Assembly (NCBI GenBank): GCA_008632985.1
Contig: QPGO01000037.1
Location: 248,001-312,000, forward strand
DNA from: Psammoneis japonica
Taxonomy: Eukaryota
Length of the DNA: 64,000 nucleotides
Reading direction: 5' to 3'
A program made the position numbers and the translations under genes. The notes below the pieces were generated by a model. That model saw nothing but the letters and a program-made list of their open reading frames with translations, did not search any database and had not been told where the DNA came from. Of this stretch, positions 1 through 64,000 are shown one piece after another; position 1 is the first letter of the stretch; each line of letters starts with the position of its first letter.

Positions 1-48
1 TTCGTATTCGAGATCAATAAACTGGTCTGCTTCCGAACGGTCCTCCAT
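1..48 (-). CDS. Possible 5' end of a gene running off the left edge (MEDRSEADQFIDLEYE...)
   Basis: ATG at 48-46 opens a stop-free frame to the window edge and composition is normal. Too short to identify. Confidence 0.3.
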   Translation of the reverse strand, partial: MEDRSEADQFIDLEYE

Positions 49-443
49 GGTGCAAAAGCGAGAGGTGAACAATATCTTTCGTTGTTGCTGTTGTTGGCTC
101 GAGAGAGAGGCTGTTGCTGACTGTGAGACATGTTTTTAGGGCCCTAGTAATTTGGAAATTGGAATGCTATGCAGAATTCGTTCGCGAACGTTCAGAATGG
201 GTTGACATTATTTGACATCGTCCTTCCGTTGATTGCATAGACTTCCTACCGTGGCGTGTACCGTATGTATGCAGGAAGTTCTTTGGAGACACTGCGCACG
301 ACTGACGGACTGATAGATGGACGGACGGGCGGGGCGGGCGGACTGGGCAGTCAGTTTTTTCCTGCTAGCTGCCTGCCTCTGCTGCCACTGGTAGACCTAG
401 CTGCTAGTAGCTAGCTAGTGGTAGAGCATGACAGTGAGAGTCA

Positions 444-1070
444 CAAGGTCCACCCTCGAAAACATGCTCTTTGTCTGTTTGCATCACCACAGCAGGAGAG
501 GGAGTGGACTGGTGTTTGGGGGGGAGCACGACACACAACACATGGCGAGCAAATGCAAGGGGTGTGTGTGTGTGTGTGGCAAAAAGCTGGAGCCACAGAG
601 GAACCTGAGTTTCCCTGAGCCCTGGCCTTTTGGTGTGGGAGATGGCACCTCAGCCCAAGGAGTGGGAGGGTGGGTGCTCAAGCTGTGCATGCTGTGGTGA
701 AAGCCGACTGCTGATCCAGACAACGACCCTCACAGTCGGCTTGTCCTTGTCTGTCCATCTGTTCTGTCATGTGGGGCATCTTCAGGCTGCTCTTTGCTCC
801 ACACTCAGCAAGCAAGCCAGCTGGCCTGCTCACCACTCCAACCTCCTCAACAAGGTCCACCCTCAAAAACATGCTCTCCATCTGTTTGCATCGCTGCAGC
901 AGAGAAGGAGCAGACCAGTGTTGGGGGGGAGGCCACACACTGGGGAAAGAACACATGACACACAGTGAGCAAATGCAAGGGGCATGTGTGGTGAAAAGCT
1001 GGAGCTGGAGAAACCTGAGCTCTCCCGCAACCCCAGGCCTTGGTGTGCAGGTGACAGTGCCTTGGCCATG
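444..1070 (+). repeat. Diverged direct repeat, ~220 bp copies at ~444-660 and ~851-1070
   Basis: caaggtccaccctcgaaaacatgctct...gagcaaatgcaagggg...aaaagctggagc recurs 407 bp later. Differences include CG/CA and TG/CA swaps. Confidence 0.8.
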
Positions 1071-2071
1071 AAGGTGCATGGGTGGCGGTTGTCAAAAAGG
1101 ACAAAAGACACAAAAAGTTTGCTCGTGACACTGGCAACCCTTTCAACCATTCCTCAGTGCATCCTTGTGGAAATCTGCAAGATGCAGAAGACCATGAGGA
1201 CAGAAGAAGAAGAAAAAGAAGAAGAAGAAGGGGCAGCAAAAAACAGGTGACAAACAGCATGAAAGAAAATGCTCCTGTTGCTGCCTTTGCCGTTGGCTGT
1301 TCAAGATTGCTGCAGATGAAAAGAAAAAATTTGCAAGATGATGACAAAAAAGACACAATTGAGAAGGAACCTTTCTGTGAATTTTTGCAAGAAAAAGACT
1401 GCTTTTTCATTTTGGATCCTCAGGATGAAATGCCAAAATGCAGACATGATGCTTTTGGCAGAAGACGCAATGACGTTGTGCTCTCTCACAGAGTCAAATG
1501 TGTGAGAGGAGAAGGAAGAAACTGTTTCTCTCTGTTGCTTTCACACTCAGATGTCTTGACACAACAGCCACAGTCAACACAACCACAGACAAAGTTGCAT
1601 CAGAAAACCCCCAAACAGACTGTGAGAAAGAAAAAAGGAAAGAAAGCACACTGATCAGGCAAGAAGATGCAAAAGAGAACAGTGGAAGAAGTGCAACCTG
1701 AATGGATCAGACTCACAAAGCCAAAGGATTGGATGCAAGCAGCTGGCTTTGTTGAATCACATGTTGGAATTGAGACACAACAGATGCATTAAAAGGCAGA
1801 AACAAAAGAACCAAACAATGTTTTTTTTTCACACTTTAATTTGGGTTGCTGCTTTTGGAGCTGTTGAGTTCTGCTTTGCAGTGCTCAAAAAACATGTGCT
1901 TTTTTGAATGAATCATTGAGTGCACAGAAAAACATTCCCGCGGGAGCAAGGAAACTGAATTTGAGGACATTTTCCATGGTCCAAAGTGTGGTGCAAAGGG
2001 CACTGCCATTTTGAAAAGCATTTTCATTTGGAGTGTTTCCAGGATTCCTGATTCCTCCATCAACACTGCTT

Positions 2072-2443
2072 TCAAGCCCAGCACCAAAAGCATGCATGTT
2101 TTCCATTGACACCACAGGTGGGGCAGCTCACACCTGACCACTTGTTCAAGCACTTGATGTTGCATTTGCTCAGGGCCAACTGCAAGTTGTCACCCCTTGA
2201 GCCTGCTGCAGTTGTCTTGTCAAAAGCCGCATTTTTGTTGTCAATGAATTTCCAACTTGGATGGAATCTGAGTCCTTGTCTGTTGGTGTGGCCATTGGTG
2301 GTCTGCCAACATTCCACAGTCAGATGCAAAGTTTTTCTCTTTTCTTTGACATCTTCCTTGAGATCATCAAAATTGTCATCATGTGCAAAGATCACCAGCA
2401 TTGCAGCAGATGCACATTCGTCAATCTCTGGGAACCAGCCCAT
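2072..2443 (-). pseudogene. Remnant of an unknown ORF downstream of pol in copia element A
   Basis: RQGLRFHP...AAGSRGDNLQLALSKCNI aligns by eye with RQGMRFHH...VAGLQGNNLQFASDRCAI located downstream of pol in copia element C (59.6-59.8 kb). Confidence 0.5.
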
Positions 2444-3019
2444 GACACATCACACAAACAGGTGCTCCATGAGCTCTGTTCTCTTCTTGTGCAGTTTGAA
2501 CCATCTTGGTTGGAGTTCATTCTTTAGTTCATTCCATGTTTCATGGATGTCAATGTTCTCATCTTCTGCTTCTTTGAGTGCCATCTGAAGGCAGTCCAAG
2601 GCTGACTTGCATCTCCTGGTTTCTTCATTGCTGACATGGATTCTCTGTCATGAACAAACTTGCAGCCTCCTTCTGCAGTTGTTGTCAGTGCATTCCTGGC
2701 CCACAGTTTAATGGCATCATCTCTTTGCCCAACCCATTGGTTGCTGCTTGTTGCTGTCATGTGAGCATGTCTCATTGGGTGGACGTTGCTTGTCACCCAT
2801 CTGAGCAGCTCAATCTTCATCCATTGTTCCTCCAAGCAGCATTGTGTTTTTGCATCACATCCAATTGCTGCCATCATTGTGAACTTTCAACTTCTCATCA
2901 AGTTGTGGCAAGCCACTCATTGAGGGCCTTTGCCTCATGCAGATCTTTCCCCCATGTGCACCAGGGATCTTTCACCAGACATCGCTGGACAGGACCCCAG
3001 CCTGACATGCTCACCAATT

Positions 3020-6000
3020 GGCACCCCATGATGGCTTGCTTGAATTTTTGGAACTTCTCTCCTGGCAACAGCTTGGTCATGAAAGTCTCCTGACATGTCA
3101 TTGGCAGGACAACATTGCACCCTCAGGTCGCCTTTCTTGATTTGGTCAGTTGCAAAGAAATGCCAAATGTCAAGGGTTCTGGAGTGCTTGCCCAAGCTCC
3201 TGGGCTGCAACCATTGGTCTTGAGCAAAATGGCGCTCTTGTTGTCTTGACACAGGATGTCATTGTCAATCTGATGCCCTTGATGCTCCATGAAGAGCTTG
3301 CTCTGCAACATCATGGTCATCACATCATCGACTCCTGCCAGCTCAGCTTCCATGCTGCTTGGGGTGCTCAGCTTCTTTCACTTCAAAACAGCTTGCACTG
3401 CTCCATTGCCCATGGTCATTGCCGCTCCAGCAGCATGGCTCTTGTTGAAATCTGGGTGCATCACAAAGGATGCATCTGCTTGCCACTTGATCACTTGGAG
3501 GTCTTTTGTGCTCAGAACAGTGGCTTCGTTTTGTGTCCGGTTCACACGCTTTTTAAACAATGGACCAGCTTCCCCCAATCCTTGTTGGTTGGTTCTCTGA
3601 CTCCTGTGCAGAGTGTGGTTGTTGTGGGATGAATGTGCATGTGGCCTCTTTTAGAAAGGAACAATCCCTTGGCCACCCATGCATGGAAAACTTGGGCTTT
3701 GACCACTTTTGGCAGCCTTGTGCTTCCCGTGTCAAACAGGTCCTCTCCAGCTGGTGTCACAGCAGCATCCGTGCTCTTGACAGCCTTGGGGAAATCATCA
3801 ATCATTTTTCCGGTGTGCTCTGTCATGTCTGTCAACACCTTGCCCCTCTTGCTGATTTCCAGGGTCATCCCCTGGCAGTCGTGCTTCTTTCCTCAAGTTG
3901 CAACAACCTTTCCATGGCTTCTGCATGTTCTGTTGAGCCAACTCAAATGACTCATCATTCACTTCTGGATTCTGGTGACTTGACAACAGATCATCCACAT
4001 GGAATCTGACCACCTGCTGTTTTCCATTGATGGTGTGATTGGCAATGCATGGGTCACATCATCCGTTGAAAACAAACCCAATCTTTTCCAGGTCCCTGCA
4101 GAGCTTCTTGCACCATGGCAGCCCTGTGACCAACATGCCATGTGTTGCTCTGACAACTTGTGTGCAAAGGACTCTCTTGCCCTTTTCCAAGACCATGCAC
4201 AGTCCACAAAGGTTGGGTTCAATGCTGACAAGCACATTGACCAGCACTCCTGCAATCTTCATCATGATCTGGTCCTTTCCATCTTCAACTTCTGGAACCT
4301 GAGTTTGGATGAATGTGTTGAGTGTTTTGGCACTCATGACATTGCATCCGTCTTCAGCATCAACATTGGCAGTCATGAACATTCCTTCCAATGATGTGGT
4401 TGGACTGGCTGACTCATCTTTGTCCAGCCATTCTCTGGTTGGTTTCCCATTGCAGACCATTTGTCCTTTGATCTGACCATCTCGTTTCTCCACAAGGAAC
4501 ATCAATGCACACATGGCCTTGGCACTTTCACTTGGAGTCATTTCTTTGACAGATGTTGGTGCAAAGCACACTCTGTTGTGAAGTTGTCCCATCTCCTTCT
4601 TGGAGGCATTGTGCCCCTTCTGCCTAAATGCTTTTAGGTCTTCATGCAGTGGGGGTGCCATTGGGCAAACAAAACACCCTTTCCAGTGTCTTAGAATCTG
4701 TCATTTGTCTTGCACATAAACTGTGCCAACACCATTGCCAATTCAAAATTGTGCTCAATGTTGTTCTCTGGATTTGGGCTCACATTTGTTTGCAGATGGT
4801 GGCAGTGTTCCAGTTTTGCAATCTCTTTCTGCTCTTCATCAGCCCTGGTCACTCATGCAAACCAGACCATTTTCTCATGCTTCTTGTGCCTTTGTGCAAA
4901 GGACTTTCTGGACCTTGTTGTCCTGTGGGTTGTGGCTCTTGCTTCTTCCTCCACTCTGTCTCTTTGGCCCCTTTGGCATCTTCATGAGATTTGTTCTTGT
5001 CTTGCATGTTGTCAACATCCACATGGTCATCTTCTTCATGGTGGTCACAGTTGTCATTGTTGGGCTCTGCACCCTCATCATGTGGGTTGGGACTGGACCT
5101 TTTGGCGGCTGGGATGTCATTGGCTTCTTTGTGTTCATTGTCTGAATCCATCTCATCACACAATCTTTGTCATTGCTGTCATTGCTTTCTTTGTCATTGT
5201 TTTTGTTGTTGTCTTTGTCATTTTCATTGTCATTGCTGTTTTTGTCACTGTCATTGTGCTCCACTCCTGCAGTCCAATCAGCATTGCAAGATTGCCTCCA
5301 CATTTGCTCACAAATTTAAAGTCTTTAGCCTTGAGCTTGTGTCACATGTTTGACTGCTCTGACATGCACATCGACTGGGGGCATGCAGGTGCATTTGCAG
5401 GGGTTAAAGAGCTTCCCTGCATGCAGGTTCATGGTGCAATGCCCTCCTTTTGGAGAGTCAAAACATGGGCATGGACACATGCTGTCAATGCTCCATGTTT
5501 CCATGGTGTTGGTGGGGCTGTTTTCTGTGCAGGAACAAAACAAATGTCCTGAAGGTAAACTCAAAATGTTGGTGCAGTCAAGGACTCAGTGTGTTGCACA
5601 GTGGTGTGTGGGCTGTGGGTGTTGGAGATGCCCTCCTTCTGTGAATGCATGTTTGCCATGGTTGTGTTCTTGACAACTGCATGTTTGCACATGAGCTTGG
5701 GCATGGCTTTGCAAGGTGGGTGGTGCACAGCAGCCTTGGCTCCTTTCTTTAACAGTTTTGATGCTGCGTTCAACCTCCGGTGCATGATCACTTGTGTTCA
5801 CTGGCAACAGCTCATGGTTCATCCCATCAGCCACTTCAGCATGGCCTTGAGCTTGGGGTCACATTCAACAAAAAATTGTTCTTGAAGATTGCTTTGTTGT
5901 GTTGCTGCAGCACCATGTCCAGCAACTTGTGCAAGTCTGCACACTCCTTGGATTTTAGCCTCACACTCGATTGATGCTTGATGGTCTTGTTGACAGTGTG

Positions 6001-7905
6001 CGGCACCTCAATGCTGCATGCTTCCACAATGTCAATGCACAGGGTCATGCCTTCCCTTTGCTTGTCATGTGTCTTTTGGGTGACATTGTGCCATCATGTT
6101 GTTTCTCACATGGGGACAAGGTGCTTGTTTGGTCTTGCCTTTTGGCATGTCAACAGGTGGCCCCCAAATGTCCACCATCCCATCCATGTCCTCTGGCATG
6201 ATGGACAGATTTGTCACCTGATTGGAATGCAGGAATTGTTTGAAATCTCTGACACTGAGCATTTTGGCCTTGCAGCACAGCTGCAGCACCAACTCAGTGT
6301 TCACCACCTCCTGGCTTGGTGCAAATGTGCACAATCTGATGTCATTTGCCTTAAAAACTGCGACTTGTTTGCCAGCTTTCTTGTCTGGTGGCTGGAGCTC
6401 ATCTGCCACTCAGTTGTTGTGCATCATGCAATGCTTGGCCTTCAAATCCTTTAAGCTTGGGACATTTGCTGTTGCATGCTTGGATCCCAACTTCATGTCA
6501 CTCCATCCTGGCATGGCACAACCCTTGTCCAGTGTGTCCACTCCTGTGTTCATGGACAGGTCAATCTTCTTGGTCTTCACTGGTCACACGTTGTGTGCCA
6601 ATCTCCAGCATGCTGCCACACTGAGGGCAGAAACATTGTCTGGAATGATCTCATTGGTCTCAATGCCCACCTTGGACTGGCTCATGCTTGTCTCTGGCCA
6701 TTTGCTGACCAGCTGCAACCTGTGCCCAGTGTTCCTTTGCTTTGGGTCAAATGGGTTCATCTTGTCAATCTGGCAGTGTCGACGCTCACATTGCTGTCCA
6801 CCAAAGAGTGGTCTCCACTGCCATCCCTCATTTGCACATGACTCTGTCCCCATGTGCCCAGGTTTCTTCCAGTCTTCTTGTGCCAATCTTTGGCAGCTGC
6901 CTTGTCTTCATGTTGGCACTCCAGGGACTCGTGACCCTCTTTGCCCTCTTTGCCGCAACAGCAGCACATTGTTCTGCCCTTGCTCTCAGTCTTCTCTGTG
7001 TGTGACTCTGGCTCTTGTTTTTGTTGTCATTCTTGTCCTTGCTGCTCTTGTCATGATGGCCAGGATTCTTTGGGTTGTTTCACTTCTGTTTGTTGTCTTG
7101 CTCATGGTTGAGCAAGACACATGTTGTCCTGTCTAAGTCCTTGGGGCATGTGTCATTCCCCAGACTGTGGTCTCTCATGAAGCTCTTCTTCAGAGTCTTG
7201 CAGCAATGGTTGTCACTGTTCTTGATGAACAGGCACATTGTCTGGGCCTCAAATGCTGTCTTCTTCAGCTCAGCTTGCTTGGTGCTGTTGCTTTCCTTGT
7301 GCTCCTTGGTGTTCTCAATGAACCCGTTTAGCATCTTGCCACCCAGGCCATCTCTTGTGGAGTCTTGTTGGTTCTTAAATCTTGACAGGTCATCCAAAAT
7401 GGACTCATTTTCTTGTTGCCTCACCTGCAGCATGTTCTTCAGGGATTTGGTCAATGCATGGGATGGATGTCAACCTTGCATTGAATGGAACATCAGGGAA
7501 TGGATGAGTTTTGACAACTCATTTGGATTGTCCCTGATTTTGTCTAAGCTTGGGTCACCCATGACCCTGTTCCTCATGTGGTTCATGCAGCAGTCATCCA
7601 TGATCAAAGCAAATGCCTTTGATTTGTTTTCATCAAAATGTTTCAGTTTTGCTTGGCAATCTTTGTGTTTGGCATGGAATTTGAACTCCAGCTTTTTGTC
7701 CTTGTGCTCCTTTTTCTTCAGGTCTCTCTCACATGAGTCTGTGTTCTCCTTGGGTGTGGTTTCTTGGCCTCAAAACCAAGGCACTTCATGTCCTCCAGTG
7801 ATCTTGCCATGCATTTGCCCTGTTCAAATTCCTTCTGCATGCATCTGCAGATCTTTCTCTTGACATCTTTGCACTTTGCATGTTGCATTGCATGTGTTGC
7901 TGTCC
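3020..7905 (-). mobile_element. Degenerate Ty1/copia (CoDi-like) LTR retrotransposon A: gag, Zn knuckle, integrase, RT, RNase H
   Basis: gag (FIKNSD...DHSLGNDTCPKDL, 7080-7454), knuckle CCCCGKE..GHESLEC (~6910-6970), integrase HAPEVERSIKTVKER (~5750), RT FLVEKRDGQIKG..VCNG and FHVDDLLSSH, RNase H WQADASF..HPDF / EAELAGVDD / QDNKSAILL / FMTKLLPGEKF. IN-RT-RH order is copia. Many frameshifts; LTRs not identified. Confidence 0.93.
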
Positions 7906-10900
7906 AGAGCCTTGTGGATGATGAGGACATGTCCTTCCAATTCACCAAATTTGAGACCTGCAATGATGTGCAGTTTCTCCTTGGTGGTGGCTTCAAGGCA
8001 GGCATTGCCCATGTCAGTTGCCCACGTCTCTGGCTCATTGAGTTTGGCTGGGAAGATCATCAGTCACAGACCATGGAGAGACACCACTCCAAAGCAGACA
8101 CTGTCAACTGGAATGTTGGCAAGGTGTGTCCATTGGCAAGAAGTCAAGCTTTGTGCCGGCCATCATGTTTGACAAATCATGCACAAGGTGCACCCAGATC
8201 CTTTTGTGTCCTGTTGGAGCACCAGAATCCTTGCAGTGTCCACAATCATGGAAGACCTTGCACTCATCAAGCTCAGACATCTCAAGATCTATCGCATCTC
8301 TCCACTTGCAGCTGCCATTGTGCTCATCAAGGGCCAGTGCATGCTTGCAGTCTTGGGGCACCTTGCATCCACACTTGCAGTGTGGTGCAGAATGAGCATT
8401 GTTTGGCTTGGTTGCCCATGTGGAACAGCTTCTTCTGGTGTCATGCTGTGGTGCAAAAGAGTTTCCATCCCTCATCGTTGAGGAGGCTGTTCTCACATGC
8501 ACAGATGGCACAAGTGATGGGGTCATCCTTGGGAATGATGGTGAGGGGCTTGGATGTGATCTCCCCACTCTCCCATTCAAGCATGACATTGCAGCTTGAG
8601 CCTTTCCAAGAGGGGTCATGAGGTCTCAATGGTCCTTCACATCAGACAATGTGGCAGAACTTCCAGAGAGTGGTGTCCTTGTCTTCTTGCTCTGTGTGAT
8701 GAATGACATCATTGCATGCCAGGATTTCCTCATGTTTGTCATTGTTGACTGAGCAAACAAACTTGGTGAGTTCCAGGTTGTTGCCAATTTTCCAATTGTG
8801 GTCCTCAACAGCTTTGACAATGTGTGCTCTGCAGTGCTGTCCATCCTCTTGTGGCTTCATGAGGAAGGGACATCCTGCAATGTCCTTGGGATTGAAGACT
8901 GGCATCTTGGGCATTCTGGTCTCCTCCCCATCTGGCAAATCTGCAGTGTCATGTCAGGATTTGATGATGGGTGCAGGTCTCTCCCCATTGGGAGGATCAA
9001 GTTGCAAATTGCAATTTGAGGGGTTGCAGGCAGCAGATTGGACATTGGACTGACAGAGAATCTTTTCTGAGTGTCATGAGAAAGAATCTTGAAGGTCATT
9101 TGGTGGCCCACATGCTCGGCAATGCCAACAAAGTGGCCACACAGCTTGCGGGATCTGGGTGGCCAGCCCAAATTGTCAAGGTGACAGCACATGGGTTCCC
9201 ACCATTGAAAGCAAAGGATGGGGCTAATGTCAGGAGTCAGCACTTTGGTGGGAGCATGCCAGCAAAGCTTGGCAGATGCTGTGTGGTTGAGCAAGAAGCA
9301 CACATGCATCAGAGCAAGCAAGCAACCAGGCATGGGCTGGGGAGCCAAAGCAATCCATGATGGTGTTGGCCATGTTCTTTAAAGTCTGGTGTCATTGTTC
9401 AGCAAAGTTCTGGTGCCATTGGTGGGGCTCACTCTGCCAGCCAGAGATGAAGATGGCACAGATGATGCCAAGTGCCTTGTTGCTGATCTCAACCTGTGCA
9501 TGATTGCTGGTGAGCTTTGAGGGAGCACCACAGTTGTGGATGTTGTCTTCAAGTGTGTTGACAAAATCCTTGTCTGTCTTGGTGCTGCACACATTGGTGA
9601 CAAGGGATTCCATGCCAACAAAAAAAGCTGTGTGCTGATGGCTCAGAGTTGATGGTGGGAGTTTCAGAGTGCACCGTGTCAGTGGCAATGGGTTTGTTGC
9701 ATCAGTGAGCATTGAGAGCCGGATTGGGTGAATTGCATGCTTTCTTCAGATGCGTGGCAGCAGGCATGTGGGTGCACTGTGTCATGCAGTTGAAGGTGCA
9801 GCAAACACTGTCTTTTGGAAGGAAGCCAAAACAGGGGCAAAGAGACTCACAGTCAGGATCCTTGGGGGTGACATCATGCTCATGACACTCACAGAAGAAA
9901 TCAGACATCAGGAAGATGTGATCCTTGAGAATGGAGTCCACAAACATCATGTTGTTTGCAACATGACAATGGCAACAGTTGCCAAACTTGTCAAAGAGGC
10001 TGGTGACAGGATCATCCTGAAGGTGAGACACAGCATCATGCTGCTTGTCATTGTTGGTCTGCTGGTGGTTGAGCACAGATGGATCCCAGGTGTCATTGCC
10101 AGTGAGCATGACATGGGGCAGTGTGCCCCACTCATCATTGGTGTGTGGGCACATGGCAATGCATGGCAGGCCATGTTTGATGTCAATGGGGATGATGCAG
10201 CTGTCAATGGTTGCAATGCATTGCAGGCCATTGGGAACATTGAGCAACCGGTCATTGACATCATGCTTGTGCCACTCAAGTTGGCTGCAAGAGTGTGTGG
10301 TCTTGCCTTTGCCAGTGTGAGCACACTGTTTGAAGGATGGTGATGGCAGGTCCATGCCATGTGTTGATGACACCACCAGCAGTGACAACAGCAATGTCAG
10401 TCAACTTGTGGTTGTCAATGCCTTGGACATCAACTTGGCAGTCAGTGCACACAATGACATGAAGAACATTGTCACCAGCAATTCTGCCATTTGCACCGTG
10501 ATCCACCAGAGCACCCACGTGCATCAAGTTGTGGGCAGAGGCAGAGCAGATGATGCTGTGATTGTCAACACAATGACGAGTGCAGCCATTGACCTCAATG
10601 TCAGTTGTGGCAGCAGGTGAGGGTGTTGGAGCAGTGGGTTTTGCACCAGAGCAGGGGGGGGGGGGGGGGGATTTGCATGGCAAAAGGAGACATTGGGTGT
10701 CACCAGGTGGCAGAGGCTTGTACGTTGTAAGGTGTGACAGGATGGGGTCATCATCCACAGCATCAGGTGCAGCTGTGGTGCACTGGATGGTCCAAGAGTT
10801 GTTGGTGTGAGGTCATGAGAGTTGGCAGACAAGTTGACAATGCCATCACTCCCCAGGTGAAGGTCATGAAGGTTGACAGCTGCTGAGTCATGGCACTTGC

Positions 10901-12250
10901 TGGTGTGGGCAGTGCACGAGCCAAGGGTGATGGCTTTGGTGGATGGAGGCAAGGTGTCTCAGATGTGCTGGCAGTCCAGTGGAATGCAACACCACTGTTG
11001 GAGCCACAAGTTTGGGAGGCAGAAGCCCAGACAACATCAACGTCATTGTCAATGTTGAAGAATGTGTCATTGTCAGCATCATCAGGGACAAAGGCATGGG
11101 TGTGTGCAGCATGGTGTGGGGTGCAGGAGGCCAACTTGGGGGTAAAAGTGCTGTGTCATGCTGTGCTGCTGCAGAAAGCAGCAGGCTGCAACATTGTTTG
11201 TGAGAAAGGCTCGTGCCATTCTGCATGCAACAATGGTCAGCCTGGTTCTTGACAGAACGAGCACAGAGTTCTTTGACAGCATGGACTGCATTCTCCAGCA
11301 TGATGCATTTCTGGCCAGGAGAAGGGTGATCAGAAGTCTCAATCAGGGCTTTGCACTTGCAGAGCTGATCTTGCCAGTGAAGCATGAAGGCCTGCCTGGG
11401 TGAATCCCTTCCAAGTGCCCATCACCAAGGCAGGCTGTGGTGAGGTGCATGAGGAGGGTCAATGACTTGAGTGATGCACATGTGGATGAAAGGGCACACT
11501 CAGTGAGTTTTCAGAGTGCAGCTTGAGCATCAGAGGATGTGACATGTTCATGGATGAGTGCCTTGCCCTTGTCATTCTGCAAGATGTGCTCAAATGCTGT
11601 GAACATGTGCTTCTGTTGTTTGGTGGACAGAGCCTTGTCTTGGGGTGTGCAGGGCTTGCACATCAAATCAAGAACATGCTTGACATCCTGGGAGCAGGCC
11701 TGTGTGACAATGGAGGTGTGCCATGTGTGCCACTGCTTGTCAAACTTGAAAGTCAATGAAAGCAGTGGGATCATATTTGATGCCTTGTTTGAAGTCATGC
11801 ACTGGATCCTGTAGTTTGGGAGGGAATGAGCCAGGCATGGGAGCAGATGGCACAGTGCCAGAGGAGAGGGATGCCATGCACTTGGGTCCAAGACAACATT
11901 CACGAAATGCCTCAAGCATGAACAAGGTGGGGCAATTGCTGACATCAGCACCTTCATGTGCTTTCACAGTGCAGAAGCTGATTAATGCTGCCTGCTGGGA
12001 GACGTTTGTGTCCACATGGCAAAGGCAGTTGGGTGGTGCTGTCATGGCAAATCAGGTTGTCAATTGGCTCAGAGTGAATGTGAAGAGGTCCTTGTGTGAG
12101 CCTGTTTGGTCAGTGGTGAGGGCAGAACACATTGGGATGTTTGCATCCAGAGCCAGGACAGTGCCCAAAATGTGCAAATGAGAAAAATGCCAAAACTTGA
12201 ATTAGAAGCTAAACTTGACTTGAAACTTGACTTGGAATCTTGAGCCATGT
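7905..12250 (-). mobile_element. Degenerate Ty1/copia element B (different CoDi-like family), truncated within RT
   Basis: gag region 10.9-12.2 kb, protease ALVDHGANGRIAG...VDVQGIDNH (~10500), integrase FVNTLEDNI..GAP / QSEPHQWHQNFAE, motif NVMLEWESGEITSKPL..DDPITCAI, RT WATDMGNACLEATTKEKLHIIAG.KFGELEGHVLIIHKAL ending at ~7905. 5' UTR/LTR may extend to ~13.2 kb. Confidence 0.9.
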
Positions 12251-13589
12251 TGCAAATCACAAGCTGCTGGGCTGTGCTGTCCCTTTTGCAGTCAAGTGCC
12301 AATCTTTCCATCTGGTCCACAGAGTTGTGCCAGCACATCCGAGCCTGTGGCTGGTGGCACTTTGGGGGTCACTTGCAAGCAAAGCAATGGATTGTTGTTT
12401 TGCATTGGTTGGATGACCCAATCAGATGCAAAGGATGAACAAACAAGTGTGGGAAAGTGCACCTTCAACACCAATGCACACCACAATCATGAGGCTGCTT
12501 CTTCCTCTCACTGTCTTCCTTGCGCAGATCTTGCAGAACTGTGGAAGACCAGCAGTCCGGGGCAGACAAGGAGGAGTGGTGGACTCAGTGTGTGTGTGGT
12601 GAGGCCAGAGTTGAGGTGCAGAGCATGGGTGTGTGCAACGTGTGCAGGGCAGAGGAGCCTGAGCTGTGGCTTGCCTGAGCAGGGCAGGTTGGTTTGTCTG
12701 TCAACCTGGATCATGAACCAAGGTGGGGAATTCAGAACCTCAGATGTTGGAAAATGCCAAAATTCCTGATTGAACATTGTCCGTTGAATGGGGACACATG
12801 CAATGATGAAGAACCCTGAACAGAGTGGATCAGAATGTGCTGATTTAATCCAAGTGTTCAGCGATGAGGAAGTTGGGCACATGCTTTCACCACTGCAATG
12901 CATGTCATCAAAAAATCACCAATGATGATGGTGAATGCTCAGTAGATGAACAATGAGCAAGACTGTTGATCTGACAGAAATTGAAGAAGAAATGGGTGGA
13001 AGAAAACAACAACACTCCTGTCTGCTGTCCAAACAGCAGATGGCACTTTGTGCAGAGACCATCACTGAGCTGACAGACGTCAGTCATAAATTTGGGCCAT
13101 TGTTGTCATTCTTGCACGGCGAGTGACTCGAGAGCAAAACTGCATTGTGCAAAAGCACCATGCAGAACTAAGAGCACACAAAACTGCATGTGACAAACTA
13201 AAACAGTGCACAACAAATTGCTCACAAACAGGCAAAATCCTGCTCTAGACTGATCCTGTCAGCAGGTGTCAATGATCTTGTGGACTTCTGCTGAGTCAAT
13301 GTGCACTCAACAAGTGCCAATGACTCTTTGGAGTGAGTGTTGAACCAGCAAGTCAATGTCACCAAAAGGGAATCCTGTTGGGCTTTCTGTACCACTTGTT
13401 GCACTTGCCCTGGTTGCTGTGTCTGCTGTGGCTTGCATCAACATTGTGTGTGGAACCTGCATCAGCAAGATTGTTGGATGTTGACAGATGCCACTTGTTG
13501 TTGTTAAACCAGATCATTTTACTCCAAAGAGTGAGCACAAAAAGTCAGCAAGTTTGCAGCCAATGACAAAGGACATTCTTCAAAGGACA

Positions 13590-16500
13590 GTCATTGGCAG
13601 ACAAGGGTGAACAGCACCCAACCACAGCACTCTTGAAACTGGCATTGTGCTTCCAACATTCCTGTTTTGTTGAGATGATCAGAGTCAGACACCATTGCAC
13701 CAGGGTGCACTTTGTGAGTTCCCAGCCATCCACAGAGTTGCACAAACACCCCACCCTTCCCAACATTTCCAGCACAACATGATGAATGTGACAGGTGCTG
13801 AAGAAGGGAGGCAGTTGCTTTGTGCAGAGTGACTCTAGTGTTGTCCCACAACACCACATCTTTTCCTTTGCACTTTTCACTCCATTGGCTGTTGTGAAGA
13901 CACTCATCCTTGTGCAGTGATGCACACACAAGCCAGCTGTCCAAGCAAGCAAGACCATCAGCAACTTAAAGCCAATTACTTTCACAATTGTTTTGCTGCT
14001 TTTGATCCCACAAATTGCATGAGCTGCTTTCACTGTTGGACATGTTTTCCCAAAAACAAATTCAAAGCACAGAAGCTGTTCCTCAAACCATGCAAGAGTT
14101 GAGACTTGTTTTGTCATTCTGTCTGTGTCCCCATTGCAAATTGTCAGCACACACAACAACAAAATGCCAACATCACAGAATCCTGTCCTGGTGCTTGCTT
14201 GACAAGGCTGCAAACCAAAAGGGTTGACAGCAGCAAAAGATGTGCATGTGGCACAGCAGCTTGTGGCCTGGAATTCAAAAGAGAGCTTGCTCTTCCTGGG
14301 TGAGGGCCAAACATGAACATCAAGGCTGCTGGCTTCATCAAGCAGAGCCAATGGAACATCCTTCAGATTTGCTCTGGGACTGCAGAGCTCATGAGCTTGC
14401 TAATTTTCCAAAACAATGCCAGCCATTTCAGCCTCCAAGCCTTCTCCCTCACTTTTTCTCTGGAGTTGTTCAATGATCACTGGCTTTTGTCATGCAATCC
14501 CCATTCCACAATTTAAACAATTTGAGTGCCTGGGACCAACTGATGAACTGACTCCAGCTGCTGATGGCAGGTTCACCTTCACCATGTGCTTGGATGTCTT
14601 GTTGTGGGATCTGTCCTTGTTGTGCATGTGTGCATCCACTTTTTCTGTGCACAGCTCAAACTTGTGCCCACTGCAGAATCAGTTGTCCTTTCTTTCATCC
14701 AATCCCCAGGCACTGAAGCAGCTCATTGTGTCAAATGACTTTGCAGCAGTGTTTCTCAGCTTGATTTCTTTGCTCTGGGGTGTGGTGGCTGGGGACATTG
14801 CAGAAGAGATGTCATGCTCACACCAGGAGGTGTGCAACTTGCATTGTTGCAATTGGGAAAAAATGCTTCTTGCCTCCACTTGGTCCACTCTTCCGTTGCT
14901 TCTTTGCAGGTGGCATGGACTTGGGTGGCTCATCATCACTGGCAGACATTGGCACATTGGTGTCAGGTTCATCAACAGTCAATGAACCATTGCTCCACTT
15001 GTCTGCATCAGAATGTGCACATTTCTTGCTGGTCTTTTTGCATGAGTTGATGTCCAAAGCTGCAGCATTCTTGTCAGCCCACCCTCTGCTGTGTGTGTTC
15101 ATCAACACCATTGACAGCTTGTCATGCAATTGGGCACTGTCCATGAGTTTGGAGTCCCCAGCAGACATGCTTGAAAAGCAGAAAGGTGGTTGCCAATGCA
15201 GTCTGCTGTGTTCTTCTTGGAAGCAGATGAAAGGAAATCACCTGCTTTCACATGCCTCTCCGCAATGTTGTGTGAAGTTTCCATCATGGCAATGATGCAT
15301 TCATGCTCTGGAGCTTTGGGTGAAGCATCACATGGGTCTAAAGTGGCAGGAGCAGCTTCATTGACTGAAGGACCACCAGACATTGCACCCTTGGTCTCAT
15401 TGACAGATTTCTGTGCCGGATTTTGAAAAAGGCAGGTGCAGAGTGGCTGGAATGCGGTGTCGATGGGTGGCAGTGCAAGCTGTCCTTTTGCATTTTCAGC
15501 TCTAACAGAGCATGTTGATGAGATGGCACCAAAGTGACATCATCTGCCAAGCAAGTCTATTTGGATGCATCAACCACACAAACAATGTCAGTTTGAAGAT
15601 CAGCTCCTGCTTGTGCAGTGGCAGAAGGACCAGGGGCTCTCCACCGAGCCAACAACTTGTGTGCCGCATGTTCAGCTGGTCCATCAATGAGCAAGTGCAA
15701 TGGTTTCTGCATGATGGAGAGAGCATGCATGCACACCACCTTCTCCAATCCCTGTGAGCCAGCTTTGCAAATGCAGCTGCAGCACATGAGTCTTTCAGCA
15801 GAAAAGCAGATGCCAGTTTTTGTGTGTCTCATCCTTCACAGATGCCTGCACCATTCCTTCAACAAGAATGCAGGGTGTGCCCAAGTTGCAATCAAGCCAA
15901 ATGGCACCTGTTGCTGTCACAAGTGATGGAGACCAAGGATCAGTGGTGTGCCAGTTTGCACGCTTCATCAGCTGCTCACCACCATCCAGTTGCAATTCTT
16001 GAGCAAAGTGGGCAACAATGTCAGAAACAGCTTGCTCATGCATGCTTTTGCACTTGTCCAGCAAGCTGGAATGCTTCAACAGCTCAGAAAGAATGTGAAC
16101 TGTGTCACAGACCTCCTTGTCCTCAAGTTCCTCAGCTTGCAGGAATTGTGCTCCATCACTGAAGTCAAGCAGCACTTTCTTTAGATGATGTGATGAATTG
16201 TTCACTTCACTTGATGGCCAAACTGGAAACTGAATGTCATCCATTCCATCAATTGCAGTGTGCTTCCCATTGACCATTGCATCATGCAGCGCTTTGACTT
16301 CACTTGTGGAAAGGTTGGCCACATCAGCATGCACATTTGCAGAAAGCAGTTTCTGGCACATCTCTGATGTTGAAATTTGAGACTCCTCCACCTTGGCATC
16401 AATGCCAGCAATGGCACTCAGGGGCAGAAGGGTCCATCTGTTGTCACAGAGTCCACCTCCTTCATGTCAGTGATGCAAAGCTTACAAAGTGTTGACTTGC

Positions 16501-17400
16501 ACTCTGAACAGGATTGTAAGTCCTTGCTGGCAGCAAACATGTGACTGACACCATGACGGCTGTCACACTCACTTCTGCCAACAGAGTCATCTACCATGAC
16601 ATCTGTCTGATCAGTGAACTCTCCAAGACAATCCAGGAGAGATGTGGGAGGGCAACAAATGAGTGCATCTTGCAATGCTGGCTCATCACACGTGTTGCCT
16701 GGCTCATGTGTCATGGCAAAACCAAAGGCACGTAGAATGGTGGGGTTCATGGATGACTTGCTCTGGCAGAACAATGCAAGATCATCCACAGATGCATTTT
16801 CCTTGGTGTCAAAGAAATCTTGAATGCCTCACATTTGGGACCCTGCCAGGAAGAGTGTCACATCTGATTCCAACTGCAATCATGGCAAAGAAATCTTAAC
16901 GCCTCACATTTGGGACCATGCCAGGAAGAGTGTCACATCTGATTCCAACTGCAATCATGGCTCTCATCATTGGGTCTTCCTTCTGGAAAAATGGTGTTTT
17001 TGATTTTGCAATGTGACTCATGTGATCCTTCCCAAGACCATCTTGAACAACATCCACGAAGACAGATTTCACTGCAACTGCCAACACTGTGTTCTGAAGA
17101 GCTGGCAAACCGTTTCTGCACCCAAACATGAAATCCTTGATGAGCGACATGTCCTTGCCAGCCACATCACAAAAATCTGAGTCATCTGCAACCGCGCCAT
17201 CAATCTCCTTGTGTGCAGCCTGCTTGCAGATGACACAATTGGTCTGTGCATTTGCAACCAACAGCTTGGCATGTGCTTGAAGATTGTTGTCCCCATTGGG
17301 CTTCTTGATCTCAAACTCCAAAGAATCGACAAAATCCAAAGGAATCTCTTCTTGAGTGTGGCTCTCTTTCATCGTCACCTTCAACAGGTCTGCTCCACTT
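13590..17400 (-). mobile_element. Degenerate PIF/Harbinger (ISL2EU-like) DNA transposon: DDE_Tnp_4-like nuclease with upstream THAP-like and SWIM-like motifs
   Basis: VVLWDNT...QHLSHSSCCAGNVGKGGVFVQLCGWLGT...PGAMVSDSDHL (13.6-13.9 kb) resembles a DDE_Tnp_4 core. N*FCSGHKFE (~14670) is THAP-like. CSCICKAG...VCMH (~15750) is a SWIM-type CxC..CxH. No TIRs seen. Confidence 0.55.
16811..16961 (+). repeat. Tandem duplication, two ~75 bp units
   Basis: aaagaaatcttgaatgcctcacatttggga...gcaatcatggc (16811-16886) followed by aaagaaatcttaacgcctcacatttggga...gcaatcatggc (16887-16961). Confidence 0.92.
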
Positions 17401-19299
17401 TCTCAAGAATTTTCTTTAAAGCACCAGACAGTCAAGCTTGGCTTGTTCAGTCTTGGCAATTCTGCACAGGGTGGCTTTCTTTGAATGGTGATGCTTCAAG
17501 CTGTCAGCAACAATGATGACATGGATTTCATTCCAAAGAAAAAATCTCAACAAGATCAACAAGTCATGGCATTGGACCCTTCTTCTTCAACAGAAGCTTT
17601 CAGAAGAGACAGTTTGCATCAGAAGCAATGATGGGGATGCTGCAACTGACCTGACATGCCTCACACCAGAGAATTCAGGCAAGATCAGCCAGAGAAATTT
17701 TCTTCAAATGATGCAAGAGTTTTTCTTCTGAGGCGACTCCCATGCCTCAGCTAGAGTGCCCCACACAGCCCCACACATGAGAGAGCAGATGAAACAGGTC
17801 TTCTGGAGACAACAAACAACAACAGTTGGGCAATGCAATGACAAAGCGGGGCTTCAGGAGCAGCACACAAAGCATGCAAAAAAAGAGAGACAAGTAATCT
17901 GGGAGGAATGTTTGCCATTGTTTCAAGTTGGAGTGTCTCCACATGCACCCAGATGCATCCAGAGCAGTGTTGTTTGTGAGCAGAAATGATGGCCACAGGA
18001 CATGTGGATTCTTGTTGCTTGAGGAAGGTTTTGAGCAGAGGGATGGGCAGGTTCATGGAGAGTGGAGCTTGCTCAATGAAAAAAGGTTTTCAAGATCATT
18101 TGCTTTTCACCAGCACCTCCAATGACAACATGAGTGGGTGCCCAATTTCTGCTTGTCTGAAATGCAGCAGAAGACAAGCACATTGAATGATTGCAAGTCC
18201 ATGTGCCATGCTTTTTTGTGCACTCAAAACATGGGTGTGGGTGCCAAACTCACAAAGACAACCAGCTTCTGGCCCCTTCTTGCCCAAAACAGAGTCAAAC
18301 AAAGTGTGCACAGATCTCCGCCAAACTGTCAAAACTCATGAGCTTTTTCATTTGTGCTCTCTTGCACAGTCATTTGCAGCAGGAGGCTGAGGGCTGCTGC
18401 TTTTTTGCACCCCCTGCCTTCACCAGGTGAAGCAATGAAGAAACTTGCTCAACAGCAACAGCGGTTCTCCTTTGTTTTCCTGCTGTCAGGCCCATCCTCA
18501 AAAGGTGTCTGCAAAGCAAATTTTTTGTGCCAGCAGCTTTCTTGTCCAGAGGCATCTGAAATCAAATGACATCTCTCTTTGTGCAAACTCTGGCCAGGAT
18601 CAAAATGTGCACGGTGTGCAACACACCTGAGCTCCAAAACATCACATGTGCAATCCTGCAAAATCTCTGTTGAAAGCACAGTGGTGCAGGGTGCAAATGT
18701 GAATTGTGACCTGGAGATTGACAACAACTGGTTGTCAGGAACTTCAGCACGTCAAGCAACACATGCAAATCTGTGGATCTAAAGCCATTCTTCTCTTGCA
18801 GCCCCTCAGAGGAAAAGAAGAGAGAAAGAAAACAAGTGCACAAGATTGGGCTGAATTGTTGTGCACTCTCCACTGGCTTTGCTGGATCATTTGTGGACAG
18901 CCCCCAAGCAATCATCAAGTTGGTTGAAGAGGCATGTGATGAAACACCAAGCTGCTGACAAAAAAGCTTTGCAAAAAGCTGTGTGCCAAGATTGCCAGTT
19001 CTTTGCCGGGGGCTCTGTGGTTGTTTGCCGGTGATTGGCACCCAACAGAAGTGCACAAGACCACTGACTGTCCTTGTTTTAAGTTGGCAATTTGACAACA
19101 ACACATTTTTCATTCAGACACTGGTCACAATGACCAAGCACATGTGTTTGCAGAGACAATCAGACATTTGGTGGCCATTCATAAGAAGCGAACATGCAAT
19201 TTGATTCCCGCACGATGCTGCAAATGGAGCCATCATTGATGCGAGTGAGATGCACAAAGAACAACACCCAAGCTGACCCACAATCAAGTGCCGGTGCAA

Positions 19300-19930
19300 T
19301 GCGCTGGGCTCAGGACTCACACTTGGCACATTGCTTGGTGCACTGCTCAGTGCTGGGCTTGAACCAGAAGCTGCACTTGGGGAATCACTTGGAGCCAGAC
19401 TTGAGCCAGGTTTGCTGCTGTCATGAGTCATGTGGCTGCTGGACTCGAGCTTGGAGCATTGCTGGGTGTCAAACTCGGGGCAGGACTGGCACTTGGCTTG
19501 CTGCTTGGCACATTGCTTGGAGCTGCACTTGCAATTGGCATCAGGACTTGTGCTTGGCACGTTGCTTGGTGCATCACTCAGCACTGGGCTTGAACTAGGA
19601 GCTGAACTTGGTTAATCACTTGGTTCTGGACTTGCGCTAGGTGGCTGCTGTCATGAGTCATCGACACTGGACTCGAGCTTGGAGCGTTCTCCGTGCTGAA
19701 CTCGGGGCAGGACTGGCACTTGTCTCGGTGCTTGGCGCAATGCTTGGTGCTGGACTTGAACTAGGAGCTGCGCTTGGATGGGCACTTGGAGCGGGCTGCC
19801 AGAAGGTGCAGCAGTTTGCGGAGAAGGGGGGATCAATGGCATGACTGTTGGAGACTGGCTTGGCATCTGTGACGGTGACGGCGTCGGAGCTTCTTTTTGA
19901 TGATGACAACAACATCGGCGTTCTTCCCTG
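19300..19930 (-). pseudogene. Broken Pro/Ser/Ala-rich repeat (PSxxPSxSP, mucin/stalk-like) coding sequence straddling the domain-1 border
   Basis: APTPSPSQMPSQSPT, APSAHPSAAPSSSPAPSIAPS and APSNVPSTSP occur in shifting frames, with repeated nucleotide units (gctgctgtcatgagtca, ctcggggcaggactggcac). Confidence 0.6.
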
Positions 19931-20044
19931 CCTAAACTAGAATAATACAGTGCTAATAAACAATTGCTTTGTGTTGGATTTAGTTTATGGATGGACACTA
20001 CACTTTTTCTCCTGAGGACTAATGACATTCTTTTTAATACAAAT

Positions 20045-21108
20045 TCATAAGGAGTAGTCGCTGCGACTTTTCTCATTATCTTCCACAACCTCCCATCCCA
20101 TCACGGCTTTCACAGTTCCAGTTTTTGGATTCTTGCTCATACGACAAATCCAGCAATGAACCGACATTTGATTTCCTCCTCAAAGTATTCCCATATGAAT
20201 GGGCACTGGGATTTTCCAGTAGGGAATTCTCCAGGAGAGAGACCACGAAAAGGACATCCAAAGGACTCCAAAGAGTTCTTTAATGTCGAGAATCCGTACA
20301 GGACTTGCACCCATCCGCTGACGTGGGGGCCACCGGAACCACTGCTGTAATGGTAAATGGAGTTCCAGAACCTTATGTTGACGTTTCCATCAAAGCAGTT
20401 GATGCACTCTTGAAGAATGACCTTCACATCGTCAATCCATTCGTCCAAGTCAAAACCTCGCAGTCCGTCTATCTTCGTTCGGAGCGATATCCAATCTTCC
20501 TTGTTTCCCGCTAAGGTCACCTCAGGGATGCCGCACATTGTACACACACGGTAGTCGAAATACTTTTGGACGGATTCCATCAATGCAATCTCGCTGCAGG
20601 CTTTCTCCACCGGTCCAGTCGTGGAGAAATTCGCCACAATGGCGGAATGGACCTTCGATGGAATTTCTTTTTGAATCTGTTGGGAGAAACTCGCAAAGAC
20701 ATTCTCCCAACAATTATCGAGCTTATTCTTGACCAGAGAATCGTCTCGAATCGTAATGGTCTTCTTACCCTCGTGAGCAACGAGGGCCGAACGATACTTG
20801 TAGCTGTGCTTGTTAATGTGTTGGGAGAAGCGTTGCGCAATCACCAATAAGACGCCGTCGGGAGATAGCTCCAGTGGAAGGTGATTGTTAAAGGCGACGT
20901 CCATAGCATACACAAAGGGTGCCAGTCGCGGAATGGTCAGTTTTCCTGCTGGAGGCTTCGATCGACCGTGACACTTGTCTCCGTTGCCGGACAATCCGAG
21001 GACCGAGGTGGAGGAGGTGGCAAAATCGGAGGCACTGATTTCGCACGCATAGTTCGACTTTTGTGTAGGCCGGCCTGAGGGATCACACACGTGAAAAGTA
21101 CAGGGCAT
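20045..21108 (-). CDS. DUF4419-family protein (apparent 1-bp frameshift near 20142)
   Basis: AFNNHLPLELSPD..LLVIAQRFSQHIN, NFSTT, CGIPEVTLAGNKEDW, SGSGGPHVSGW. Adding one G after GTC restores FIAGFVGMSKNPKTGTVKAVMGWEVV...* with the stop at 20045. Confidence 0.82.
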
Positions 21109-21472
21109 GATTGGGTCTTTTTCTTTTTAATGCGTTATGGTTGCAGTTTTCTGTTTTGTGTGCTCTTGCAGAGTGCATTCGCAAGGTCCTTACTTTGAAT
21201 TGCACGTCTGGCTCACTCTCACGTCTTGGGTCTCACGATTGGAAAACGCGGGTACTCATTTTGATGTCATTCGATTGGAAAACGCGGATCTCCAGATTCA
21301 AGATCTGCAGATCAAATCACCGCCTCCATTTTGATTCCCGCGCGAATATACCGTATCATGAGTCGTGCGAGGCCAAAGCGTGCGAACAGCATCCAAGCTG
21401 CCCAAGTTATTAGGAGCAATAGACACTCTTTGACTTGAAAGTGTTTGGAGAAGCCAACCTGCAAAGTAATTT

Positions 21473-22708
21473 ATGGATTCTCTTTCCAATGCGTTTTCTT
21501 TCTTACTTCCAAGCAGTAGCATCGGAAAATGGAGCGAAGTACCGTCCATGAAATCCAAGCGCTACGGATGCGCTGCAGTCACGCTGGGTGACAACAAGCT
21601 TTTGGTGATTGGGGGGTACGATGGTTCAGCGGAAACAAGCTCTGTAGAATTGTTTGACGGGAATGAATGGATTGAGTCAAAAGACAAGAACAACAATATC
21701 TGTTGCTCTATGAGCACAAGACGACTCGGCTGTGTTGCGGCGACGTTGAATAGTGACGAGTGCGAATGCGTTGTGGTGGTTGGTGGTCATAATGGTCGCA
21801 AGGTGTTGGATTCCGCCGAGCGATTCAATTCGCGGTTAAACATGTGGATAAAGTCACCATCTCCCGGTAAACGATTTGAAGCTGCTGCAGTTGGAATAGG
21901 TGCTAATCTCTACATTATTGGTGGCCATGACGGCCGATCTTGCACAAATCGAATCGACGTTTTTGATTCTAACTTTTGTACGTGGGAAACTTTATCACAA
22001 CCCATGCCGTCAAGGCGCTTCCAATGTGGCGCTGCTGTTCTTGGAGATAACATCTATATCGTTGGAGGGAAAAAAGGTGAGACGGTTGTTGATTCTGTGG
22101 AAGTTTTTGATGTAATCGATCGGAGATGGTCGACTCTCCCATCGATGACGTCAAAACGAAAGGGATGCGTGGCTGCTGCGGTCGATGGAAAAATTTTCGT
22201 GTTTGGAGGGCACGATGGAACGAAAACCCTAAAGTCTGCAGAGCGATATGACCCATTAACAAGATCTTGGACCTGTTTGCCTCCCATGAAGCAAAGTCGA
22301 TTCGGAAGCGCAATTGCCGTTCTTCAGAACAAAATATTCATCATTGGTGGATTTGACGGTGTAGGCGGGCTCAGCTCGGTGGAGCAGTTCACCGTGACCT
22401 CCTCAGGGTTAGGTCGACAAGAAGGAGAGACTGCAACTGAGACATACTCAGACTCTGAGAGTCCAACAATGCAGGGGATCCCAGATGAGCTCTTATGCCC
22501 CATAACAGGAGAGTTAATGGATGATCCCGTTGTTGCATCTGATGGGCACAGTTATGAGCGTGAGGCTATTGAGGAGTGGATTCGACGGTTCTCTCCTAAT
22601 GAGTCCCCGAGATCGCCAATTACAAACGGACGAATTGATCGCCGTCTATTTCCCAACCATAACTTGAAGTCGCTGTGCCGTAGTCATGCAGAGGAAAATG
22701 TCAAATGA
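21473..22708 (+). CDS. Kelch-repeat protein with C-terminal U-box (putative E3 ubiquitin ligase)
   Basis: Six GG-containing Kelch repeats (e.g. IFVFGGHDG...SAERYDP...W) and U-box IPDELLCPITGELMDDPVVASDGHSYEREAIEEW...SPITN...PNHNLKSL. Intact 411 aa ORF. Confidence 0.93.
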   Translation: MDSLSNAFSFLLPSSSIGKWSEVPSMKSKRYGCAAVTLGDNKLLVIGGYDGSAETSSVELFDGNEWIESKDKNNNICCSMSTRRLGCVAATLNSDECECVVVVGGHNGRKVLDSAERFNSRLNMWIKSPSPGKRFEAAAVGIGANLYIIGGHDGRSCTNRIDVFDSNFCTWETLSQPMPSRRFQCGAAVLGDNIYIVGGKKGETVVDSVEVFDVIDRRWSTLPSMTSKRKGCVAAAVDGKIFVFGGHDGTKTLKSAERYDPLTRSWTCLPPMKQSRFGSAIAVLQNKIFIIGGFDGVGGLSSVEQFTVTSSGLGRQEGETATETYSDSESPTMQGIPDELLCPITGELMDDPVVASDGHSYEREAIEEWIRRFSPNESPRSPITNGRIDRRLFPNHNLKSLCRSHAEENVK

Positions 22709-23534
22709 AATCAAGTCATTGACGCTGCTTTCACGTCAACCACAACATAAATGTAAAGAAGTTGATGGAAGCAGGGAGTTTCTCTTGAAACCACTACAGT
22801 GCATCCAACTACGCTTGTTGAGTTGCAGAATCCGAGAAAATCAAACTCATCAAAATATCTCTCGGATTGATGGTGACCTGGTGGAGGGACGAAATTCTGT
22901 ACCGTATCTGCTCTCTCCAGAGAGAGCAAGCTGCTGTTCGGACGTCTTTCACTTCTTTTATATTCAATATCGACAAGAGACGCTTTCGTCTGTGGCGACA
23001 TCGTGGTTGCAGATGGCTCTAGTATCTAGTAGAGAGATAAAATACCAATCTGAAATCTTGCTTGGCAAGTAAGATCTTGGCTTGAATCTCTCTAGAGACT
23101 TCGAGTGCGTACGTCGTACGGTACAAGTATGAGAATTGTGTCGTGGTTGTCATATTGAGTCGTGATACACGTCTCATGATGTCACGATTACGTACGATAT
23201 CGGTAGTTCTGTACATAGCTGTCTTGCTCATCTGAGTCAGTCACAAAGTAATCCACCACCACATCATGAATAAAACCAAATTAAAGTAGGGATGTTATGA
23301 ATGATCATCCGCCAACAACGTGTTTAAGTCGTCAGCACGACTGCCTGACGTTTTTGAGGAGTGGTATTGCCCCAAGTGCAAAACTCCGGAAGTTCTTTCT
23401 TTTCCGTCCCTGTTGCAAGAAGTTGAAGCATTTGAAGTGCCAACCGTCCATTCTTTCAAAATCATCCATAGACTCACAATTTTTCAAAGCTCTCCTTTTT
23501 TCTTGTTGAGCAACAAAATAAAAAGACGACAACA

Positions 23535-25088
23535 ATGTCTGAAACCAACAACACCGAAATTGATAACGGCGAGGTAAGAAGCTGAGATGGGTTGTTTCTT
23601 TCTTCTCCTTTACTCTAGTAGCTTACAATTCTTGATGTCGCTTTTTCGACAAAGTGGAAGGAGATCAAAAAGTACGACACGTACTCCCTCCAAGTAGATC
23701 CTGATCAAGATGATAAGGCCACCGAGATTAAGCTTTGCAACTTTTCTCGCCCGCACATGCGTGCCTTCCACTGCTCGTGGTGGGGTTTCTTCATTGCCTT
23801 CTTCATTTGGTTCGCCATTGCTCCTCTTCTCTCTGAGATCAAGAAAACTCTCGACTTGACCAAGCAGGAAGTCTGGACTTCCTCCATTGTCGGTGTCGGA
23901 GGAACCATCTTTATGCGTTTCATTCTTGGACCTGGTTGCGATAAGTGGGGAGCACGCATTCTCTTTACCGCGGTTTTGTGCATTGCCTCCATCCCTACAG
24001 CCTTGACCGGAACTGTGAACTCTGCCACTGGCCTCGCTATCCTTCGTCTTTTCATTGGTATTGCCGGTGGATCCTTCGTCATGTGCCAGTACTGGTCCAG
24101 CCGTATGTTTACCAAGGAGGTTGCAGGAACTGCCAATGCCCTTGTCGGTGGATGGGGTAACCTCGGTGGTGGAGTCACCCAGCTTGTGATGGGATCCGCT
24201 CTCTTTCCTCTATTCAAGGTTTTCTTTGATGGAGATGCCGAAAAGGCATGGCGTACCGTCTCTGTCGTCCCTGCCGTCGTTGCTTTCAGCTCTGGTGTTG
24301 CCATGTACTTTATCAGTGATGACGCACCCAAGGGTAACTACCACGAGATGAAGAGGAACGGAACCATGCCTGAGATTTCTGCTGCTGCCTCCTTCCGCAG
24401 TGGTGCGATCAACTTCAACACCTGGCTTCTTTTCATTCAGTACGCCTGCTGCTTCGGTGTGGAACTCACCATGAACAACGCTACCGCCCTTTACTTCAAG
24501 GAAGAGTTCGGCCAAACTACCGAGAGTGCCGCCGCCATTGCTTCCATCTTTGGCTGGATGAACCTTTTCGCCCGTGGACTTGGAGGATTTGCGTCTGACA
24601 AATTCAACGCCAAGATGGGAATGCGCGGCCGTCTCCTTATCCACACCATCTTCCTTGCCTGCGAGGGAGCAATGGTGCTCGTTTTTGCCAACACCGGTTC
24701 CCTTGGACTTGCCATTTTCATCATGATTGTCTTCTCGATCTTTGTCCAAGCCGCTGAAGGTTCCACCTACGGTATTGTCCCCTACGTTGACCCCCCGTCG
24801 ACCGGGTCCATTGCCGGTATCGTTGGTGCCGGTGGTAACTGTGGAGCTGTCGGATTCGGAATGGGATTCCGCGAGCTCAATTACAAGGATGCTTTCCTTC
24901 TTATGGGATTTGTCATTCTCGGATCATGCGTTCTTAGTGTCTTTGTCCGAATCAAGGGACACGCCGGTCTCATTTTTGGACAAGACGATCCCGAAATCAC
25001 CAAGTCCGCTGCCAACACTCTTTCGGTTCCTGAGCCGGATGCGGAAGCCATGGAGGATGTCAATGTCGAGGAGGAGGAAGAAGAGTAA
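23535..25088 (+). CDS. NRT2: High-affinity nitrate transporter NRT2 (MFS, NNP family); exon 1 23535-23573, intron ~23574-23654
   Basis: FSRPHMRAFHCSWWGFF, NNP signature ALVGGWGNLGGG, CFGVELTMNN, FGWMNLFARGLGG. GTAAGA donor and in-frame AAAG acceptor. Confidence 0.95.
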
Positions 25089-25676
25089 ACATTCTCTTCA
25101 GGAGTCGGGAGTGCTGTCTCTACTTCACTCCTTCGTTGCAGCATTTTTGCGCAATAGTTGCGATGATCTCCATTTTTGAAAAGAAAAGAGAACGCGCCAT
25201 GTTATTTTTGCAGTTCTGTTCTCGCTGTCTCGATGTTGTGTTGTTTCAAAAAATCTCTTTCTACGCTAAGCATGATAAGTTAAGATGAAGAAAATTTCCA
25301 AACGCTAGCTTTTCCGTTATGTACCGTATGCTAATTGAAATCCTGGCGTGAAACGGATTAGCTCGAAAAGAAAAGTGCGTTGGCGTTTGGCGTGCTCAAA
25401 TTGTGAGCCTGCTGAGCGCACTTGAGCCTCTACTGTAGAGAGTACACAGGCGCTGCAGGGCTCAAAATTCACGATTCGGGCGTTAATCTAACGGTTCTTG
25501 TATACCATAAAGGTAAATAGATCATGAAGATTTATAAAACTTATAAATATATTCAATGGTTTTAATATGATATTAATACTATATATATATAAATTTTTCT
25601 GCTTCGCGCATGCACGTCCTGTCCTTCGTCTTCATTTTTTTCACTTTTATTTTTTCTTAGTGAAGTGACATGAACG

Positions 25677-27542
25677 ATGCCGGGCTCCATGTTGTCGACG
25701 ACATGGTTAACTCTCGTTGCCCTCATTGCTCTATCCTTAACCCGTGCAGATCTTGTGCATCGTGAACAATCCGGTGGATCGCAATTCTCGAAATGCGGGT
25801 TTTCATCCGACACAAATTTCGTAACATGGTATGAGCAACTCTTCACCAACTCTCCCGTGTTGTTCCCAAAAACTGATGAGGAACTTGCCTACATTTGCTC
25901 TACAGCAAAGGCCAACGGTTGTAAAGTACGTGTACGAGGTGCAGGACATTCCGAAGATGGGCTGGTCATGCAAAAGTTGGACGAGTTGGATTATGAGGTT
26001 GTCGTCGTTCACTTGAAAGACTACGTACCGTCGGATTCGGCATGGAACGGAGTGCTCGACAAAGACACCGATACAGTCAAGGTCCCGGCGGGATGGAGTA
26101 CACTGCAACTCATGGCGCTGATTCGTCCGCAGGGATACCTAACCAAGACCAACACTGCGGGACGCTTTTTCAGTGTGGGTGGCGCATACTTGAATCCTTC
26201 TGTTATTGGAAGTATCCAGGACGAATCGAGGTATGCAGCTCAAGTCCAGAGCGTGCGAGTCATGAACGCAGACGGTATAATCACCGAGTATTCGGGTGAC
26301 GACGTGATCGATTTCCGAGGCTCGGCGGGTCTCTTAGGTATCGTGACGGCTATGGAAATCAGCGTCGTTGAAGACCAAGGATTGACCATGACACGGTCAA
26401 CCTTTGACGTTCACCCATTTGACGAAGATAAGCTCCGGCAGTTCTTTGTGCAAGAGTACTCTTCACATGATGGTATCCAGTTTTTCTATTACGTCTATGA
26501 AGATGCAATCGAGGCTCTCGAAATCGATTACACCGGTGGATCTCCGATTGATCCTGCCACTACCGTAGATTACTACTCCGAACGACTGGCCAAGCACCCG
26601 GACCTTTCCTTTGAGGGAGCATCAACGACGGGTGTGGTGGAAATCTCTGAGGCATTGGCGGGAGTCATTGAGAGTAAAAGAACTGTGGCACAATTAGTTA
26701 GTCGACTTTCACGAATCAACACGAACAACCAGTTCAATACAGCAGCACAGTCGCCCCGCGATGGGTACTTTTTGGAAATCGAAAACTTGCCTCGTTATCA
26801 GGGATTGGGTCTCAGCATCAAATGCTCCACTGACTGTCTCGATGAAACAATCAAAGTTTTCAAGATTTCCAGGTCGTTCCTCAAACAATTCGAAAACAAG
26901 CACAACAGCGATTGGTATCCGTATCTTCCCCTTGAATGGCGGCTATTCTCTGCTCAAGAAAACGAAATGACTTTGGAACATCTGGCAAAAGGCAAGTACA
27001 TTGTCCTAGAGTTGCCGACTTTGCGAGTTGGTAGTGATGGATTGGAGTTTTCAAAATACTTTGATCAGATAGAAGAATTATGGCTAGGTGCGTATCCAGA
27101 CGGCCGAATACATCACGGAAAAGCCTGGGGTATGGACGACGTTCCTGGGTTTGGATCCCCTGGAGACAAGGTTCAGTTCCAAGATGTCATCCTTTTGAAC
27201 TCCATTTACTCGCCCGACGTTCGTAAGGCGTTTGTTGACAAAATGAAGAAATACGATCCTTCCGGAACGTTTGCAGCCGGATCTTTCTTGACACAGTTGG
27301 GTTTGACAACGAATAAGCTTACACCCAAACAATACGTTGGCGATTCATGCGGACGGTTTGAAGATGGCGAGTGTATATCCGGCTGTTGCGACACGACTCG
27401 AGTTTTCTCTCACAACAAGCAGTGCTTGGCGACGGACCTGCCCGAGGACAATCGGTGTATTGAGGATTGTCAATGCCCGAACTCACAGGAGTGCAGGAGT
27501 GGATTTTGGCCTTGGCAATGGAGAAAGCAATGTCGTATGTAG
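25677..27542 (+). CDS. Secreted FAD-linked oxidase (PCMH-type, L-gulonolactone/ALO-like) with Cys-rich C-terminal module
   Basis: Hydrophobic signal peptide, KVRVRGAGHS FAD-binding motif, GLLGIVT, GRIHHGK (ALO RxHWGK-like), KYDPSGTF, and a C-terminal ~65 aa module with about 10 Cys. Intact 621 aa ORF. Confidence 0.82.
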   Translation: MPGSMLSTTWLTLVALIALSLTRADLVHREQSGGSQFSKCGFSSDTNFVTWYEQLFTNSPVLFPKTDEELAYICSTAKANGCKVRVRGAGHSEDGLVMQKLDELDYEVVVVHLKDYVPSDSAWNGVLDKDTDTVKVPAGWSTLQLMALIRPQGYLTKTNTAGRFFSVGGAYLNPSVIGSIQDESRYAAQVQSVRVMNADGIITEYSGDDVIDFRGSAGLLGIVTAMEISVVEDQGLTMTRSTFDVHPFDEDKLRQFFVQEYSSHDGIQFFYYVYEDAIEALEIDYTGGSPIDPATTVDYYSERLAKHPDLSFEGASTTGVVEISEALAGVIESKRTVAQLVSRLSRINTNNQFNTAAQSPRDGYFLEIENLPRYQGLGLSIKCSTDCLDETIKVFKISRSFLKQFENKHNSDWYPYLPLEWRLFSAQENEMTLEHLAKGKYIVLELPTLRVGSDGLEFSKYFDQIEELWLGAYPDGRIHHGKAWGMDDVPGFGSPGDKVQFQDVILLNSIYSPDVRKAFVDKMKKYDPSGTFAAGSFLTQLGLTTNKLTPKQYVGDSCGRFEDGECISGCCDTTRVFSHNKQCLATDLPEDNRCIEDCQCPNSQECRSGFWPWQWRKQCRM

Positions 27543-27957
27543 AGTAGAGGTTTGGACTACAGCTTAAGTCTGGACCAGTGGGAAAAAAGTTATTTGGAAC
27601 GTTCAGTTGATTCTTTACCACGTGCTTGTTTGAATTCCGACGTTACGGCAAGGAAACGATGCAGCTGGAAAGTCGACCGCCTCTGTCCTGTTTTCACTCC
27701 ACTCTTGCGGTTGTCATTTGCAGGGGATTGCAGTGACAGCCTTTTCTTGTTCTCTGATTTGCATTCCCAAGTCTAGAGAAAGTCTGCTCTGACTTTTTAG
27801 AACTCATTTGGGTAAGAGCGGAGTATGCTCTCTCTAGAGAGCGTGGTACAGTAGCGGTTGCCTTACCGGTAGTACAGGACTCTCTACTCTAGTCTCTAGA
27901 GAATTACTAATTCCTCACCACGGAGATGCTCACCAAATGCTCACCACGACTTTTTCG

Positions 27958-28499
27958 TTAACGTATTCGCACAACGAGCTGATGGATGGCAAGACGATTT
28001 GACATTCTGAATTTTTTTTGTACTGGAAACTTCGTGCGCGCTACACGAGCATCGCTAAAAATCGGCGACATGACGGCGGTGCGTTGTCGTAATGATAGCG
28101 ACGACATCGACGTGTCCTGGAGTCTTTGAGCGTTATAGACATTTAGATTATTAAATTTTCGAACATATAAAAGTCATGAAATAGACCAGGAGCAGCCTTC
28201 GTTCAATCGCAAAACGTCATACCAATACTGAGCTCTGTTTTTTGACTGTCATTTGATGCATTCAATTATCGAACGATTATGAGCTCGTCCGGGTAGCTTT
28301 CTTTACGTATGGATGTTCTTAAGAGCATTATTGATAACGCTATTAAGTGCATATTTTAAAGTCGTTCTGTAAGACAGTCAGAAAAATGTCATCGTCATCG
28401 TCGGCGTCGACGGCAATTTGTCGCGCAAATCGCAAAAAAAGCACGACAGTCGTCTGTCCGACATTGCGCTACTGTGCGCTGGTTGTGCGAATGCCTTAA
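27958..28499. mobile_element. Candidate MITE: ~540 bp non-coding element with imperfect terminal inverted repeats ending in TTAA
   Basis: Left ttaacgtattcgcacaacgagc (from 27958) versus reverse complement of the right end ttaaggcattcgcacaaccagc (to 28499). No ORF inside. Confidence 0.55.
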
Positions 28500-29470
28500 A
28501 TATATTACGTCAGTCTCTCCGTCATATGCGAACTGCCACATCACTCTTTCAAACCAAACATAATCCCCCCCCCATCAAAACCGACCAAAACTGACGGCAA
28601 CGCCCAGAAAACAGAAAACAACACGCATCGACAACATGGTGGCACACAGAGCATGAAAATGATGGCCCGTAACGGCGTCAAATTTCAACCGTATGACAAT
28701 AAAAAGAAGAGCAATCGAACCGTCGTATATTAATTAGTCTGTGAAGTTCATTTCTCTTTTGTCCAGTGCTGTAATCGCAGACTTATGGAGTTTTTTCAGA
28801 AGCTGTCAATTGTCAAGTTTTAGATCCTTTTCTCGGGCCATTTCGTCCCTCAGTCTAAGATCAAACTACATAATAATAAGCCGATTAAATCCTCCATATT
28901 TAAGTTAGTCTTTAAGCTTATTGGTGTATCGTGTGGATCTAGTTTAGCTGCCTTATGCATTGAGTTTGTATGGTGCACGAACAATCCTGTGAATACAACA
29001 AGTCTATTTTAGCCATAAGTCCACACAATTTTGCCATTTTCTTCACCTGACATGATCATATGGACTTAATATTATCGTATGGTGCTACTTCTATTGTTTT
29101 AAATCTGGAAGAAGTTGTGAGAAACGGCCGCAGACGCCATGGCGACTTACACGAAAAACACATCAAGTCATCTCAGTAGATTTCTACATGCGGCTCAGTA
29201 CGTGACGTCTCAAATCGATCGCGGAAGGAATAATCGCGAAGACTTTCCCTCCTTTTTTGGAATTTTTGATTTTTGCAGATTTTCTGCAGATACTTCAACT
29301 TTTGGTGGTGCACTTCCTCACACAACATAGACTAAGCCACAACCCACAACCGAACAAGACCGACTCGACATTCGACGGCGAGCAACGAACGACAACGCAA
29401 CACAGGAGACACGTGACATATTTTGAATTTCGAAGGCGGCATACTGCATGGCGTGATACTGTCAAAGAAT

Positions 29471-30325
29471 ATGGAGAAAGCGATTCTTCTGCTTCTGACT
29501 TGTGTCATTGATTATGGAGGCGCTTTTGCCTTTGCGTTTGCCTCCTACCTTTTGCATGAGACTATCAGACACACTTTTCCAACTTTGGTGATAGCCGTTT
29601 CGATTCAAGCGGCTGTTGCGACATTCATCATTTATTTTCGCGAAGTTCTTCACTTTTTGTTGCTGGGATCTCGTGTGCCACCGGAAAAGTTGCAGCCAAT
29701 ATCGAGAGAAACTTGGAGCCACGCGTTGAAATCGGCGATGTTAGCGGCGACCGCTTACGTGATCACATCTTACAATGGCTTTGTTTCGCATGAGCCGTTT
29801 GAGCCGACGTCCCTTCAATATTGGCTCAACTCGTTTGTGCCCTTCTATGCAATTTTGCTTCTTCGGGACTTTTTCATGTTGCTTCCTTTTCATGCACTCA
29901 TGCACGACCGCAGGTGGTATTTTCTGCACAAAACACACCACGAACAGAAAATGAACGTACAGAGCATCCATTCCATGCACATTGGGCTAGTGGATGTTTT
30001 TATCGAGAATGTTGGAGCACCCGCTTTGCTATTTTTACTGCAATATGTGATGTTTGGAAGGCAAAGCGTTGGTTTTTCGTGGAACGTCCCCGTCATGATC
30101 ACTTTTCACGACGCCTCTCTCCATTCCATCAACCCCTACTCTGTCATGTACTTCAACCCAGTTTTAGATTGGATTTTCAAAGCAAACATTTGCCATCAAC
30201 TTCATCATGCCAAAAATGACAATGATCACCTGCTGTTTGTTCCTTATCACCACGTGATACCAACAAGACGAAGGAAGGACATTGACAAATACAATCGAGT
30301 GTTTCGGACCAAGTTTGCTTGTTGA
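29471..30325 (+). CDS. Fatty acid hydroxylase / sterol desaturase superfamily membrane protein
   Basis: His boxes HALMH, HKTHH, HDASLHS, HQLHH and hydrophobic segments. First in-frame ATG at 29471. Confidence 0.85.
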   Translation: MEKAILLLLTCVIDYGGAFAFAFASYLLHETIRHTFPTLVIAVSIQAAVATFIIYFREVLHFLLLGSRVPPEKLQPISRETWSHALKSAMLAATAYVITSYNGFVSHEPFEPTSLQYWLNSFVPFYAILLLRDFFMLLPFHALMHDRRWYFLHKTHHEQKMNVQSIHSMHIGLVDVFIENVGAPALLFLLQYVMFGRQSVGFSWNVPVMITFHDASLHSINPYSVMYFNPVLDWIFKANICHQLHHAKNDNDHLLFVPYHHVIPTRRRKDIDKYNRVFRTKFAC

Positions 30326-30465
30326 ACAAAAGAGGATAGACAACTACATAATTGAAGGAAAAGACTCCTTCACTATCGCTTCAAGTACCTAGTTCAAATC
30401 CTACTGCTTCGTTGCTGTTTACTTCAAAAATTATTTCTAATGCTTATCAGGTGTTGTCGCCCGAT

Positions 30466-31790
30466 CTACCTGCGCTGAAACAAGTAGTGGCTAACAATCC
30501 ATTCGTTCCCGTTCTCAAGACCAAAAAGCTCTGCACACGCCATGAAGAAGAGTCTCCAGTTAATGTACCACTCTTGCTCCTTACCCTTTCCATAAGCCTC
30601 TGCCAAGACGGGTTTCAAGGCTCCGTCCTTCCAACTCTTATCCAGATACTTGAGCCATCCATTGGATGTCTTCTCGTAGTTGGTCCCGCTCACTCGCCAA
30701 TGCTTTCGACGGAGAACTTGGAAGAAAAGTAGAGGAGCAAGTCGTCACTTGGCATGGTGCCGCCCGTGAAAAAGGTGTCAGCCATCCAACCCTTTTCGAA
30801 ATGATAACAGTAGTCCACGTGCGAGAAAATGTGAACAAACAGTTTGCCATTGGGTTTGAGAAAGCCGTGAATCTTTCCGAGAAGAATGTCATAATTCTTC
30901 ATATGCTCGAACCTAAACGCAATTGTAGAAGCAAAATAATTCAGAGTGAGCAAGCGACAACTATTAGATGATAAGTGGAAGTTCGGCAGCCAAGAAGCGA
31001 ACCGACTTAACTCACATTTCAACCGTGAGAACTAGATCATTGTCTTTCACGGAATCCAATGCCCCTTGTCGTCTGCCACATTGCACTGTCAATCACAAGA
31101 GAACAACGCAAAGCTTGAGAAGAATTTCTCATTATAAATCACGCAAAGGACCAAAGCATATATAGCGTACCGTAATGACATTAATATTGTCGACATTGTA
31201 GCCACGCTCCTTGGCAGTCGCAGGATGTAATCGCGCTGGCTGTGCGAATTCGAAATGGCAGTGATTTTGCAATTAGGAAACTTGCCCGCAATGTGCAATG
31301 TTAAGCTACCCCAACCGCATCCAAGATCCACAACTTTCATTCCATCCTCCAGCTGAGCACGTTCGCAGTACAAATCCAACATTAAGTCCTCGGATTCTTC
31401 AAAGGTCGTGGAAGATGTCGGCCACAGTCCGCTCGAATACTTTTTCTTGGGGCCTAGGCACAAGTCATAAAACTTAGCGGGCACCTCATAATGCTGTTCG
31501 TTTGCGGAATCCGTTTCAATCGCAATTGGTAGAGAATGAAGTTCCTTCACAATCGCCATTTTCTTTTCAATATCCGATTCGACATTGGTAGCCTTGAGCA
31601 GCTGCAACTGATCATAGAGACGAATGCGGATTCCATACCGAATCAAAAAATCAGGAAACAAGCCTGCGTAGACTAACGGGAGGACATACTCCGTTCCATA
31701 CGACAAGCAAGCTAAAACTTTGTCGGCCAGTCGTTGATAGAGGGATGAGGATGTGACGGACTTGACGACCCCATCGCCGCATACAAAACG
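30466..31790 (-). CDS. SAM-dependent methyltransferase, coclaurine N-methyltransferase / cyclopropane fatty-acid synthase-like; two introns, start uncertain
   Basis: ANEQHYEVP..FYDLCLGPKKKYSSG, VVDLGCGWGSL, SNSHSQ, EM/FEHMKNY, FFTGGTMPS, WRLFFMACAELFG. Introns at ~31086-31170 and ~30913-31016. Three apparent 1-bp deletions (~30702, ~31063, ~31221). Confidence 0.85.
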
Positions 31791-32968
31791 ATCGCATCAA
31801 GCACACCAAACTCCCTCCTCCCGAGAGGATGCTCGACTGAAGCGGAATCGAACGTCCTCTAAAGCTGAAGGACATGCTGAATAACTTATGTACAGCGACA
31901 ACTACTGACGAACTTTACAGCAACAGCATGCAAAACAACAAAATCTTCAATAAGTGCCTCCGATCTGTGCAAGATCTTCGTCATCATCCCTGATTGATGA
32001 TGATTTCGCTTCGGCAAACAGTACTAGTACCCGGTACCAAAGTCCTGCGTACTGAATCAATCGTATGTAGCGTTCTACAGAGGTTTCAATACACAACGTG
32101 GAAGTACTGTATTCGATTTGCTGTCGTACGACGGACAGGTGTTGGATGCAGTTTTTCGATGATTCCAAAATTCAAATGAACATATTCATTTCGGATAACC
32201 TAAATCCTGTTTTTGGAATTTCAATACATGTACGTAGGCCCTATCGTGAACGTAGAGACCATTACTTTTTTTTGTCGAAGTCCCGCCAACCAACGTCAAC
32301 CGACCCGGGGGCTGATCAAACACCGCCGGCGAATCTCAATCTGATCCCATGTTGCGGAACGAGGTGTCAACATAGCATCGCCAGGAAACGTTCGCACCAA
32401 ACACAACGTTCCATCATTCATGATCAATTCAGTTGCAGTCTTCTTTCTGACAGTGTGTTGATAGAACGCAAACACAATGACTGGATTCTGGGAGGATGAA
32501 TCGCGACTCGAAATCTTGAGGAAGTGTTTGTCGACCATCATCCGAGAAACATGTGACTGTTTCGAAGAACCCACGAGGCGCTCTCCTGCTTGCATCGTCG
32601 TTTCCTGGCATGATTCGACGGAACAGGTCAGTTGGTCTACAGGTTTATGAAGGGGACAGATACCACAAATTGTTTGAGTTGCGCATGAGGCATTCTGAGA
32701 TTCCCCAACGAACGGACGCCGAGACATGGGCATCCAAGCACCACACCCTGTCACTGGCCTACGTGCTATCCCCCGTCAAAAGCAGCGTTGCCGACTTGGT
32801 TGACTTGCTTTTGAGGAATAATGTCAAGTTTCAAAGATTGACTATCAAGCTACGCCGCCAACGACATCGGCCTCTCAATCGACTTTTAGGAAAACACAAT
32901 CCACAGAAGCGACAACCCCCTCACACTGTTCAAGACGACAAGGGGAGAACATGGTCGCACACCTTGCA

Positions 32969-33587
32969 GCTTGATAATGCTCCAAAAATGGATGTGTTTG
33001 AGAAATACGTAGTAAGTTCTTCTCATGGACGTCAATCGCAATGTCTGTACGAGGCACCTTGGGCTCATTTCTTTTCTTGTTTGTCTCGTTTTGACACAGG
33101 ATTGGTTGGAGAATGGTAGTTACGGCACCCCTCCGGACGGGGAATGGAATGGGGAGTATTTGTCTGGCGACAGAATTAGCCTTTGAGTGTAAATGTCATC
33201 GGAACAATGTTTGATTGGTGGGAATAAAGGTTCATCTGTTTGGATAATGTTGTTTCGCTATTGCTGTTGCTACTGTATAGCATCGCCGCTTGATAATGCC
33301 ACGAAATGGATGTGTTTGAGAAATGCCGTACGTGGTAGGTTCTTCTTATGAACGTCAATCGCAATGTCTGTACGGTATGAGGCACCTTATGCTATCTTTT
33401 CTTTGCTTGTTTATTCTCAATTCTCGTTTTGACGTAGGATTGGCTTAAGGAACGGTAGTCACGGCACCGCTCCCGACGGGGAATGGAATGGGGAGTATCT
33501 ATGAATGTCGTCGGAACAATGTTTGATTGGCGGGAATAAAGGTTATATTTGTTTGAATAACGTAGTTTTGCTATAGCTACTGTATAA
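32969..33587 (+). repeat. Tandem duplication of ~310 bp (copies ~32969-33287 and ~33288-33587)
   Basis: gcttgataatgc...atggatgtgtttgagaaat...gtcaatcgcaatgtctgtac...gacggggaatggaatggggagtat...ggaacaatgtttgattgg...gctactgtata occurs twice. Confidence 0.9.
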
Positions 33588-33625
33588 ACACCCCCGTGAG
33601 CCAACTAACAACACCCTCTTAATCG

Positions 33626-36393
33626 TTATCCCTGCAGTAGCTCGTTGAGCGCCAGCTCAATGTCGTTGTTGTGCCTTCTCAATGCGTCAACCACCTTGTC
33701 GGGATTGAAATCCATTGCAATCAGGCTTGCCACCTTTTTGTCGTCAACCAGCACTTGTGGCGTAGAATGAGAAATACTTTGTACCCCTGGCCTCGTCCCA
33801 CCGGACGAGACCACATACGTGCAATGCCGCTAGCATAACGTGAGTCTGCGCTTGATCTATTCGAAGCCGGTGGCACATGGCTATTGTGGCGCATATCATC
33901 AGCTCTGTTGCTACTACTTGAAGAAATTGTGGCTGCCATCTTTGCATCAGACATTTCTTGCTTACGACGACGGTCGCCGTAACGCGATTCTTCTTCGTGG
34001 TCACAACGTTCCACCGTCAATCTCACTGATATATCCCCTACCTGATTTTTCAACTGCTCGAGCTTGGGGGTAACAACACTGTAGAAATTTAAACCTTCCC
34101 TCAAATGCTTTGTGAAGAAATCGACATCCTCAACGGCATCATCAATCATTGCAATTACAGATTCACCGGAATTGTTGGGCGCACCCTCTGCCCGCCGTAC
34201 TTGCGTGAATTTCTCGTTCTCAGCCAAAATCGAATCCAACAAGTCCGCTTGGCGGTCCACATTCAGTTGAATATCATATGAAATGGCCTGAGCGTCATTT
34301 CGGGCCTCACGCAAAGAACGAGTAGAACGTTGCGAAGAATGACTAGACTCGTCTCCCGCATATACAGTCGTTCGCGTATTAGATCTTTGCACACGATCCT
34401 TTAACTTGGCCAGTTTTGCATCTCGGTCGTCAAACAGCTTCGACATGTCCGCCAACATTTCATTTAGTTTTCTGGTGGAGTACATGGGAGAAGCGACGGT
34501 CAGTGATGGAACAAGTCGATCCAGCTTTGACTTGCTGTATTGCAACAATTGATACTTTGGATCCGTGTCCAAGATTTCCAATCTCTTTAGTAACACGGTG
34601 TCCCCAGCTTGCGACTTGGCAAGTAGAGCTTCGTATTCCGTCAAAGCAGCTCTGGCATCAGTTTGAACACTTTCTACATTGTGTCCTTCAAAGGAAGTGA
34701 ATTGCTCTCGGAACAGCCGATCCATTTCCTCATTTTCATCCAATTGTCGCTTTACTTGATTAGCAAGGTCTCGTGCAGCGTCAGCCACCTCACGAAGCTG
34801 CCATAAATCCTGTTTGATTAGTTTCATTCGCGAGTCTTGCTGAATCTCATCCACTCGTAACCACAAATCTTCTGGAAGGCCTCCACCAGACTGCTCCTGC
34901 TTGTACGCAATCAATGAGTGCGGCAGATTCACATGGGCTAGCGCCTCTCGGGCAGCCTCCGTGTGCTCATGCACCAATCTCTCCATTTGTTCCACAAGAT
35001 CATCCATGGTTTTCGAATACCTCTTACCCAAATCTCGTTCGCTTCGATGCTGCTGTTGTCCTAAACTTCGTTCGCTTCGATGCTTCTGTTTTCCCAAGTT
35101 TCGTTCGCTTCGATGCTGCTGCTGTCCCAAACTTCGTTCGCTTCGATGTTTCTGTTGCCCGAAATTCCGTTCACTTCGTTGCTGATGTTGTCCTAAAGCA
35201 CGCTCGCTTCGATGTTGCTGTTTTCCGAAATTTCGTTCACTTTGTTTGCGCAATCGACGAAACAGTGGTATACTCGGCGTCATCATGGTTTCAGGAATAG
35301 CACCGTCGGCTTTGACCAACAGCTGTCCTCGTAACGCTGGGAGATGTGTAGGTACCGTGTCACGATGAATAGTGTCATTTTCGTCCTTGGCGATTTCTAA
35401 CCGCTCGCGAATCTCAAACAGCAATTGTCCGACTTCTGTATCAAAACCAAAGAGCGATGAAGGAATATTTGGGAGTCTTTGAAAAAAGCGCTGGCATTCA
35501 GCAATGATATCAAATGCCTGTTTCATTCTCGCCAACTCCATTCCCCACTGACTCTTGCTTCGACTGGCACATGCCTCGTGGTATTCTGCCTTACCCTTGA
35601 ACCATATACTCAGCGCTTGACAGTGAGTGTTCCAATGATGAGTTTGTGCCGGTAGTTGACGTGTGAGAATTGGATCGCGGCAGTGTTTGAGACATTCCTG
35701 CAACACTGGTACCGTCCCCGCCGCGAGTCGGGCCAGGGCAGGATGAGAGGGTCTGGCTGTCTTTATTATTGAAAATTCATAGGTTGACATTTGCGCTTGT
35801 GCAATCATGATGTTTTCCCAAAATAAAAGCATGGGTGGGCTGAGATCCACGGCGACATTGTACAGGTTGTATTGTTCGACATGCTCGTGCAAATGTCGCA
35901 TAAAGCTGGCCGCCATACTCCAATGTCCAATCGATGCCTTTACAGAGGCAATCGACGATGATTTTTGGTTTGACGCAGCGTATGCTTCCACAGCACACAT
36001 GTTCCACAGCATACAGGCCCTTTCCCACAAGAGTGTGTGATGCATCCGGGAGGGGGGTGCAAAGGCACCGTCCCATTCGAGCTCGAGTGTGCAATGATTT
36101 TGCTTGTCAGTATCCTTCTCTATACCCGTAAGTCGGCGATTCTCACACTGCAGCAACAAAGCATGATATTCGTGACAGTCATTAATTGATTCCATGACAG
36201 AATTATACCCATTGGCGTGAGAAATGGCGTTGGTCACTGCATGACGGAGAGAAGCCAAGCGCACTAAATCGTCACTGCATTCCTCAGCGGTAAAGTCAGG
36301 TCCCAATGCAGTACCCGAATACTCATTTATCCATATCGCCAGTTCAGCTTGAATGTCACATGGATGAGGAACCTTCAGCGGGATGGACAACAT
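33626..36393 (-). CDS. BRO1/ALIX-like ESCRT-associated protein (BRO1 + V domain) with C-terminal UBA domain
   Basis: MLSIPLK, WERACMLWN, AQAQ, WGMELAR, KDENDTIHRDTVP (BRO1), EGLNFYS (V-domain end) and UBA VASLIAMDFNPDKVVDALRRHNNDIELALNELL. The UBA joins via a 65-nt GTATGT..CAAG intron (33818-33754) or a frameshift. Confidence 0.87.
35026..35243 (-). repeat. Coding minisatellite, 33-bp unit x ~6.5 (SERxLGQQQHR)
   Basis: SERNFGKQQHR SERALGQHQQR SERNFGQQKHR SERSLGQQQHR SERNLGKQKHR SERSLGQQQHR SERDLG. Confidence 0.92.
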
Positions 36394-37135
36394 TGTGTGA
36401 GCCCGGTGGTATCACGGGAATGACCCGTAAAAGTTCAGGTTTGGAGGATCAGGTTGCTCTCTTCGTTTTTTCCTTTTTTGCTTTTCTCAAAACGACCTTA
36501 GCTCGAGAATAAGACACTGAAGGTAACGCAAAATTACAAGAACGCTACTCGCATATCCAACACTAACGATACCCTCTTCAGCTTTGGTTGCGAAAAGAAC
36601 TCTCCCATTGTGTTTGCACAGTTTGATCGCTGATACAGTAGATGTCGTCGCGACACCATTTTATACAGGTTGGTATGTTTTGGTATTTACTTTCGTGACT
36701 GGCAGTCACAGGAGAAGATTTAGAAAATAGCTTTTTGGAATAAGATGAAATTAATTCAAAAGAATATCAAGGAAATACGTAATTTTGAAAATTACTTTAT
36801 AAAAGTTTGTCGGAGGGAGGTTCATCGTGTACCGGTTTTTTGTGTGCGAAAAGAAAATATTATTTGCATGTCTAATCTGAAATCCGCGCACAAGCAACGA
36901 CAGCCCAGACCTTTTCATTTTTCATATGGTAAATAACCCGCTGAACATACTGAGAACAACAAAGATTGCACTCCTCTCGCTGCTCATCCAGAAGGATCAA
37001 AACCAACGCAGCACCGTTCCTTTTGTCGTACGAAATCCGCTGAACAACATTCAACATGGAGAACACAGACGTCTTTCTTATGGTGGCGGGTCTTATCCTT
37101 GATCAAAGACTCTCGAGATTCGTGATCTAGGGGCG

Positions 37136-38084
37136 ATGATGAGTGTGAGTGAGGATGTCAGTTCTTTGATCCGCGAATCTCAATGTTGGGAGCTCTGTCT
37201 CGACAAAAAACGGCTTGGTCTGGCTCCTCCTTGGAAGATCTGTACAACGCACTGGGAAGGACCGTGCGTTCCGGACGATTACACCGTCTATGATCTTCAC
37301 ATTCCTCCCCGACCACATGCAAGAGGTTCACGCCAGCCGGATCGTCTGACAGATTATCCCCATCGCAATGACACTCGTGCCCAGGGCCATGTCTTGGCGA
37401 ATGTGGCATTGCCTTTTCTTTCCGGCTTGCATCGTTTCAATCCAGCGACAGGTGCCTTGTATGACCTCTTTTATGACGCGCACGAAGACCCAGGGCCAGA
37501 GCGGGATGTTGTGTCGCATGGAACACAGGTGTACATTCAACGTGACTTACCAATCACGTGCCATGTCTGCGGTGTAGTTTGTACAACGTAGCTACCTAGG
37601 TTTGGTGCGCACTGCGTGACCGTTGATCACCAAGTCGCCTCCGTACCGCATCATGGGCGCATTCCGTCCTGCTTTAACGACCCAAGGAATAAGGTGGGTT
37701 ATGAAAGGAAGGAAAGCTCCTTCTGAAAAGGCGAAAGCTTGCCTCACATACAAGCAGAGAGTGCTGGACTTTCTAAAAGCGCTCCCATGGACTCTGCGGG
37801 TCTCGAAAACATGGAGATTGATTCACCGTGGTTTGGTCACTAGAGAATGTGAGAACAACGACTACCCCCTGGAGAATTGTACCATTGAACGGGTTACCAA
37901 GGCGTGTGTTGATTTCGTGGTTTCAGACTTTCTTCAAGATGGTTTGAGAATCGTTGGATACACACGTGATGCCATAATTCATGGTGGGGGGGATTTGGAA
38001 CTCATGGGAGTTTCAGCGGACGTTGGCTCTTCGACATGGTGGTATACCCCTAATTGTAGCGCTTTGATGACAGTGAACCTATAG
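37136..38084 (+). CDS. Hypothetical protein (two adjacent ORFs, possibly one gene)
   Basis: Consecutive 151 and 153 aa ORFs of plausible composition in a normal-composition island. No recognisable motif. Confidence 0.35.
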
Positions 38085-38347
38085 ACGCTGGTAGTCGCTT
38101 TTCTTCTTGCATGGAGTAGCATAAGGGTATAGTGATAAGAGTCTATTCATAACTTGCGCACTCTGATCGCATCTATCACGGGTTCCGTGTAGTGAGGATA
38201 AAAGGTGAAATACAATACCACATCGAGGCTACAAAACAGGAAACAAGGATTCTTATGCATTGATTACGTAAAATGGCGAACCACAAAAGCACCATTAACA
38301 CTTTTTCGTCGAACACGAATGTGACTAATAAAACGCAAATCCCGCAT

Positions 38348-39075
38348 TTACATTTTGTAATTCTGCGCCATTTTTTCGTAGGCCAAGACAAAGGCAAGAA
38401 TGAGGGCCATGTCAACGCCGGGAGCGACTTGGACGAAGTAATCGTCGCGGCGCATATCGTCTGCAAAGTTCTGAAGTTGCATCGGGCTGCGCAATGTGGC
38501 AATGCACTGACCGCCAGCCTGTTCTTCTTCTTGGAAGGCGCTTCACCCAAGTAAATGGACCCCTCCATGGTCAAATAAGTCACCCTGGCTTCCAACAGCA
38601 CCTCTTCTCCCTTTTCGTTCTTGAGGCCCTTGGTCTTTTGTTTCGTGTTGCCAACATTGGATTCAACCTTGAAGAGCACCTCGTTGCCGTCGGCGTCCAA
38701 GATGGTTTGCGTGTCATCCAACCAAGCAATGATCTTTTCAGTCATGACAAAGACGGGCTCTTTGGTCTCGGCATCTACAATGACACGCTTGTCACGAAGC
38801 GAAAGAGCCTTTCCACCCACTTCAAAGAGAGTCTTGGGCGGATTCACCGAAACGTCCTTGACTTGATAACTATCACCACTGAAACTTGTCCAGAATTTGG
38901 CACGGAGATGGAGGAGAGGAGGTGTTTTCTGGTCCAACGGAACCACGTACTTGCCTCCCCCAAACACCGTTAGCTTGCCGGGAGGGACTGGATCAAACGA
39001 AGGTTCCACCAAAAGTTCCGTCCTTTCCGTGTCATTCTCCTTCTTGCCATCATCTTTCTTCTTGCCGAATACCAT
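38348..39075 (-). CDS. LURP-one / Tubby C-terminal-like protein (apparent 1-bp frameshift ~38531)
   Basis: KFWTSFSGDSYQVKD...LFEVGGKALSLRDKRVIVDA. One added base gives ...DDYFVQVAPGVDMALILAFVLAYEKMAQNYKM*, the typical family C-terminus. Confidence 0.85.
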
Positions 39076-40149
39076 GGTAACGAAGCAGGGTATGTCGATG
39101 CAGTCGCAAGTGTTGTGACAACCTGAAAAGAGCGCAAAAGGCCAGAGTAATGACCCTGTTCGGATTTCAGATTTTATTTTTACGGTCGGTTTCTATCATC
39201 TGTACTTCTACGGAATGTAGCTTCATACAGTACCCTGGTACAAACTGTAGGCGAGCTACAGTGTACTAACTCACAAGGTGAAGTAAGTAACATAATCCGA
39301 TGATTGTGATTGGCTGAAACGTTCAACAAGGCTTCAGCAATGTCCAGAGGGCGATAATCAACAGATGTTCGAGTTCAAGTAAGATCCGACGGACTCGCTC
39401 GAATAAAATGTGTCGCCACATTTTTGCTTTGACGTGACGACAACACTTGCCGGTGCTTGAGATAAAACTTTGAGCTTGTATGCACCACCCCTCGTCCATC
39501 TGGCATGTGAATGTTGAGTTCTGCCAAATGGCAACCAGCTCCACTGAGATTGTTGTGCTGCACCAGATCAGGTTTGAATGCCCGCCTGTCCTGGTGCTTT
39601 TCAAAAAGTCACAGTTTGGCATTCGCGCACCAAGAGCTGCAGTTGTCACCAAGTTTTACAATGAGATGCACCATTGGCTCTGGTGTTGGAGCTTCACAGC
39701 TTGTTGAACAGTGTGCATTTGGTCTTGCTGTCTCCGAACTCACCGCATGGTTGCTCGCAAACATGCAGCGCTGTCGCAGTTGGCTGTTGTTGCCGCGTCA
39801 CCTGGGCGCAGAAGCTGAAAAGTGAGCACAAGACCCGCAACTCAATCCAAGCCACAAATGCAAACTTGCCACATTGTCTGCAATTGTCAGTGCATCTTGC
39901 ACTGCAACTTTGTCTGTCTGTCCTGTGAAAACCACCTCTGACCCCAATGTTCCAACATCCAGTCCAACTGGGTCATCCATGACCAACCAATTTGTGCAGT
40001 TCTTGAGTCAAATCTTCAGAGCCATTCTTGAAACATTGACATCTGTGGCTTCTTCTTAAAGGAGGGAGGGCACAAGGAGAACTTGTTCTTGCACCTTGGT
40101 TTTGAGCGAATCCTCATTCTCCCCATTTTTCTTTTGCCAATGATGCTCA

Positions 40150-41590
40150 GATCATTGTGGTCAGAGTCCAAGGGACAAATGTTGCAAATGGTTTCCAACA
40201 CCATTGCCATCTCCATCCCTCTGGCCCACATTGGCTGCCAAGAGGCAGTTGCCCAAGTTGTCCTGAACACCATCACCATTGCTGTCATTCTGCAACAGCT
40301 TCAACACAAAAAGCTTGTGTCCCTGTCCATCAGCAGCAGCAAAGTGCAGTTTGTTTTCATCCACCATGGTCAATCACAGTGGCCTTGAATGTGAACAATC
40401 TTTGTCACCAGGATGGATGTCCACTGCCATCTCCATTCTGTGGCAGCCACAATGGATCATGAGCCCAAAGCTCCTTTCCATGTTTTCCATTGCATGCACC
40501 AAAAAGCAACTTTCTGTTGACCAGAGTCAAGCATGATGGATTGGACAAGTCTCCACCAAAGCCAATGTCTTGCACCATTTCCATTGTTTAACTCACAGGG
40601 TCATGTGCCCAAAGCTCCCTTCTCCATGTTTTGTGTTTTCAGTGCTGAAACACAGCTTTCCATCCAAGGGTGTCAAATGGTCTGGGGACAAAGACTCATG
40701 AACTCCAGGATGGATGTCTTTTGCTGTTTCCATTTTGTGTCTTGCTGGATTGTGCACCCACAGCTCAAATCCACTCGTGTGCCCACTGCAAGCTTCAAAG
40801 CAGAGCTTTCCATCCACGAGTGTGAAGTGAGATGCATGAGAATGCTCAGGACCAGGGCTGACTTCCTTTGTTGTTTTTGTTGCATCACTTGATGGATTGT
40901 GAACCCAAAGCTTGATCCCATGTGTTCTGTCATTTGCATGGAAGCACAGCGGGTGTGAAGTGGGTTGTGAACCTGAACCCTTTTCACTGGGGTTGATGTT
41001 CTTTGCCATTTTTGCGGTGAGACTCAATGGATCATGAACTCAAAGCTCTTTTCCATGTGCTCCATTGTTGGCTGAGAAGTGCAATTTTCCATCCATGGGT
41101 GTGAAATGACATGGACTTGAATGAGACAGACCAGGGTTGATGTGTTTTGCCAGCTTTGTTTTGCAGCTGACCAGATTGTGCACCCACAACTCACTTCCAT
41201 GCTTTCTGTCATTTGCAGAAAAGTGTGATTTGCCATCCATTGGTGTGAAACCCTGAGCACATGATGATCTGCACCCAGGCCAGGATTGATGTCTTCTGCC
41301 ATTGCCATCATGTTGCCTGCTTGATCATGCATCCAAAGCTCCTCTCCACAGATTTCATTTCCAAAGTCATCAGCTTCATCCCTGGCTCCAAAGTGCAGCT
41401 TTTCATTCATCAGCGTCAAGTCCCCCAAGCACAAATGTTCACCTTTTTTGTTGTGTCATGCACTGGATTGTGCACCCAAAAGCCCCCAGCACTGAAGCAA
41501 AGCTTTCCATCCATGGCAATTGTGATTCTGTCCATTGGCGCCAGTGTGGCAAATTCATCAAACTTGAATGACAAAAAATGGCATTCCATC
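40150..41590 (-). pseudogene. ELWxxDGT-like beta-propeller repeat gene with thrombospondin type-3-like repeat, pseudogenised
   Basis: Repeated ELWVHNP...AKDI(N/H)PG...LTP(M/L)DGKL(C/H)FSA units and GDGVQDNLGNCLLAANVGQRDGDGNGVG. Multiple frameshifts. Confidence 0.8.
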
Positions 41591-42249
41591 AAGTGACCAT
41601 TTGATTTTGTGCTGGTTTGCATTTCCCAAATGCCACCTTCTTGTCAGCCATTTTGATGTTGAGAGGCACCATCATTCTCAAACTCCAATGGCATCTTTCC
41701 ATGCCATGTGCTTCCACCAAAAGTTCCTTCACATTGGTGCTGCAAAAGAAGCATGTGACAAGCCAGCAAAACAACATTGTTGTTGCTCTTGTGATGCACT
41801 TTGAGGAGAGATGGGCCTTGTTGTGATTTGGATGCTGCCTTTTTTTCATTTTGAGTGGTGCTGGCATGTTGCACAGAGTGACCCATTTTTGACAAAAAGT
41901 TCTTGTTTCCTTGATGGGAGTCTTGGACATTTTGGATGCACTTGGCACTGTTGCCCTGTTGAAATGACTTGACATGCAAGCACACAACACAGAATTGCAT
42001 GCCTGGGTCATCTGTGGTTTGTGACGCACTTGGTGCCACTGCCTTGTTGAAATGACTTGACATGCTCAGGTGGCAGTCCAGCTGCACACACAATGAAATT
42101 TGATGTGTCAGTCATCTGTGGTCATTGTCATTTCTTGCAATTGTGCTGTGCATTGCAGTGCATGATGTGGCAAAGTTTTTGTTTTTTAATGATGCAGGAG
42201 TGAGAAGCAATCTCCTCTGCTGGCTTTGGCCACCCAAACATTTGCAAGA

Positions 42250-43900
42250 GACAGGAGAACCACGGTGCAGCTGAGTGGTCAATTTGGTGCTCTGCATTGG
42301 CCAGTGCTGTCCTGCTGGACAAAGGGGATGATGCACACTGCTCTGTTGCTCAGACCCTTCCTTGTGTGCACCCGTTTAACATGGCCCAAGCCAGAAAAAA
42401 GGAAGGGAAGCAAAGAAAACCTCCCAGCCACATTTCCCTGGCTGTGGAATGTGTTTTTTTCTCTCTGTGGCTGTTTTCTCATGATTGCAGTGGCACACTC
42501 TTCTGAAACACTTGAGCCACATGGCCTGCTTGACACTGAACATTGTTTGCCACATCATTGGGGCAGGCAGAAGCAGCAGACAAGGGCACACTGCCATTGC
42601 AGGGAGGGCAATAGAAGGCATGTTGCTGGGAGCTGCACTGTGCATTGCCAAGGAGCAAGTTTGCAGAGGACGAAGTTTTTGGGGCTTGCACCACAGAAGG
42701 GTGTTGTGGGTGGGATGTTGCTTGTGTTCCTGCTGAGCATGCTTGGCACACCAGAGCTTGGGGGGGATGTGCAAAAGAAGGTGCAATGAAGATGGTGCAC
42801 CACTTTGTTTTGTTTTGCTGAGCACCCTGTTGAAAGTGAAGTGCTTCATTGGAGGTGCCAAACTTGGTGCTGCACAAAGAGCAGCAGCAGAGGGTGTCTC
42901 AGATGGGAGCGAGGGGGGGGTGCTTGGCTTTGATGAAAGCATTGTTGAAATTGCTGTTTGGGCAGAAGTTTGAACTTTTGCTCCTGCAGATCACTGCATG
43001 ACTTTGTTCCAGCTGCCAAACACCAATTTCCAATTTTGCATCATTTCCATGTGCCCCACACAAAACCCATGCACACCTGGCACTCTGTGCAAAAAGCCAA
43101 CAGCGCCACAAAGCAAGCTTGCTCTGACCTCTGAGGAAGCCCTTGCCAGACTGTTGGGTGTTGGGTGCATTGCAAACATTGCATTGTTGCTGCTTCACCA
43201 TGCTTGTTGTGCAAACACCACAGCACAAGATCTCCTGTGCTGGGAGCACTCCCCTTGCTGGTCAAGGGCAGGAAGCTCAGAACAAGTGGGCAAGAATGCA
43301 CTTCCTGCTTGAGGCTGGCAATGCTGCACCCCTCAATGAAGACAACAAAGACAGCCTGTGGCAATGCCACAGTGAGCACATCAAGCAGCCCCCAACAAAA
43401 AGAGGCTTTGAGCCACCCCACTTTCTGGAACAACATGTGGTTGTACTTGCCCAGGACAAATGAAAAGCCATGCCATTGGTGCTTTGTGTGTCATCAAAGA
43501 GCCCCAGCTTGCTGTGCTCAAGATGTGTGGGTTTTTTTGACTTTTGATCTTGTGGTGCAAGACTGACAAAACCTCCCCATGAGGGTGTTTGATGTGCGCA
43601 ACAAGCCAAGTTGCTGACTTGCCTCACACTGGCTGATTTTGCAGAATTTCCATGAAAAAGTGTGGTTTTGGGGCACATGCTGTGTCTTCTCCAAGGGTTG
43701 CCAGGTGGAGACATCTTTTGAGACATTGTGGAGCTGCCACTCAATGCACGACTCTGATTGATTCAATGGGTCACAAAATTTGCCCAGCGGGGAAGATGGA
43801 AGCACACTTTTGTGTTTTGTGCAATGACCCATCATGGGGAGGCCTCTTCCTTCCTTTCTTCCATGTGCCACACAGACCCTCCATGTTGGAAGTGCTCCAA
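42250..43900 (+). repeat. Unknown repeated coding-like element, copy 1 (homologous to ~57.1-58.85 kb)
   Basis: Collinear shared blocks: cctgctgag, aagaaggtg..atgaagatgg...tttgttttgctgagca, caagatctcctg, gaagctcagaacaa, aagccaagttgctga, ccaggtgga...tgtggagctgccact. Confidence 0.75.
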
Positions 43901-45517
43901 TGGCCAAATGGCCTTTCATTGTCAATCCACAATGCCCAACTCATCTTCAATCTTGCACTGATGCCCGTGCAACCATGTGCCCAGCCCGATGACAAATGAA
44001 GTCAGCAAGCAACATCTGTGTGGAGTTGTCAAGAACAGCACAGGTGTGGCTGGCTTCAGTCTCAAGCAGGGAATTGCAGCACCATTTCACAGCCAGGCAC
44101 AAAAACATCAAATTAAGAATGCACACCATGATGTCATGCCTTGTTTGTCACCTCTCCTCCTCTGTCATCCACCAGCACAAGCCCTCATCTCTGACAAATC
44201 TGTGGTCTGGGTCTGGTGGCTGGAATGCCAGGTGCTGGGCATTCCCAGGTTGCAGCATCTTGCCATGCTCACAAGAGCCAAGTTTCCCACCTGCTGCCTG
44301 CTTGAAATTGTTGTTGATTGCATGTGGATTGATCACTGTGGCATCTGACCTGGCCTTGTGTTTCTTGCTGTGTCCCTGGCTGTGGTTGAGTGCAAAGGCA
44401 ATGTTGACATTGGGGTGCAATGCCTTTGAACAATCAACACAGTGTTCAAATTGAACAGCCACATGGTTGCATCATCAGAGTGCATGACATTGTAATGTCT
44501 GCACACATGATAAAAACACATTGCCACATCATAAAATCTGCTTGTCTGCACATGATGGTTTTTGTTGTTCGGTTGATTGTTGATCCCCTGCTGTTCTTCA
44601 TGTTTGAACACAGATGCTTTTTAATTTTTGTGCTCAGCCTTTTTCACAACAACTGACGATCTTTGATGACAAGCCAAACATTGCAGTTGCATGCAATGAA
44701 ATTTTCATCATGCAAAGTGTGCACCAATTGTTCAATCAATGGCTGTGCTCCAATTGGCCTGTTTGTCCGCATCGTCCTCTTCATTCCACATGTCTTGTCC
44801 ACTCTCTTGCAAGAATTTCAAATGCACGTGCCGCTGCCGCATTGGATGTTTCCTTGTCACTGTTCCAAAAAAGCCACACTGCATTTCTTGCATTTGGGTG
44901 AACATCATCGAGAGGAAGAGGTCCCTCGAAATGCAGAATCGCATCGCTGCTCCCCTCTTGATGTCATGTCGTCTGCTTCTTTTTCTCTTTCTTCATTTTT
45001 CCCGTCCCATTTTTCTCTTCCTTCTTTGTCTTGGCGCCGCCTGTTTTCACCGTCTCCGGCATCTTTCCATCCGAATCCTTCTTTTTCATCGATCCTGTTG
45101 CCGTCGCCTTCATCGTGTGTCACTTTGTTTTGGATCCATGTTTCTGACTTCTCTCTGTGCTGTCCCCATTTCCAAATGTTTCTTTGTGATTGTTTGCACA
45201 CGTCACTTGAAGGCACCCACGTGTTCTTCACGCACCTTAACGCACATGTAGAAATCCATGTTGTTTTCCAGTGCATGCACCCTTTCTCCTGATGCATGTT
45301 TTCACAATGTTTTCTTCCATCAATTCCACACTCCGCATTGCCCTTTCCCGGCACAATCTCACGCAGGATTTCTCTGGGAGAAGTTGCACATGCGTCTGGC
45401 AGGTTTTTGTGTGCAAAACTCCAAATCCCACCAGGTGCGCATGTGACTTCTCCCACGCACCACTCTGGTGTGTTTCCACAGAAACCAGAATTTTGTGACT
45501 GACGCACGACCAATCTG

Positions 45518-46531
45518 GTGAATGCAATGGCGGACCCACGACCACAACAATCAGAGCATCAGAAGAAAACCATGTCAGATGAACTCCGTCCATCCGCTGC
45601 TGAGGATTTCCATCGCCGGATGATGGGGACAGTTGGTGGTTTTGTTCACGCTGACGCTGCTCGTTGTTCGGAGGAACAGAGAGCAAAGGATGCAAAGGCT
45701 GCTGTGTCAAGATTGGTGGAAGCAATGGCAGAAGCCCGTTGTGCCATTGTGGCTGCAATGACCACACTTGACAGTGCTTTGTTAAATCAAGCAACAACCA
45801 CTCGCGAATTTAAGCACATCTGTGCACAGTTCATTGAGTCATCGATCGAGACACACTGTTCAGACAACGACTGTGTTGTTGCAGTGGAAAATTGCAGCGA
45901 AGCGGAAATGAGTTTCCAATGCTTTCTTCATGGCAACGCATTTGACGCAAAAGAATTGGGGCTCCCAATCTCCGTTGCAGGACATCAAAAATCAGAATGC
46001 AGGCTAAACATGCTGCACAGCTGTGACTCGACGTTGCTTCTGAGAAGCCTCAGGGCAAATTCTGACACAGACGCCAACAGAGCAGCAGAGAGGGAGCAAT
46101 CTGCGATTGACAGCATTGACAAATCCATCCACCGCCATGCCATGCCACTCCTTCGAAGGCGACATCTAACACAGCCGCAGTGCGTCCTGAAGGACACAAT
46201 CGCGTTGCTTCACGAGGCCCTCAACGATTTGACAAGGAAAGACGTTGCCTTGCAGTGACAGTGGCAAGCTTTGTATGATCTGAGGCCAGGCACAGAGCAA
46301 ATGTGGGGAGGGACATGGACCACGATCCGGGCTGTGGACGAAGAAGCCGTGGCAAGAGAAAGGGTCCTGCAGTTGGCATTGCAAATCGAGGCACAATTGG
46401 TGGCTGTCAACCAGCCTGACCACAGCGCCGACTTTCAGCAGGCGATTGTGGCTGCCAGGGAACATTTCATGGCGCAGGATGACCAAATGGACCGTGCAAG
46501 TGGACACTGCATAGAATCCATGAGGAAGTGA
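45518..46531 (+). pseudogene. Degenerate unknown ORF convergent with the Plavaka-like transposase
   Basis: 246 aa ORF plus an in-line 86 aa ORF, helical/charged, almost Tyr-free. No family recognised. Confidence 0.35.
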
Positions 46532-46775
46532 TTGCTCTAAAAACACACACACTGTGAGTGAATGACAGATTGACACGCGCATCCCACTTTAGAAACAAAT
46601 CTGACCAACACTTCCTTCTGTCCTGTGTGGCCCAAACAAATGGGGCCTTTTCTTGTGCTTCCACTGCTCCTGGACATTCTTCATAAACCAAAACATTGTC
46701 CCCAATTGCTTTGACAGGGACAACACATAACTTGGGTGAGTGCTGAGTCTTCTCAGGCATTGAAAGCCAGTTGTT

Positions 46776-49605
46776 TCATTTGTGATCAAGCTGCCAGCGA
46801 CTGACCAAGTCTGCATGCTGATGCCGTTGCCTCACAGTTCTCTGGTCAGCTTGATGAGCAGTTGGATGGACAACTGCAAAAATTGATCCTGTGTCTTCCT
46901 GTTTGAAGAAACACAGCAAACGGGAGGAAAACTGTTGATCGCCCTTTCGTGTGCCAAAGGTCACACAGGCAAAGTCACACCATGGTCCTTTGCTTTTGCA
47001 ATCAGGGTGCGCACGGCACGTGTCCCTCCCGTTTGCATTGTAAAACTCTGTCTTACAAGTCAGGTGTGCACTTTCACTGTCTTCACCAACACAATCCTCC
47101 CACTTTTCCGACATGAAGTTCAGCAACACAGGATGAACTTGGCAACGAGTGTGCCCACTGTTCCACTCAAACGTCACAGCGCTGATCCCTCGGTTGTAGG
47201 TGAGAGTGAACGTGCTTCCTCCCAGCGTGTGATTGTCCGTCCTGACTCTTGATGATTCCTTTTTCCCAGTTGGCAAAATCCAACTGTCAGCTGAAATTGC
47301 GGCGTTGAGCCTCATTTGGTCCTCCATGCGCGACACGACCTGCTTCAGAAAACTGTCGAGGTTGCGTTGTTGTGCGGCAGATGACAGCAGCTTGAAAAAG
47401 TCTTTCAAGAGACATTCCCCCAAGCCTGCGTCAAAGTTCATTGCATGTCGGCAACAATGAAGAAACACTGGGAGATGGAGTGTTTCATGAAGCTTTTGAA
47501 GCTTCCACACGCATCCTTCTGTTCGAGGGATGAATTGCACCATCCAGTCAATGAGGAGACGGATTTTCTTGTTCATTTTCTGAACAGATGAACTGGGAGT
47601 TACGCTTGTGATGGGTGGATTGCCTGGCCTGTGCCATGCGTGGAAGACAAGAAGGTCCTCGAGCAATTGAATGAATTGCCGGACGCTGCAGTTGAGTCTT
47701 TTTCCCTTGTGTTTTTTCTTTTTTTTGTTTGTCGTCACCATCCTCAGCCTCACTCTCCTCTTTCTCATCCTCATTTTCGTCCCAGTCACCCTCTTCGAAC
47801 TCCTCCAACCTTTCATTGTCAGAGTCATCCAAGTGCTCACTGGGTTGGCAGCAACTCTCAAAGTTTGCTTTGGGCATCTTGTGATTCTCTGGAACAATGG
47901 GTTCGTCTGCGTCCTCGTCAAGGAAGCATGACTCACATGCGTTTCGTCCCTCGCTGGTCAACAGGAGAAGGTAGAAAACAAAAGCCATTTCAGTCCAGTG
48001 GTGAGAGTTGAGGAAGGTGAGCGACGTTGCTCCTCCTTTGAAGTTTGTTTGCAAAAAGGATGCTTTGCAAGTTGACCAGTGATTGCTGAAAATCCTTTCC
48101 ACTGTGCTGTCCACCTCACTTGCGACCACAGGTGTCATGCTGTCTACAAATGAATTGATCACCCTTTTCAAGGTGCCGTTTTCAAAGAGATGCATCATGT
48201 CACTTGCTGTCGCAAGGGTGACGCTGTGTGGTTGTGTGCCAAAGTCTGCCTCAAAAAGACAGTTGGCAGGTGCATTGTGTTGCTTGAGGCAATGCAAGAT
48301 GCCCAACCAGTGCTTCCTTTCTTGGTCTGATCTGTTGTCATCGTTGGCCTTAGTTTGCACTTGGTGGAGATCCAGTCCTCGGACAAACTCGCATTCAATC
48401 CATGGGTCGTCCAGTCAGTTGAAGCCAGTGAGGCAAAAACAACAGCAACGTTGATGACAGTTGTGACCTCTGTGTCATCCAACGAGACAGTTGCCGCTTT
48501 TTGCATCTCCCATGATGAGAACGATCAGTGGGATTACGTGGAGGTGTCGCATCTCATCCCCTCGTTGCACGTGTGTTTTCATGCCTCCTTTTCTCATGAC
48601 TTCCAAAAGTGGCTCCAAAATGACACGCAAGCAAGTGTGGTGGTCTCTTGACGAGCGTCCCTTCTCTGCCTTGCGATTGTTTGAGAGATTCTTTGCCGCA
48701 GATGATGACATCTTTTCCAAATCCAGGAGACAACCAATTGGTTTCCAGACACTCTTGTCCGACCATTTGTTGAAGGCAACATGCGCAGAGGTCATGATCA
48801 CTGGCTCTCCGCAATGTGATCCCATCCCTTGTGTCCTGCCAGTCTTGTCGAGGTAAATGACATTGCACTCGAGAAATTGTTTCTCCGGGTCAGTCATCCG
48901 TTCTTCGTGACTGCGCCTGCACCACTCACCCGCCAAAAGGCACTTGTCATCCAGTCCCTTCGCTTTGTGCTTCCCAAAAGGATTGTCTGGATCGGCCATG
49001 TTCTCTCTGCTGCACCACAGGTGAGGATCGAGTAAAAACTGTTCCCAAACCTTTGTGAAATCCCATCTTGGCACTGACACTCGTTTTGGCAAACCGGTTT
49101 TGAAATTTTTGGTTTCTGGAGTGACAGAAATAGACTCGCTGGGTGGAAGAGGGAAATGCTTGGTTAAGGTGCACATCAACTCTTTTCTCCTTGGCAGAAC
49201 TGCACCAAGCTCAATGTTGCTGTTGCCAGTGTGCCTCTCAATGAAATTAACAATGCAATCGCACAATTCCAGGGGAGCACCGCGTGTGTCCATGAGCTTC
49301 TTGCACAACTCCATGCAAGCTCCGTCAAGATTTGTCAGAGAGGGAGCAGAAGCCAAGGCCTCTTCTGCAGGAGCGTCATGCCTGATCCCCAAATGTTGAT
49401 CCTCATCGTTGATGTCCTCTTCCTCCTCCATTGTCATGTCCAACACTGCAGCAAAGGATTGACCACCGCCAACATCCAAATCGTTCATTGCTGAAAGTTC
49501 AACTCCTTGCATGCTGTGGTTTGATGAAATGGAGGACATGTCGTCCATTCCGTGCGGTGCGTCATCCGGGGAGGGGAACAAGGGGCTGCTGCTCGGATCA
49601 CTCAT
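46776..49605 (-). mobile_element. Plavaka-like transposase, frameshifted
   Basis: VIYLDKT...GEPVIMT...WKPIGCL...HHTCLRVILEPL...IMGDAKSGNCLVG, DMMHLFENG, WKLQKLHETLHL...NFDAGLGE, and C-terminal CRAHPDCKSKGPWCDFACV. Family assigned from recalled motifs. Confidence 0.72.
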
Positions 49606-50310
49606 TGAAGATCTTGGGAATCTGCTGTGAGTTGATCACCTTGGACAGGATTCGTCATCATCAGAGGACGAAGAGGAAGAACTGCCGCTTTCTTCGGGTG
49701 GCCCCTCTGTTGTGGCAGGAATGTCACTTTGATCTGGGATTGGATCTTGGGTTTCCAACTCTTGGGCAACTGAGCAACACGTCGGTGAGCATCTCCAATG
49801 GCAGGCCATTCGCAAAAAACTTTGGCCACAACCGGGACAGAGAAGAGGGTTTCCATCCATTGCAAATCAGACAACATTGACAGGGCCTTCATCAAGACTC
49901 ATGCTCATTGTCCTTGTCTTGTGGATGAGAAGGGAAAAAAGAACAACACGCAAAAAATGGCGGGAAATTGGCAAACATTGCATTGTCTTCCAGATTGGGA
50001 TGATTCTTGTGGGCATGACGCATCTGCATTTTGATTTTTATCTGGCATCCACAATGAATGTTGTGCTTTTTATTTGCTGTCAAAATGCAGGACATCATCT
50101 CCATTGAAACGCAATGACAGCCACATCAAAAAGCAAGTTGGACCATTCGTTGTTGTGTGTGAACACATTTTCACATTTCAATGTTGCTGACAATGATTTG
50201 TGCAATGTTGTAGAGAAAAATAGAGTGCCTGGCTGTCTCAACACCACCCAAACAACGGTTGCACTGTCGAACAGCACCAATCCTCTCATTGTTGCAGTGA
50301 AAAGATCAAG

Positions 50311-51580
50311 ATGTCGTCTCCAGCACAACTGGCACAGAAGAGAAAGAAAAATGAGACTGTCAAGCCAATGAGCCCAAGACTTCAGGCAGTGTTGAAGAGA
50401 ACAGGTGCGCAGGCAGCACATGGTGCATTGAAATCAGAAGCAGAGAAGGTGGCTAGAAATGATCTCTTTCCACAGGTGAAGTTTCTCAGTCCGTCAGAAT
50501 TGGCAAGCAATGGGAGCATCTCAATGTTTGTCAACAGATTGCTGGTGGCAACATGGACACTTCAAATTGGTCAGGAACTTAGGAGGAATGGGCAAAAAAG
50601 GCGGTAAAAAGGCAAGTTGACAATCGCAGAAACACGGTGTGTTCGCTGTTGGGGCGGAGGCAATGGCCCACAAGTTGAGTGACCAATGTGTGTGATTCGA
50701 GAGTTGCGTGCATCTCACAAGAAGATGACGGTGATGCTTTGTCTGTGTGGGCATTGTCACTGAGGAAGAGGGAAAGGAAAAAGAAAAGAAACTCAAGGCG
50801 GCAGACAGGAGGAAAAAGAGGAAAAAGTCAAGCCGTGACAAGAATGAAGAGAATGACATCCCGTTTGTGCCGACATGGGATCCGTTTAGCCTGGACACTG
50901 TCGCCGGCGGTAAATGAAGGAACAAGCAGGCATGCAAGTGGTTCTGTGATCACATCCTGCCTCAAACCAAGCAAAAGCAGGCATGGAGCAGTGCCGTCAA
51001 AACTGGGAATGCACAGGTCTCACAGTTGTTTGCGGTCAGTGACGAAGCTTTGGCACCATTGGCCATGGAGAATTGTTGGCAGGTGTGGGCATGCAGGAAC
51101 AAGGAGGAGGCGGTGGAAGAATTGGGTGAGGAAATGGAGCCTGAAGAAACAAGGCCTGCCCCTCGGTGCACGAAGCCAAAGAAACAACGAGTGTCTTGGG
51201 AAGATGACTGAATCAATCGGTTCAATGATTTGTGCAAAGAGGTGACGAAAGACAGAGACTCCAAGGAGGGCAAGGAGTTTGAAAAGTGGCATGCGGAAAT
51301 CAAGAAAAGCGAGCACGAGAAGTCCGGAGAAGCAAAAAAGAAGAAAAAGAAAGCACCGACCGGTGATGCGGATGAGGTGAAGGCAATGAACAGCCCAATG
51401 GTGGAGAGCAGCAGGGATGACAATGGCAACGACGATGAGCAGGAGGAAGGTGCAAAAGGCAAAATGGACAACGGAGGAGACGAGTCCGATGGAGACGAGT
51501 CCGATGATGATCGTTGGCTTGGTTTAAGAGAGTTGCAGCAAGAAAATGTGTGCACAGTCAACATGGCACTCGGTCATTGA
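50311..51580 (+). pseudogene. Divergent companion ORF of the Plavaka-like element
   Basis: ARNDLFPQVKFL, FAVSDEALAPLAMENCWQVW, PRCT, W...INRFNDLCKEVTKDR and an acidic tail. Same TpA-lost, CpG-kept signature as the transposase. Confidence 0.5.
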
Positions 51581-53498
51581 ACTGCAGATGCAACAAGGGA
51601 TTGACTCAACCGATGAAATGCTTTTCTTGTTTAAAACAATGTTTGCGAAAATTGACAAACCAAGGATTGTGTGGAAATGCAATCGCGCATTGGCACATGG
51701 CAACAAGGTGGAGGCAGATGTGGTGATGTGGATGCAGTGAAAAATGGCACACACAATTCTCAACAAGTTGTTGCAACATTGGTGTGGCAAACTTGCAACC
51801 AGAGGTTGGCCTTTCATCATGTGACGACAATGTTTTGCAACATTTTGACAAATTGTCATCATGTAAATCCACACATTTTTAACATTTTGTGCACTCTGAT
51901 GATGTCCAGTGTTCCTCATTTGTGGTGCCAAGTTTGAAGCAAAATGCAAAAGGCAAGCCAGCAAGATCTTTCTTGTCTCTCTTTGCCAAAATTGATTGCT
52001 TTGGCCGCTTCCTCATCTGCATGTGCTTTCCCTCTTTTGTGGTTGTTGGTTCTTTGCAGCTTGTCAAAGTGAGTCTGAAGTCCAGCTCTCATTGCTGTGA
52101 AGTGGTGCTAAAACCATTGCTGGCACCCCTTCTGTCTTTAGATGCAATGCTTGCCTGCCATTCAGTTCCACCCATTTTTGGAAACCCCCATGCCAGCATG
52201 AGATGCTGGGAGTGCACAACAACTTTGTCTTGTTGGGACAGAAAGAGTGGCTGTTTTTCTCTGGTTTTTGAGTGCTCGAGTTTCCTCCAAATTGACAGTC
52301 ACATGTTTCTTGGTGATTTCATGGAGGAAATCAAAGTTGTCAACATGAAATTCAGTGTCCTTGGTGCAATGGAAACCATGGTCATTGTCAGCTGGCATCT
52401 TTTCCTCCACCTTGAATGCTCCTGTCTCTGCCTTTGTGAGCTGGGTGCTGCACCCACATCTGTGATGCCACAGCTCCATTTGGGCAAGGGACTCCTTTGT
52501 TGGTTCAGATTTTTTCTTGGAGCACTGCATCAGGTTGTTCATGGCCATCAACACAAATTTTTTTTTCATGTGTCATGCTCAAAACCCAAGCATTTCAACA
52601 GCCACCAGCAGTGCCGTCCAGTTGTTTTTGACACTGCCTTGTCGCTGCAGCACCTGACAAGGATGTCACAGAAAAGAGCCAAGTTCTCATCTTCAGCATC
52701 TTTCTGTTCATGGAATTTTTCCACAAGTTCTGGGATGGCTGTCTTGCTCAAACAGTCAGATGCCATTTGGAACGCAAGATCTTCAAGGTTGCTGATGTGG
52801 CACGCACCTGGCCCTTTCCAGCTTCTGAAAAATGCTCAAACAAGTCAGGCAGTTTTTTCTCTTGCTTTGGTGGCATGGGACAGAGGGAAATGCCCATGGT
52901 TGCTTCTGAGCTGAGTGTTCCAGGCTCCAACAGCTGCTGCTGTTGCAGCTTGCACAGCTCCTGGCGTGCTTCTTGGCTGGGTGCTTTGCGCTGTCCACAT
53001 CTGACCTGAGCTCCATGCCAGTTCTTCAAGAGCACACAAACAGGACACACACACACATCAGTGCATCTTCTCCACATGCACAGCTTTCATCCCATGATGC
53101 TGTCTGAGGGAGGGGTGCTGGAGTGTGAAAAAAGCGAGAGTTGGCAGCATTTCACCGTGGCTGTTTTTGGCACAAGATGGTGATGACAGCAACAACAGCG
53201 CCTGTTTTGGCAATGGTGGGAGCAACAGCATCGGGCACACCAGTCAAAAGAAATGCAGGGGGTGAAGTCAGCATTTGTGCCTTTGCCTGTGGGAGGCAGC
53301 AGAGCAAAAAATGACAGCACCAGCTTGTGGGTTCTCACCTCATGCGAGGGACAACAGACGATTAGGGCCCTGCGCCTTTACGCGACGCGACGATACGATT
53401 TATGCACGTCTGCGTACGTGCGTCGACCGCGTCGACCGTGTCCGTCGCAAGCCAAGCCGCCAAAAGCACAGCGACAACGGGTATGGTATGAAGCAAAA

Positions 53499-54307
53499 CG
53501 GTGCTTGGCGATGAGAACCCGACCACATCATGGCAGTTATCAAGCAACCAATCAACTTGGCGAGATAACACCGAGAGAGGGCCACTACTCTAGGTTGGCG
53601 AAGTCGTCATGAAATCGATAAGTGAAAACGCGACAAGCGCTTTCGAAAAATTGTCTTCGAGAGAATCAATCAACGAGCAACGAGGATATATTTTGTCAAT
53701 AAATGTTTGCCAACGTTTATGGTAAAGGGCAAATACACTCGCGGTTTTTTCAAAGACAGTGTCTCCCAAGAAGTCGATCGCGGAATTGTTAACAGAAACA
53801 ATAGCACCGATAAATGTTGGCCACAAGCAAGGATATTCTCAACATATATTTATTGCTGATAGAGACAAAGACTTCCAAGACCTCGACGCAGAAAGCCAAG
53901 CAACCAATGCCCAATCACCTCGTGAGGAGGCACCTTCGGTGCTTGGCGATGAGAACCCGACCACATCGTGGCAATTGCCGTCGAAGACTTATCATTTAAG
54001 GAGTGGGCAGGGGAGGGCAACTGGTGCCAGTCACATTGTTTATTGAGATATAACACCGAGAGAGGCCACTAGGTTGGCAAAGTCGTCATGAAATCGATAA
54101 GTGAAAACGCGACAAGCGCTTTCGAACAATTGTCTTCGAGAGAATGAATCAACGATGATAAAATTTTGTCAATAAATGTTTGCCAACGTTTATGGTAAAG
54201 GGCAAATACTCTCGCGGTTTTTTCAAAGACAGTGTCTCCCAAGAAGTCGATCGCGGAATTGTTAACAGAAACAAATGGCACCAATAAATGTTGGCCAACA
54301 TTTATTG
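53499..54307 (+). repeat. Recent tandem duplication (~53499-53823 and ~53937-54297) ending in a perfect 26-bp palindrome
   Basis: Near-identical blocks cggtgcttggcgatgagaacccgaccacatc and aagtcgtcatgaaatcgataagtg...gttaacagaaaca. caataaatgttggccaacatttattg at 54282-54307. Confidence 0.92.
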
Positions 54308-54419
54308 TTGGTCTCCTTAAATAGGATGAACTGTGAACCCTAAAAGCAAAGTTGTGGGAAGGATCAAAATCCTCTGGTACCATAAAAAAGCGAAACCAAC
54401 AAACGAAATCAGTGAAACA

Positions 54420-56440
54420 ATGAAACTCTTTAAGCAAAACCGGTTGTGTGGCTGGATCCTTGCGGCTTCAGTCCTTCTTCGAGCCTGTGAGATGGTTGAG
54501 GTTCTTGCTGGGACGGACGAGCCATGGAACGATGAGGTAAGTGCCTCCAGTCGTCTTGTATCGACCGAACCACAAGAACAAAACTTTGGCACGGAAGCTA
54601 ATCTTGTCCCGGTTTCTCTATAACCTCGTAGGCTACGACGCAAGAAGCCAGCGATTCCGATTCACGGGGCCTTCAACCCGTATCAGATGATGGGGTCCAA
54701 GGAGGCGCATTTGGAACAGATGACAACAACGAACTCGAGAAGAAGCCGCTCTCTACAGGGGACTTCCATCTACGAGCAAGTGGTTCCAACGCAAGACGTC
54801 TTCCAAATCTATCAGATCGGGACCAAGGAGGCACGTTTGGAACAGATGATACCAACGATCCAGAGAAAAAGCCGCTCTCAACGGTGAGTTTTCGTCTACG
54901 AGATTTGCTTGCACAACGTTCACGTCGAATTCTTCCTCATCACGCATCGGTTTCCGCTTTTGACCACCAGCATGTTACTCCGTACGACGACCCAGACGTG
55001 GAGGGGGAGGAACAGGACCCTTCCGTTGTAGCACGACGTCTTGGCCCGGGAATGACCGTGGTGTCCAGGACGTCGTTGCCGTCCCTGTCTTATCGGAACC
55101 CACCTTATCGAACTCTTGTGCAAGTGCAAGGTGACTACGCGTTTCTCGGCATTTGGGGGTCCAACAAAGTGCTGATCTACGACATTTCGGATCCGTCTAT
55201 TCCCAGACATGTTGCGTCTGTCGACACGTGCTTTGGGCGCAACATTCATGACATTTGGGTTTCTGGCACTCATCTGTGGGCATCACACCGATTTGGTGGA
55301 CTCACAATGATTGACATATCAAATGCCAGATATCCAGTGACCCCACCAAAATGCTTTTCGGAAACATACAACCACAGGGGTCTGATCTCCAAGGGAAACT
55401 ACTTGTTCTACTCCGGACGATATCACTTCTCAATCTACGAGATAACGGGTGATACGCTGCGTCTGGCTTCACGTGCCCAGGGCATTCCCGGGGATGGCTG
55501 GGAGATGGCTGTGACCGAAAATTATGCATACGTGGTGACCGATAATCATCTTGAAGGCTCCGTCTACATATACGATGTATCAAACAAGGCAGCTCCTTCT
55601 CGGGTTGGGATTCTCAGTCCACCAAGCGGTACATATCCTCCGGCATTTAATATGATTGTCTCCCGTGACCAGACGAGACTTTATGTAGGAGTTCGGAATG
55701 CATCGGGTTATGGCGAAGGATTTGCTATCTACGACATTGCCGGTGCAAATGCTGCGAACCCCCGACTCCTTGGGCGTGTCTCCAACCACCTGTTTGCATT
55801 TAATTTGGCACTTGATGACGAGAACAAAATCCTTTACGTCAGGGATCACTGGACTAGTGCAAAAATCAGTGCCTACGACGTGCAAGATGCCACATCGCCA
55901 CGATTGATCGATTCATATGACTTCCCACAGACCACTTGGGACGCAGGACATGGCCGAACCGAGTACCAACTAAGCGGCGTGTGGTACTCTAACGGATATG
56001 TCTACTTTGTCAATGGAAATGATCTCGTCATTCTCCGAGCTCCCACGTCAAGGGTCTGCAAAGGATATGAGTTGTTCAACGAGGTGACCAAGACGCCACT
56101 GACTGGGCCTTGCTATTCGTACGACAGGCTTTACCAGGATTTGTGCCCGCCCGTCAACACGGGGGTTGCCAACCCTCAGTATCTTCCTCCTGGCGGCAAC
56201 AGCCCTACCTGTCCTGGCTATTGCTGCGGAAATTGGGGCTCAGGCGGGACTTGTCCCATCTCGTGGGAAAATAGCTGGCGGCACGCGTTCCCAACAGTGA
56301 TCGTTCCGGTATGCGACGGCAAGGACAAGCCTGGTGGATGTGAGGTTGTGTTGAAGGGTGGCCGGCCTTCCAAGTCATGTTCTGTCCGGGAAGGCAACTG
56401 GATCTTTCCATCTATCCGTGCTGGACTGGCAACGACTTGA
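54420..56440 (+). CDS. Secreted LVIVD-repeat beta-propeller protein with Cys-rich tail; exon 1 54420-54536, intron 54537-54631
   Basis: Signal-like N-terminus, in-frame GTAAGT..TAG intron, repeats VLIYDISDPSIP, LTMIDISNARYP, VYIYDVSNKAAP, AYDVQDATSPRL. A further in-frame intron at 54884-54970 is possible. Confidence 0.85.
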
Positions 56441-57099
56441 CGAGTGAGGTTCTCCTGGGAGTGAACACAAGGCGACTTTGTGCCTTCATGCTGGCGATTG
56501 CGCGCGTGGTCGCGGTACCACTTTCTATGGCCCCGGGTCCGTTCGATTCCCTGGTCTCTCTGAGCTACGCGTCGAATGTGCTTAGGACTGCCTTACATGT
56601 GGAATCGCCCTCGCCAGAAAGTTGAGATGATATACACATTTAATGGTTGATGCATGAAAAATCTTAGAAGACAGGATGTCACGGGTGATGAGATGTTTGC
56701 CGGCAAGAATGCCCACTCGTTCCTCCTTGCAGGTGTTCACATTTATAGAGTTGTCACATCTTAGTAGATCATGTGTTCAACGCAAAGCAATCATTCGCGA
56801 AGGACATTAGTCTCTCTAGAGAGCAGCCCTTTCTCAATGCTTTGTAGTCTCTAGCCGCCCATCGCCATCAATCCAATTCACCCTGCCGCATGAATCCTGA
56901 GAGAGATGTCACCGACCATCAACACACACATCACAAAGCACTTTTCACGACATGAGTTCACGTGTGCCGCGGAAGCACGAGACAAGGAGGCCTGTGGCTG
57001 GCTCCAAGTTCATGAAAAACGAAGAGGAAAAGGGAAGAGAAAAAGAAAGATCACATTTGTGCTGACACTGAGCTCAAAAAATCCATTGCTTTGTTAAAC

Positions 57100-58850
57100 T
57101 CTGTTGACTGTTGATTGCAATGCTTCAACACCCATGGCATCTCCAGCATTTCAAAAGTGTTGGATGTGCACACTTGATGTGTTTTGGTGGCTTTCCCATT
57201 CTGTGCCAGTCCAGTCACTGCATGAATTTGGCTGCCTTTGGCTGGCACAGAGGTGTGGGCTCTGGTGTTTTTCACCTCATGCCAGAAAAGGCAAGGCAGG
57301 ACATTGTGCTTGTCCCTGCTGAGTTGCCGCTCAATGTGAAAAGCTTGGGGTTGCAGACAAAGAAGAAGGTGTGATGAAGATGGGCTGTCACTTTGTTTTG
57401 CTGAGCATGCCATTGATGATGCATCAAATGGCTGGCAGCTGGTGGCACCAAACTTGGTGTTGCAAAAGGAGCGGCATTGGGCACAGTCAAAGGTGTGTCA
57501 GATGGGCCATTGCTTGGCTCTGCCCAGGAGATGCCCTTTTCAGACTGCCAGGCATTGGATGCACTGCCAGCACTGCATTGTTGCCCACTGTGTGCCACAC
57601 TTGTCATGCAAAAATGACAGAGTGCAAGATCTCCTGACATGCACTCCAGCTCCAGGGGGTGGGACCTTGCAGTGCTGGACTGCAACATTGATGCATCTTG
57701 TCAGGCACCACATGTCATGCACATGCACACATTTCTGCATGACTTTGGTCACACCACGCATCATTTTGCAGTGCAGTTGTTGGGTGATCTGCACTCAGCA
57801 TTAACTTTTGACTTTTTTGTGGCTGCAATGCTGCAGAATTGTGCACACATTTGCAAAAAGAGCGCAGTTGTGAAGAGGTGTAATTGTGCTGCAAACTTGG
57901 CCACTCTCACTCAGATTTTGAAGAGAAACACATTCATTGCCCAAGGTCCAAACTGCAGAACTTGCACACTGAATTCTGTGGGCCCGTGTCACATGGAGTT
58001 CTGCCCATGGCTGGAATGTGTCTCCTGCATTAGGAGCTCTCCCCACCCACCAAAGGCAGAAGCTCAGAACAAATGACAAGAGTGCATCAGTGCTCTTTTT
58101 TTGAAAACTGACAATGACAGAACCCCCAACAACAACAGCCTTTGGCAAGGATGTCATGATGAGTGCATCAAGCTCCCAATGAAAAGAAACTTTGGGCCCA
58201 TTTGAGCTCCAGCTCACTGCACTTGCTGCACTGACTATGTGTGATTTCTTTGGATTTTTTGAATCTGGGTGTGGTCCATGTGCAGCACTGTGATGTTCTG
58301 TCTGGCTCTTGTGGCACAGCACTGATGAAACCTGCACGCGGGGGTGTGTTTAACATGTGCAAAAGCCAAGTTGCTGAGCTGCTCCATTGGCTGCTTTTGC
58401 TGAATTTTGAGTGGTGAGGATGCCCCCCACACCACATTTTGTGGGTGCCTTTCCCTGCAAGATGTGTCTCTTCCACCAAGCTTGTCAATGCATCACAACC
58501 TCCACCACTCAAGGAAATCATGGAAAAGTGTGATTTGGGGTGGGGTGTGCAACATCCTTGGCCACACCAGGTGGAAAAACATCTTTTGATGTTGTGGAGC
58601 TGCCACTTGCTGCCCCCTGTGCATGGGAACATGAAAGACACTAATCTGGTCAAGGTGCTGGGTTGCAAACTTTGCCAGCAGGAAAGGGGGAAGCTGCAGA
58701 CTTGCTTGTGGTCATGCCAAAAAGTTGCCACTCAGACTGTCACAAAAAACATGGTGCCAGTGTTGTTGAACCAGCAAGTAAATGTCAACAAAAGGGGGCC
58801 CCACTGGGCGTCCTGTGCCACTTGGCATGCTTGCCTCAGCTGCTTGTGGC
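57100..58850 (+). repeat. Unknown repeated coding-like element, copy 2 (homologous to ~42.25-43.9 kb)
   Basis: Collinear blocks shared with copy 1. Confidence 0.75.
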
Positions 58851-59054
58851 AGCTGTGGGTTGCCCAAAAGTTGTCAATGCAAAAACTTCAAACCGGCAAC
58901 ACAACAGATTCCCAGTGGCACCAAATGATGAAATCATGCAAATCAAATGATGTGATTCACTCCACCAAAGAGTGAGATGAGCTGGCTGAAAGGTGAGAGA
59001 GAGATTGGGGTGATGATGAAATCTTGGTTGCAAAGAGTTGCCGAGTGAGCCATG

Positions 59055-59830
59055 TCAGGAGTCAAGTGTCCTTCCTTTGGTCCATCTAGATTCCTCATGA
59101 TTTCCCATGATCCAGGTGCTCCAATGCAACACTCCTGCTGCTTGAATTGATGCAATGCAGTGATGCTTTGCATCCAGGGGAGACTGATCCCTGTGGCATG
59201 TTGGCACAGCATTGCCATTCATGTTGGTTGCCTTGGCATTGATGCCCTGTAAGTCACGTGCAATGCCTTGCACACACTCCACAAAATGCTCCATGCAACT
59301 GTGGCAAGTCTTCTCTCTTGCAACTTTGCTTTGTGGACCAACTTCCTGCCCTTGATCCCACCATTGATTGTCTCAGGAGTGAACTTAAAGAACTTGATTT
59401 TGCAGCAAGCCCACCAACTTTTGGGATGTGCACGATCAATGACACGTGTGGAAGAATGAAGCCAACTTTTCAGTGTCACAGACAATGCCATTGGTGCCTT
59501 GCAACAGACTGCCTTGACTTGCTTCACCTCTGGGGAGGTGAGTGTGGTGTGGAGGTTCATGAAGGGACCACAAACCCCGAGTGCACCCGTGCCATTTGTG
59601 GGGCAACTGGCCATCAACAGCCTCTTCAAATTGTCAATGGCACATCTGTCTGAGGCAAACTGCAAGTTGTTGCCCTGCAATCCTGCAACACTCATCTTTC
59701 ACCATGTTTGTTGTGATTGTCATGTTTTCCAAAGAAATGATGGAATCTCATGCCTTGCCTTCAGGCTTGACACCCAACAAAATGCCAAAATTCCTTGCTG
59801 GTCTTGTGCACCTCCCCACCATGTGATTTG
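59055..59830 (-). pseudogene. Remnant of the unknown ORF downstream of pol in copia element C
   Basis: Homologous to 2072-2443 (aactgcaagttgt and gatggaatct blocks; GNNLQFA versus GDNLQLA). Confidence 0.5.
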
Positions 59831-60399
59831 ATTTCAGACAACACATTTGAGACCATTGGGGAGGGAGAACAATGGTGCAGTGGCAGACATGTGTCCATCA
59901 GGTTGTGCCTCTTCATTCACAGCTCATGCTGTGTTTCTGAACATTGCAAACTTTCTCTTGCACACTGACAAGCACTTCTGCCCCTTTCAACCTCCAGCAT
60001 TAATGAGCACACATCCTCTGTTGCATTGCAGCAGAGGCACCACAGATCTTGAGTCAGGGTGAAGTGCCTGTTCTGGGTCCACTGAGTCAACTCTTCTTCT
60101 GCTGTGTGGAGGCCCTTGTCTTGGAATCTCTTTTCATTCCTTGACTCTGTTCTTCCAGTCCTGCAAACATGTCCCAACAGTGCACAGCCAGTGCTGCATT
60201 GTTGTGCTGCTGTGTGGCACATTGCACTCATTGTTGCTGTGCTTGTTCACAACCAGCAATGTCATGGCTCTCTTCTGAAAAAAGTTGTGGCTGGTTGAGC
60301 CATGTGGCTCATGACCTTTTCCAGGTCTTTTGCCCACATGCATCAGAGTTCTCATCTGATGCAACAAATGGGGAACACTCCTGCAAACTTGAGGTTGAC

Positions 60400-63300
60400 A
60401 GCCCATGATGACTTGTTCAAACTTCTGAAACAGCTTCTTGCCCTGCAATGGCTTGGTCATGAAGTCTCCAAACACCAAGCATGTCAGCAGCATGACAATG
60501 CTGTGCTCTGAAAACTGGCCTTCTGATCAGCAACAATGACAAAATGACAAATGTCAGGCACTTTGGACTGCTTTTTGGCAGTCCTGTCTCATTGGTTTTC
60601 AACAGTGTGTGGTGCTCTTGTTGTCATGGTCACAACTCCTCCTGTGTAGCTTGCAAAATCTGGGTGCACAGTGAATGATGCGTCTGCATGTGCCACTTGA
60701 TTGCTTGGAGGTCTCCTTTGCACTCAGCACAGTGACTTTGTTTTGTGACCACCTCAAATGCTTGAGACACAATGGACTGGCATTGACAGGCTCTCTGACT
60801 CATGTGCACAGCACTGTGACAGTGGGGCACACATCCACACAACCTCTCTCAGGCATGAACAGCCCATTGGCCATCCACATGTGGAGCATCTTTGCTTTGT
60901 CAGTTGGCAATGTGCTGGTGCCACTGGCATCAAACAGGTTCTTTCCGGCTGGCATCATGGCAGCATCCACACTCTTTTGATCTCTTCTGGGAACTGGTTG
61001 ATCATCTTGCAAATGCAGCCAGTCATGTCAACCTTCACCTTGCCCTTGTGGCTGAAGTCCAGGGGCATGCCAAGGGAGTCATGCTTCTTCCCTCATGTTG
61101 GAGCAACTTTGCCATTGCTCCCACACACATCATTTTAGCCAGCTTGAAAATTTGCAGTTTGCTTTTGGGTTCTTGTGGCTTGACAACAGGTCATCCACAT
61201 GGAAGCACATGGTGTGCTGCTTGATGTTTGCCATTTGACTGGCAATGTGTGGACTGCACAGGCCAAATTTGAGCCTCAAAACCTCATCTTTGCAAAGTCT
61301 TTGCAAAGTTGCTTGGCACTTGCACCACAGTGGAGCTGTGTGACCAACATGATGCCATGTGCAGCTCCAATCACTTTGACACAAAGGGCTCTCTTCCCCT
61401 TTTCCATGACCACATGCAGTCTGCACAGGTTGGGATCAATGCTCACTGGCATCTTGACCAATGCTCCTGCAATCTTCACCATGATCCAGTCTTTGCCTTC
61501 CTCAGGCTCCAGGATCAAGGGCTGCACAAATGTGCTCAGAACATTGGCACTGCGTTCCTCAGCATCAACAACATCTGTTGATGGTGTTCCTTCTGATGAT
61601 GGCATCAGGTGGGCTAACTCAACCTTGTCTGGCCATTCTCTGGTTGGCTCCCCATTGCAAACCACTGGCCGTTTTGTGCGACAGTCTTGTTTCTCTGTTG
61701 GGAACATCAAGGCAACCACAACCTTGGTCCTCTCAGTCAGAGTCATGCCCTTGACTGTGATGCTGGTGCAAAGCACACTCAGTCATGCAGCTCTTCAGCC
61801 TCTTTCTCTGACTCATCATCATGCCCCTTCTGGCCAAGTGTTTTTGGGCCTTCATGAAGTGAACACTGTTGGGCAAAAGAAGTGCCATTTCCTGATTGGA
61901 GTCAGTGGTCAAACCTGCACATGAATTGTGCTGGCACCATTGCTGTTTTTGCATCACACTCAACGTCATCCTTTGGGTCAGGACTCACATTTGTTCACAA
62001 AAATGATGGAAGTGTTTGGCTTTGTTTTGCTCTTGTTCCAGTTCAATGATGTCTGCCACTCCTGCAAACTGAGCTTTTGTTTCTCTGTGTTCATGTGGTT
62101 TGATGTTGAAGAATGCAGCACTCTTCTTTGCCCCCACCAAATGTGGCTCTTGCCTGTTCCTCCAATCTTTCTCCTTCCTGTCCCATCTCTTGTCTTCCTG
62201 GGATTTGTTGCTGTCTTTTTCAGACTCTTTGTCTTCTTCACAATGTCTGCAACATTCTTCCTTGACTTCTTGGCACTGTTGGTGGTGGGACTGGATCTTT
62301 TGTCAGCCGGTGTCTGGCTTGCTTCTTCACATTCATCACATGAGTCAGGTTTGTCTTTGCAGTCTTCATCTTCTGACTTGGTTTTGCAGCTGGCATTGTT
62401 GGGCTCAGTTTTGTTTTTGTCTTTGTTTTTGCTGTCATTTTTGACTTTTGTTGCTTTTGTTGTTGACCACCCCTGCAGTCCAGACAGCATCACCCAGATT
62501 GTCTTGACATTTGCCCATGAATTTGAGCTCTTTGATGCCTTGTGATGTGGCCATCTTCTCAATGGCTCTCATGTGTTCATGTCAGTCAAGGGCACACCAG
62601 CGCACTTGTGGGGATTCAAAAGCTTGCCCGAGTGCAGGTTCATGACTCAGTGGACACCCTTGGGCAAATCAAAATGTGGTTGCAGGTAGATGCTTTCAAT
62701 GCCATGTGCATCCATGGTGTTCATTGGGTTGTTTTCAACATGAGATGGCACAAAGTCCCCAAAACAGAGCTCAAAGTGTTTGTTGCAGGCAAGGTTCCTT
62801 CATTGCATGTCAGTGAAAAAACTTTGGACATGACAGTTGTGTTCTTGAACACAGCATGCTTGCACATCAGTTTGGGTGTCATCTTGTGTGGTGGGTTGCA
62901 CACAATGGCTTCAGTTTGTTCCTTGCTGGTCTGCATGCTCCCCTCAACTTTGGGAACATGGTCACTTGTGTTTGTGGACACCAGCTCTAGATTTGTGCCA
63001 TCTGCATCTTCTGTCAGCATGGCCTTGATCTCAGGATCACACTCAACAAAGTTGATCTTGAAAAGAGCTGTGTTGCGCTGTTGGAGAATCATTGTCCAGT
63101 GCATCATAAAAATGTCAGCACACTTCTTGGACTTCAGTCTCACTCTCTTGATTGGCACTTGATGGTCTTAACTGTTGTGCACAGCAGCTCAGTGCTGCAT
63201 GCTTTCACAGTGTCAATGCAGAGGATCACACCTTCTCTCTGCATCTTGCAGGTCTCAGGTGCTGGCATGGCTGTGATGTTGTTCCTCTCATGGGATGATG

Positions 63301-64000
63301 TGCACATTTGGTCTTGTCTTTTAGCATGTCTGTTGGTGGACCCCAAATGGCTGCCATCCTGTCCACATCTTAAAGTGCAATGGACCTTGTTTGAATGCAA
63401 AAACAGCTTGAAATCTATCACATTTGGTGCTCCAGCTATGAAGCACAGCCTGAGTGCTTGCTCAGCATTCAATGCCTCCCTCTTGGTGTGGCCTGTGGAA
63501 CAAGCTTCACTGTCAAAACACCACAGCTCCAGATGCACTCCTGTGCTCTTTGTTGCTCTCCTTCTGCTGCTTCTTCTTCTTTGACAGCATGCTCGCCGGC
63601 AACTCACTCTCTTGAAGATCTTTTGCATGGTCATAAAACTTCTGGCTTGGCATGGGGGTGTGCATCCTGGTGTCATTCACTTTGAACACCCCAACTTGCT
63701 TGCCAGTTTTCTTGTCTGATGGTTGAAACTCATCCACCACTCGGTTGTCACATGTCATGCAGAACTTGCTCTTCATGTCCTTTAAACTGAAGATGTTTGC
63801 CTTGCCATTGCATTCTGGATGCAAGCTTCACATCCCCCCATCCAGACATGGCACAGTTTTTGTCTGAAGCACCTGCTCCTGCACTTGTGGACAGAACAAT
63901 CTTGGTCTTTGCCAGTCACACATTGTGCACCACTCTCAGGCTTGCCACCATGCCAAGGGCAGAGCCATTGTCAAGGATGATTTCATCTGCCTTGATGCCC
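60400..64000 (-). mobile_element. Degenerate Ty1/copia element C, related to element A; continues beyond the window
   Basis: GDFMTKPLQGKK.FQKF..VIMG (RNase H end), FHVDDLLSSH and KIAGALV...EKGKRALCVKV (RT), HVPKVEGSMQTSKE (integrase), and DEFQPSDKKTGKQVGVFK matching element A's DELQPPDKKAGKQVAVFK. Confidence 0.92.

Follow-up and report, generated by a model that had tools for sequence, protein, structure and literature searches.

Nearly every TpA dinucleotide has been removed from three long blocks of the window (the whole 64 kb stretch of DNA analysed here), and TpA remains abundant in the two gene islands between them. The phenomenon, a hypermutation that erases TpA, is almost certainly real. 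The best overall explanation, to which a probability of about 0.5 was assigned, is an in-place conversion of TpA in blocks of mobile-element DNA by a putative enzymatic adenine deamination serving as genome defence. The pooled blocks (40,171 nt) contain 140 TA, or 3.5 per kb, versus 918, or 39.8 per kb, in the pooled islands (23,041 nt), which bears out the pattern described in the initial annotation. In a per-kb scan, 0-10 TA per kb (o/e 0.00-0.14) were counted at 1001-19000, 40001-53000, and 57001-64000, and 25-62 TA per kb (o/e 0.45-0.80) in the islands. At the left edge of block 1, the last TA before the block is at position 422 and the next one at 1790; the TA gaps at the other edges run from 39479 to 39657, from 52139 to 53363, and from 56852 to 57095. 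Judged by these positions, the block limits given earlier were accurate to about 100-300 nt. The affected domain is bounded by edges sharper than about 300 nt, with the adjacent genes and promoters spared. The features of the window are listed in Table 1.

The o/e of TG and CA was 1.57-1.99 by block versus 1.12-1.19 in the islands. The total of pyrimidine-purine steps was constant over all blocks and islands (235-247 per kb), and therefore the TA and CG lost equal the TG and CA gained. The G+C content is 0.48 in the blocks versus 0.47-0.50 in the islands. The six-frame tyrosine content is 0.08% in the blocks versus 2.29% in the islands.

Table 1. Blocks, gene islands, and elements of the window (o/e, observed/expected).
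Feature	Position	Strand	Description
TA-free block 1	430-19600		63 TA (o/e 0.05), 113 CG (o/e 0.10), TG o/e 1.78, CA o/e 1.99
Ty1/copia-like retroelement copy 1, degenerate	2997-7589	-	RT and RNase H at 2997-4700; upstream polyprotein parts to 7589
Gene island 1	19601-39500		TA o/e 0.56, CG o/e 1.01; normal dinucleotide content; genes: DUF4419, Kelch plus U-box, MFS, FAD-binding, FA hydroxylase, CMAS-like, BRO1/ALIX
TA-free block 2	39501-53360		TA o/e 0.03 (39.5-45 kb), 0.08 (45-52 kb), 0.02 (52-53.4 kb)
Beta-propeller-like tandem array, decayed	40270-41640	-	Period ~147 nt; 'GKL(C/H)FSA...ELWVHN'; TA-free
Large decayed ORF (~930 codons), unclassified, possibly Plavaka-like element	46593-49371	-	tblastn with P0005 and P0006, 35-37% identity
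Gene island 2	53361-56860		LVIVD-repeat protein; TA o/e 0.59, CG o/e 1.02
TA-free block 3	56861-64000		25 TA (o/e 0.05), 37 CG (o/e 0.09); continues past window end
Copia-like retroelement copy 2	60199-64000	-	tblastn and comparison with copy 1

The blocks contain copia-like and other element remnants and also unclassified DNA, and the islands contain host genes. Copia copy 1 was located by tblastn with long homologous polyproteins, and its frame 2601-8600 on the minus strand holds one Tyr in its 2000 codons. Copy 2 shares 64% nucleotide identity with copy 1, or 82-93% when only purine versus pyrimidine is scored. The copia RT ORF of the window had no Pfam match at E<0.01 and 2751 homologues at E up to 0.001; the intact RT homologues P0082, P0128, and P0012 all match Pfam RVT_2, two of them passing the cut-off and P0012 lying just under it (30.5 vs. 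31.6 bits). The propeller array was found by purine/pyrimidine self-alignment and translation, and no recognisable transposon domain was detected in it. The ORF at 46593-49371 has lost its TA and largely retained its CG. The 'Plavaka' label that it had been given was not upheld, its match to Pfam PF18759 (Plavaka/KDZ) being sub-threshold (17.3 bits, cut-off 26.3) and its homologues P0005 and P0006 yielding no Pfam family. All 11 peptide motifs quoted in the initial annotation were found at their places.

The relatives of the 45-52 kb element fetched from metagenomes are not equally TA-free; all 79 loci have a normal TA o/e of 0.40-1.09, and the absence of TA is thus no inherent property of the element family. 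For two host genes, the best matches among named proteins come from the diatoms Asterionellopsis glacialis (50% identity) and Helicotheca tamesis (55%). These genes indicate a diatom rather than a fungus, and the fungal framing of the first reading is wrong. The blocks appear to be silenced mobile-element DNA of a diatom-like genome.

The polarity of change was inferred against outgroup proteins at columns of conserved residues. Among 53 conserved-Tyr columns of the mobile-element ORFs, Tyr was kept at 3 and replaced by Cys or His at 32, in agreement with the substitutions noted earlier. The copia copies, compared with 136 outgroup RT proteins, contributed 32 of these columns (Cys 14, His 8, Tyr 1), and the 46.6-49.4 kb element, compared with two outgroup proteins, contributed 21 (His 6, Cys 4, Tyr 2). 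In the host gene BRO1, taken as a control, Tyr was kept at 8 of 14 columns (Fisher p = 6e-5 vs. the elements), and non-Tyr residues in the elements were kept at 444/709 and 283/548 columns (p = 3e-15). Tyr to Cys (18) and Tyr to His (14) were nearly balanced, and transversion outcomes were rare (Phe 3, Ser 4).

With the neighbouring base read from the present sequence of the window, inferred A>G changes affected 40 of 46 TpA sites versus 23 of 449 elsewhere (ApA 15/135, CpA 2/133, GpA 6/181; p = 4e-36), and inferred T>C changes 30 of 37 TpA sites versus 10 of 321 elsewhere (TpT 5/121, TpC 5/89, TpG 0/111; p = 2e-28). The slight excess of A>G at ApA may reflect only tolerated Lys/Arg and Asn/Ser exchanges. 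The TpA dinucleotide is the specific target, with TpG or CpA produced by transition, and both strands of the palindromic site were converted about equally often. The polarised tests support the claim, made from the sequence at the outset, of a TpA-specific A:T to G:C process that is confined to the mobile-element blocks, spans unrelated element classes, and is distinct from CpG decay. None of the findings named there as refuting it was obtained.

The CG o/e is 0.09-0.17 over most of the blocks, including 0.13 at 39.5-45 kb and 0.17 at 52-53.4 kb. In the context test, C>T was found at 25 of 48 CpG and G>A at 38 of 74. CpG decay by 5mC deamination is probably a second, separate process in most blocks, and it leaves the TA loss unexplained. 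At 45-52 kb, the TA o/e falls to 0.08 while about half of the CG is retained (o/e 0.56), and at three block edges the TA loss reaches about 150-400 nt past the CG-depleted zone. The 46.6-49.4 kb element shows inferred changes at 21 of 27 TpA versus 16 of 66 CpG (p = 4e-6). TpA conversion was several-fold faster than CpG decay.

The two copia copies differ by 746 transitions and 474 transversions. At their pyrimidine-purine steps, 152 TG/CA-discordant and 391 concordant sites were counted, from which some 300 independent conversions can be estimated over 3386 nt; this share (~9%) is the same as that of TA and CG together in the unaffected islands. The two copies were converted independently, after insertion. 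Contigs assembled from exact 31-mers of run X1 (depth 38-62) reproduce the TA-free sequence, as anticipated for a genuine signal, and are identical to the window over up to 2449 nt (13356-15804, 0 differences). The run X1 depth over TA-free sequence is similar to that over genes; the argument for platform independence consists of k-mer depth and exact contigs, the library type of the run being unrecorded. Judged by 31-mers, most of the TA-free sequence is single-copy in this run, and some TA-free segments occur at 20-60x single-copy depth. Near-identical contigs of the same run, either allelic or from another strain, show at least five adjacent TG/CA swaps relative to the window at 15.8-19.5 kb and at least two single TA/TG-or-CA differences among 40 of the 106 difference rows. 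Swaps at the same sites imply a change in place, and these contig differences are indirect evidence that the TpA mutator may have been recently active.

TpA is its own reverse complement, so that A>G on one strand appears as T>C on the other, and adenine deamination and thymine modification are inseparable by sequence alone. Deamination of adenine in DNA is the leading guess for the chemistry, held at slightly under even odds. The thymine reading, which is the main rival but unlikely, assumes that in silenced elements a TET/JBP-type dioxygenase would convert the T of TpA to 5hmU and more highly oxidised bases, and that mispairing of these with G, or their mis-repair, would give T>C and so the same TG/CA outcome. 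Oxidised thymine may cause T>C, and we know of no TET/JBP-type enzyme or oxidised-thymine modification in diatoms. Dinoflagellates, which also belong to SAR, use a TET/JBP homologue to make 5hmU, a base that is concentrated on transposable elements and keeps them silent (PMC11572971, available part), and older work reported that T was preferentially replaced in TA and TC dinucleotides (PMC11572971 and PMC11071213, available parts). That system resembles the present one in lineage, in a T-containing context within transposable elements, and in this historical TA/TC preference; it differs in that 5hmU is an epigenetic silencing mark, with no mutational consequence reported in the available part of PMC11572971, whereas the window is known from its sequence alone. 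The base-resolution 5hmU map of Breviolum, however, had no sequence preference (PMC11071213, available part), and dinoflagellate genomes very high in 5hmU have not been reported as TA-free.

Error-prone patch repair, in which T:G mismatches from 5mC deamination would recruit a Pol eta-like polymerase that miscopies WA motifs and yields A>G at TA, fits the coincidence of TA and CG loss in most blocks and the mild rise of A>G at ApA over CpA and GpA. Pol eta mutates A at both TA and AA, with many transversions. The proportions found here (TpA 87% vs. ApA 11%, about 8-fold; 32 transitions vs. 7 transversions at Tyr codons) led to the rejection of a Pol eta WA-motif signature, and the near-complete TA loss where CG is half retained, together with its extension beyond the CG-depleted zones, makes such repair improbable. 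Editing before integration, by an ADAR-like or other editor of retroelement RNA or cDNA whose copies would land already mutated, would also fit the independent conversion of each copia copy. It is very improbable given that entire blocks (19 kb, 14 kb, and 7 kb) are TA-free, including the non-retroelement ORF at 46.6-49.4 kb, the propeller array at 40.3-41.6 kb, and unclassified DNA, that both strands are equally affected, and that near-identical run X1 contigs carry TG/CA swaps at the same sites when compared with the window. A sequencing or assembly artefact, that is, a modified base mis-called at TpA, is scarcely credible: run X1 may derive from the assembled sample, but the TA-free sequence recurs in its exact contigs; a mis-call tied to one strand would leave all CA in reads of one strand and all TG in reads of the other, whereas Cys (TG) and His (CA) codons are interleaved within a few codons on a single strand; and among 150 representative RT homologues of other assemblies, 14 contain less than 1% Tyr.

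The signature had been regarded as undescribed; it was, however, reported in a 2026 preprint for integrated viruses of an unrelated alga, Bigelowiella natans, so the window is the second, and a far more extreme, case, that preprint being the only prior report. In mutation-accumulation lines of B. natans, two integrated viral regions gained 231 mutations, of which 230 were A>G or T>C; all of these 230 lay at TpA, and the authors put forward an ADAT2-like candidate (Mettrop et al., bioRxiv 10.64898/2026.01.13.699255, available part). In both cases, transitions at TpA give TpG or CpA and are limited to foreign or mobile DNA, there of giant viruses and virophages. B. natans is a rhizarian alga, whereas the present genome is that of a diatom-like stramenopile. 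Its viral region is mildly depleted (Rho TpA 0.45, 5% cut-off 0.43; bioRxiv 10.64898/2026.01.13.699255, available part), whereas the loss here is near saturation (o/e 0.02-0.08) over 40 kb of the 64 kb; its targets are integrated viruses, whereas here transposon blocks carry superimposed CpG decay; and its mutations were observed de novo, whereas those of the window were inferred from outgroups. Neither CpG nor diatoms nor stramenopiles figure in the accessible text of the preprint.

Fungal RIP, which depends on sequence duplication, likewise hypermutates repeated or mobile DNA in place, by transitions at a specific dinucleotide and within sharp limits, and inactivates elements. In ascomycetes, its C-to-T changes lie mainly at CpA and so create TpA, whereas here TpA is destroyed and the G+C content is not lowered; with C>T at only 1 of 110 CpA in the context test and diatom relatives of the host genes, it was rejected. 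Deamination of 5mC, too, turns a palindromic pyrimidine-purine dinucleotide into TG or CA and is present in most blocks, but it cannot remove TpA, and at 45-52 kb and three block edges TA is gone where CG has not been lost to the same degree. AID/APOBEC and ADAR of animals similarly represent deaminase-based mutational restriction of mobile nucleic acids with dinucleotide preference, the deaminase here being a candidate. APOBEC acts by C to U on single-stranded cDNA and ADAR on double-stranded RNA, whereas A:T pairs of resident genomic DNA in all element classes are affected here.

Under the preferred reading, in-place adenine deamination, silenced or foreign chromatin would, after insertion of an element, recruit a putative enzyme that would deaminate adenine to hypoxanthine in DNA at 5'-TA-3'. 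Replication would read hypoxanthine as G, so that nearly every TpA of the element DNA would be converted in situ to TpG or CpA. The best candidate would be a nucleic-acid deaminase, whether ADAT2/TadA-like or of another kind, in line with the proposal for B. natans. The effect would be a mutational genome defence in which Tyr codons are erased and many Leu, Ile, and Val codons rewritten in elements. The TA-free segments at high depth hint that TpA-lacking sequences still amplify, which suggests a possible arms race in which sequences already devoid of TpA keep amplifying beyond the mutator. Tentatively, diatoms may possess a DNA base-editing system dedicated to defence and guided by chromatin or RNA, which would erase TpA from every invader faster than CpG decays and is possibly homologous to the Bigelowiella system. 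If it is homologous, it would represent an ancient SAR-wide, or wider, DNA adenine-deamination immunity, run to saturation here.

Three blocks of the window (430-19600, 39501-53360, and 56861-64000; 40,171 nt together) contain 140 TA dinucleotides, or 3.5 per kb, against 918, or 39.8 per kb, in the two gene islands between them (23,041 nt counted). The observed/expected (o/e) ratio of TA is 0.02-0.08 in the blocks and 0.56-0.59 in the islands. The per-kb dinucleotide table and the block totals reproduced almost to the base the TA-poor blocks delimited in the initial annotation, and all 11 of the peptide motifs quoted there were found in the sequence. The block edges are sharp; the TA positions flanking them are listed in the table below. 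In the blocks, TG and CA are raised to o/e 1.57-1.99, and the pyrimidine-purine steps (TA, CG, TG, and CA) add up to a constant 235-247 per kb throughout the seven segments, so the TA and CG missing from the blocks are now present as TG and CA. Six-frame translation yields 0.08% Tyr for block DNA, against 2.29% for the islands, and the 2000 codons of the copia frame 2601-8600(-) include 1 Tyr, 95 Cys, and 107 His. From islands to blocks, TAA decreases from 19.3 to 3.7 per kb and TAG from 14.7 to 1.7 per kb, and this scarcity accounts for the numerous long stop-free frames in the blocks.

Features of the TA-poor blocks and TA positions at their edges
Feature	Position	Strand	Remark
Degenerate Ty1/copia-like element, copy 1	~2997-7589	minus	
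Degenerate Ty1/copia-like element, copy 2	60199-64000	minus	
Decayed ORF, ~930 codons	46593-49371	minus	35-37% identity to two ~1100-aa proteins without Pfam family
Decayed tandem array, period ~147 nt	~40270-41640	minus	propeller-like repeats 'DGKL(C/H)FSA...G.ELWVHN'
TA at block 1 left edge	422, next 1790		
TA at block 2 left edge	39479, then 39657, 40057		
TA at block 2 right edge	52139, next 53363		
TA at block 3 left edge	56852, next 57095		

Intact homologues of the copia-like elements match the Pfam family RVT_2; the reverse transcriptase (RT) ORF of the window itself had no Pfam match. When 60 block ORFs (150 aa or longer) were searched against Pfam, the only two matches, SAND and Plavaka, were both sub-threshold; the Plavaka match is that of the ~930-codon ORF. 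Neither ordinary self-BLAST nor purine/pyrimidine self-alignment recovered LTRs for the copia copies. The propeller array does not resemble the intact Kelch/U-box gene (21470-22708). It is TA-free though it has no recognisable transposon domain, so the process may cover anything inside a block. The remainder of the block DNA was unclassified.

The initial annotation had also placed the window in a fungal frame (RIP, Plavaka), from which the host genes depart. The best match of the BRO1/ALIX ORF was a transcriptome protein of the diatom Asterionellopsis glacialis (50% identity), and that of the DUF4419 ORF was from the diatom Helicotheca tamesis (55% identity over 98% of the length). The long intron-free ORFs present (896, 622, and 602 aa) also agree with the diatom affinity of these two genes, and the window is assigned to a diatom or close relative. 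The FAD-binding ORF was taxonomically uninformative. Short tandem or near-tandem duplications with 75-91% identity lie within or bordering the islands (53562-54297, 19303-19789, 32950-33578, and 34878-35246), one set being located just upstream of and inside the start of an LVIVD-repeat gene.

The direction of substitution was polarised using outgroup proteins. For the copia copies, 136 outgroup RT proteins (14 low-Tyr homologues having been excluded from 150) were compared with the window by tblastn, and a column was retained if it was covered by 3 or more outgroups of which 60% or more agreed. At the 32 conserved-Tyr columns, the copies carry Cys 14, His 8, Ser 3, and Tyr 1 times and six other residues once each; non-Tyr residues except Arg are kept at 444 of 709 columns. 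In the 46.6-49.4 kb element (2 outgroups, both agreeing), the 21 Tyr columns include His 6, Cys 4, and Tyr 2, and other residues are kept at 283 of 548 columns. The host BRO1 gene, taken as a control (4 outgroups), retains Tyr at 8/14 and other residues at 244/395 columns. Tyr retention in the elements (3/53) differs from that in the host gene with p = 6e-5 and from that of other residues with p = 3e-15. Both strands are affected to a similar extent (Tyr to Cys 18, Tyr to His 14), and transversion outcomes at Tyr columns are few (Phe 3, Ser 4).

Single transitions by dinucleotide context, deduced from amino-acid changes (changed sites/retained, detectable sites)
Transition	Main context	Other contexts, total	Other contexts
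A>G	TpA 40/46		ApA 15/135, CpA 2/133, GpA 6/181
T>C	TpA 30/37		TpT 5/121, TpC 5/89, TpG 0/111
C>T	CpG 25/48	13/282	CpT 6/71, CpA 1/110, CpC 6/101
G>A	CpG 38/74	26/453	TpG 2/163, ApG 14/127, GpG 10/163

With the neighbour base taken from the present window sequence and the two copia copies counted separately, TpA exceeds the other contexts with p = 4e-36 for A>G and p = 2e-28 for T>C. The host gene is without TpA contrast (3/13 and 5/22). The ApA excess may come partly from tolerated Lys/Arg and Asn/Ser exchanges. These polarised tests support the central proposal of the initial annotation, a TpA-specific A:T to G:C process in the element blocks; biased gene conversion was rejected, since it has no dinucleotide specificity, contrary to the context counts.

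The 140 surviving TAs are a non-random sample of contexts. TTAA accounts for 29% of TAs in the blocks vs 5.6% in the islands and CTAA/TTAG for 24% vs 8%; the corresponding shares are 0.7% vs 8.1% for ATAT and 0.7% vs 14.9% for ATAC/GTAT. Per-strand counts of the base 5' of TA are T 149, C 68, G 40, and A 23 in the blocks and T 444, C 338, G 522, and A 531 in the islands (purine vs pyrimidine, odds ratio 0.22, p = 2e-28). This suggests that 5'-R-T-A may be preferred over 5'-Y-T-A as a target; background mutation regenerating TA may contribute to the bias.

Most of the block DNA is also CG-poor (o/e 0.09-0.17). At 45-52 kb, CG o/e is still 0.56 with TA o/e at 0.08, and the ORF of this block has 21/27 TpA sites changed vs 16/66 CpG sites (p = 4e-6); by our own arithmetic from these counts, first-order decay gives a TpA loss roughly 5 times faster than that of CpG. 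TA loss is a process separate from, and faster than, CpG decay. At three edges (19200-19930, 39480-39840, and 56860-57020), TA is absent or rare over 150-400 nt with normal CG density, and the TA-erasing domain extends slightly beyond the CG-depleted one; CG persists after TA has disappeared at about 19.2-19.6, 39.5-39.84, and 56.86-57.02 kb. Several metagenome relatives of the copia RT (L029, L039, L064, and L049 among them) have CG o/e of 0.18-0.36 and normal TA o/e of 0.47-0.77; in their hosts, the element family undergoes CpG decay without TpA erasure.

The two copia copies share 64% nucleotide identity (2166/3386 aligned; 746 transitions and 474 transversions), rising to 82-93% when only purine vs pyrimidine is scored. 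Their aligned pyrimidine-purine steps are TG/CA-discordant in 152 cases and concordant in 391. Assuming that the TA and CG sites of each copy were turned at random into TG or CA, 152 discordant steps imply ~300 converted sites, ~9% of steps. This equals what the unmutated islands carry as TA and CG (39.8 and 55.9 per kb), so both copies were inserted with normal composition. That the element family is natively TA-free was rejected because TA o/e was 0.40-1.09 in all 79 RT metagenome relatives fetched. These came from the best 80 of 564 confirmed matches, a choice that skews the set to intact copies; one of the two search patterns also required Tyr.

Relative to the window, contigs of a public sequencing run (X1) with 95-99% likeness to it show 5 adjacent TG/CA swaps, located in 15.8-19.5 kb, as well as 2 TA/TG-or-CA and 6 CG/TG-or-CA singles; these counts are from 40 of the 106 difference rows. 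Such differences are what would be expected if a TA or CG common to two lineages had been converted late and separately in each. Summed word depth in X1 was 1070-2990 at 8001-9334, 11336-12002, and 12670-13336 vs ~40-70 over the rest of 8001-28000. Many copies at least 95% like the TA-free sequence exist in X1. The high-depth copies multiplied after TA loss, since independent conversion would leave only ~90% likeness, and these segments may represent amplification out of the mutator's reach.

A sequencing or assembly artefact as the source of the TA-free sequence is highly improbable. Run X1 contains 81% of the sampled words of 15001-24000. Its Logan contigs, assembled from exact 31-mers and compared with 8001-28000, match TA-free DNA with 0 differences over 2449 nt (13356-15804) and 766 nt (12214-12979), at word depths of 29-38 vs 52-62 over genes; X1, which has no library type on record, may nevertheless derive from the assembled sample. 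Strand-specific misreading of modified bases predicts all-CA from one strand and all-TG from the other and is disfavoured, because TG-derived Cys and CA-derived His codons alternate within a few codons on one strand. The 150 representative RT homologues listed have a median of 3.0% Tyr, but 14 of them are below 1% and show raised Cys and His (P0079, P0101, P0022, P0027, P0068, P0084, P0137, P0146, P0150, P0118, and four more). Ten of these 14 were traced, all to ENA or Logan assemblies, and TpA-type erosion of RT seems to be present in other organisms or strains. A second run of the same sample (X2) had cover in 13 of 30 bins, none of them before 19.3 kb (contigs from 19966), at very uneven depth. 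Cover over the gene island without the TA-free block is a transcriptome-like pattern that, on this guess at the run type, would mean a silent block, the missing cover not being evidence in itself.

The process is a TpA-specific, strand-symmetric transition, domain-limited, post-insertion, and near saturation. Of the chemistries that could lie behind it, adenine deamination is the likeliest: adenine at TpA in silenced chromatin would be enzymatically deaminated to hypoxanthine, which would be fixed as G at replication. It is favoured by the near-pure transitions, the specificity for one dinucleotide, and the signature seen de novo in Bigelowiella natans; an ADAT2-like deaminase is a candidate enzyme, and amphioxus ADAT2 has been reported to deaminate DNA (PMC10354150). 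The main rival is TET/JBP-type oxidation of thymine at TpA, in favour of which dinoflagellates are reported to mark and silence transposable elements with 5hmU, with a TA/TC preference in older work (PMC11572971, PMC11071213). As TpA is self-complementary, the two are not separable from sequence. Pol eta-type patch repair and editing of the elements prior to integration are disfavoured as sources of the pattern, as is native composition. The targeting cue may be repetitiveness, foreignness, chromatin or small RNA. Fungal RIP (repeat-induced point mutation) was rejected, since it creates TpA and the process in the window destroys it.

The initial annotation had considered the phenomenon undescribed; the same signature is already described for B. 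natans in a preprint of 2026 (bioRxiv 10.64898/2026.01.13.699255). According to its available text, A>G and T>C changes made up 230 of the 231 single-nucleotide mutations seen in two integrated viral regions, all 230 lay at TpA, 124 clusters of genome windows had low TpA and high CpA plus TpG, and an ADAT2-like deaminase was proposed. TpA depletion there is mild (Rho 0.45 in the viral region), whereas the window is near saturation; B. natans is a rhizarian alga, and the window presents a second lineage, with ordinary transposons and CpG decay alongside. That text makes no mention of CpG, diatoms or stramenopiles (bioRxiv 10.64898/2026.01.13.699255). In openly accessible main texts, no relevant description for diatoms or fungi, or of an adenine-deamination genome defence, turned up besides that for B. 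natans. To a phenomenon known since 2026, the window adds a second lineage and what is by far its most extreme case.

Annotation of such DNA is distorted: element proteins drop under Pfam thresholds, and spurious long ORFs arise in all frames without TAA/TAG stops. Low TA with high TG plus CA is a simple genome-wide marker of silenced foreign DNA. Known mutational genome defences, namely RIP, APOBEC, and passive 5mC decay, are C-to-T. For an A:T-to-G:C defence at TpA there was a single prior report, from one rhizarian alga and weak in genome composition; a near-saturated signature with sharp domain edges is now present in an ecologically dominant lineage. A natural TpA-directed DNA adenine deaminase, if true, would be of interest to base-editor engineers. 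As this second lineage has genetic tools, whether it uses a natural DNA adenine editor for defence becomes a testable question.

Follow-up and report, generated by a model that had tools for sequence, protein, structure and literature searches.

The closest described system is the rhizarian alga B. natans, in which integrated giant-virus and virophage DNA undergoes A:T to G:C hypermutation restricted to TpA (Mettrop et al., bioRxiv 10.64898/2026.01.13.699255). According to the accessible part of that preprint, the de novo rate is raised about 1000-fold, the process is on in some lines only, and an ADAT2/TadA-like enzyme is the candidate. The same accessible text makes no mention of CpG, diatom, boundary, border or flank and gives no flanking-base preference; the supplements may hold contexts. 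In fungal RIP, gene DNA next to repeats is also mutated, and this leakage extends over at least 930 bp in Neurospora, as described in the available portion of Van de Wouw et al. (2010, PMC2973834). In the diatom Phaeodactylum the CG methylation of transposons depends on DNMT5a, according to the sections at hand of Hoguin et al. (2023, PMC9998398). No report of TpA hypermutation in a diatom was found in the literature searched, where nothing came up beyond the B. natans preprint and papers on RIP in fungi and from which subscription journals were mostly absent.

In our study, a window of 64,000 nucleotides from Psammoneis japonica (C38:248001-312000 of a 91-Mb genome) was analysed within a sample of 824 kb, comprising the window, its 200-kb flanks and six stretches on other contigs with arbitrary positions. 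The window has been found to consist of gene-rich DNA alternating with blocks without TA and CG, which are rich in TG and CA:

0.4-19.9 kb, TA- and CG-depleted block
39.5-53.4 kb, TA- and CG-depleted block
56.9 kb to the end of the window, TA- and CG-depleted block
39480..53360 (C38:287480-301363), TA-poor block delimited as an HMM segment, with 52 TA in 13.9 kb

In the 824-kb sample, normal DNA carries about 40 TA (40.2), about 54 CG and 146 TG+CA per kb, against 3.1, 7.8 and 228 per kb in core DNA. The TA-poor share is about 46% of the sample, with TA down to about 8% of normal. An assembly artefact was ruled out, as short-read contigs carry the same TA-free letters (39415-39837, for example, with 2 differing letters and 1 gap), in one public sample which may be the assembly's own. 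These contigs differ from the window at 38517 (an extra base, within the neighbour gene of the 39.5-kb border) and at 39413, 39479 and 41577 (single letters); the C at 39479 turns the last TA of this border into CA, and such differences may reflect an allele, a strain difference or an assembly error. Silicon-transporter genes gave 24 matches in the genome (best 697 bits), and a single open frame of 1511 amino acids at C38:226311-230342 was found to hold three silicon-transporter domains in tandem. Triplicated SITs are known in diatoms.

As far as the accessible preprint text allows comparison, the likeness to B. natans is that TA changes to TG or CA only, on both strands and regionally, leaving TA-poor, CA- and TG-rich clusters which include transposon genes. 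The A:T to G:C change is confined to TpA here too, in pairs chosen for one TA-poor copy, and the gain of CpA and TpG is likewise confined to regions (core TG+CA 228 against 146 per kb). The two cases differ in that the present host is a diatom, about 46% of 824 kb is TA-poor and CG decay overlaps with the loss of TA. The targets so far identified here comprise one family of LTRs, a Plavaka-like element and host genes that are dead; those described in B. natans are integrated viral or other foreign DNA. Rates were measured directly there, according to the same text, whereas here they are known from footprints alone.

The sequence-only reading had likened the block borders to RIP leakage. The geography of this likeness holds: mutated-repeat blocks, sharp composition borders and mutation reaching adjacent gene DNA are common to both, as far as the available RIP account describes them, and the rims here take in copies of host genes as well as a stretch for which no second match was found. 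The chemistry, however, is opposite, as RIP makes TpA from CpA and here TpA is destroyed: TpA/ApT is 0.05 in the cores (0.62 in normal DNA) and (CpA+TpG)/(ApC+GpT) is 2.01 (1.24 in normal DNA). In RIP both duplicates are mutated, whereas a linked pair on C12 is one-sided, which speaks for existence and not for frequency, the pairs having been selected as one-sided. RIP leakage also fades outward, whereas here the loss of TA stops abruptly and that of CG ramps, a contrast to which the bias from anchoring on TA applies. DNMT5-type methylation, in the available part of PMC9998398, is comparable in that CG is lost to TG and CA in transposon-rich diatom blocks of a genome with C5-methyltransferase genes; here PF00145 gave 27 matches, of which several lie in open frames 389-753 amino acids long. 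The CG to TG/CA transitions grow with divergence here, as in CpG decay driven by 5mC. This system covers the inner, slow signal only, and the available part of that paper is without mention of TpA.

The direction of the TA process was read from 47 alignments of a TA-poor with a TA-normal copy, a selection which inflates the loss of TA and not that of CG. TA was found as TG at 197 sites, CA at 164, CG at 3 and other at 55, and was kept at 47, i.e. 361 of 419 changes were to TG or CA. In the 12 pairs which are at least 83% identical, A>G was seen at 158 of 401 sites after T, against 31/946 after A, 76/1788 after C and 24/829 after G. This A:T to G:C direction, established from paralogs, bears out the earlier proposal of a TpA-specific mutator distinct from CpG decay. 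An origin of halo CG from TA hit twice was ruled out by the 3 such cases among 419 changes. The survival of TA in the cores differs strongly by context, from 0.50 in TTAA through 0.25 in CTAA, 0.11 in CTAG, 0.08 in GTAA, 0.05 in ATAA and 0.04 in CTAC down to 0.02 in ATAG, 0.01 in GTAC and 0.004 in both ATAC and ATAT, and the mutated A is the one before a pyrimidine (43:9, 27:7, 46:19 and 31:13). A steady state with an R-TA-Y preference fits the survival and strand tables (deviance 8.8, 9 df), whereas a single finite dose was rejected: it describes survival in the different contexts (deviance 4.6, 6 df) but fails once strand choice is added (22.8, 9 df), and its dose values are therefore no linear clock.

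In the same 47 pairs, CG was found as TG at 180 sites and CA at 145, and was kept at 331. C>T before G was seen at 104 of 690 sites in the 12 closer pairs, against 0.02-0.03 otherwise (53/1788 before A). Two context-specific transition processes are thus observed in these blocks, along with their direction, their relative speed and the offset of their borders. In the five youngest pairs (less than 5% diverged), 50 of 58 TA sites are lost (8 kept) and 71 of 83 CG sites are kept, while the background shows 21 differences among 1061 sites. With rising divergence the kept share of CG runs 0.86, 0.50, 0.36, 0.35 and 0.06, and that of TA stays at 0-0.15; the TA/CG rate ratio is about 13, a lower bound because TA is saturated. 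A direct repeat of 411 bp on C12 (C12:337627-338037 and C12:356176-356586, 95.6% identical and 18.5 kb apart) was observed in which one copy has lost 13 of 17 TA and 2 of 23 CG with 1 background difference, its partner being TA-normal. In a cluster bootstrap of the 47 pairs, the retention of CG depends on distance from the edge (coefficient -1.4, CI -2.25 to -0.47) and on divergence (-0.66, CI -1.65 to -0.28), while the retention of TA showed no effect of distance.

Borders were collected by a symmetric rule, which asked, within 2.5 kb, for at least 1.5 kb normal in both signals and at least 1 kb low in both; the 0.4-kb border of the window and others lacking either part were left uncounted, and 60 borders resulted. 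At 43 of these the CG edge is placed inward of the TA edge and at 17 outward (p=0.001), with a median offset of 109 bp, and the expectation that the offset would be non-random in sign is upheld. Offsets exceed +100 bp at 31 of 60 borders, fall below -100 bp at 8 and lie within 60 bp at 17; the change-point intervals are disjoint at 13 positive versus 2 negative borders and overlap at the other 45. The last-added 160 kb, taken alone, gave 10 positive borders out of 12. The CG density just inside the TA edge (20-120 bp) is 35 per kb, against 54 in normal DNA and 8 in the core, and over the first 1.3 kb it declines through 35, 28, 20, 16, 14 and 11 per kb towards the core value of 7.8. TA stands at 3-5 per kb throughout inside the edge and at 47-48 per kb just outside, without a fading tail, in a profile where anchoring on TA sharpens TA. 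Halo widths are highly variable among borders and showed no correlation with the distance to the next ORF (rho -0.18, p=0.18). The median distance from the TA edge to the nearest long normal ORF was 328 bp, and 4 of 60 edges are crossed by one; 41 of 60 such ORFs have the 5' end toward the block, a count which stop-to-stop and antisense frames may bias.

DNA low in TA and high in CG makes up 151 kb of the sample, against 2 kb for the reverse state, and much of it forms multi-kb stretches and not rims. Within the window, the interior stretch 44768-51687 (35 TA, CG o/e 0.57, a weak Plavaka transposase match) is the rim state distant from any edge. Other TA-poor stretches several kb long, in which CG is close to normal (o/e 0.86-1.0), were seen at C38:377232-384708, C2:228709-235464, C9:400884-412247 and C24:201819-209697. 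The first of these starts with 126 bp which are 95% identical to the DNA just past its other end, with 1 TA against 7 there.

Four borders in the window had been cited as examples of a TA-free halo in which CG persists, and these are resolved as follows:

39480 (interval 39430-39675), TA change point of the first border; the last TA before the block is 39479..39480
39840 (interval 39810-39910), CG change point of the first border; the last CG of the rim is at 39836
19300..19930, minus strand, second rim, a decayed host gene with Pro/Ser/Ala tandem repeats and a CG gradient
56855..57022, third rim, 0 TA and 9 CG, offset +125 to +152
53140..53360, not a rim, 0 TA and 5 CG, CG o/e 0.33, on a multi-copy repeat at 53090-53340

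At 39485-39850 the near absence of TA is confirmed (1 TA, P=7e-6 versus normal 40 per kb) and both quoted motifs, attcgcgcac and tgccgcgtca, are present. CG does not persist in full but is kept in part: its 13 CG (o/e 0.52) exceed what the core density of 7.8 per kb would give (P=1e-5). The halo claimed at 56860-57030 stands with 0 TA and 9 CG, and no second copy of this rim was found by DNA search. The return of CG before TA at 19.2-19.9 kb was likewise recovered (4 TA, 25 CG; the intervals around its offset of +272 to +295 are wide). In the 19.3-19.8 kb gene, CG kept relative to the closest paralog was 0/5, 2/7, 3/8 and 6/8 from inner to outer (trend p=0.006), and 9 of its 11 TA sites are lost. 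The halo claimed at 53140-53360 did not survive, as it holds only 5 CG and its edges coincide (TA 53360, CG 53345, offset +11 to +15 bp). A local tandem duplication of about 440 bp lies at 53490-54300, in TA-normal DNA just outside this block, and has a related copy on C68. At the border near 0.4 kb the order of the edges is slightly reversed (TA 426, CG 341), and their intervals overlap. The halo observation is therefore real but overstated, and the nesting is modest and not universal.

The rim at 39480-39850 is not a plain flank, being composed of a dead gene and an LTR:

38176..39075, minus strand, neighbour gene of normal composition with a weak LURP-one-related match, start about 400 bp outside the TA edge
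39457..39683, minus strand, dead copy of a host gene, its 3'-terminal part, with 1 TA and 4 CG in 39485-39683
39679..39683, left target-site duplication, TCTGG
39684..39957, solo LTR-like repeat of 274 bp, bounded by TG...CA and splitting the dead gene, 0 TA and 9 CG
39958..39962, right target-site duplication, TCCAG, with CA at the centre against TG in the left copy
39958..41350, minus strand, remainder of the dead host gene (tblastn match, 5 stops), inside the TA-/CG-free core

The gene belongs to a family of repeat proteins with a TSP type-3 repeat, which we take to be the 'ELWxxDGT-repeat' family and which has intact members elsewhere in the genome; the part at 39457..39683 shows 71-74% identity to L004 and to an intact 533-aa ORF in L080. 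The TA edge lies about 20 bp inside the end of the dead gene and about 400 bp from the start of the intact neighbour. In the gene part of the rim (199 bp), 1 of 14 paralog CG sites is kept, 7 are TG or CA and 6 are other, where about half of the control dinucleotides are kept; 8 of 9 paralog TA sites are TG or CA and 1 is kept. Further in, at 40200-41500, none of 45 CG sites on which both closest paralogs agree is kept. All 9 CG of the LTR-like repeat lie within its outer 166 bp and account for 9 of the 13 halo CG. The outermost gene part is thereby CG-poorer than the LTR further in, and the CG ramp is non-monotonic at this border.

The LTR-like repeat has at least 41 matches (40 scored of 197 candidates). 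In its aligned part the window copy holds 9 CG against 0-5 in the 29 best-matching copies; it has kept 7 of 14 outer and 0 of 5 inner CG-class sites and none of its 5 TA-class sites. This difference between outer and inner CG was unseen in other copies. Some positions mix TG and CA among copies, and the copies have therefore been hit independently. One more LTR copy, a partial one located at a different border, has retained TA as well as CG. The LTR copies as a distance series (near 3, mid 10, far 18) showed no difference between near and far (p=0.26, with few near copies). Paralogs carry TCGAG at the unsplit target site. A central TA would keep the leucine codon of the paralogs and yield each target-site copy by one step; a central CG also yields both copies, but with the residue altered. 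As the two copies differ as TG against CA, the TA process has probably struck both of them on opposite strands after the insertion, judging from the letters of this one site. No allele empty of the LTR was found among the 15 joints listed of 29 in the short-read contigs.

We lean towards a reading in which two clocks of unequal speed run in the same silent blocks and one fading edge produces the nesting. The fast clock is a targeted A to G change at TpA on either strand (TA to TG or CA), best at R-TA-Y and worst at TTAA, which, as the paralogs show, wipes most TA ahead of background divergence. The slow clock is CG to TG/CA, at least about 10 times slower and probably due to deamination of methylated C; that 5mC deamination drives the loss of CG is inferred by analogy with diatom biology. 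At the edge of a block there would be a few hundred bases in which the silent state is younger or less strong and in which the fast clock would be saturated and the slow one not, placing the TA edge about 100 bp (0 to more than 1000) outside the CG edge. The TA edge most likely lies outside because the TA-erasing process is far faster than CG decay. The 39480-39850 rim would then be the end of a dead host gene with a later LTR insertion keeping half of its outer CG sites, and as CG in the rim is already partly lost, the rim is probably methylated too. A mutator reaching past the methylated core, as had been proposed, agrees with the offset, which is real, but the nesting needs no such reach when TA loss is at least about 10 times faster. 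A one-ramp simulation gave a median offset of 91 bp (observed 109), with 0.47 of borders above 100 bp (0.52) and 0.13 below -100 bp (0.13). Its misfits are the TA in halos (7.3 versus 3.2 per kb observed, z=-2.9, the worst of 20 statistics) and an excess of TA in the first 100 bp (z=-2.4). Against a fading edge also speaks the window LTR, which has lost one TA kept by 18 of 30 other copies (a single site) and yet is the most CG-rich relative to the 29 best-matching ones. So do the non-monotonic CG ramp at the 39.5-kb border and seven edge-near pairs whose CG retention shows no gradient within the pair.

It is possible, at distinctly lower probability, that the two signals have separate footprints, the TpA mutator being guided by something other than 5mC which ends sharply some 100-300 bp outside the methylated DNA; histone marks, small RNA and a processive tract along single-stranded DNA are candidate guides. 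The TA pressure is 0.4-0.8 of its core value at 20-320 bp inside the edge, against 0.09-0.29 for CG, in a TA-anchored profile; halos of 100-750 bp have core-level TA (21 in 6673 bp) with near-normal CG; two-ramp fits give 112-223 bp for TA and 303-604 bp for CG; TA-poor stretches with CG o/e of 0.86-1.0 exist; and the accessible B. natans text (bioRxiv 10.64898/2026.01.13.699255) reports TpA changes with almost no G:C to A:T in the same regions. However, anchoring sharpens the signal on which it is done, and anchoring on CG reverses the picture; the rims have already lost part of their CG; and two-ramp simulations, which match TA better than the one-ramp one, under-produce reversed borders (0.05-0.07 versus 0.13, z=2.1-2.6). 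Over a shared sharp edge, latent-edge models gain +69 to +78 lnL with one ramp and +85 to +87 with two, and with per-border widths +136 against +147; two ramps thus gain +9-16 lnL over one, only about 10, under a Poisson model which ignores overdispersion. Unequal speed largely explains the nesting, and a genuinely wider TA footprint is possible in addition.

Age and content could also act without any role of position, the rims being younger or CG-richer pieces, such as recent inserts and LTR ends, which happen to lie at edges. The placement of 9 of 13 halo CG in the inserted LTR agrees with this, as do a halo of +1030 on C12 holding a copy only 0.3% diverged from its partner, the wide variation of halo widths and the absence of a within-pair CG gradient in seven edge-near pairs (outer 82/133 versus inner 79/128). 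But the 19.3-19.8 kb gene has its CG gradient internally (p=0.006), the distance effect persists after allowing for divergence, and the window LTR keeps CG in its outer part and none in the inner, unlike other copies; we consider this account improbable. That the edges simply coincide and the offsets are change-point noise might be read from the 17 of 60 borders within 60 bp, the 8 reversed ones, the 45 overlapping intervals and the one of four cited examples that fails. A simulated shared edge, however, puts 9-15% of borders above +100 and 6-12% below -100, with a median of +4 to +9 against 109 observed (z=9.9), the latent-edge models gain 69-87 lnL and the replication gave 10 of 12; chance is already refuted in the 60-border sample and retains next to no probability.

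Under the two-clock reading, the enzyme behind the TA loss has an about even chance of being a DNA adenine deaminase, by analogy with the proposal for B. natans; a modified T or A which is miscopied would be expected to leave the same footprint. No special adenine-mutator enzyme was found among the 6 deaminase ORFs typed of 9 family matches, the best TadA score among the six being 133 bits, below the cut-off of 150. Deaminases acting on tRNA are to be expected in every eukaryote. The T-A-pyrimidine context may resemble the preference of TadA-derived editors, a likeness for which the literature searched gave no confirmation. A fusion of a deaminase domain with a 2OG-Fe(II) dioxygenase was observed on C79 (L144:1-1191, minus strand). 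It was ruled out as the mutator, as its closest relatives of solved structure are guanine deaminases and such fusions occur widely, being common among the homologs listed, several of them from diatoms. The part at hand of Iyer 2011 (PMC3239186) contains no mention of dioxygenase or diatom.

A more speculative picture, possible but less likely than not, is that of a DNA adenine editor with R-TA-Y preference whose guide is a silencing mark which precedes CG methylation and does not depend on it. Blocks would creep outward from transposons, TpA would be wiped first from neighbouring copies of host genes and these would be methylated later, as in a reverse-RIP defence whose front is the rim.

The mutator is the striking part of these results, and the nesting is less surprising, being largely explained by unequal rates. 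In the literature searched, TpA-targeted A:T to G:C hypermutation is described in one rhizarian alga only, and here it has rewritten nearly half of the sampled DNA of a diatom, including dead copies of host genes, and occurs alongside CG decay. The R-TA-Y rule provides a fingerprint by which the enzyme could be sought; should the deaminase reading be true, this enzyme would be a natural mutator of adenine in DNA. The rims offer a way to test whether the mutator follows 5mC or another mark.

Follow-up and report, generated by a model that had tools for sequence, protein, structure and literature searches.

In Neurospora and other ascomycetes, RIP introduces dense transitions into repeated or mobile DNA and kills the affected copies. 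These changes are mostly C to T at CpA, so that TpA is created and G+C is lowered. In a diatom, loss of DNMT5a is described as removing DNA methylation and releasing young transposons (PMC9998398). Erasure of TpA from mobile DNA has been described once so far, in a 2026 preprint on an unrelated alga, Bigelowiella natans (Mettrop et al., 10.64898/2026.01.13.699255), which was also the only report found in the literature when searching for TpA loss in diatoms or transposons. In that work, 230 of 231 hypermutation events in B. natans are A>G or T>C, all at TpA; they arise de novo in mutation-accumulation lines at ~6e-7 per site per generation, ~1000 times the background, and their targets are integrated giant-virus and virophage DNA, in which depletion is mild (rho TpA 0.45) (10.64898/2026.01.13.699255). 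Transposon domains are enriched among the TA-poor genes of that alga. The text of the preprint contains no mention of CpG, diatom or trinucleotide, and the relation of TpA loss to CpG decay, its flanking-base preference and the spread of mutated copies are absent from it.

The locus described here lies in a stretch of 64,000 nucleotides of the Psammoneis japonica genome (contig QPGO01000037.1, positions 248,001 to 312,000), referred to as the window, whose own coordinates are used throughout. It contains a Plavaka-like DNA transposon copy (44473-51903; 7,431 bases, transposase frame on the minus strand), hereafter the block. Three features are common to this locus and to B. natans: only TpA is hit, by A:T to G:C changes that yield TpG and CpA; the changes stay within foreign or mobile DNA and spare its neighbours (genes here have an observed/expected ratio, O/E, of 0.56 for TA); and a C-to-T component is lacking, since here 23 of the 160 windows of 400 bases combine low TA with middling or normal CG, and none combines normal TA with low CG. 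The two cases differ in that B. natans is a rhizarian alga with viral DNA and new laboratory mutations, whereas the present case concerns transposon islands in a diatom-like organism, in which the outcome alone is visible and depletion is deeper (O/E 0.02-0.08, against a rho TpA of 0.45).

Like RIP, the process leaves dense transitions that are confined to repeated or mobile DNA and kill its copies. Unlike RIP, it destroys TpA, and G+C stands at 0.48 both within the block and around it; RIP of the Neurospora type is ruled against by the near-absence of TpA and the unchanged G+C. The CpG decay of methylated transposons is matched by CpG to TpG or CpA changes in the flanks (CG O/E 0.08) and, at 15 or more places private to this copy, in the block itself, but such decay cannot remove TpA and lags far behind TpA loss in the block. 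In a second lineage, the element offers a natural time series that sets the TpA process apart from CpG decay driven by methylation.

Dinucleotide composition of the block, flanks and host genes

As proposed in a sequence-only reading of this DNA, TpA is nearly gone from the block (42 TA against 499 expected, O/E 0.08), which keeps many CpGs (242 against 431 expected, O/E 0.56); the two CpG-bearing motifs quoted there are found at 47324 and 51479. Mononucleotide shuffles of the block (n = 200) give 498 +/- 17 TA and 429 +/- 16 CG. The flanks (40001-44472 and 51904-53000) are depleted of both dinucleotides, again as proposed, with 9 TA against 372 expected (O/E 0.02) and 26 CG against 320 (O/E 0.08), and host genes at 20001-38000 have O/E values of 0.56 for TA and 1.02 for CG. 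Because G+C is 0.48 in block, flanks and genes alike, correction for it is without effect, and the CG difference between block and flanks persists. The block exceeds the flanks 6.9-fold in CG rate (conditional binomial p = 2e-32) and 3.5-fold in TA rate (p = 2e-4), so that it is slightly less TA-saturated than its surroundings.

TpG and CpA are in excess within the block (TG O/E 1.57, CA O/E 1.60). With host genes as the baseline, the block has lost ~238 TA and ~189 CG and gained ~389 TG+CA, and the flanks have lost ~495 TA+CG and gained ~488 TG+CA, losses and gains agreeing within about 10%. The extent of CpG loss in the block depends on the baseline, being ~44% relative to host genes and only ~17-25% relative to relatives elsewhere.

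CpG retention is independent of coding: the part homologous to transposases has a CG O/E of 0.54, the left part one of 0.66 and the right part one of 0.53. Such evenness over coding and non-coding parts, as in a domain-wide state, would also suit CpGs kept through absent or lower methylation instead of youth, the two signatures then reflecting targeting and not timing. This explanation is quite improbable. In the best-supported subset of variable places (see below), at least 15 private CpG decays stand against ~3-4 other private changes, and CpG therefore mutates far faster than other sites, like methylated CpG; moreover, the youth of the block is shown independently by an empty site.

The older left flank (40001-44472; TA O/E 0.02, CG O/E 0.07) has single-copy-like depth and no recognisable protein domain. 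The older right flank runs from 51904 to the island border at 53345 (change points at 53363 for TA and 53345 for CG). A Pfam search on 99 frames of flanks and block gave only chance matches below threshold. A second piece in a block-like state lies at 39501-40000 (TA O/E 0.03, CG O/E 0.38), with a contig depth of 1,358 against ~80-120. Borders of depletion are sharp to tens of bases, with normal adjacent genes; at three of five island borders the TA-depleted zone extends 170-350 bases past the CG-depleted zone, and at the other two the zones coincide within ~80 bases. That TpA loss is uncoupled from CpG loss is supported, with 23 windows in one direction and none in the other.

Boundaries, insertion and abundance of the element

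Plavaka transposases (PF18759) belong to the CACTA/Mirage/Chapaev group. Like Plavaka elements, the block has a homologous transposase, inverted ends and, likely, a short target duplication; its ends do not read CACTA. Two papers name Plavaka and diatoms together, both only in passing. The limits of the copy were set from composition, inverted ends and an empty-site contig. Its left inverted end (44470-44495, plus strand) and right inverted end (51879-51904, minus strand) pair over 26 nt at 81% complementarity, with the outer 15 bases of the left end perfectly matching the right end in reverse complement. The insertion probably duplicated the two bases AT, at 44471-44472 and 51902-51903, a reading of the junctions among other possible ones; of the Plavaka-type features, terminal inverted repeats and an empty-site joint compatible with a 2-base AT duplication are present. 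The interval first proposed for the element, 44760-51830, marks its CpG-rich core (CG change points at 44768 and 51687), while the element itself spans 44473-51903.

Depth and family readings come from the contigs of one public run (X1), probably the source sample of the window assembly; these contigs drop rare variants. One of them, at depth 39.5, connects 44472 directly to ~51904, and the 17 letters past the joint match 51904-51920 at 16 of 17. Flank depth nearby is ~80-120 against thousands in the block. The flank at 43500-43818 occurs in two versions (depths 55.4 and 31.2), the second differing at 19 letters, and the insertion is missing from one of the two flank versions. Since the block has inverted ends and a contig joins both flanks directly, it is younger than the flanks. 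The earlier proposal of a younger insertion is thus supported, also by the far greater depth of the block, and so is the view of the block as a discrete younger insertion within an older, fully decayed island.

The block belongs, as one copy, to an abundant family of Plavaka-like DNA transposons. Summed contig depth in run X1, which does not equal a copy count, is 4,247-26,230 within the block and ~80-124 outside, or ~40-300 times the flank value. No second copy turned up when the window was compared with itself, contigs of runs X2 and X3 cover almost none of the block, an exact 26-base pattern from the block had no match in metagenome contigs, and no RNA data containing the block were listed.

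Probable inheritance of TpA loss, and private CpG loss

Comparison of the window with the family contigs of run X1 shows how little the copies differ. The family letter is the window letter at 90% or more of the depth except at 284 of 15,001 places (variant share at least 10%), of which at most 100 could be TG/CA swaps. Converting ~240 TA sites independently in each copy would lead to an expectation of ~480 variable places, and 284 are therefore too few. Because the TA-poor sequence of the block is also that of the abundant part of the family, most of the TpA loss was probably inherited from an already stripped progenitor and did not take place at this locus, a shared descent that we infer from the totals.

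Context counts rest on a best-supported subset of 40 of 287 variable places. Within the block this subset comprises 28 places: 15 where the window has TG or CA and the family CG, six that form three TG/CA swaps, one with family TA and window CA, one with window TA and family CA, and five of other kinds. At 44485, in the left inverted end, the window likewise has TG and the family CG. From these best-supported places, CpG decay appears to be the later process, mostly private to each copy. The claim that TpA conversion ran to saturation in the block after its insertion is not supported by this comparison, as the family shares the TA-poor sequence and the best-supported private changes are CpG decay.

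Conversion in place would mean that the copy landed TpA-normal and that, before much CpG decay, it was converted here almost to saturation, each of the other copies undergoing the same on its own. It can occur here, as two old copies within the window (3448-6668 and 60656-64000) carry 145 CA/TG swaps among 517 adjacent double mismatches, and the three swaps and the single family-TA site speak for some conversion after the line of the block had split from the bulk of the family. The 145 swaps, on the other hand, mean that independent conversion in place leaves a loud trace in this DNA, and against it stand the shortfall of variable places, the 15 CpG-type private changes against three swaps and the symmetric site GTAC at 51314/51315, where TG accounts for 98% of the depth and the window has CA. 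A roughly even division would be expected of many independent copies. Conversion in place is accordingly an unlikely account of most of the loss.

Related loci from other organisms have a TA O/E of 0.46-0.72, normal in 22 of 22, and in the relatives L016 and L017 CpG has been lost with TA normal. The sequence-only reading had named a TA-poor family consensus as a point against its own account; the local family is indeed TA-poor (284 variable places in 15,001), and the wider protein family is not (22 of 22 TA-normal).

Flanking-base preference

TpA survival depends on the neighbouring bases: purine-T-A-pyrimidine sites are almost gone (RTAY, 1% surviving) and pyrimidine-T-A-purine sites survive best (YTAR, 32-35%). 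A bias of this strength could give the same product in independent copies, which is a further point in favour of conversion in place. A four-letter mass balance, with host genes or relatives as the baseline, indicates that RTAR became mostly RCAR (~75-80%), and the tyrosine columns of the transposase point the other way in a small sample, with His over Cys 6:1. Any deaminase put forward for the process would need to show the same flanking-base preference, with purine-T-A-pyrimidine sites lost most fully. An element-wide strand bias, if strong, could mimic shared conversions, and the 6:1 lean of the tyrosine columns may be noted in this connection.

Transposase, tyrosine loss and stop codons

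The transposase pseudogene (46593-49842, minus strand) lies in two frames that match residues 1-685 and 767-1151 of P0007 (1154 aa) by blastx at 35% identity. It has four in-frame TGA stops (49636-49638, 48475-48477, 48415-48417 and 47548-47550) and almost no tyrosine. In the reading frame 47548-49635 (minus strand), two of 696 codons encode Tyr (0.3%), against 3.3-3.6% in two homologues; the median of homologues of at least 200 aa (139 of the 150 listed) is 3.07%. Where the homologues have Tyr (19 columns), the window has His in six, Cys in one, Tyr in one, Phe in five and other residues in six. The tyrosine loss first reported is thus real, and the replacement by Cys or His, described as near complete, is found in seven of the 19 conserved columns, with Tyr kept in one.

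These columns also bear on whether any biological process is needed, since the pattern might be an artefact of assembly or base calling, or the family might be TA-poor by nature. No support was found for either, and run X1, which agrees with the window, may be the window's own source data. Nevertheless, separately built X1 contigs match the flanks with no difference over several pieces, the borders are sharp and the neighbouring genes normal, conserved Tyr reads His or Cys, and the 22 TA-normal relatives contradict a composition TA-poor by nature. Both versions are extremely improbable.

At one of the in-frame TGA stops (48475-48477, minus strand) the homologues have Arg (column 409: R, R, window stop). 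Because another family contig has G for A at 48477 (depth 88.8 of 88.8) and reads CGA, this stop would be a product of CpG decay private to the copy at 44473-51903. Counting both strands, the block has 413 stop triplets, 355 of them TGA, and both carry long overlapping frames. The long open reading frames noted earlier do exist, but are explained in part by TA loss, and they were dropped as a sign of youth, as TA-free DNA has TGA stops only.

Protein searches found no close copy, the best identities being 34-41%. The window frame scores 17.3 bits against the Pfam Plavaka model (PF18759; cut-off 26.3), P0001-P0003 have no match to it, and among 19 more distant homologues 13 pass the cut-off, three fall below it and three have no match. 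With a profile of the window frame and three relatives, 1,262 proteins are retrieved at E <= 0.001.

Probable order of events and fate of the stripped copies

TpA loss preceded CpG loss in this lineage. As the TpA loss is mostly inherited, insertion age does not clock the TpA process. The proposal that TpA loss is faster than CpG deamination and not its by-product thus stands as to uncoupling and order, while the age of this insertion gives no measure of the rate.

Two separate mutation processes in silent, transposon-filled DNA are the probable background: a progenitor was stripped, then spread, and private CpG loss followed. The first process would turn TpA into TpG or CpA (A:T to G:C), quickly and probably in bursts; the second would be gradual CpG decay of the ordinary kind, to TpG or CpA, presumably caused by cytosine methylation. 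From what the copies share, the progenitor would have lost its TpA while keeping most of its CpG. Stripped copies would then have multiplied, moved in trans by a rarer working copy, as the transposase of the block copy is itself broken; a working master copy was not found. Consistent with movement in trans, an internally deleted relative without the transposase core (46849-49876 missing, 46848 joined to 49877 in one contig) is carried at depth 889. One copy would have inserted at 44472/44473, in an old island already depleted of both dinucleotides, and after that would mainly have lost its own CpGs. The suggested multiplication of mutated copies bears on whether the TpA process truly acts as genome defence.

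It is also conceivable, though decidedly doubtful, that a TpA mutator can be outlived, TpA-free elements being no longer targets and expanding again, so that the abundant TA-free family would be the escape lineage of an arms race. Equally doubtful is the companion idea that the tyrosine-free transposase perhaps still works and that the family is not merely the debris of a hidden intact master. Three observations hint in this direction: the two internal stops of the block copy are both missing in the few other family contigs covering the two places; the sole conserved Tyr retained sits in the invariant YLDKTG motif; and two full-length homologue clusters from other public assemblies, with several members each, have one Tyr in 1,200-1,290 residues.

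Separation of TpA loss from CpG loss

Along the window, gene stretches with observed/expected ratios (O/E) of ~0.56 for TpA (TA) and ~1.0 for CpG (CG) alternate with islands in which both dinucleotides are near absent and TG and CA are nearly twice as frequent. The island at 39.5-53.3 kb encloses a block that breaks this pattern, a 7,431-base Plavaka-like DNA transposon copy (44473-51903). In the block, 42 TAs are seen where 499 are expected (O/E 0.08) and 242 CGs where 431 are expected (0.56), versus 9 of 372 TAs (0.02) and 26 of 320 CGs (0.08) in the flanks, the older island DNA on either side (40001-44472 and 51904-53000). The sequence-only reading of this region, made by a model, had described a block stripped of TA yet retaining CpG between flanks that have lost both, and these counts confirm it. 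Correction for base composition does not make the CG ratios equal, as G+C is 0.48 in block and flanks alike and CG differs 6.9-fold between them (p = 2e-32). TA retention is also 3.5 times higher in the block (p = 2e-4), and in both regions the losses of TA and CG are offset by gains of TG and CA. The CG ratio is uniform (0.53-0.66) across the transposase-homologous part and two other parts of the block, so coding constraint is no explanation for the CpG retention. Also within the block, at 51476-51506, a 15-base unit containing CpG is perfectly duplicated in tandem (2.1 copies); this is the second motif quoted in that reading.

The claim that TpA loss is uncoupled from CpG loss holds: over the whole window, 23 of the 160 400-base windows are TA-low with middling or normal CG (18 of them entirely within the block), and none of the 160 is TA-normal and CG-low. 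The reverse state occurs in other organisms, where two transposase-related loci from metagenome contigs (L016 and L017) combine CG O/E of 0.22-0.39 with normal TA O/E of 0.57-0.60; CpG has decayed there in the ordinary way and TpA has not been lost. TA depletion outreaches CG depletion by 170-350 bases on the gene side of three island borders (near 19.6, 39.4 and 56.9 kb); at the border at 53.3 kb and the one at the window's left end, the limits of the two agree to within ~80 bases. The piece 39501-40000 resembles the block (TA 0.03, CG 0.38), and its summed contig depth in run X1, a public sequencing run whose contigs were compared with the window, is also raised (1,358). At the island edge, a minus-strand open frame of 338 aa without a Pfam hit (38176-39192) has lowered TA (O/E 0.22-0.23 over 38.4-39.0 kb) and near-normal CG (0.72-0.88); TpA loss may have spilled here into adjoining single-copy DNA. 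In the gene stretch to the right of the island there is a direct repeat of ~260 bases at 91% identity (53562-53823 and 54047-54297), near which contigs contain a joint jumping back 411 bases.

Identity of the element

The outer 15 bases of the block form perfect inverted repeats, and a minus-strand frame (46593-49842) shows 25-39% identity to full-length transposases, which are about 1,000-1,400 residues long. A profile built from this frame and three relatives retrieved 1,262 proteins at E <= 0.001. When 19 of these were tested against the Pfam Plavaka model, 13 scored above the cut-off, three below it and three gave no hit. The label 'Plavaka-like' is thus upheld by homology and not by the window frame's own score (17.3 bits; cut-off, 26.3). 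An in-frame stop at 48475-48477 stands where homologues have Arg and one other contig has CGA, and appears to be a CpG-decay change private to the block copy. The neighbouring BRO1/ALIX gene has its closest named relative in the diatom Asterionellopsis glacialis (50% identity).

Direction, context and extent of TpA loss

Within the frame at 47548-49635, Tyr occupies 2 of 696 codons, against 3.3-3.6% in homologues, and Cys and His together reach 9.0% against ~4.5%. At the 19 columns with Tyr in a homologue the window reads His (six), Phe (five), Cys (one), Tyr (one) or other residues (six); at the ten columns with at least 50% Tyr in 70 normal homologues it reads His three times, Cys, Tyr and Arg once each, and gaps four times. 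The transposase relatives elsewhere are not TA-poor, with TA O/E of 0.46-0.72 over the matched part in all 22 related loci fetched from metagenome contigs.

The process favours purine-T-A-pyrimidine sites. In a tally of the block and of 2001-18000, 40001-44472, 51904-53000 and 57001-64000, RTAY survival is ~1% relative to host genes, and the corresponding YTAR values are 35% (block) and 32% (old repeats). TTAA together with CTAA/TTAG makes up 60% of the 91 surviving TAs in old repeats versus 13% of gene TAs, and ATAT, ATAC and GTAC are near absent among the survivors.

In the block copy, TA survival is 0.15 (0.08/0.56), while CG survival is 0.56 relative to host genes and ~0.75-0.83 relative to relatives elsewhere; per site, TpA loss is therefore roughly 3-10 times further along than CpG loss. 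CpG decay probably reflects methylation; methylation of diatom transposons is described as mediated by DNMT5a in Phaeodactylum (PMC9998398).

Inherited and in-place conversion

Had every copy arrived TA-rich and been converted alone, each of the ~240 converted sites should be split between TG and CA among the copies, which would amount to ~480 variable places. In run X1, whose contigs drop rare variants, the variable places at a share of at least 10%, whatever their kind, number 284 over 15,001 bases; according to the counts of each change, at most 100 could be swap sites. Contexts were classified for the best-supported 40 of 287 places, 28 of which lie within the block. At 15 of these 28 the window has TG or CA and CG accounts for 94-100% of local depth (at 48477, in a single contig); six constitute three TG/CA swaps, one has CA in the window and TA in the family, one has TA in the window and CA in the family, and five are of other kinds. 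At the symmetric GTAC site 51314/51315, TG accounts for 98% of depth and the window reads CA, a proportion not attainable by many independent copies. As a control, two old copies that are 65% identical (3448-6668 and 60656-64000) show CA/TG swaps at 145 of 517 adjacent double mismatches, as left behind when each copy is converted separately where it sits. A second individual copy of the block's family was not found in a self-comparison of the window, in metagenome contigs (an exact 26-base pattern) or in protein searches. From these comparisons, the totals of which come from pooled contigs, we conclude that the TA-poor state of the family's abundant part probably reflects common descent, with few sites converted later, and that the private changes of the block copy, judged by the best-supported 28 block places, would be mostly CpG decay. 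The proposed order, TpA first and CpG later, stands on these grounds, but saturation of TpA conversion within the block insertion itself is not supported, since the abundant copies appear TA-poor by shared descent. TpA loss would then be older than the insertion, whose age therefore cannot be turned into an absolute rate.

Youth of the insertion

Run X1 is the sole public run found to contain the block and may derive from the very sample that was assembled, and therefore offers no independent proof of the sequence. Its depth, a summed contig depth that does not equal copy count, is 4,247-26,230 over the block versus about 80-124 in the flanks, which points to an abundant family. The insertion is indeed young: an empty-site contig (depth 39.5) passes directly from 44472 into the right flank, its 17 letters at the joint matching 51904-51920 at 16 of 17, and the flank at 43500-43818 exists in two versions, one identical to the window (depth 55.4) and one differing at 19 letters (31.2), so that the locus has two versions, one of which lacks the insertion. 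The version without it is more likely a second haplotype than a paralogue. A further contig (depth 31.6) runs from 39152 through 18 other letters straight to 44418, and hence some version of the locus lacks ~5.3 kb of the left flank; this contig and the empty-site contig, which extends at least 97 bases to the left of 44472, cannot be one molecule. Another contig, at depth 889, links 46848 to 49877 and represents a form of the element with an internal deletion. Such forms are typical for DNA transposons moved in trans.

Parallels in other organisms

One published parallel of a TpA-erasing process was found, a preprint on B. natans, whose main text reports that new mutations in two viral insertions were A>G or T>C in 230 of 231 cases, all at TpA and in some lines only, and proposes an ADAT2-like adenine deaminase; CpG, diatoms and flanking bases are nowhere mentioned in that main text. 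What is new here is that TpA loss can be told apart from CpG decay, together with the evidence for continued multiplication of stripped copies and the flanking-base preference of the process. Among homologous proteins from other public assemblies, P0099 (1,290 aa) and P0116 (1,200 aa) are full-length and Plavaka-like with one Tyr each (0.08%; family median, 3.07%), and in their clusters conserved Tyr columns hold His or Cys. These clusters comprise three and eight members, of which several are full-length and come from separate contigs. The TpA-erasing signature thus seems to be present in other sequenced material as well, in open multi-copy frames.
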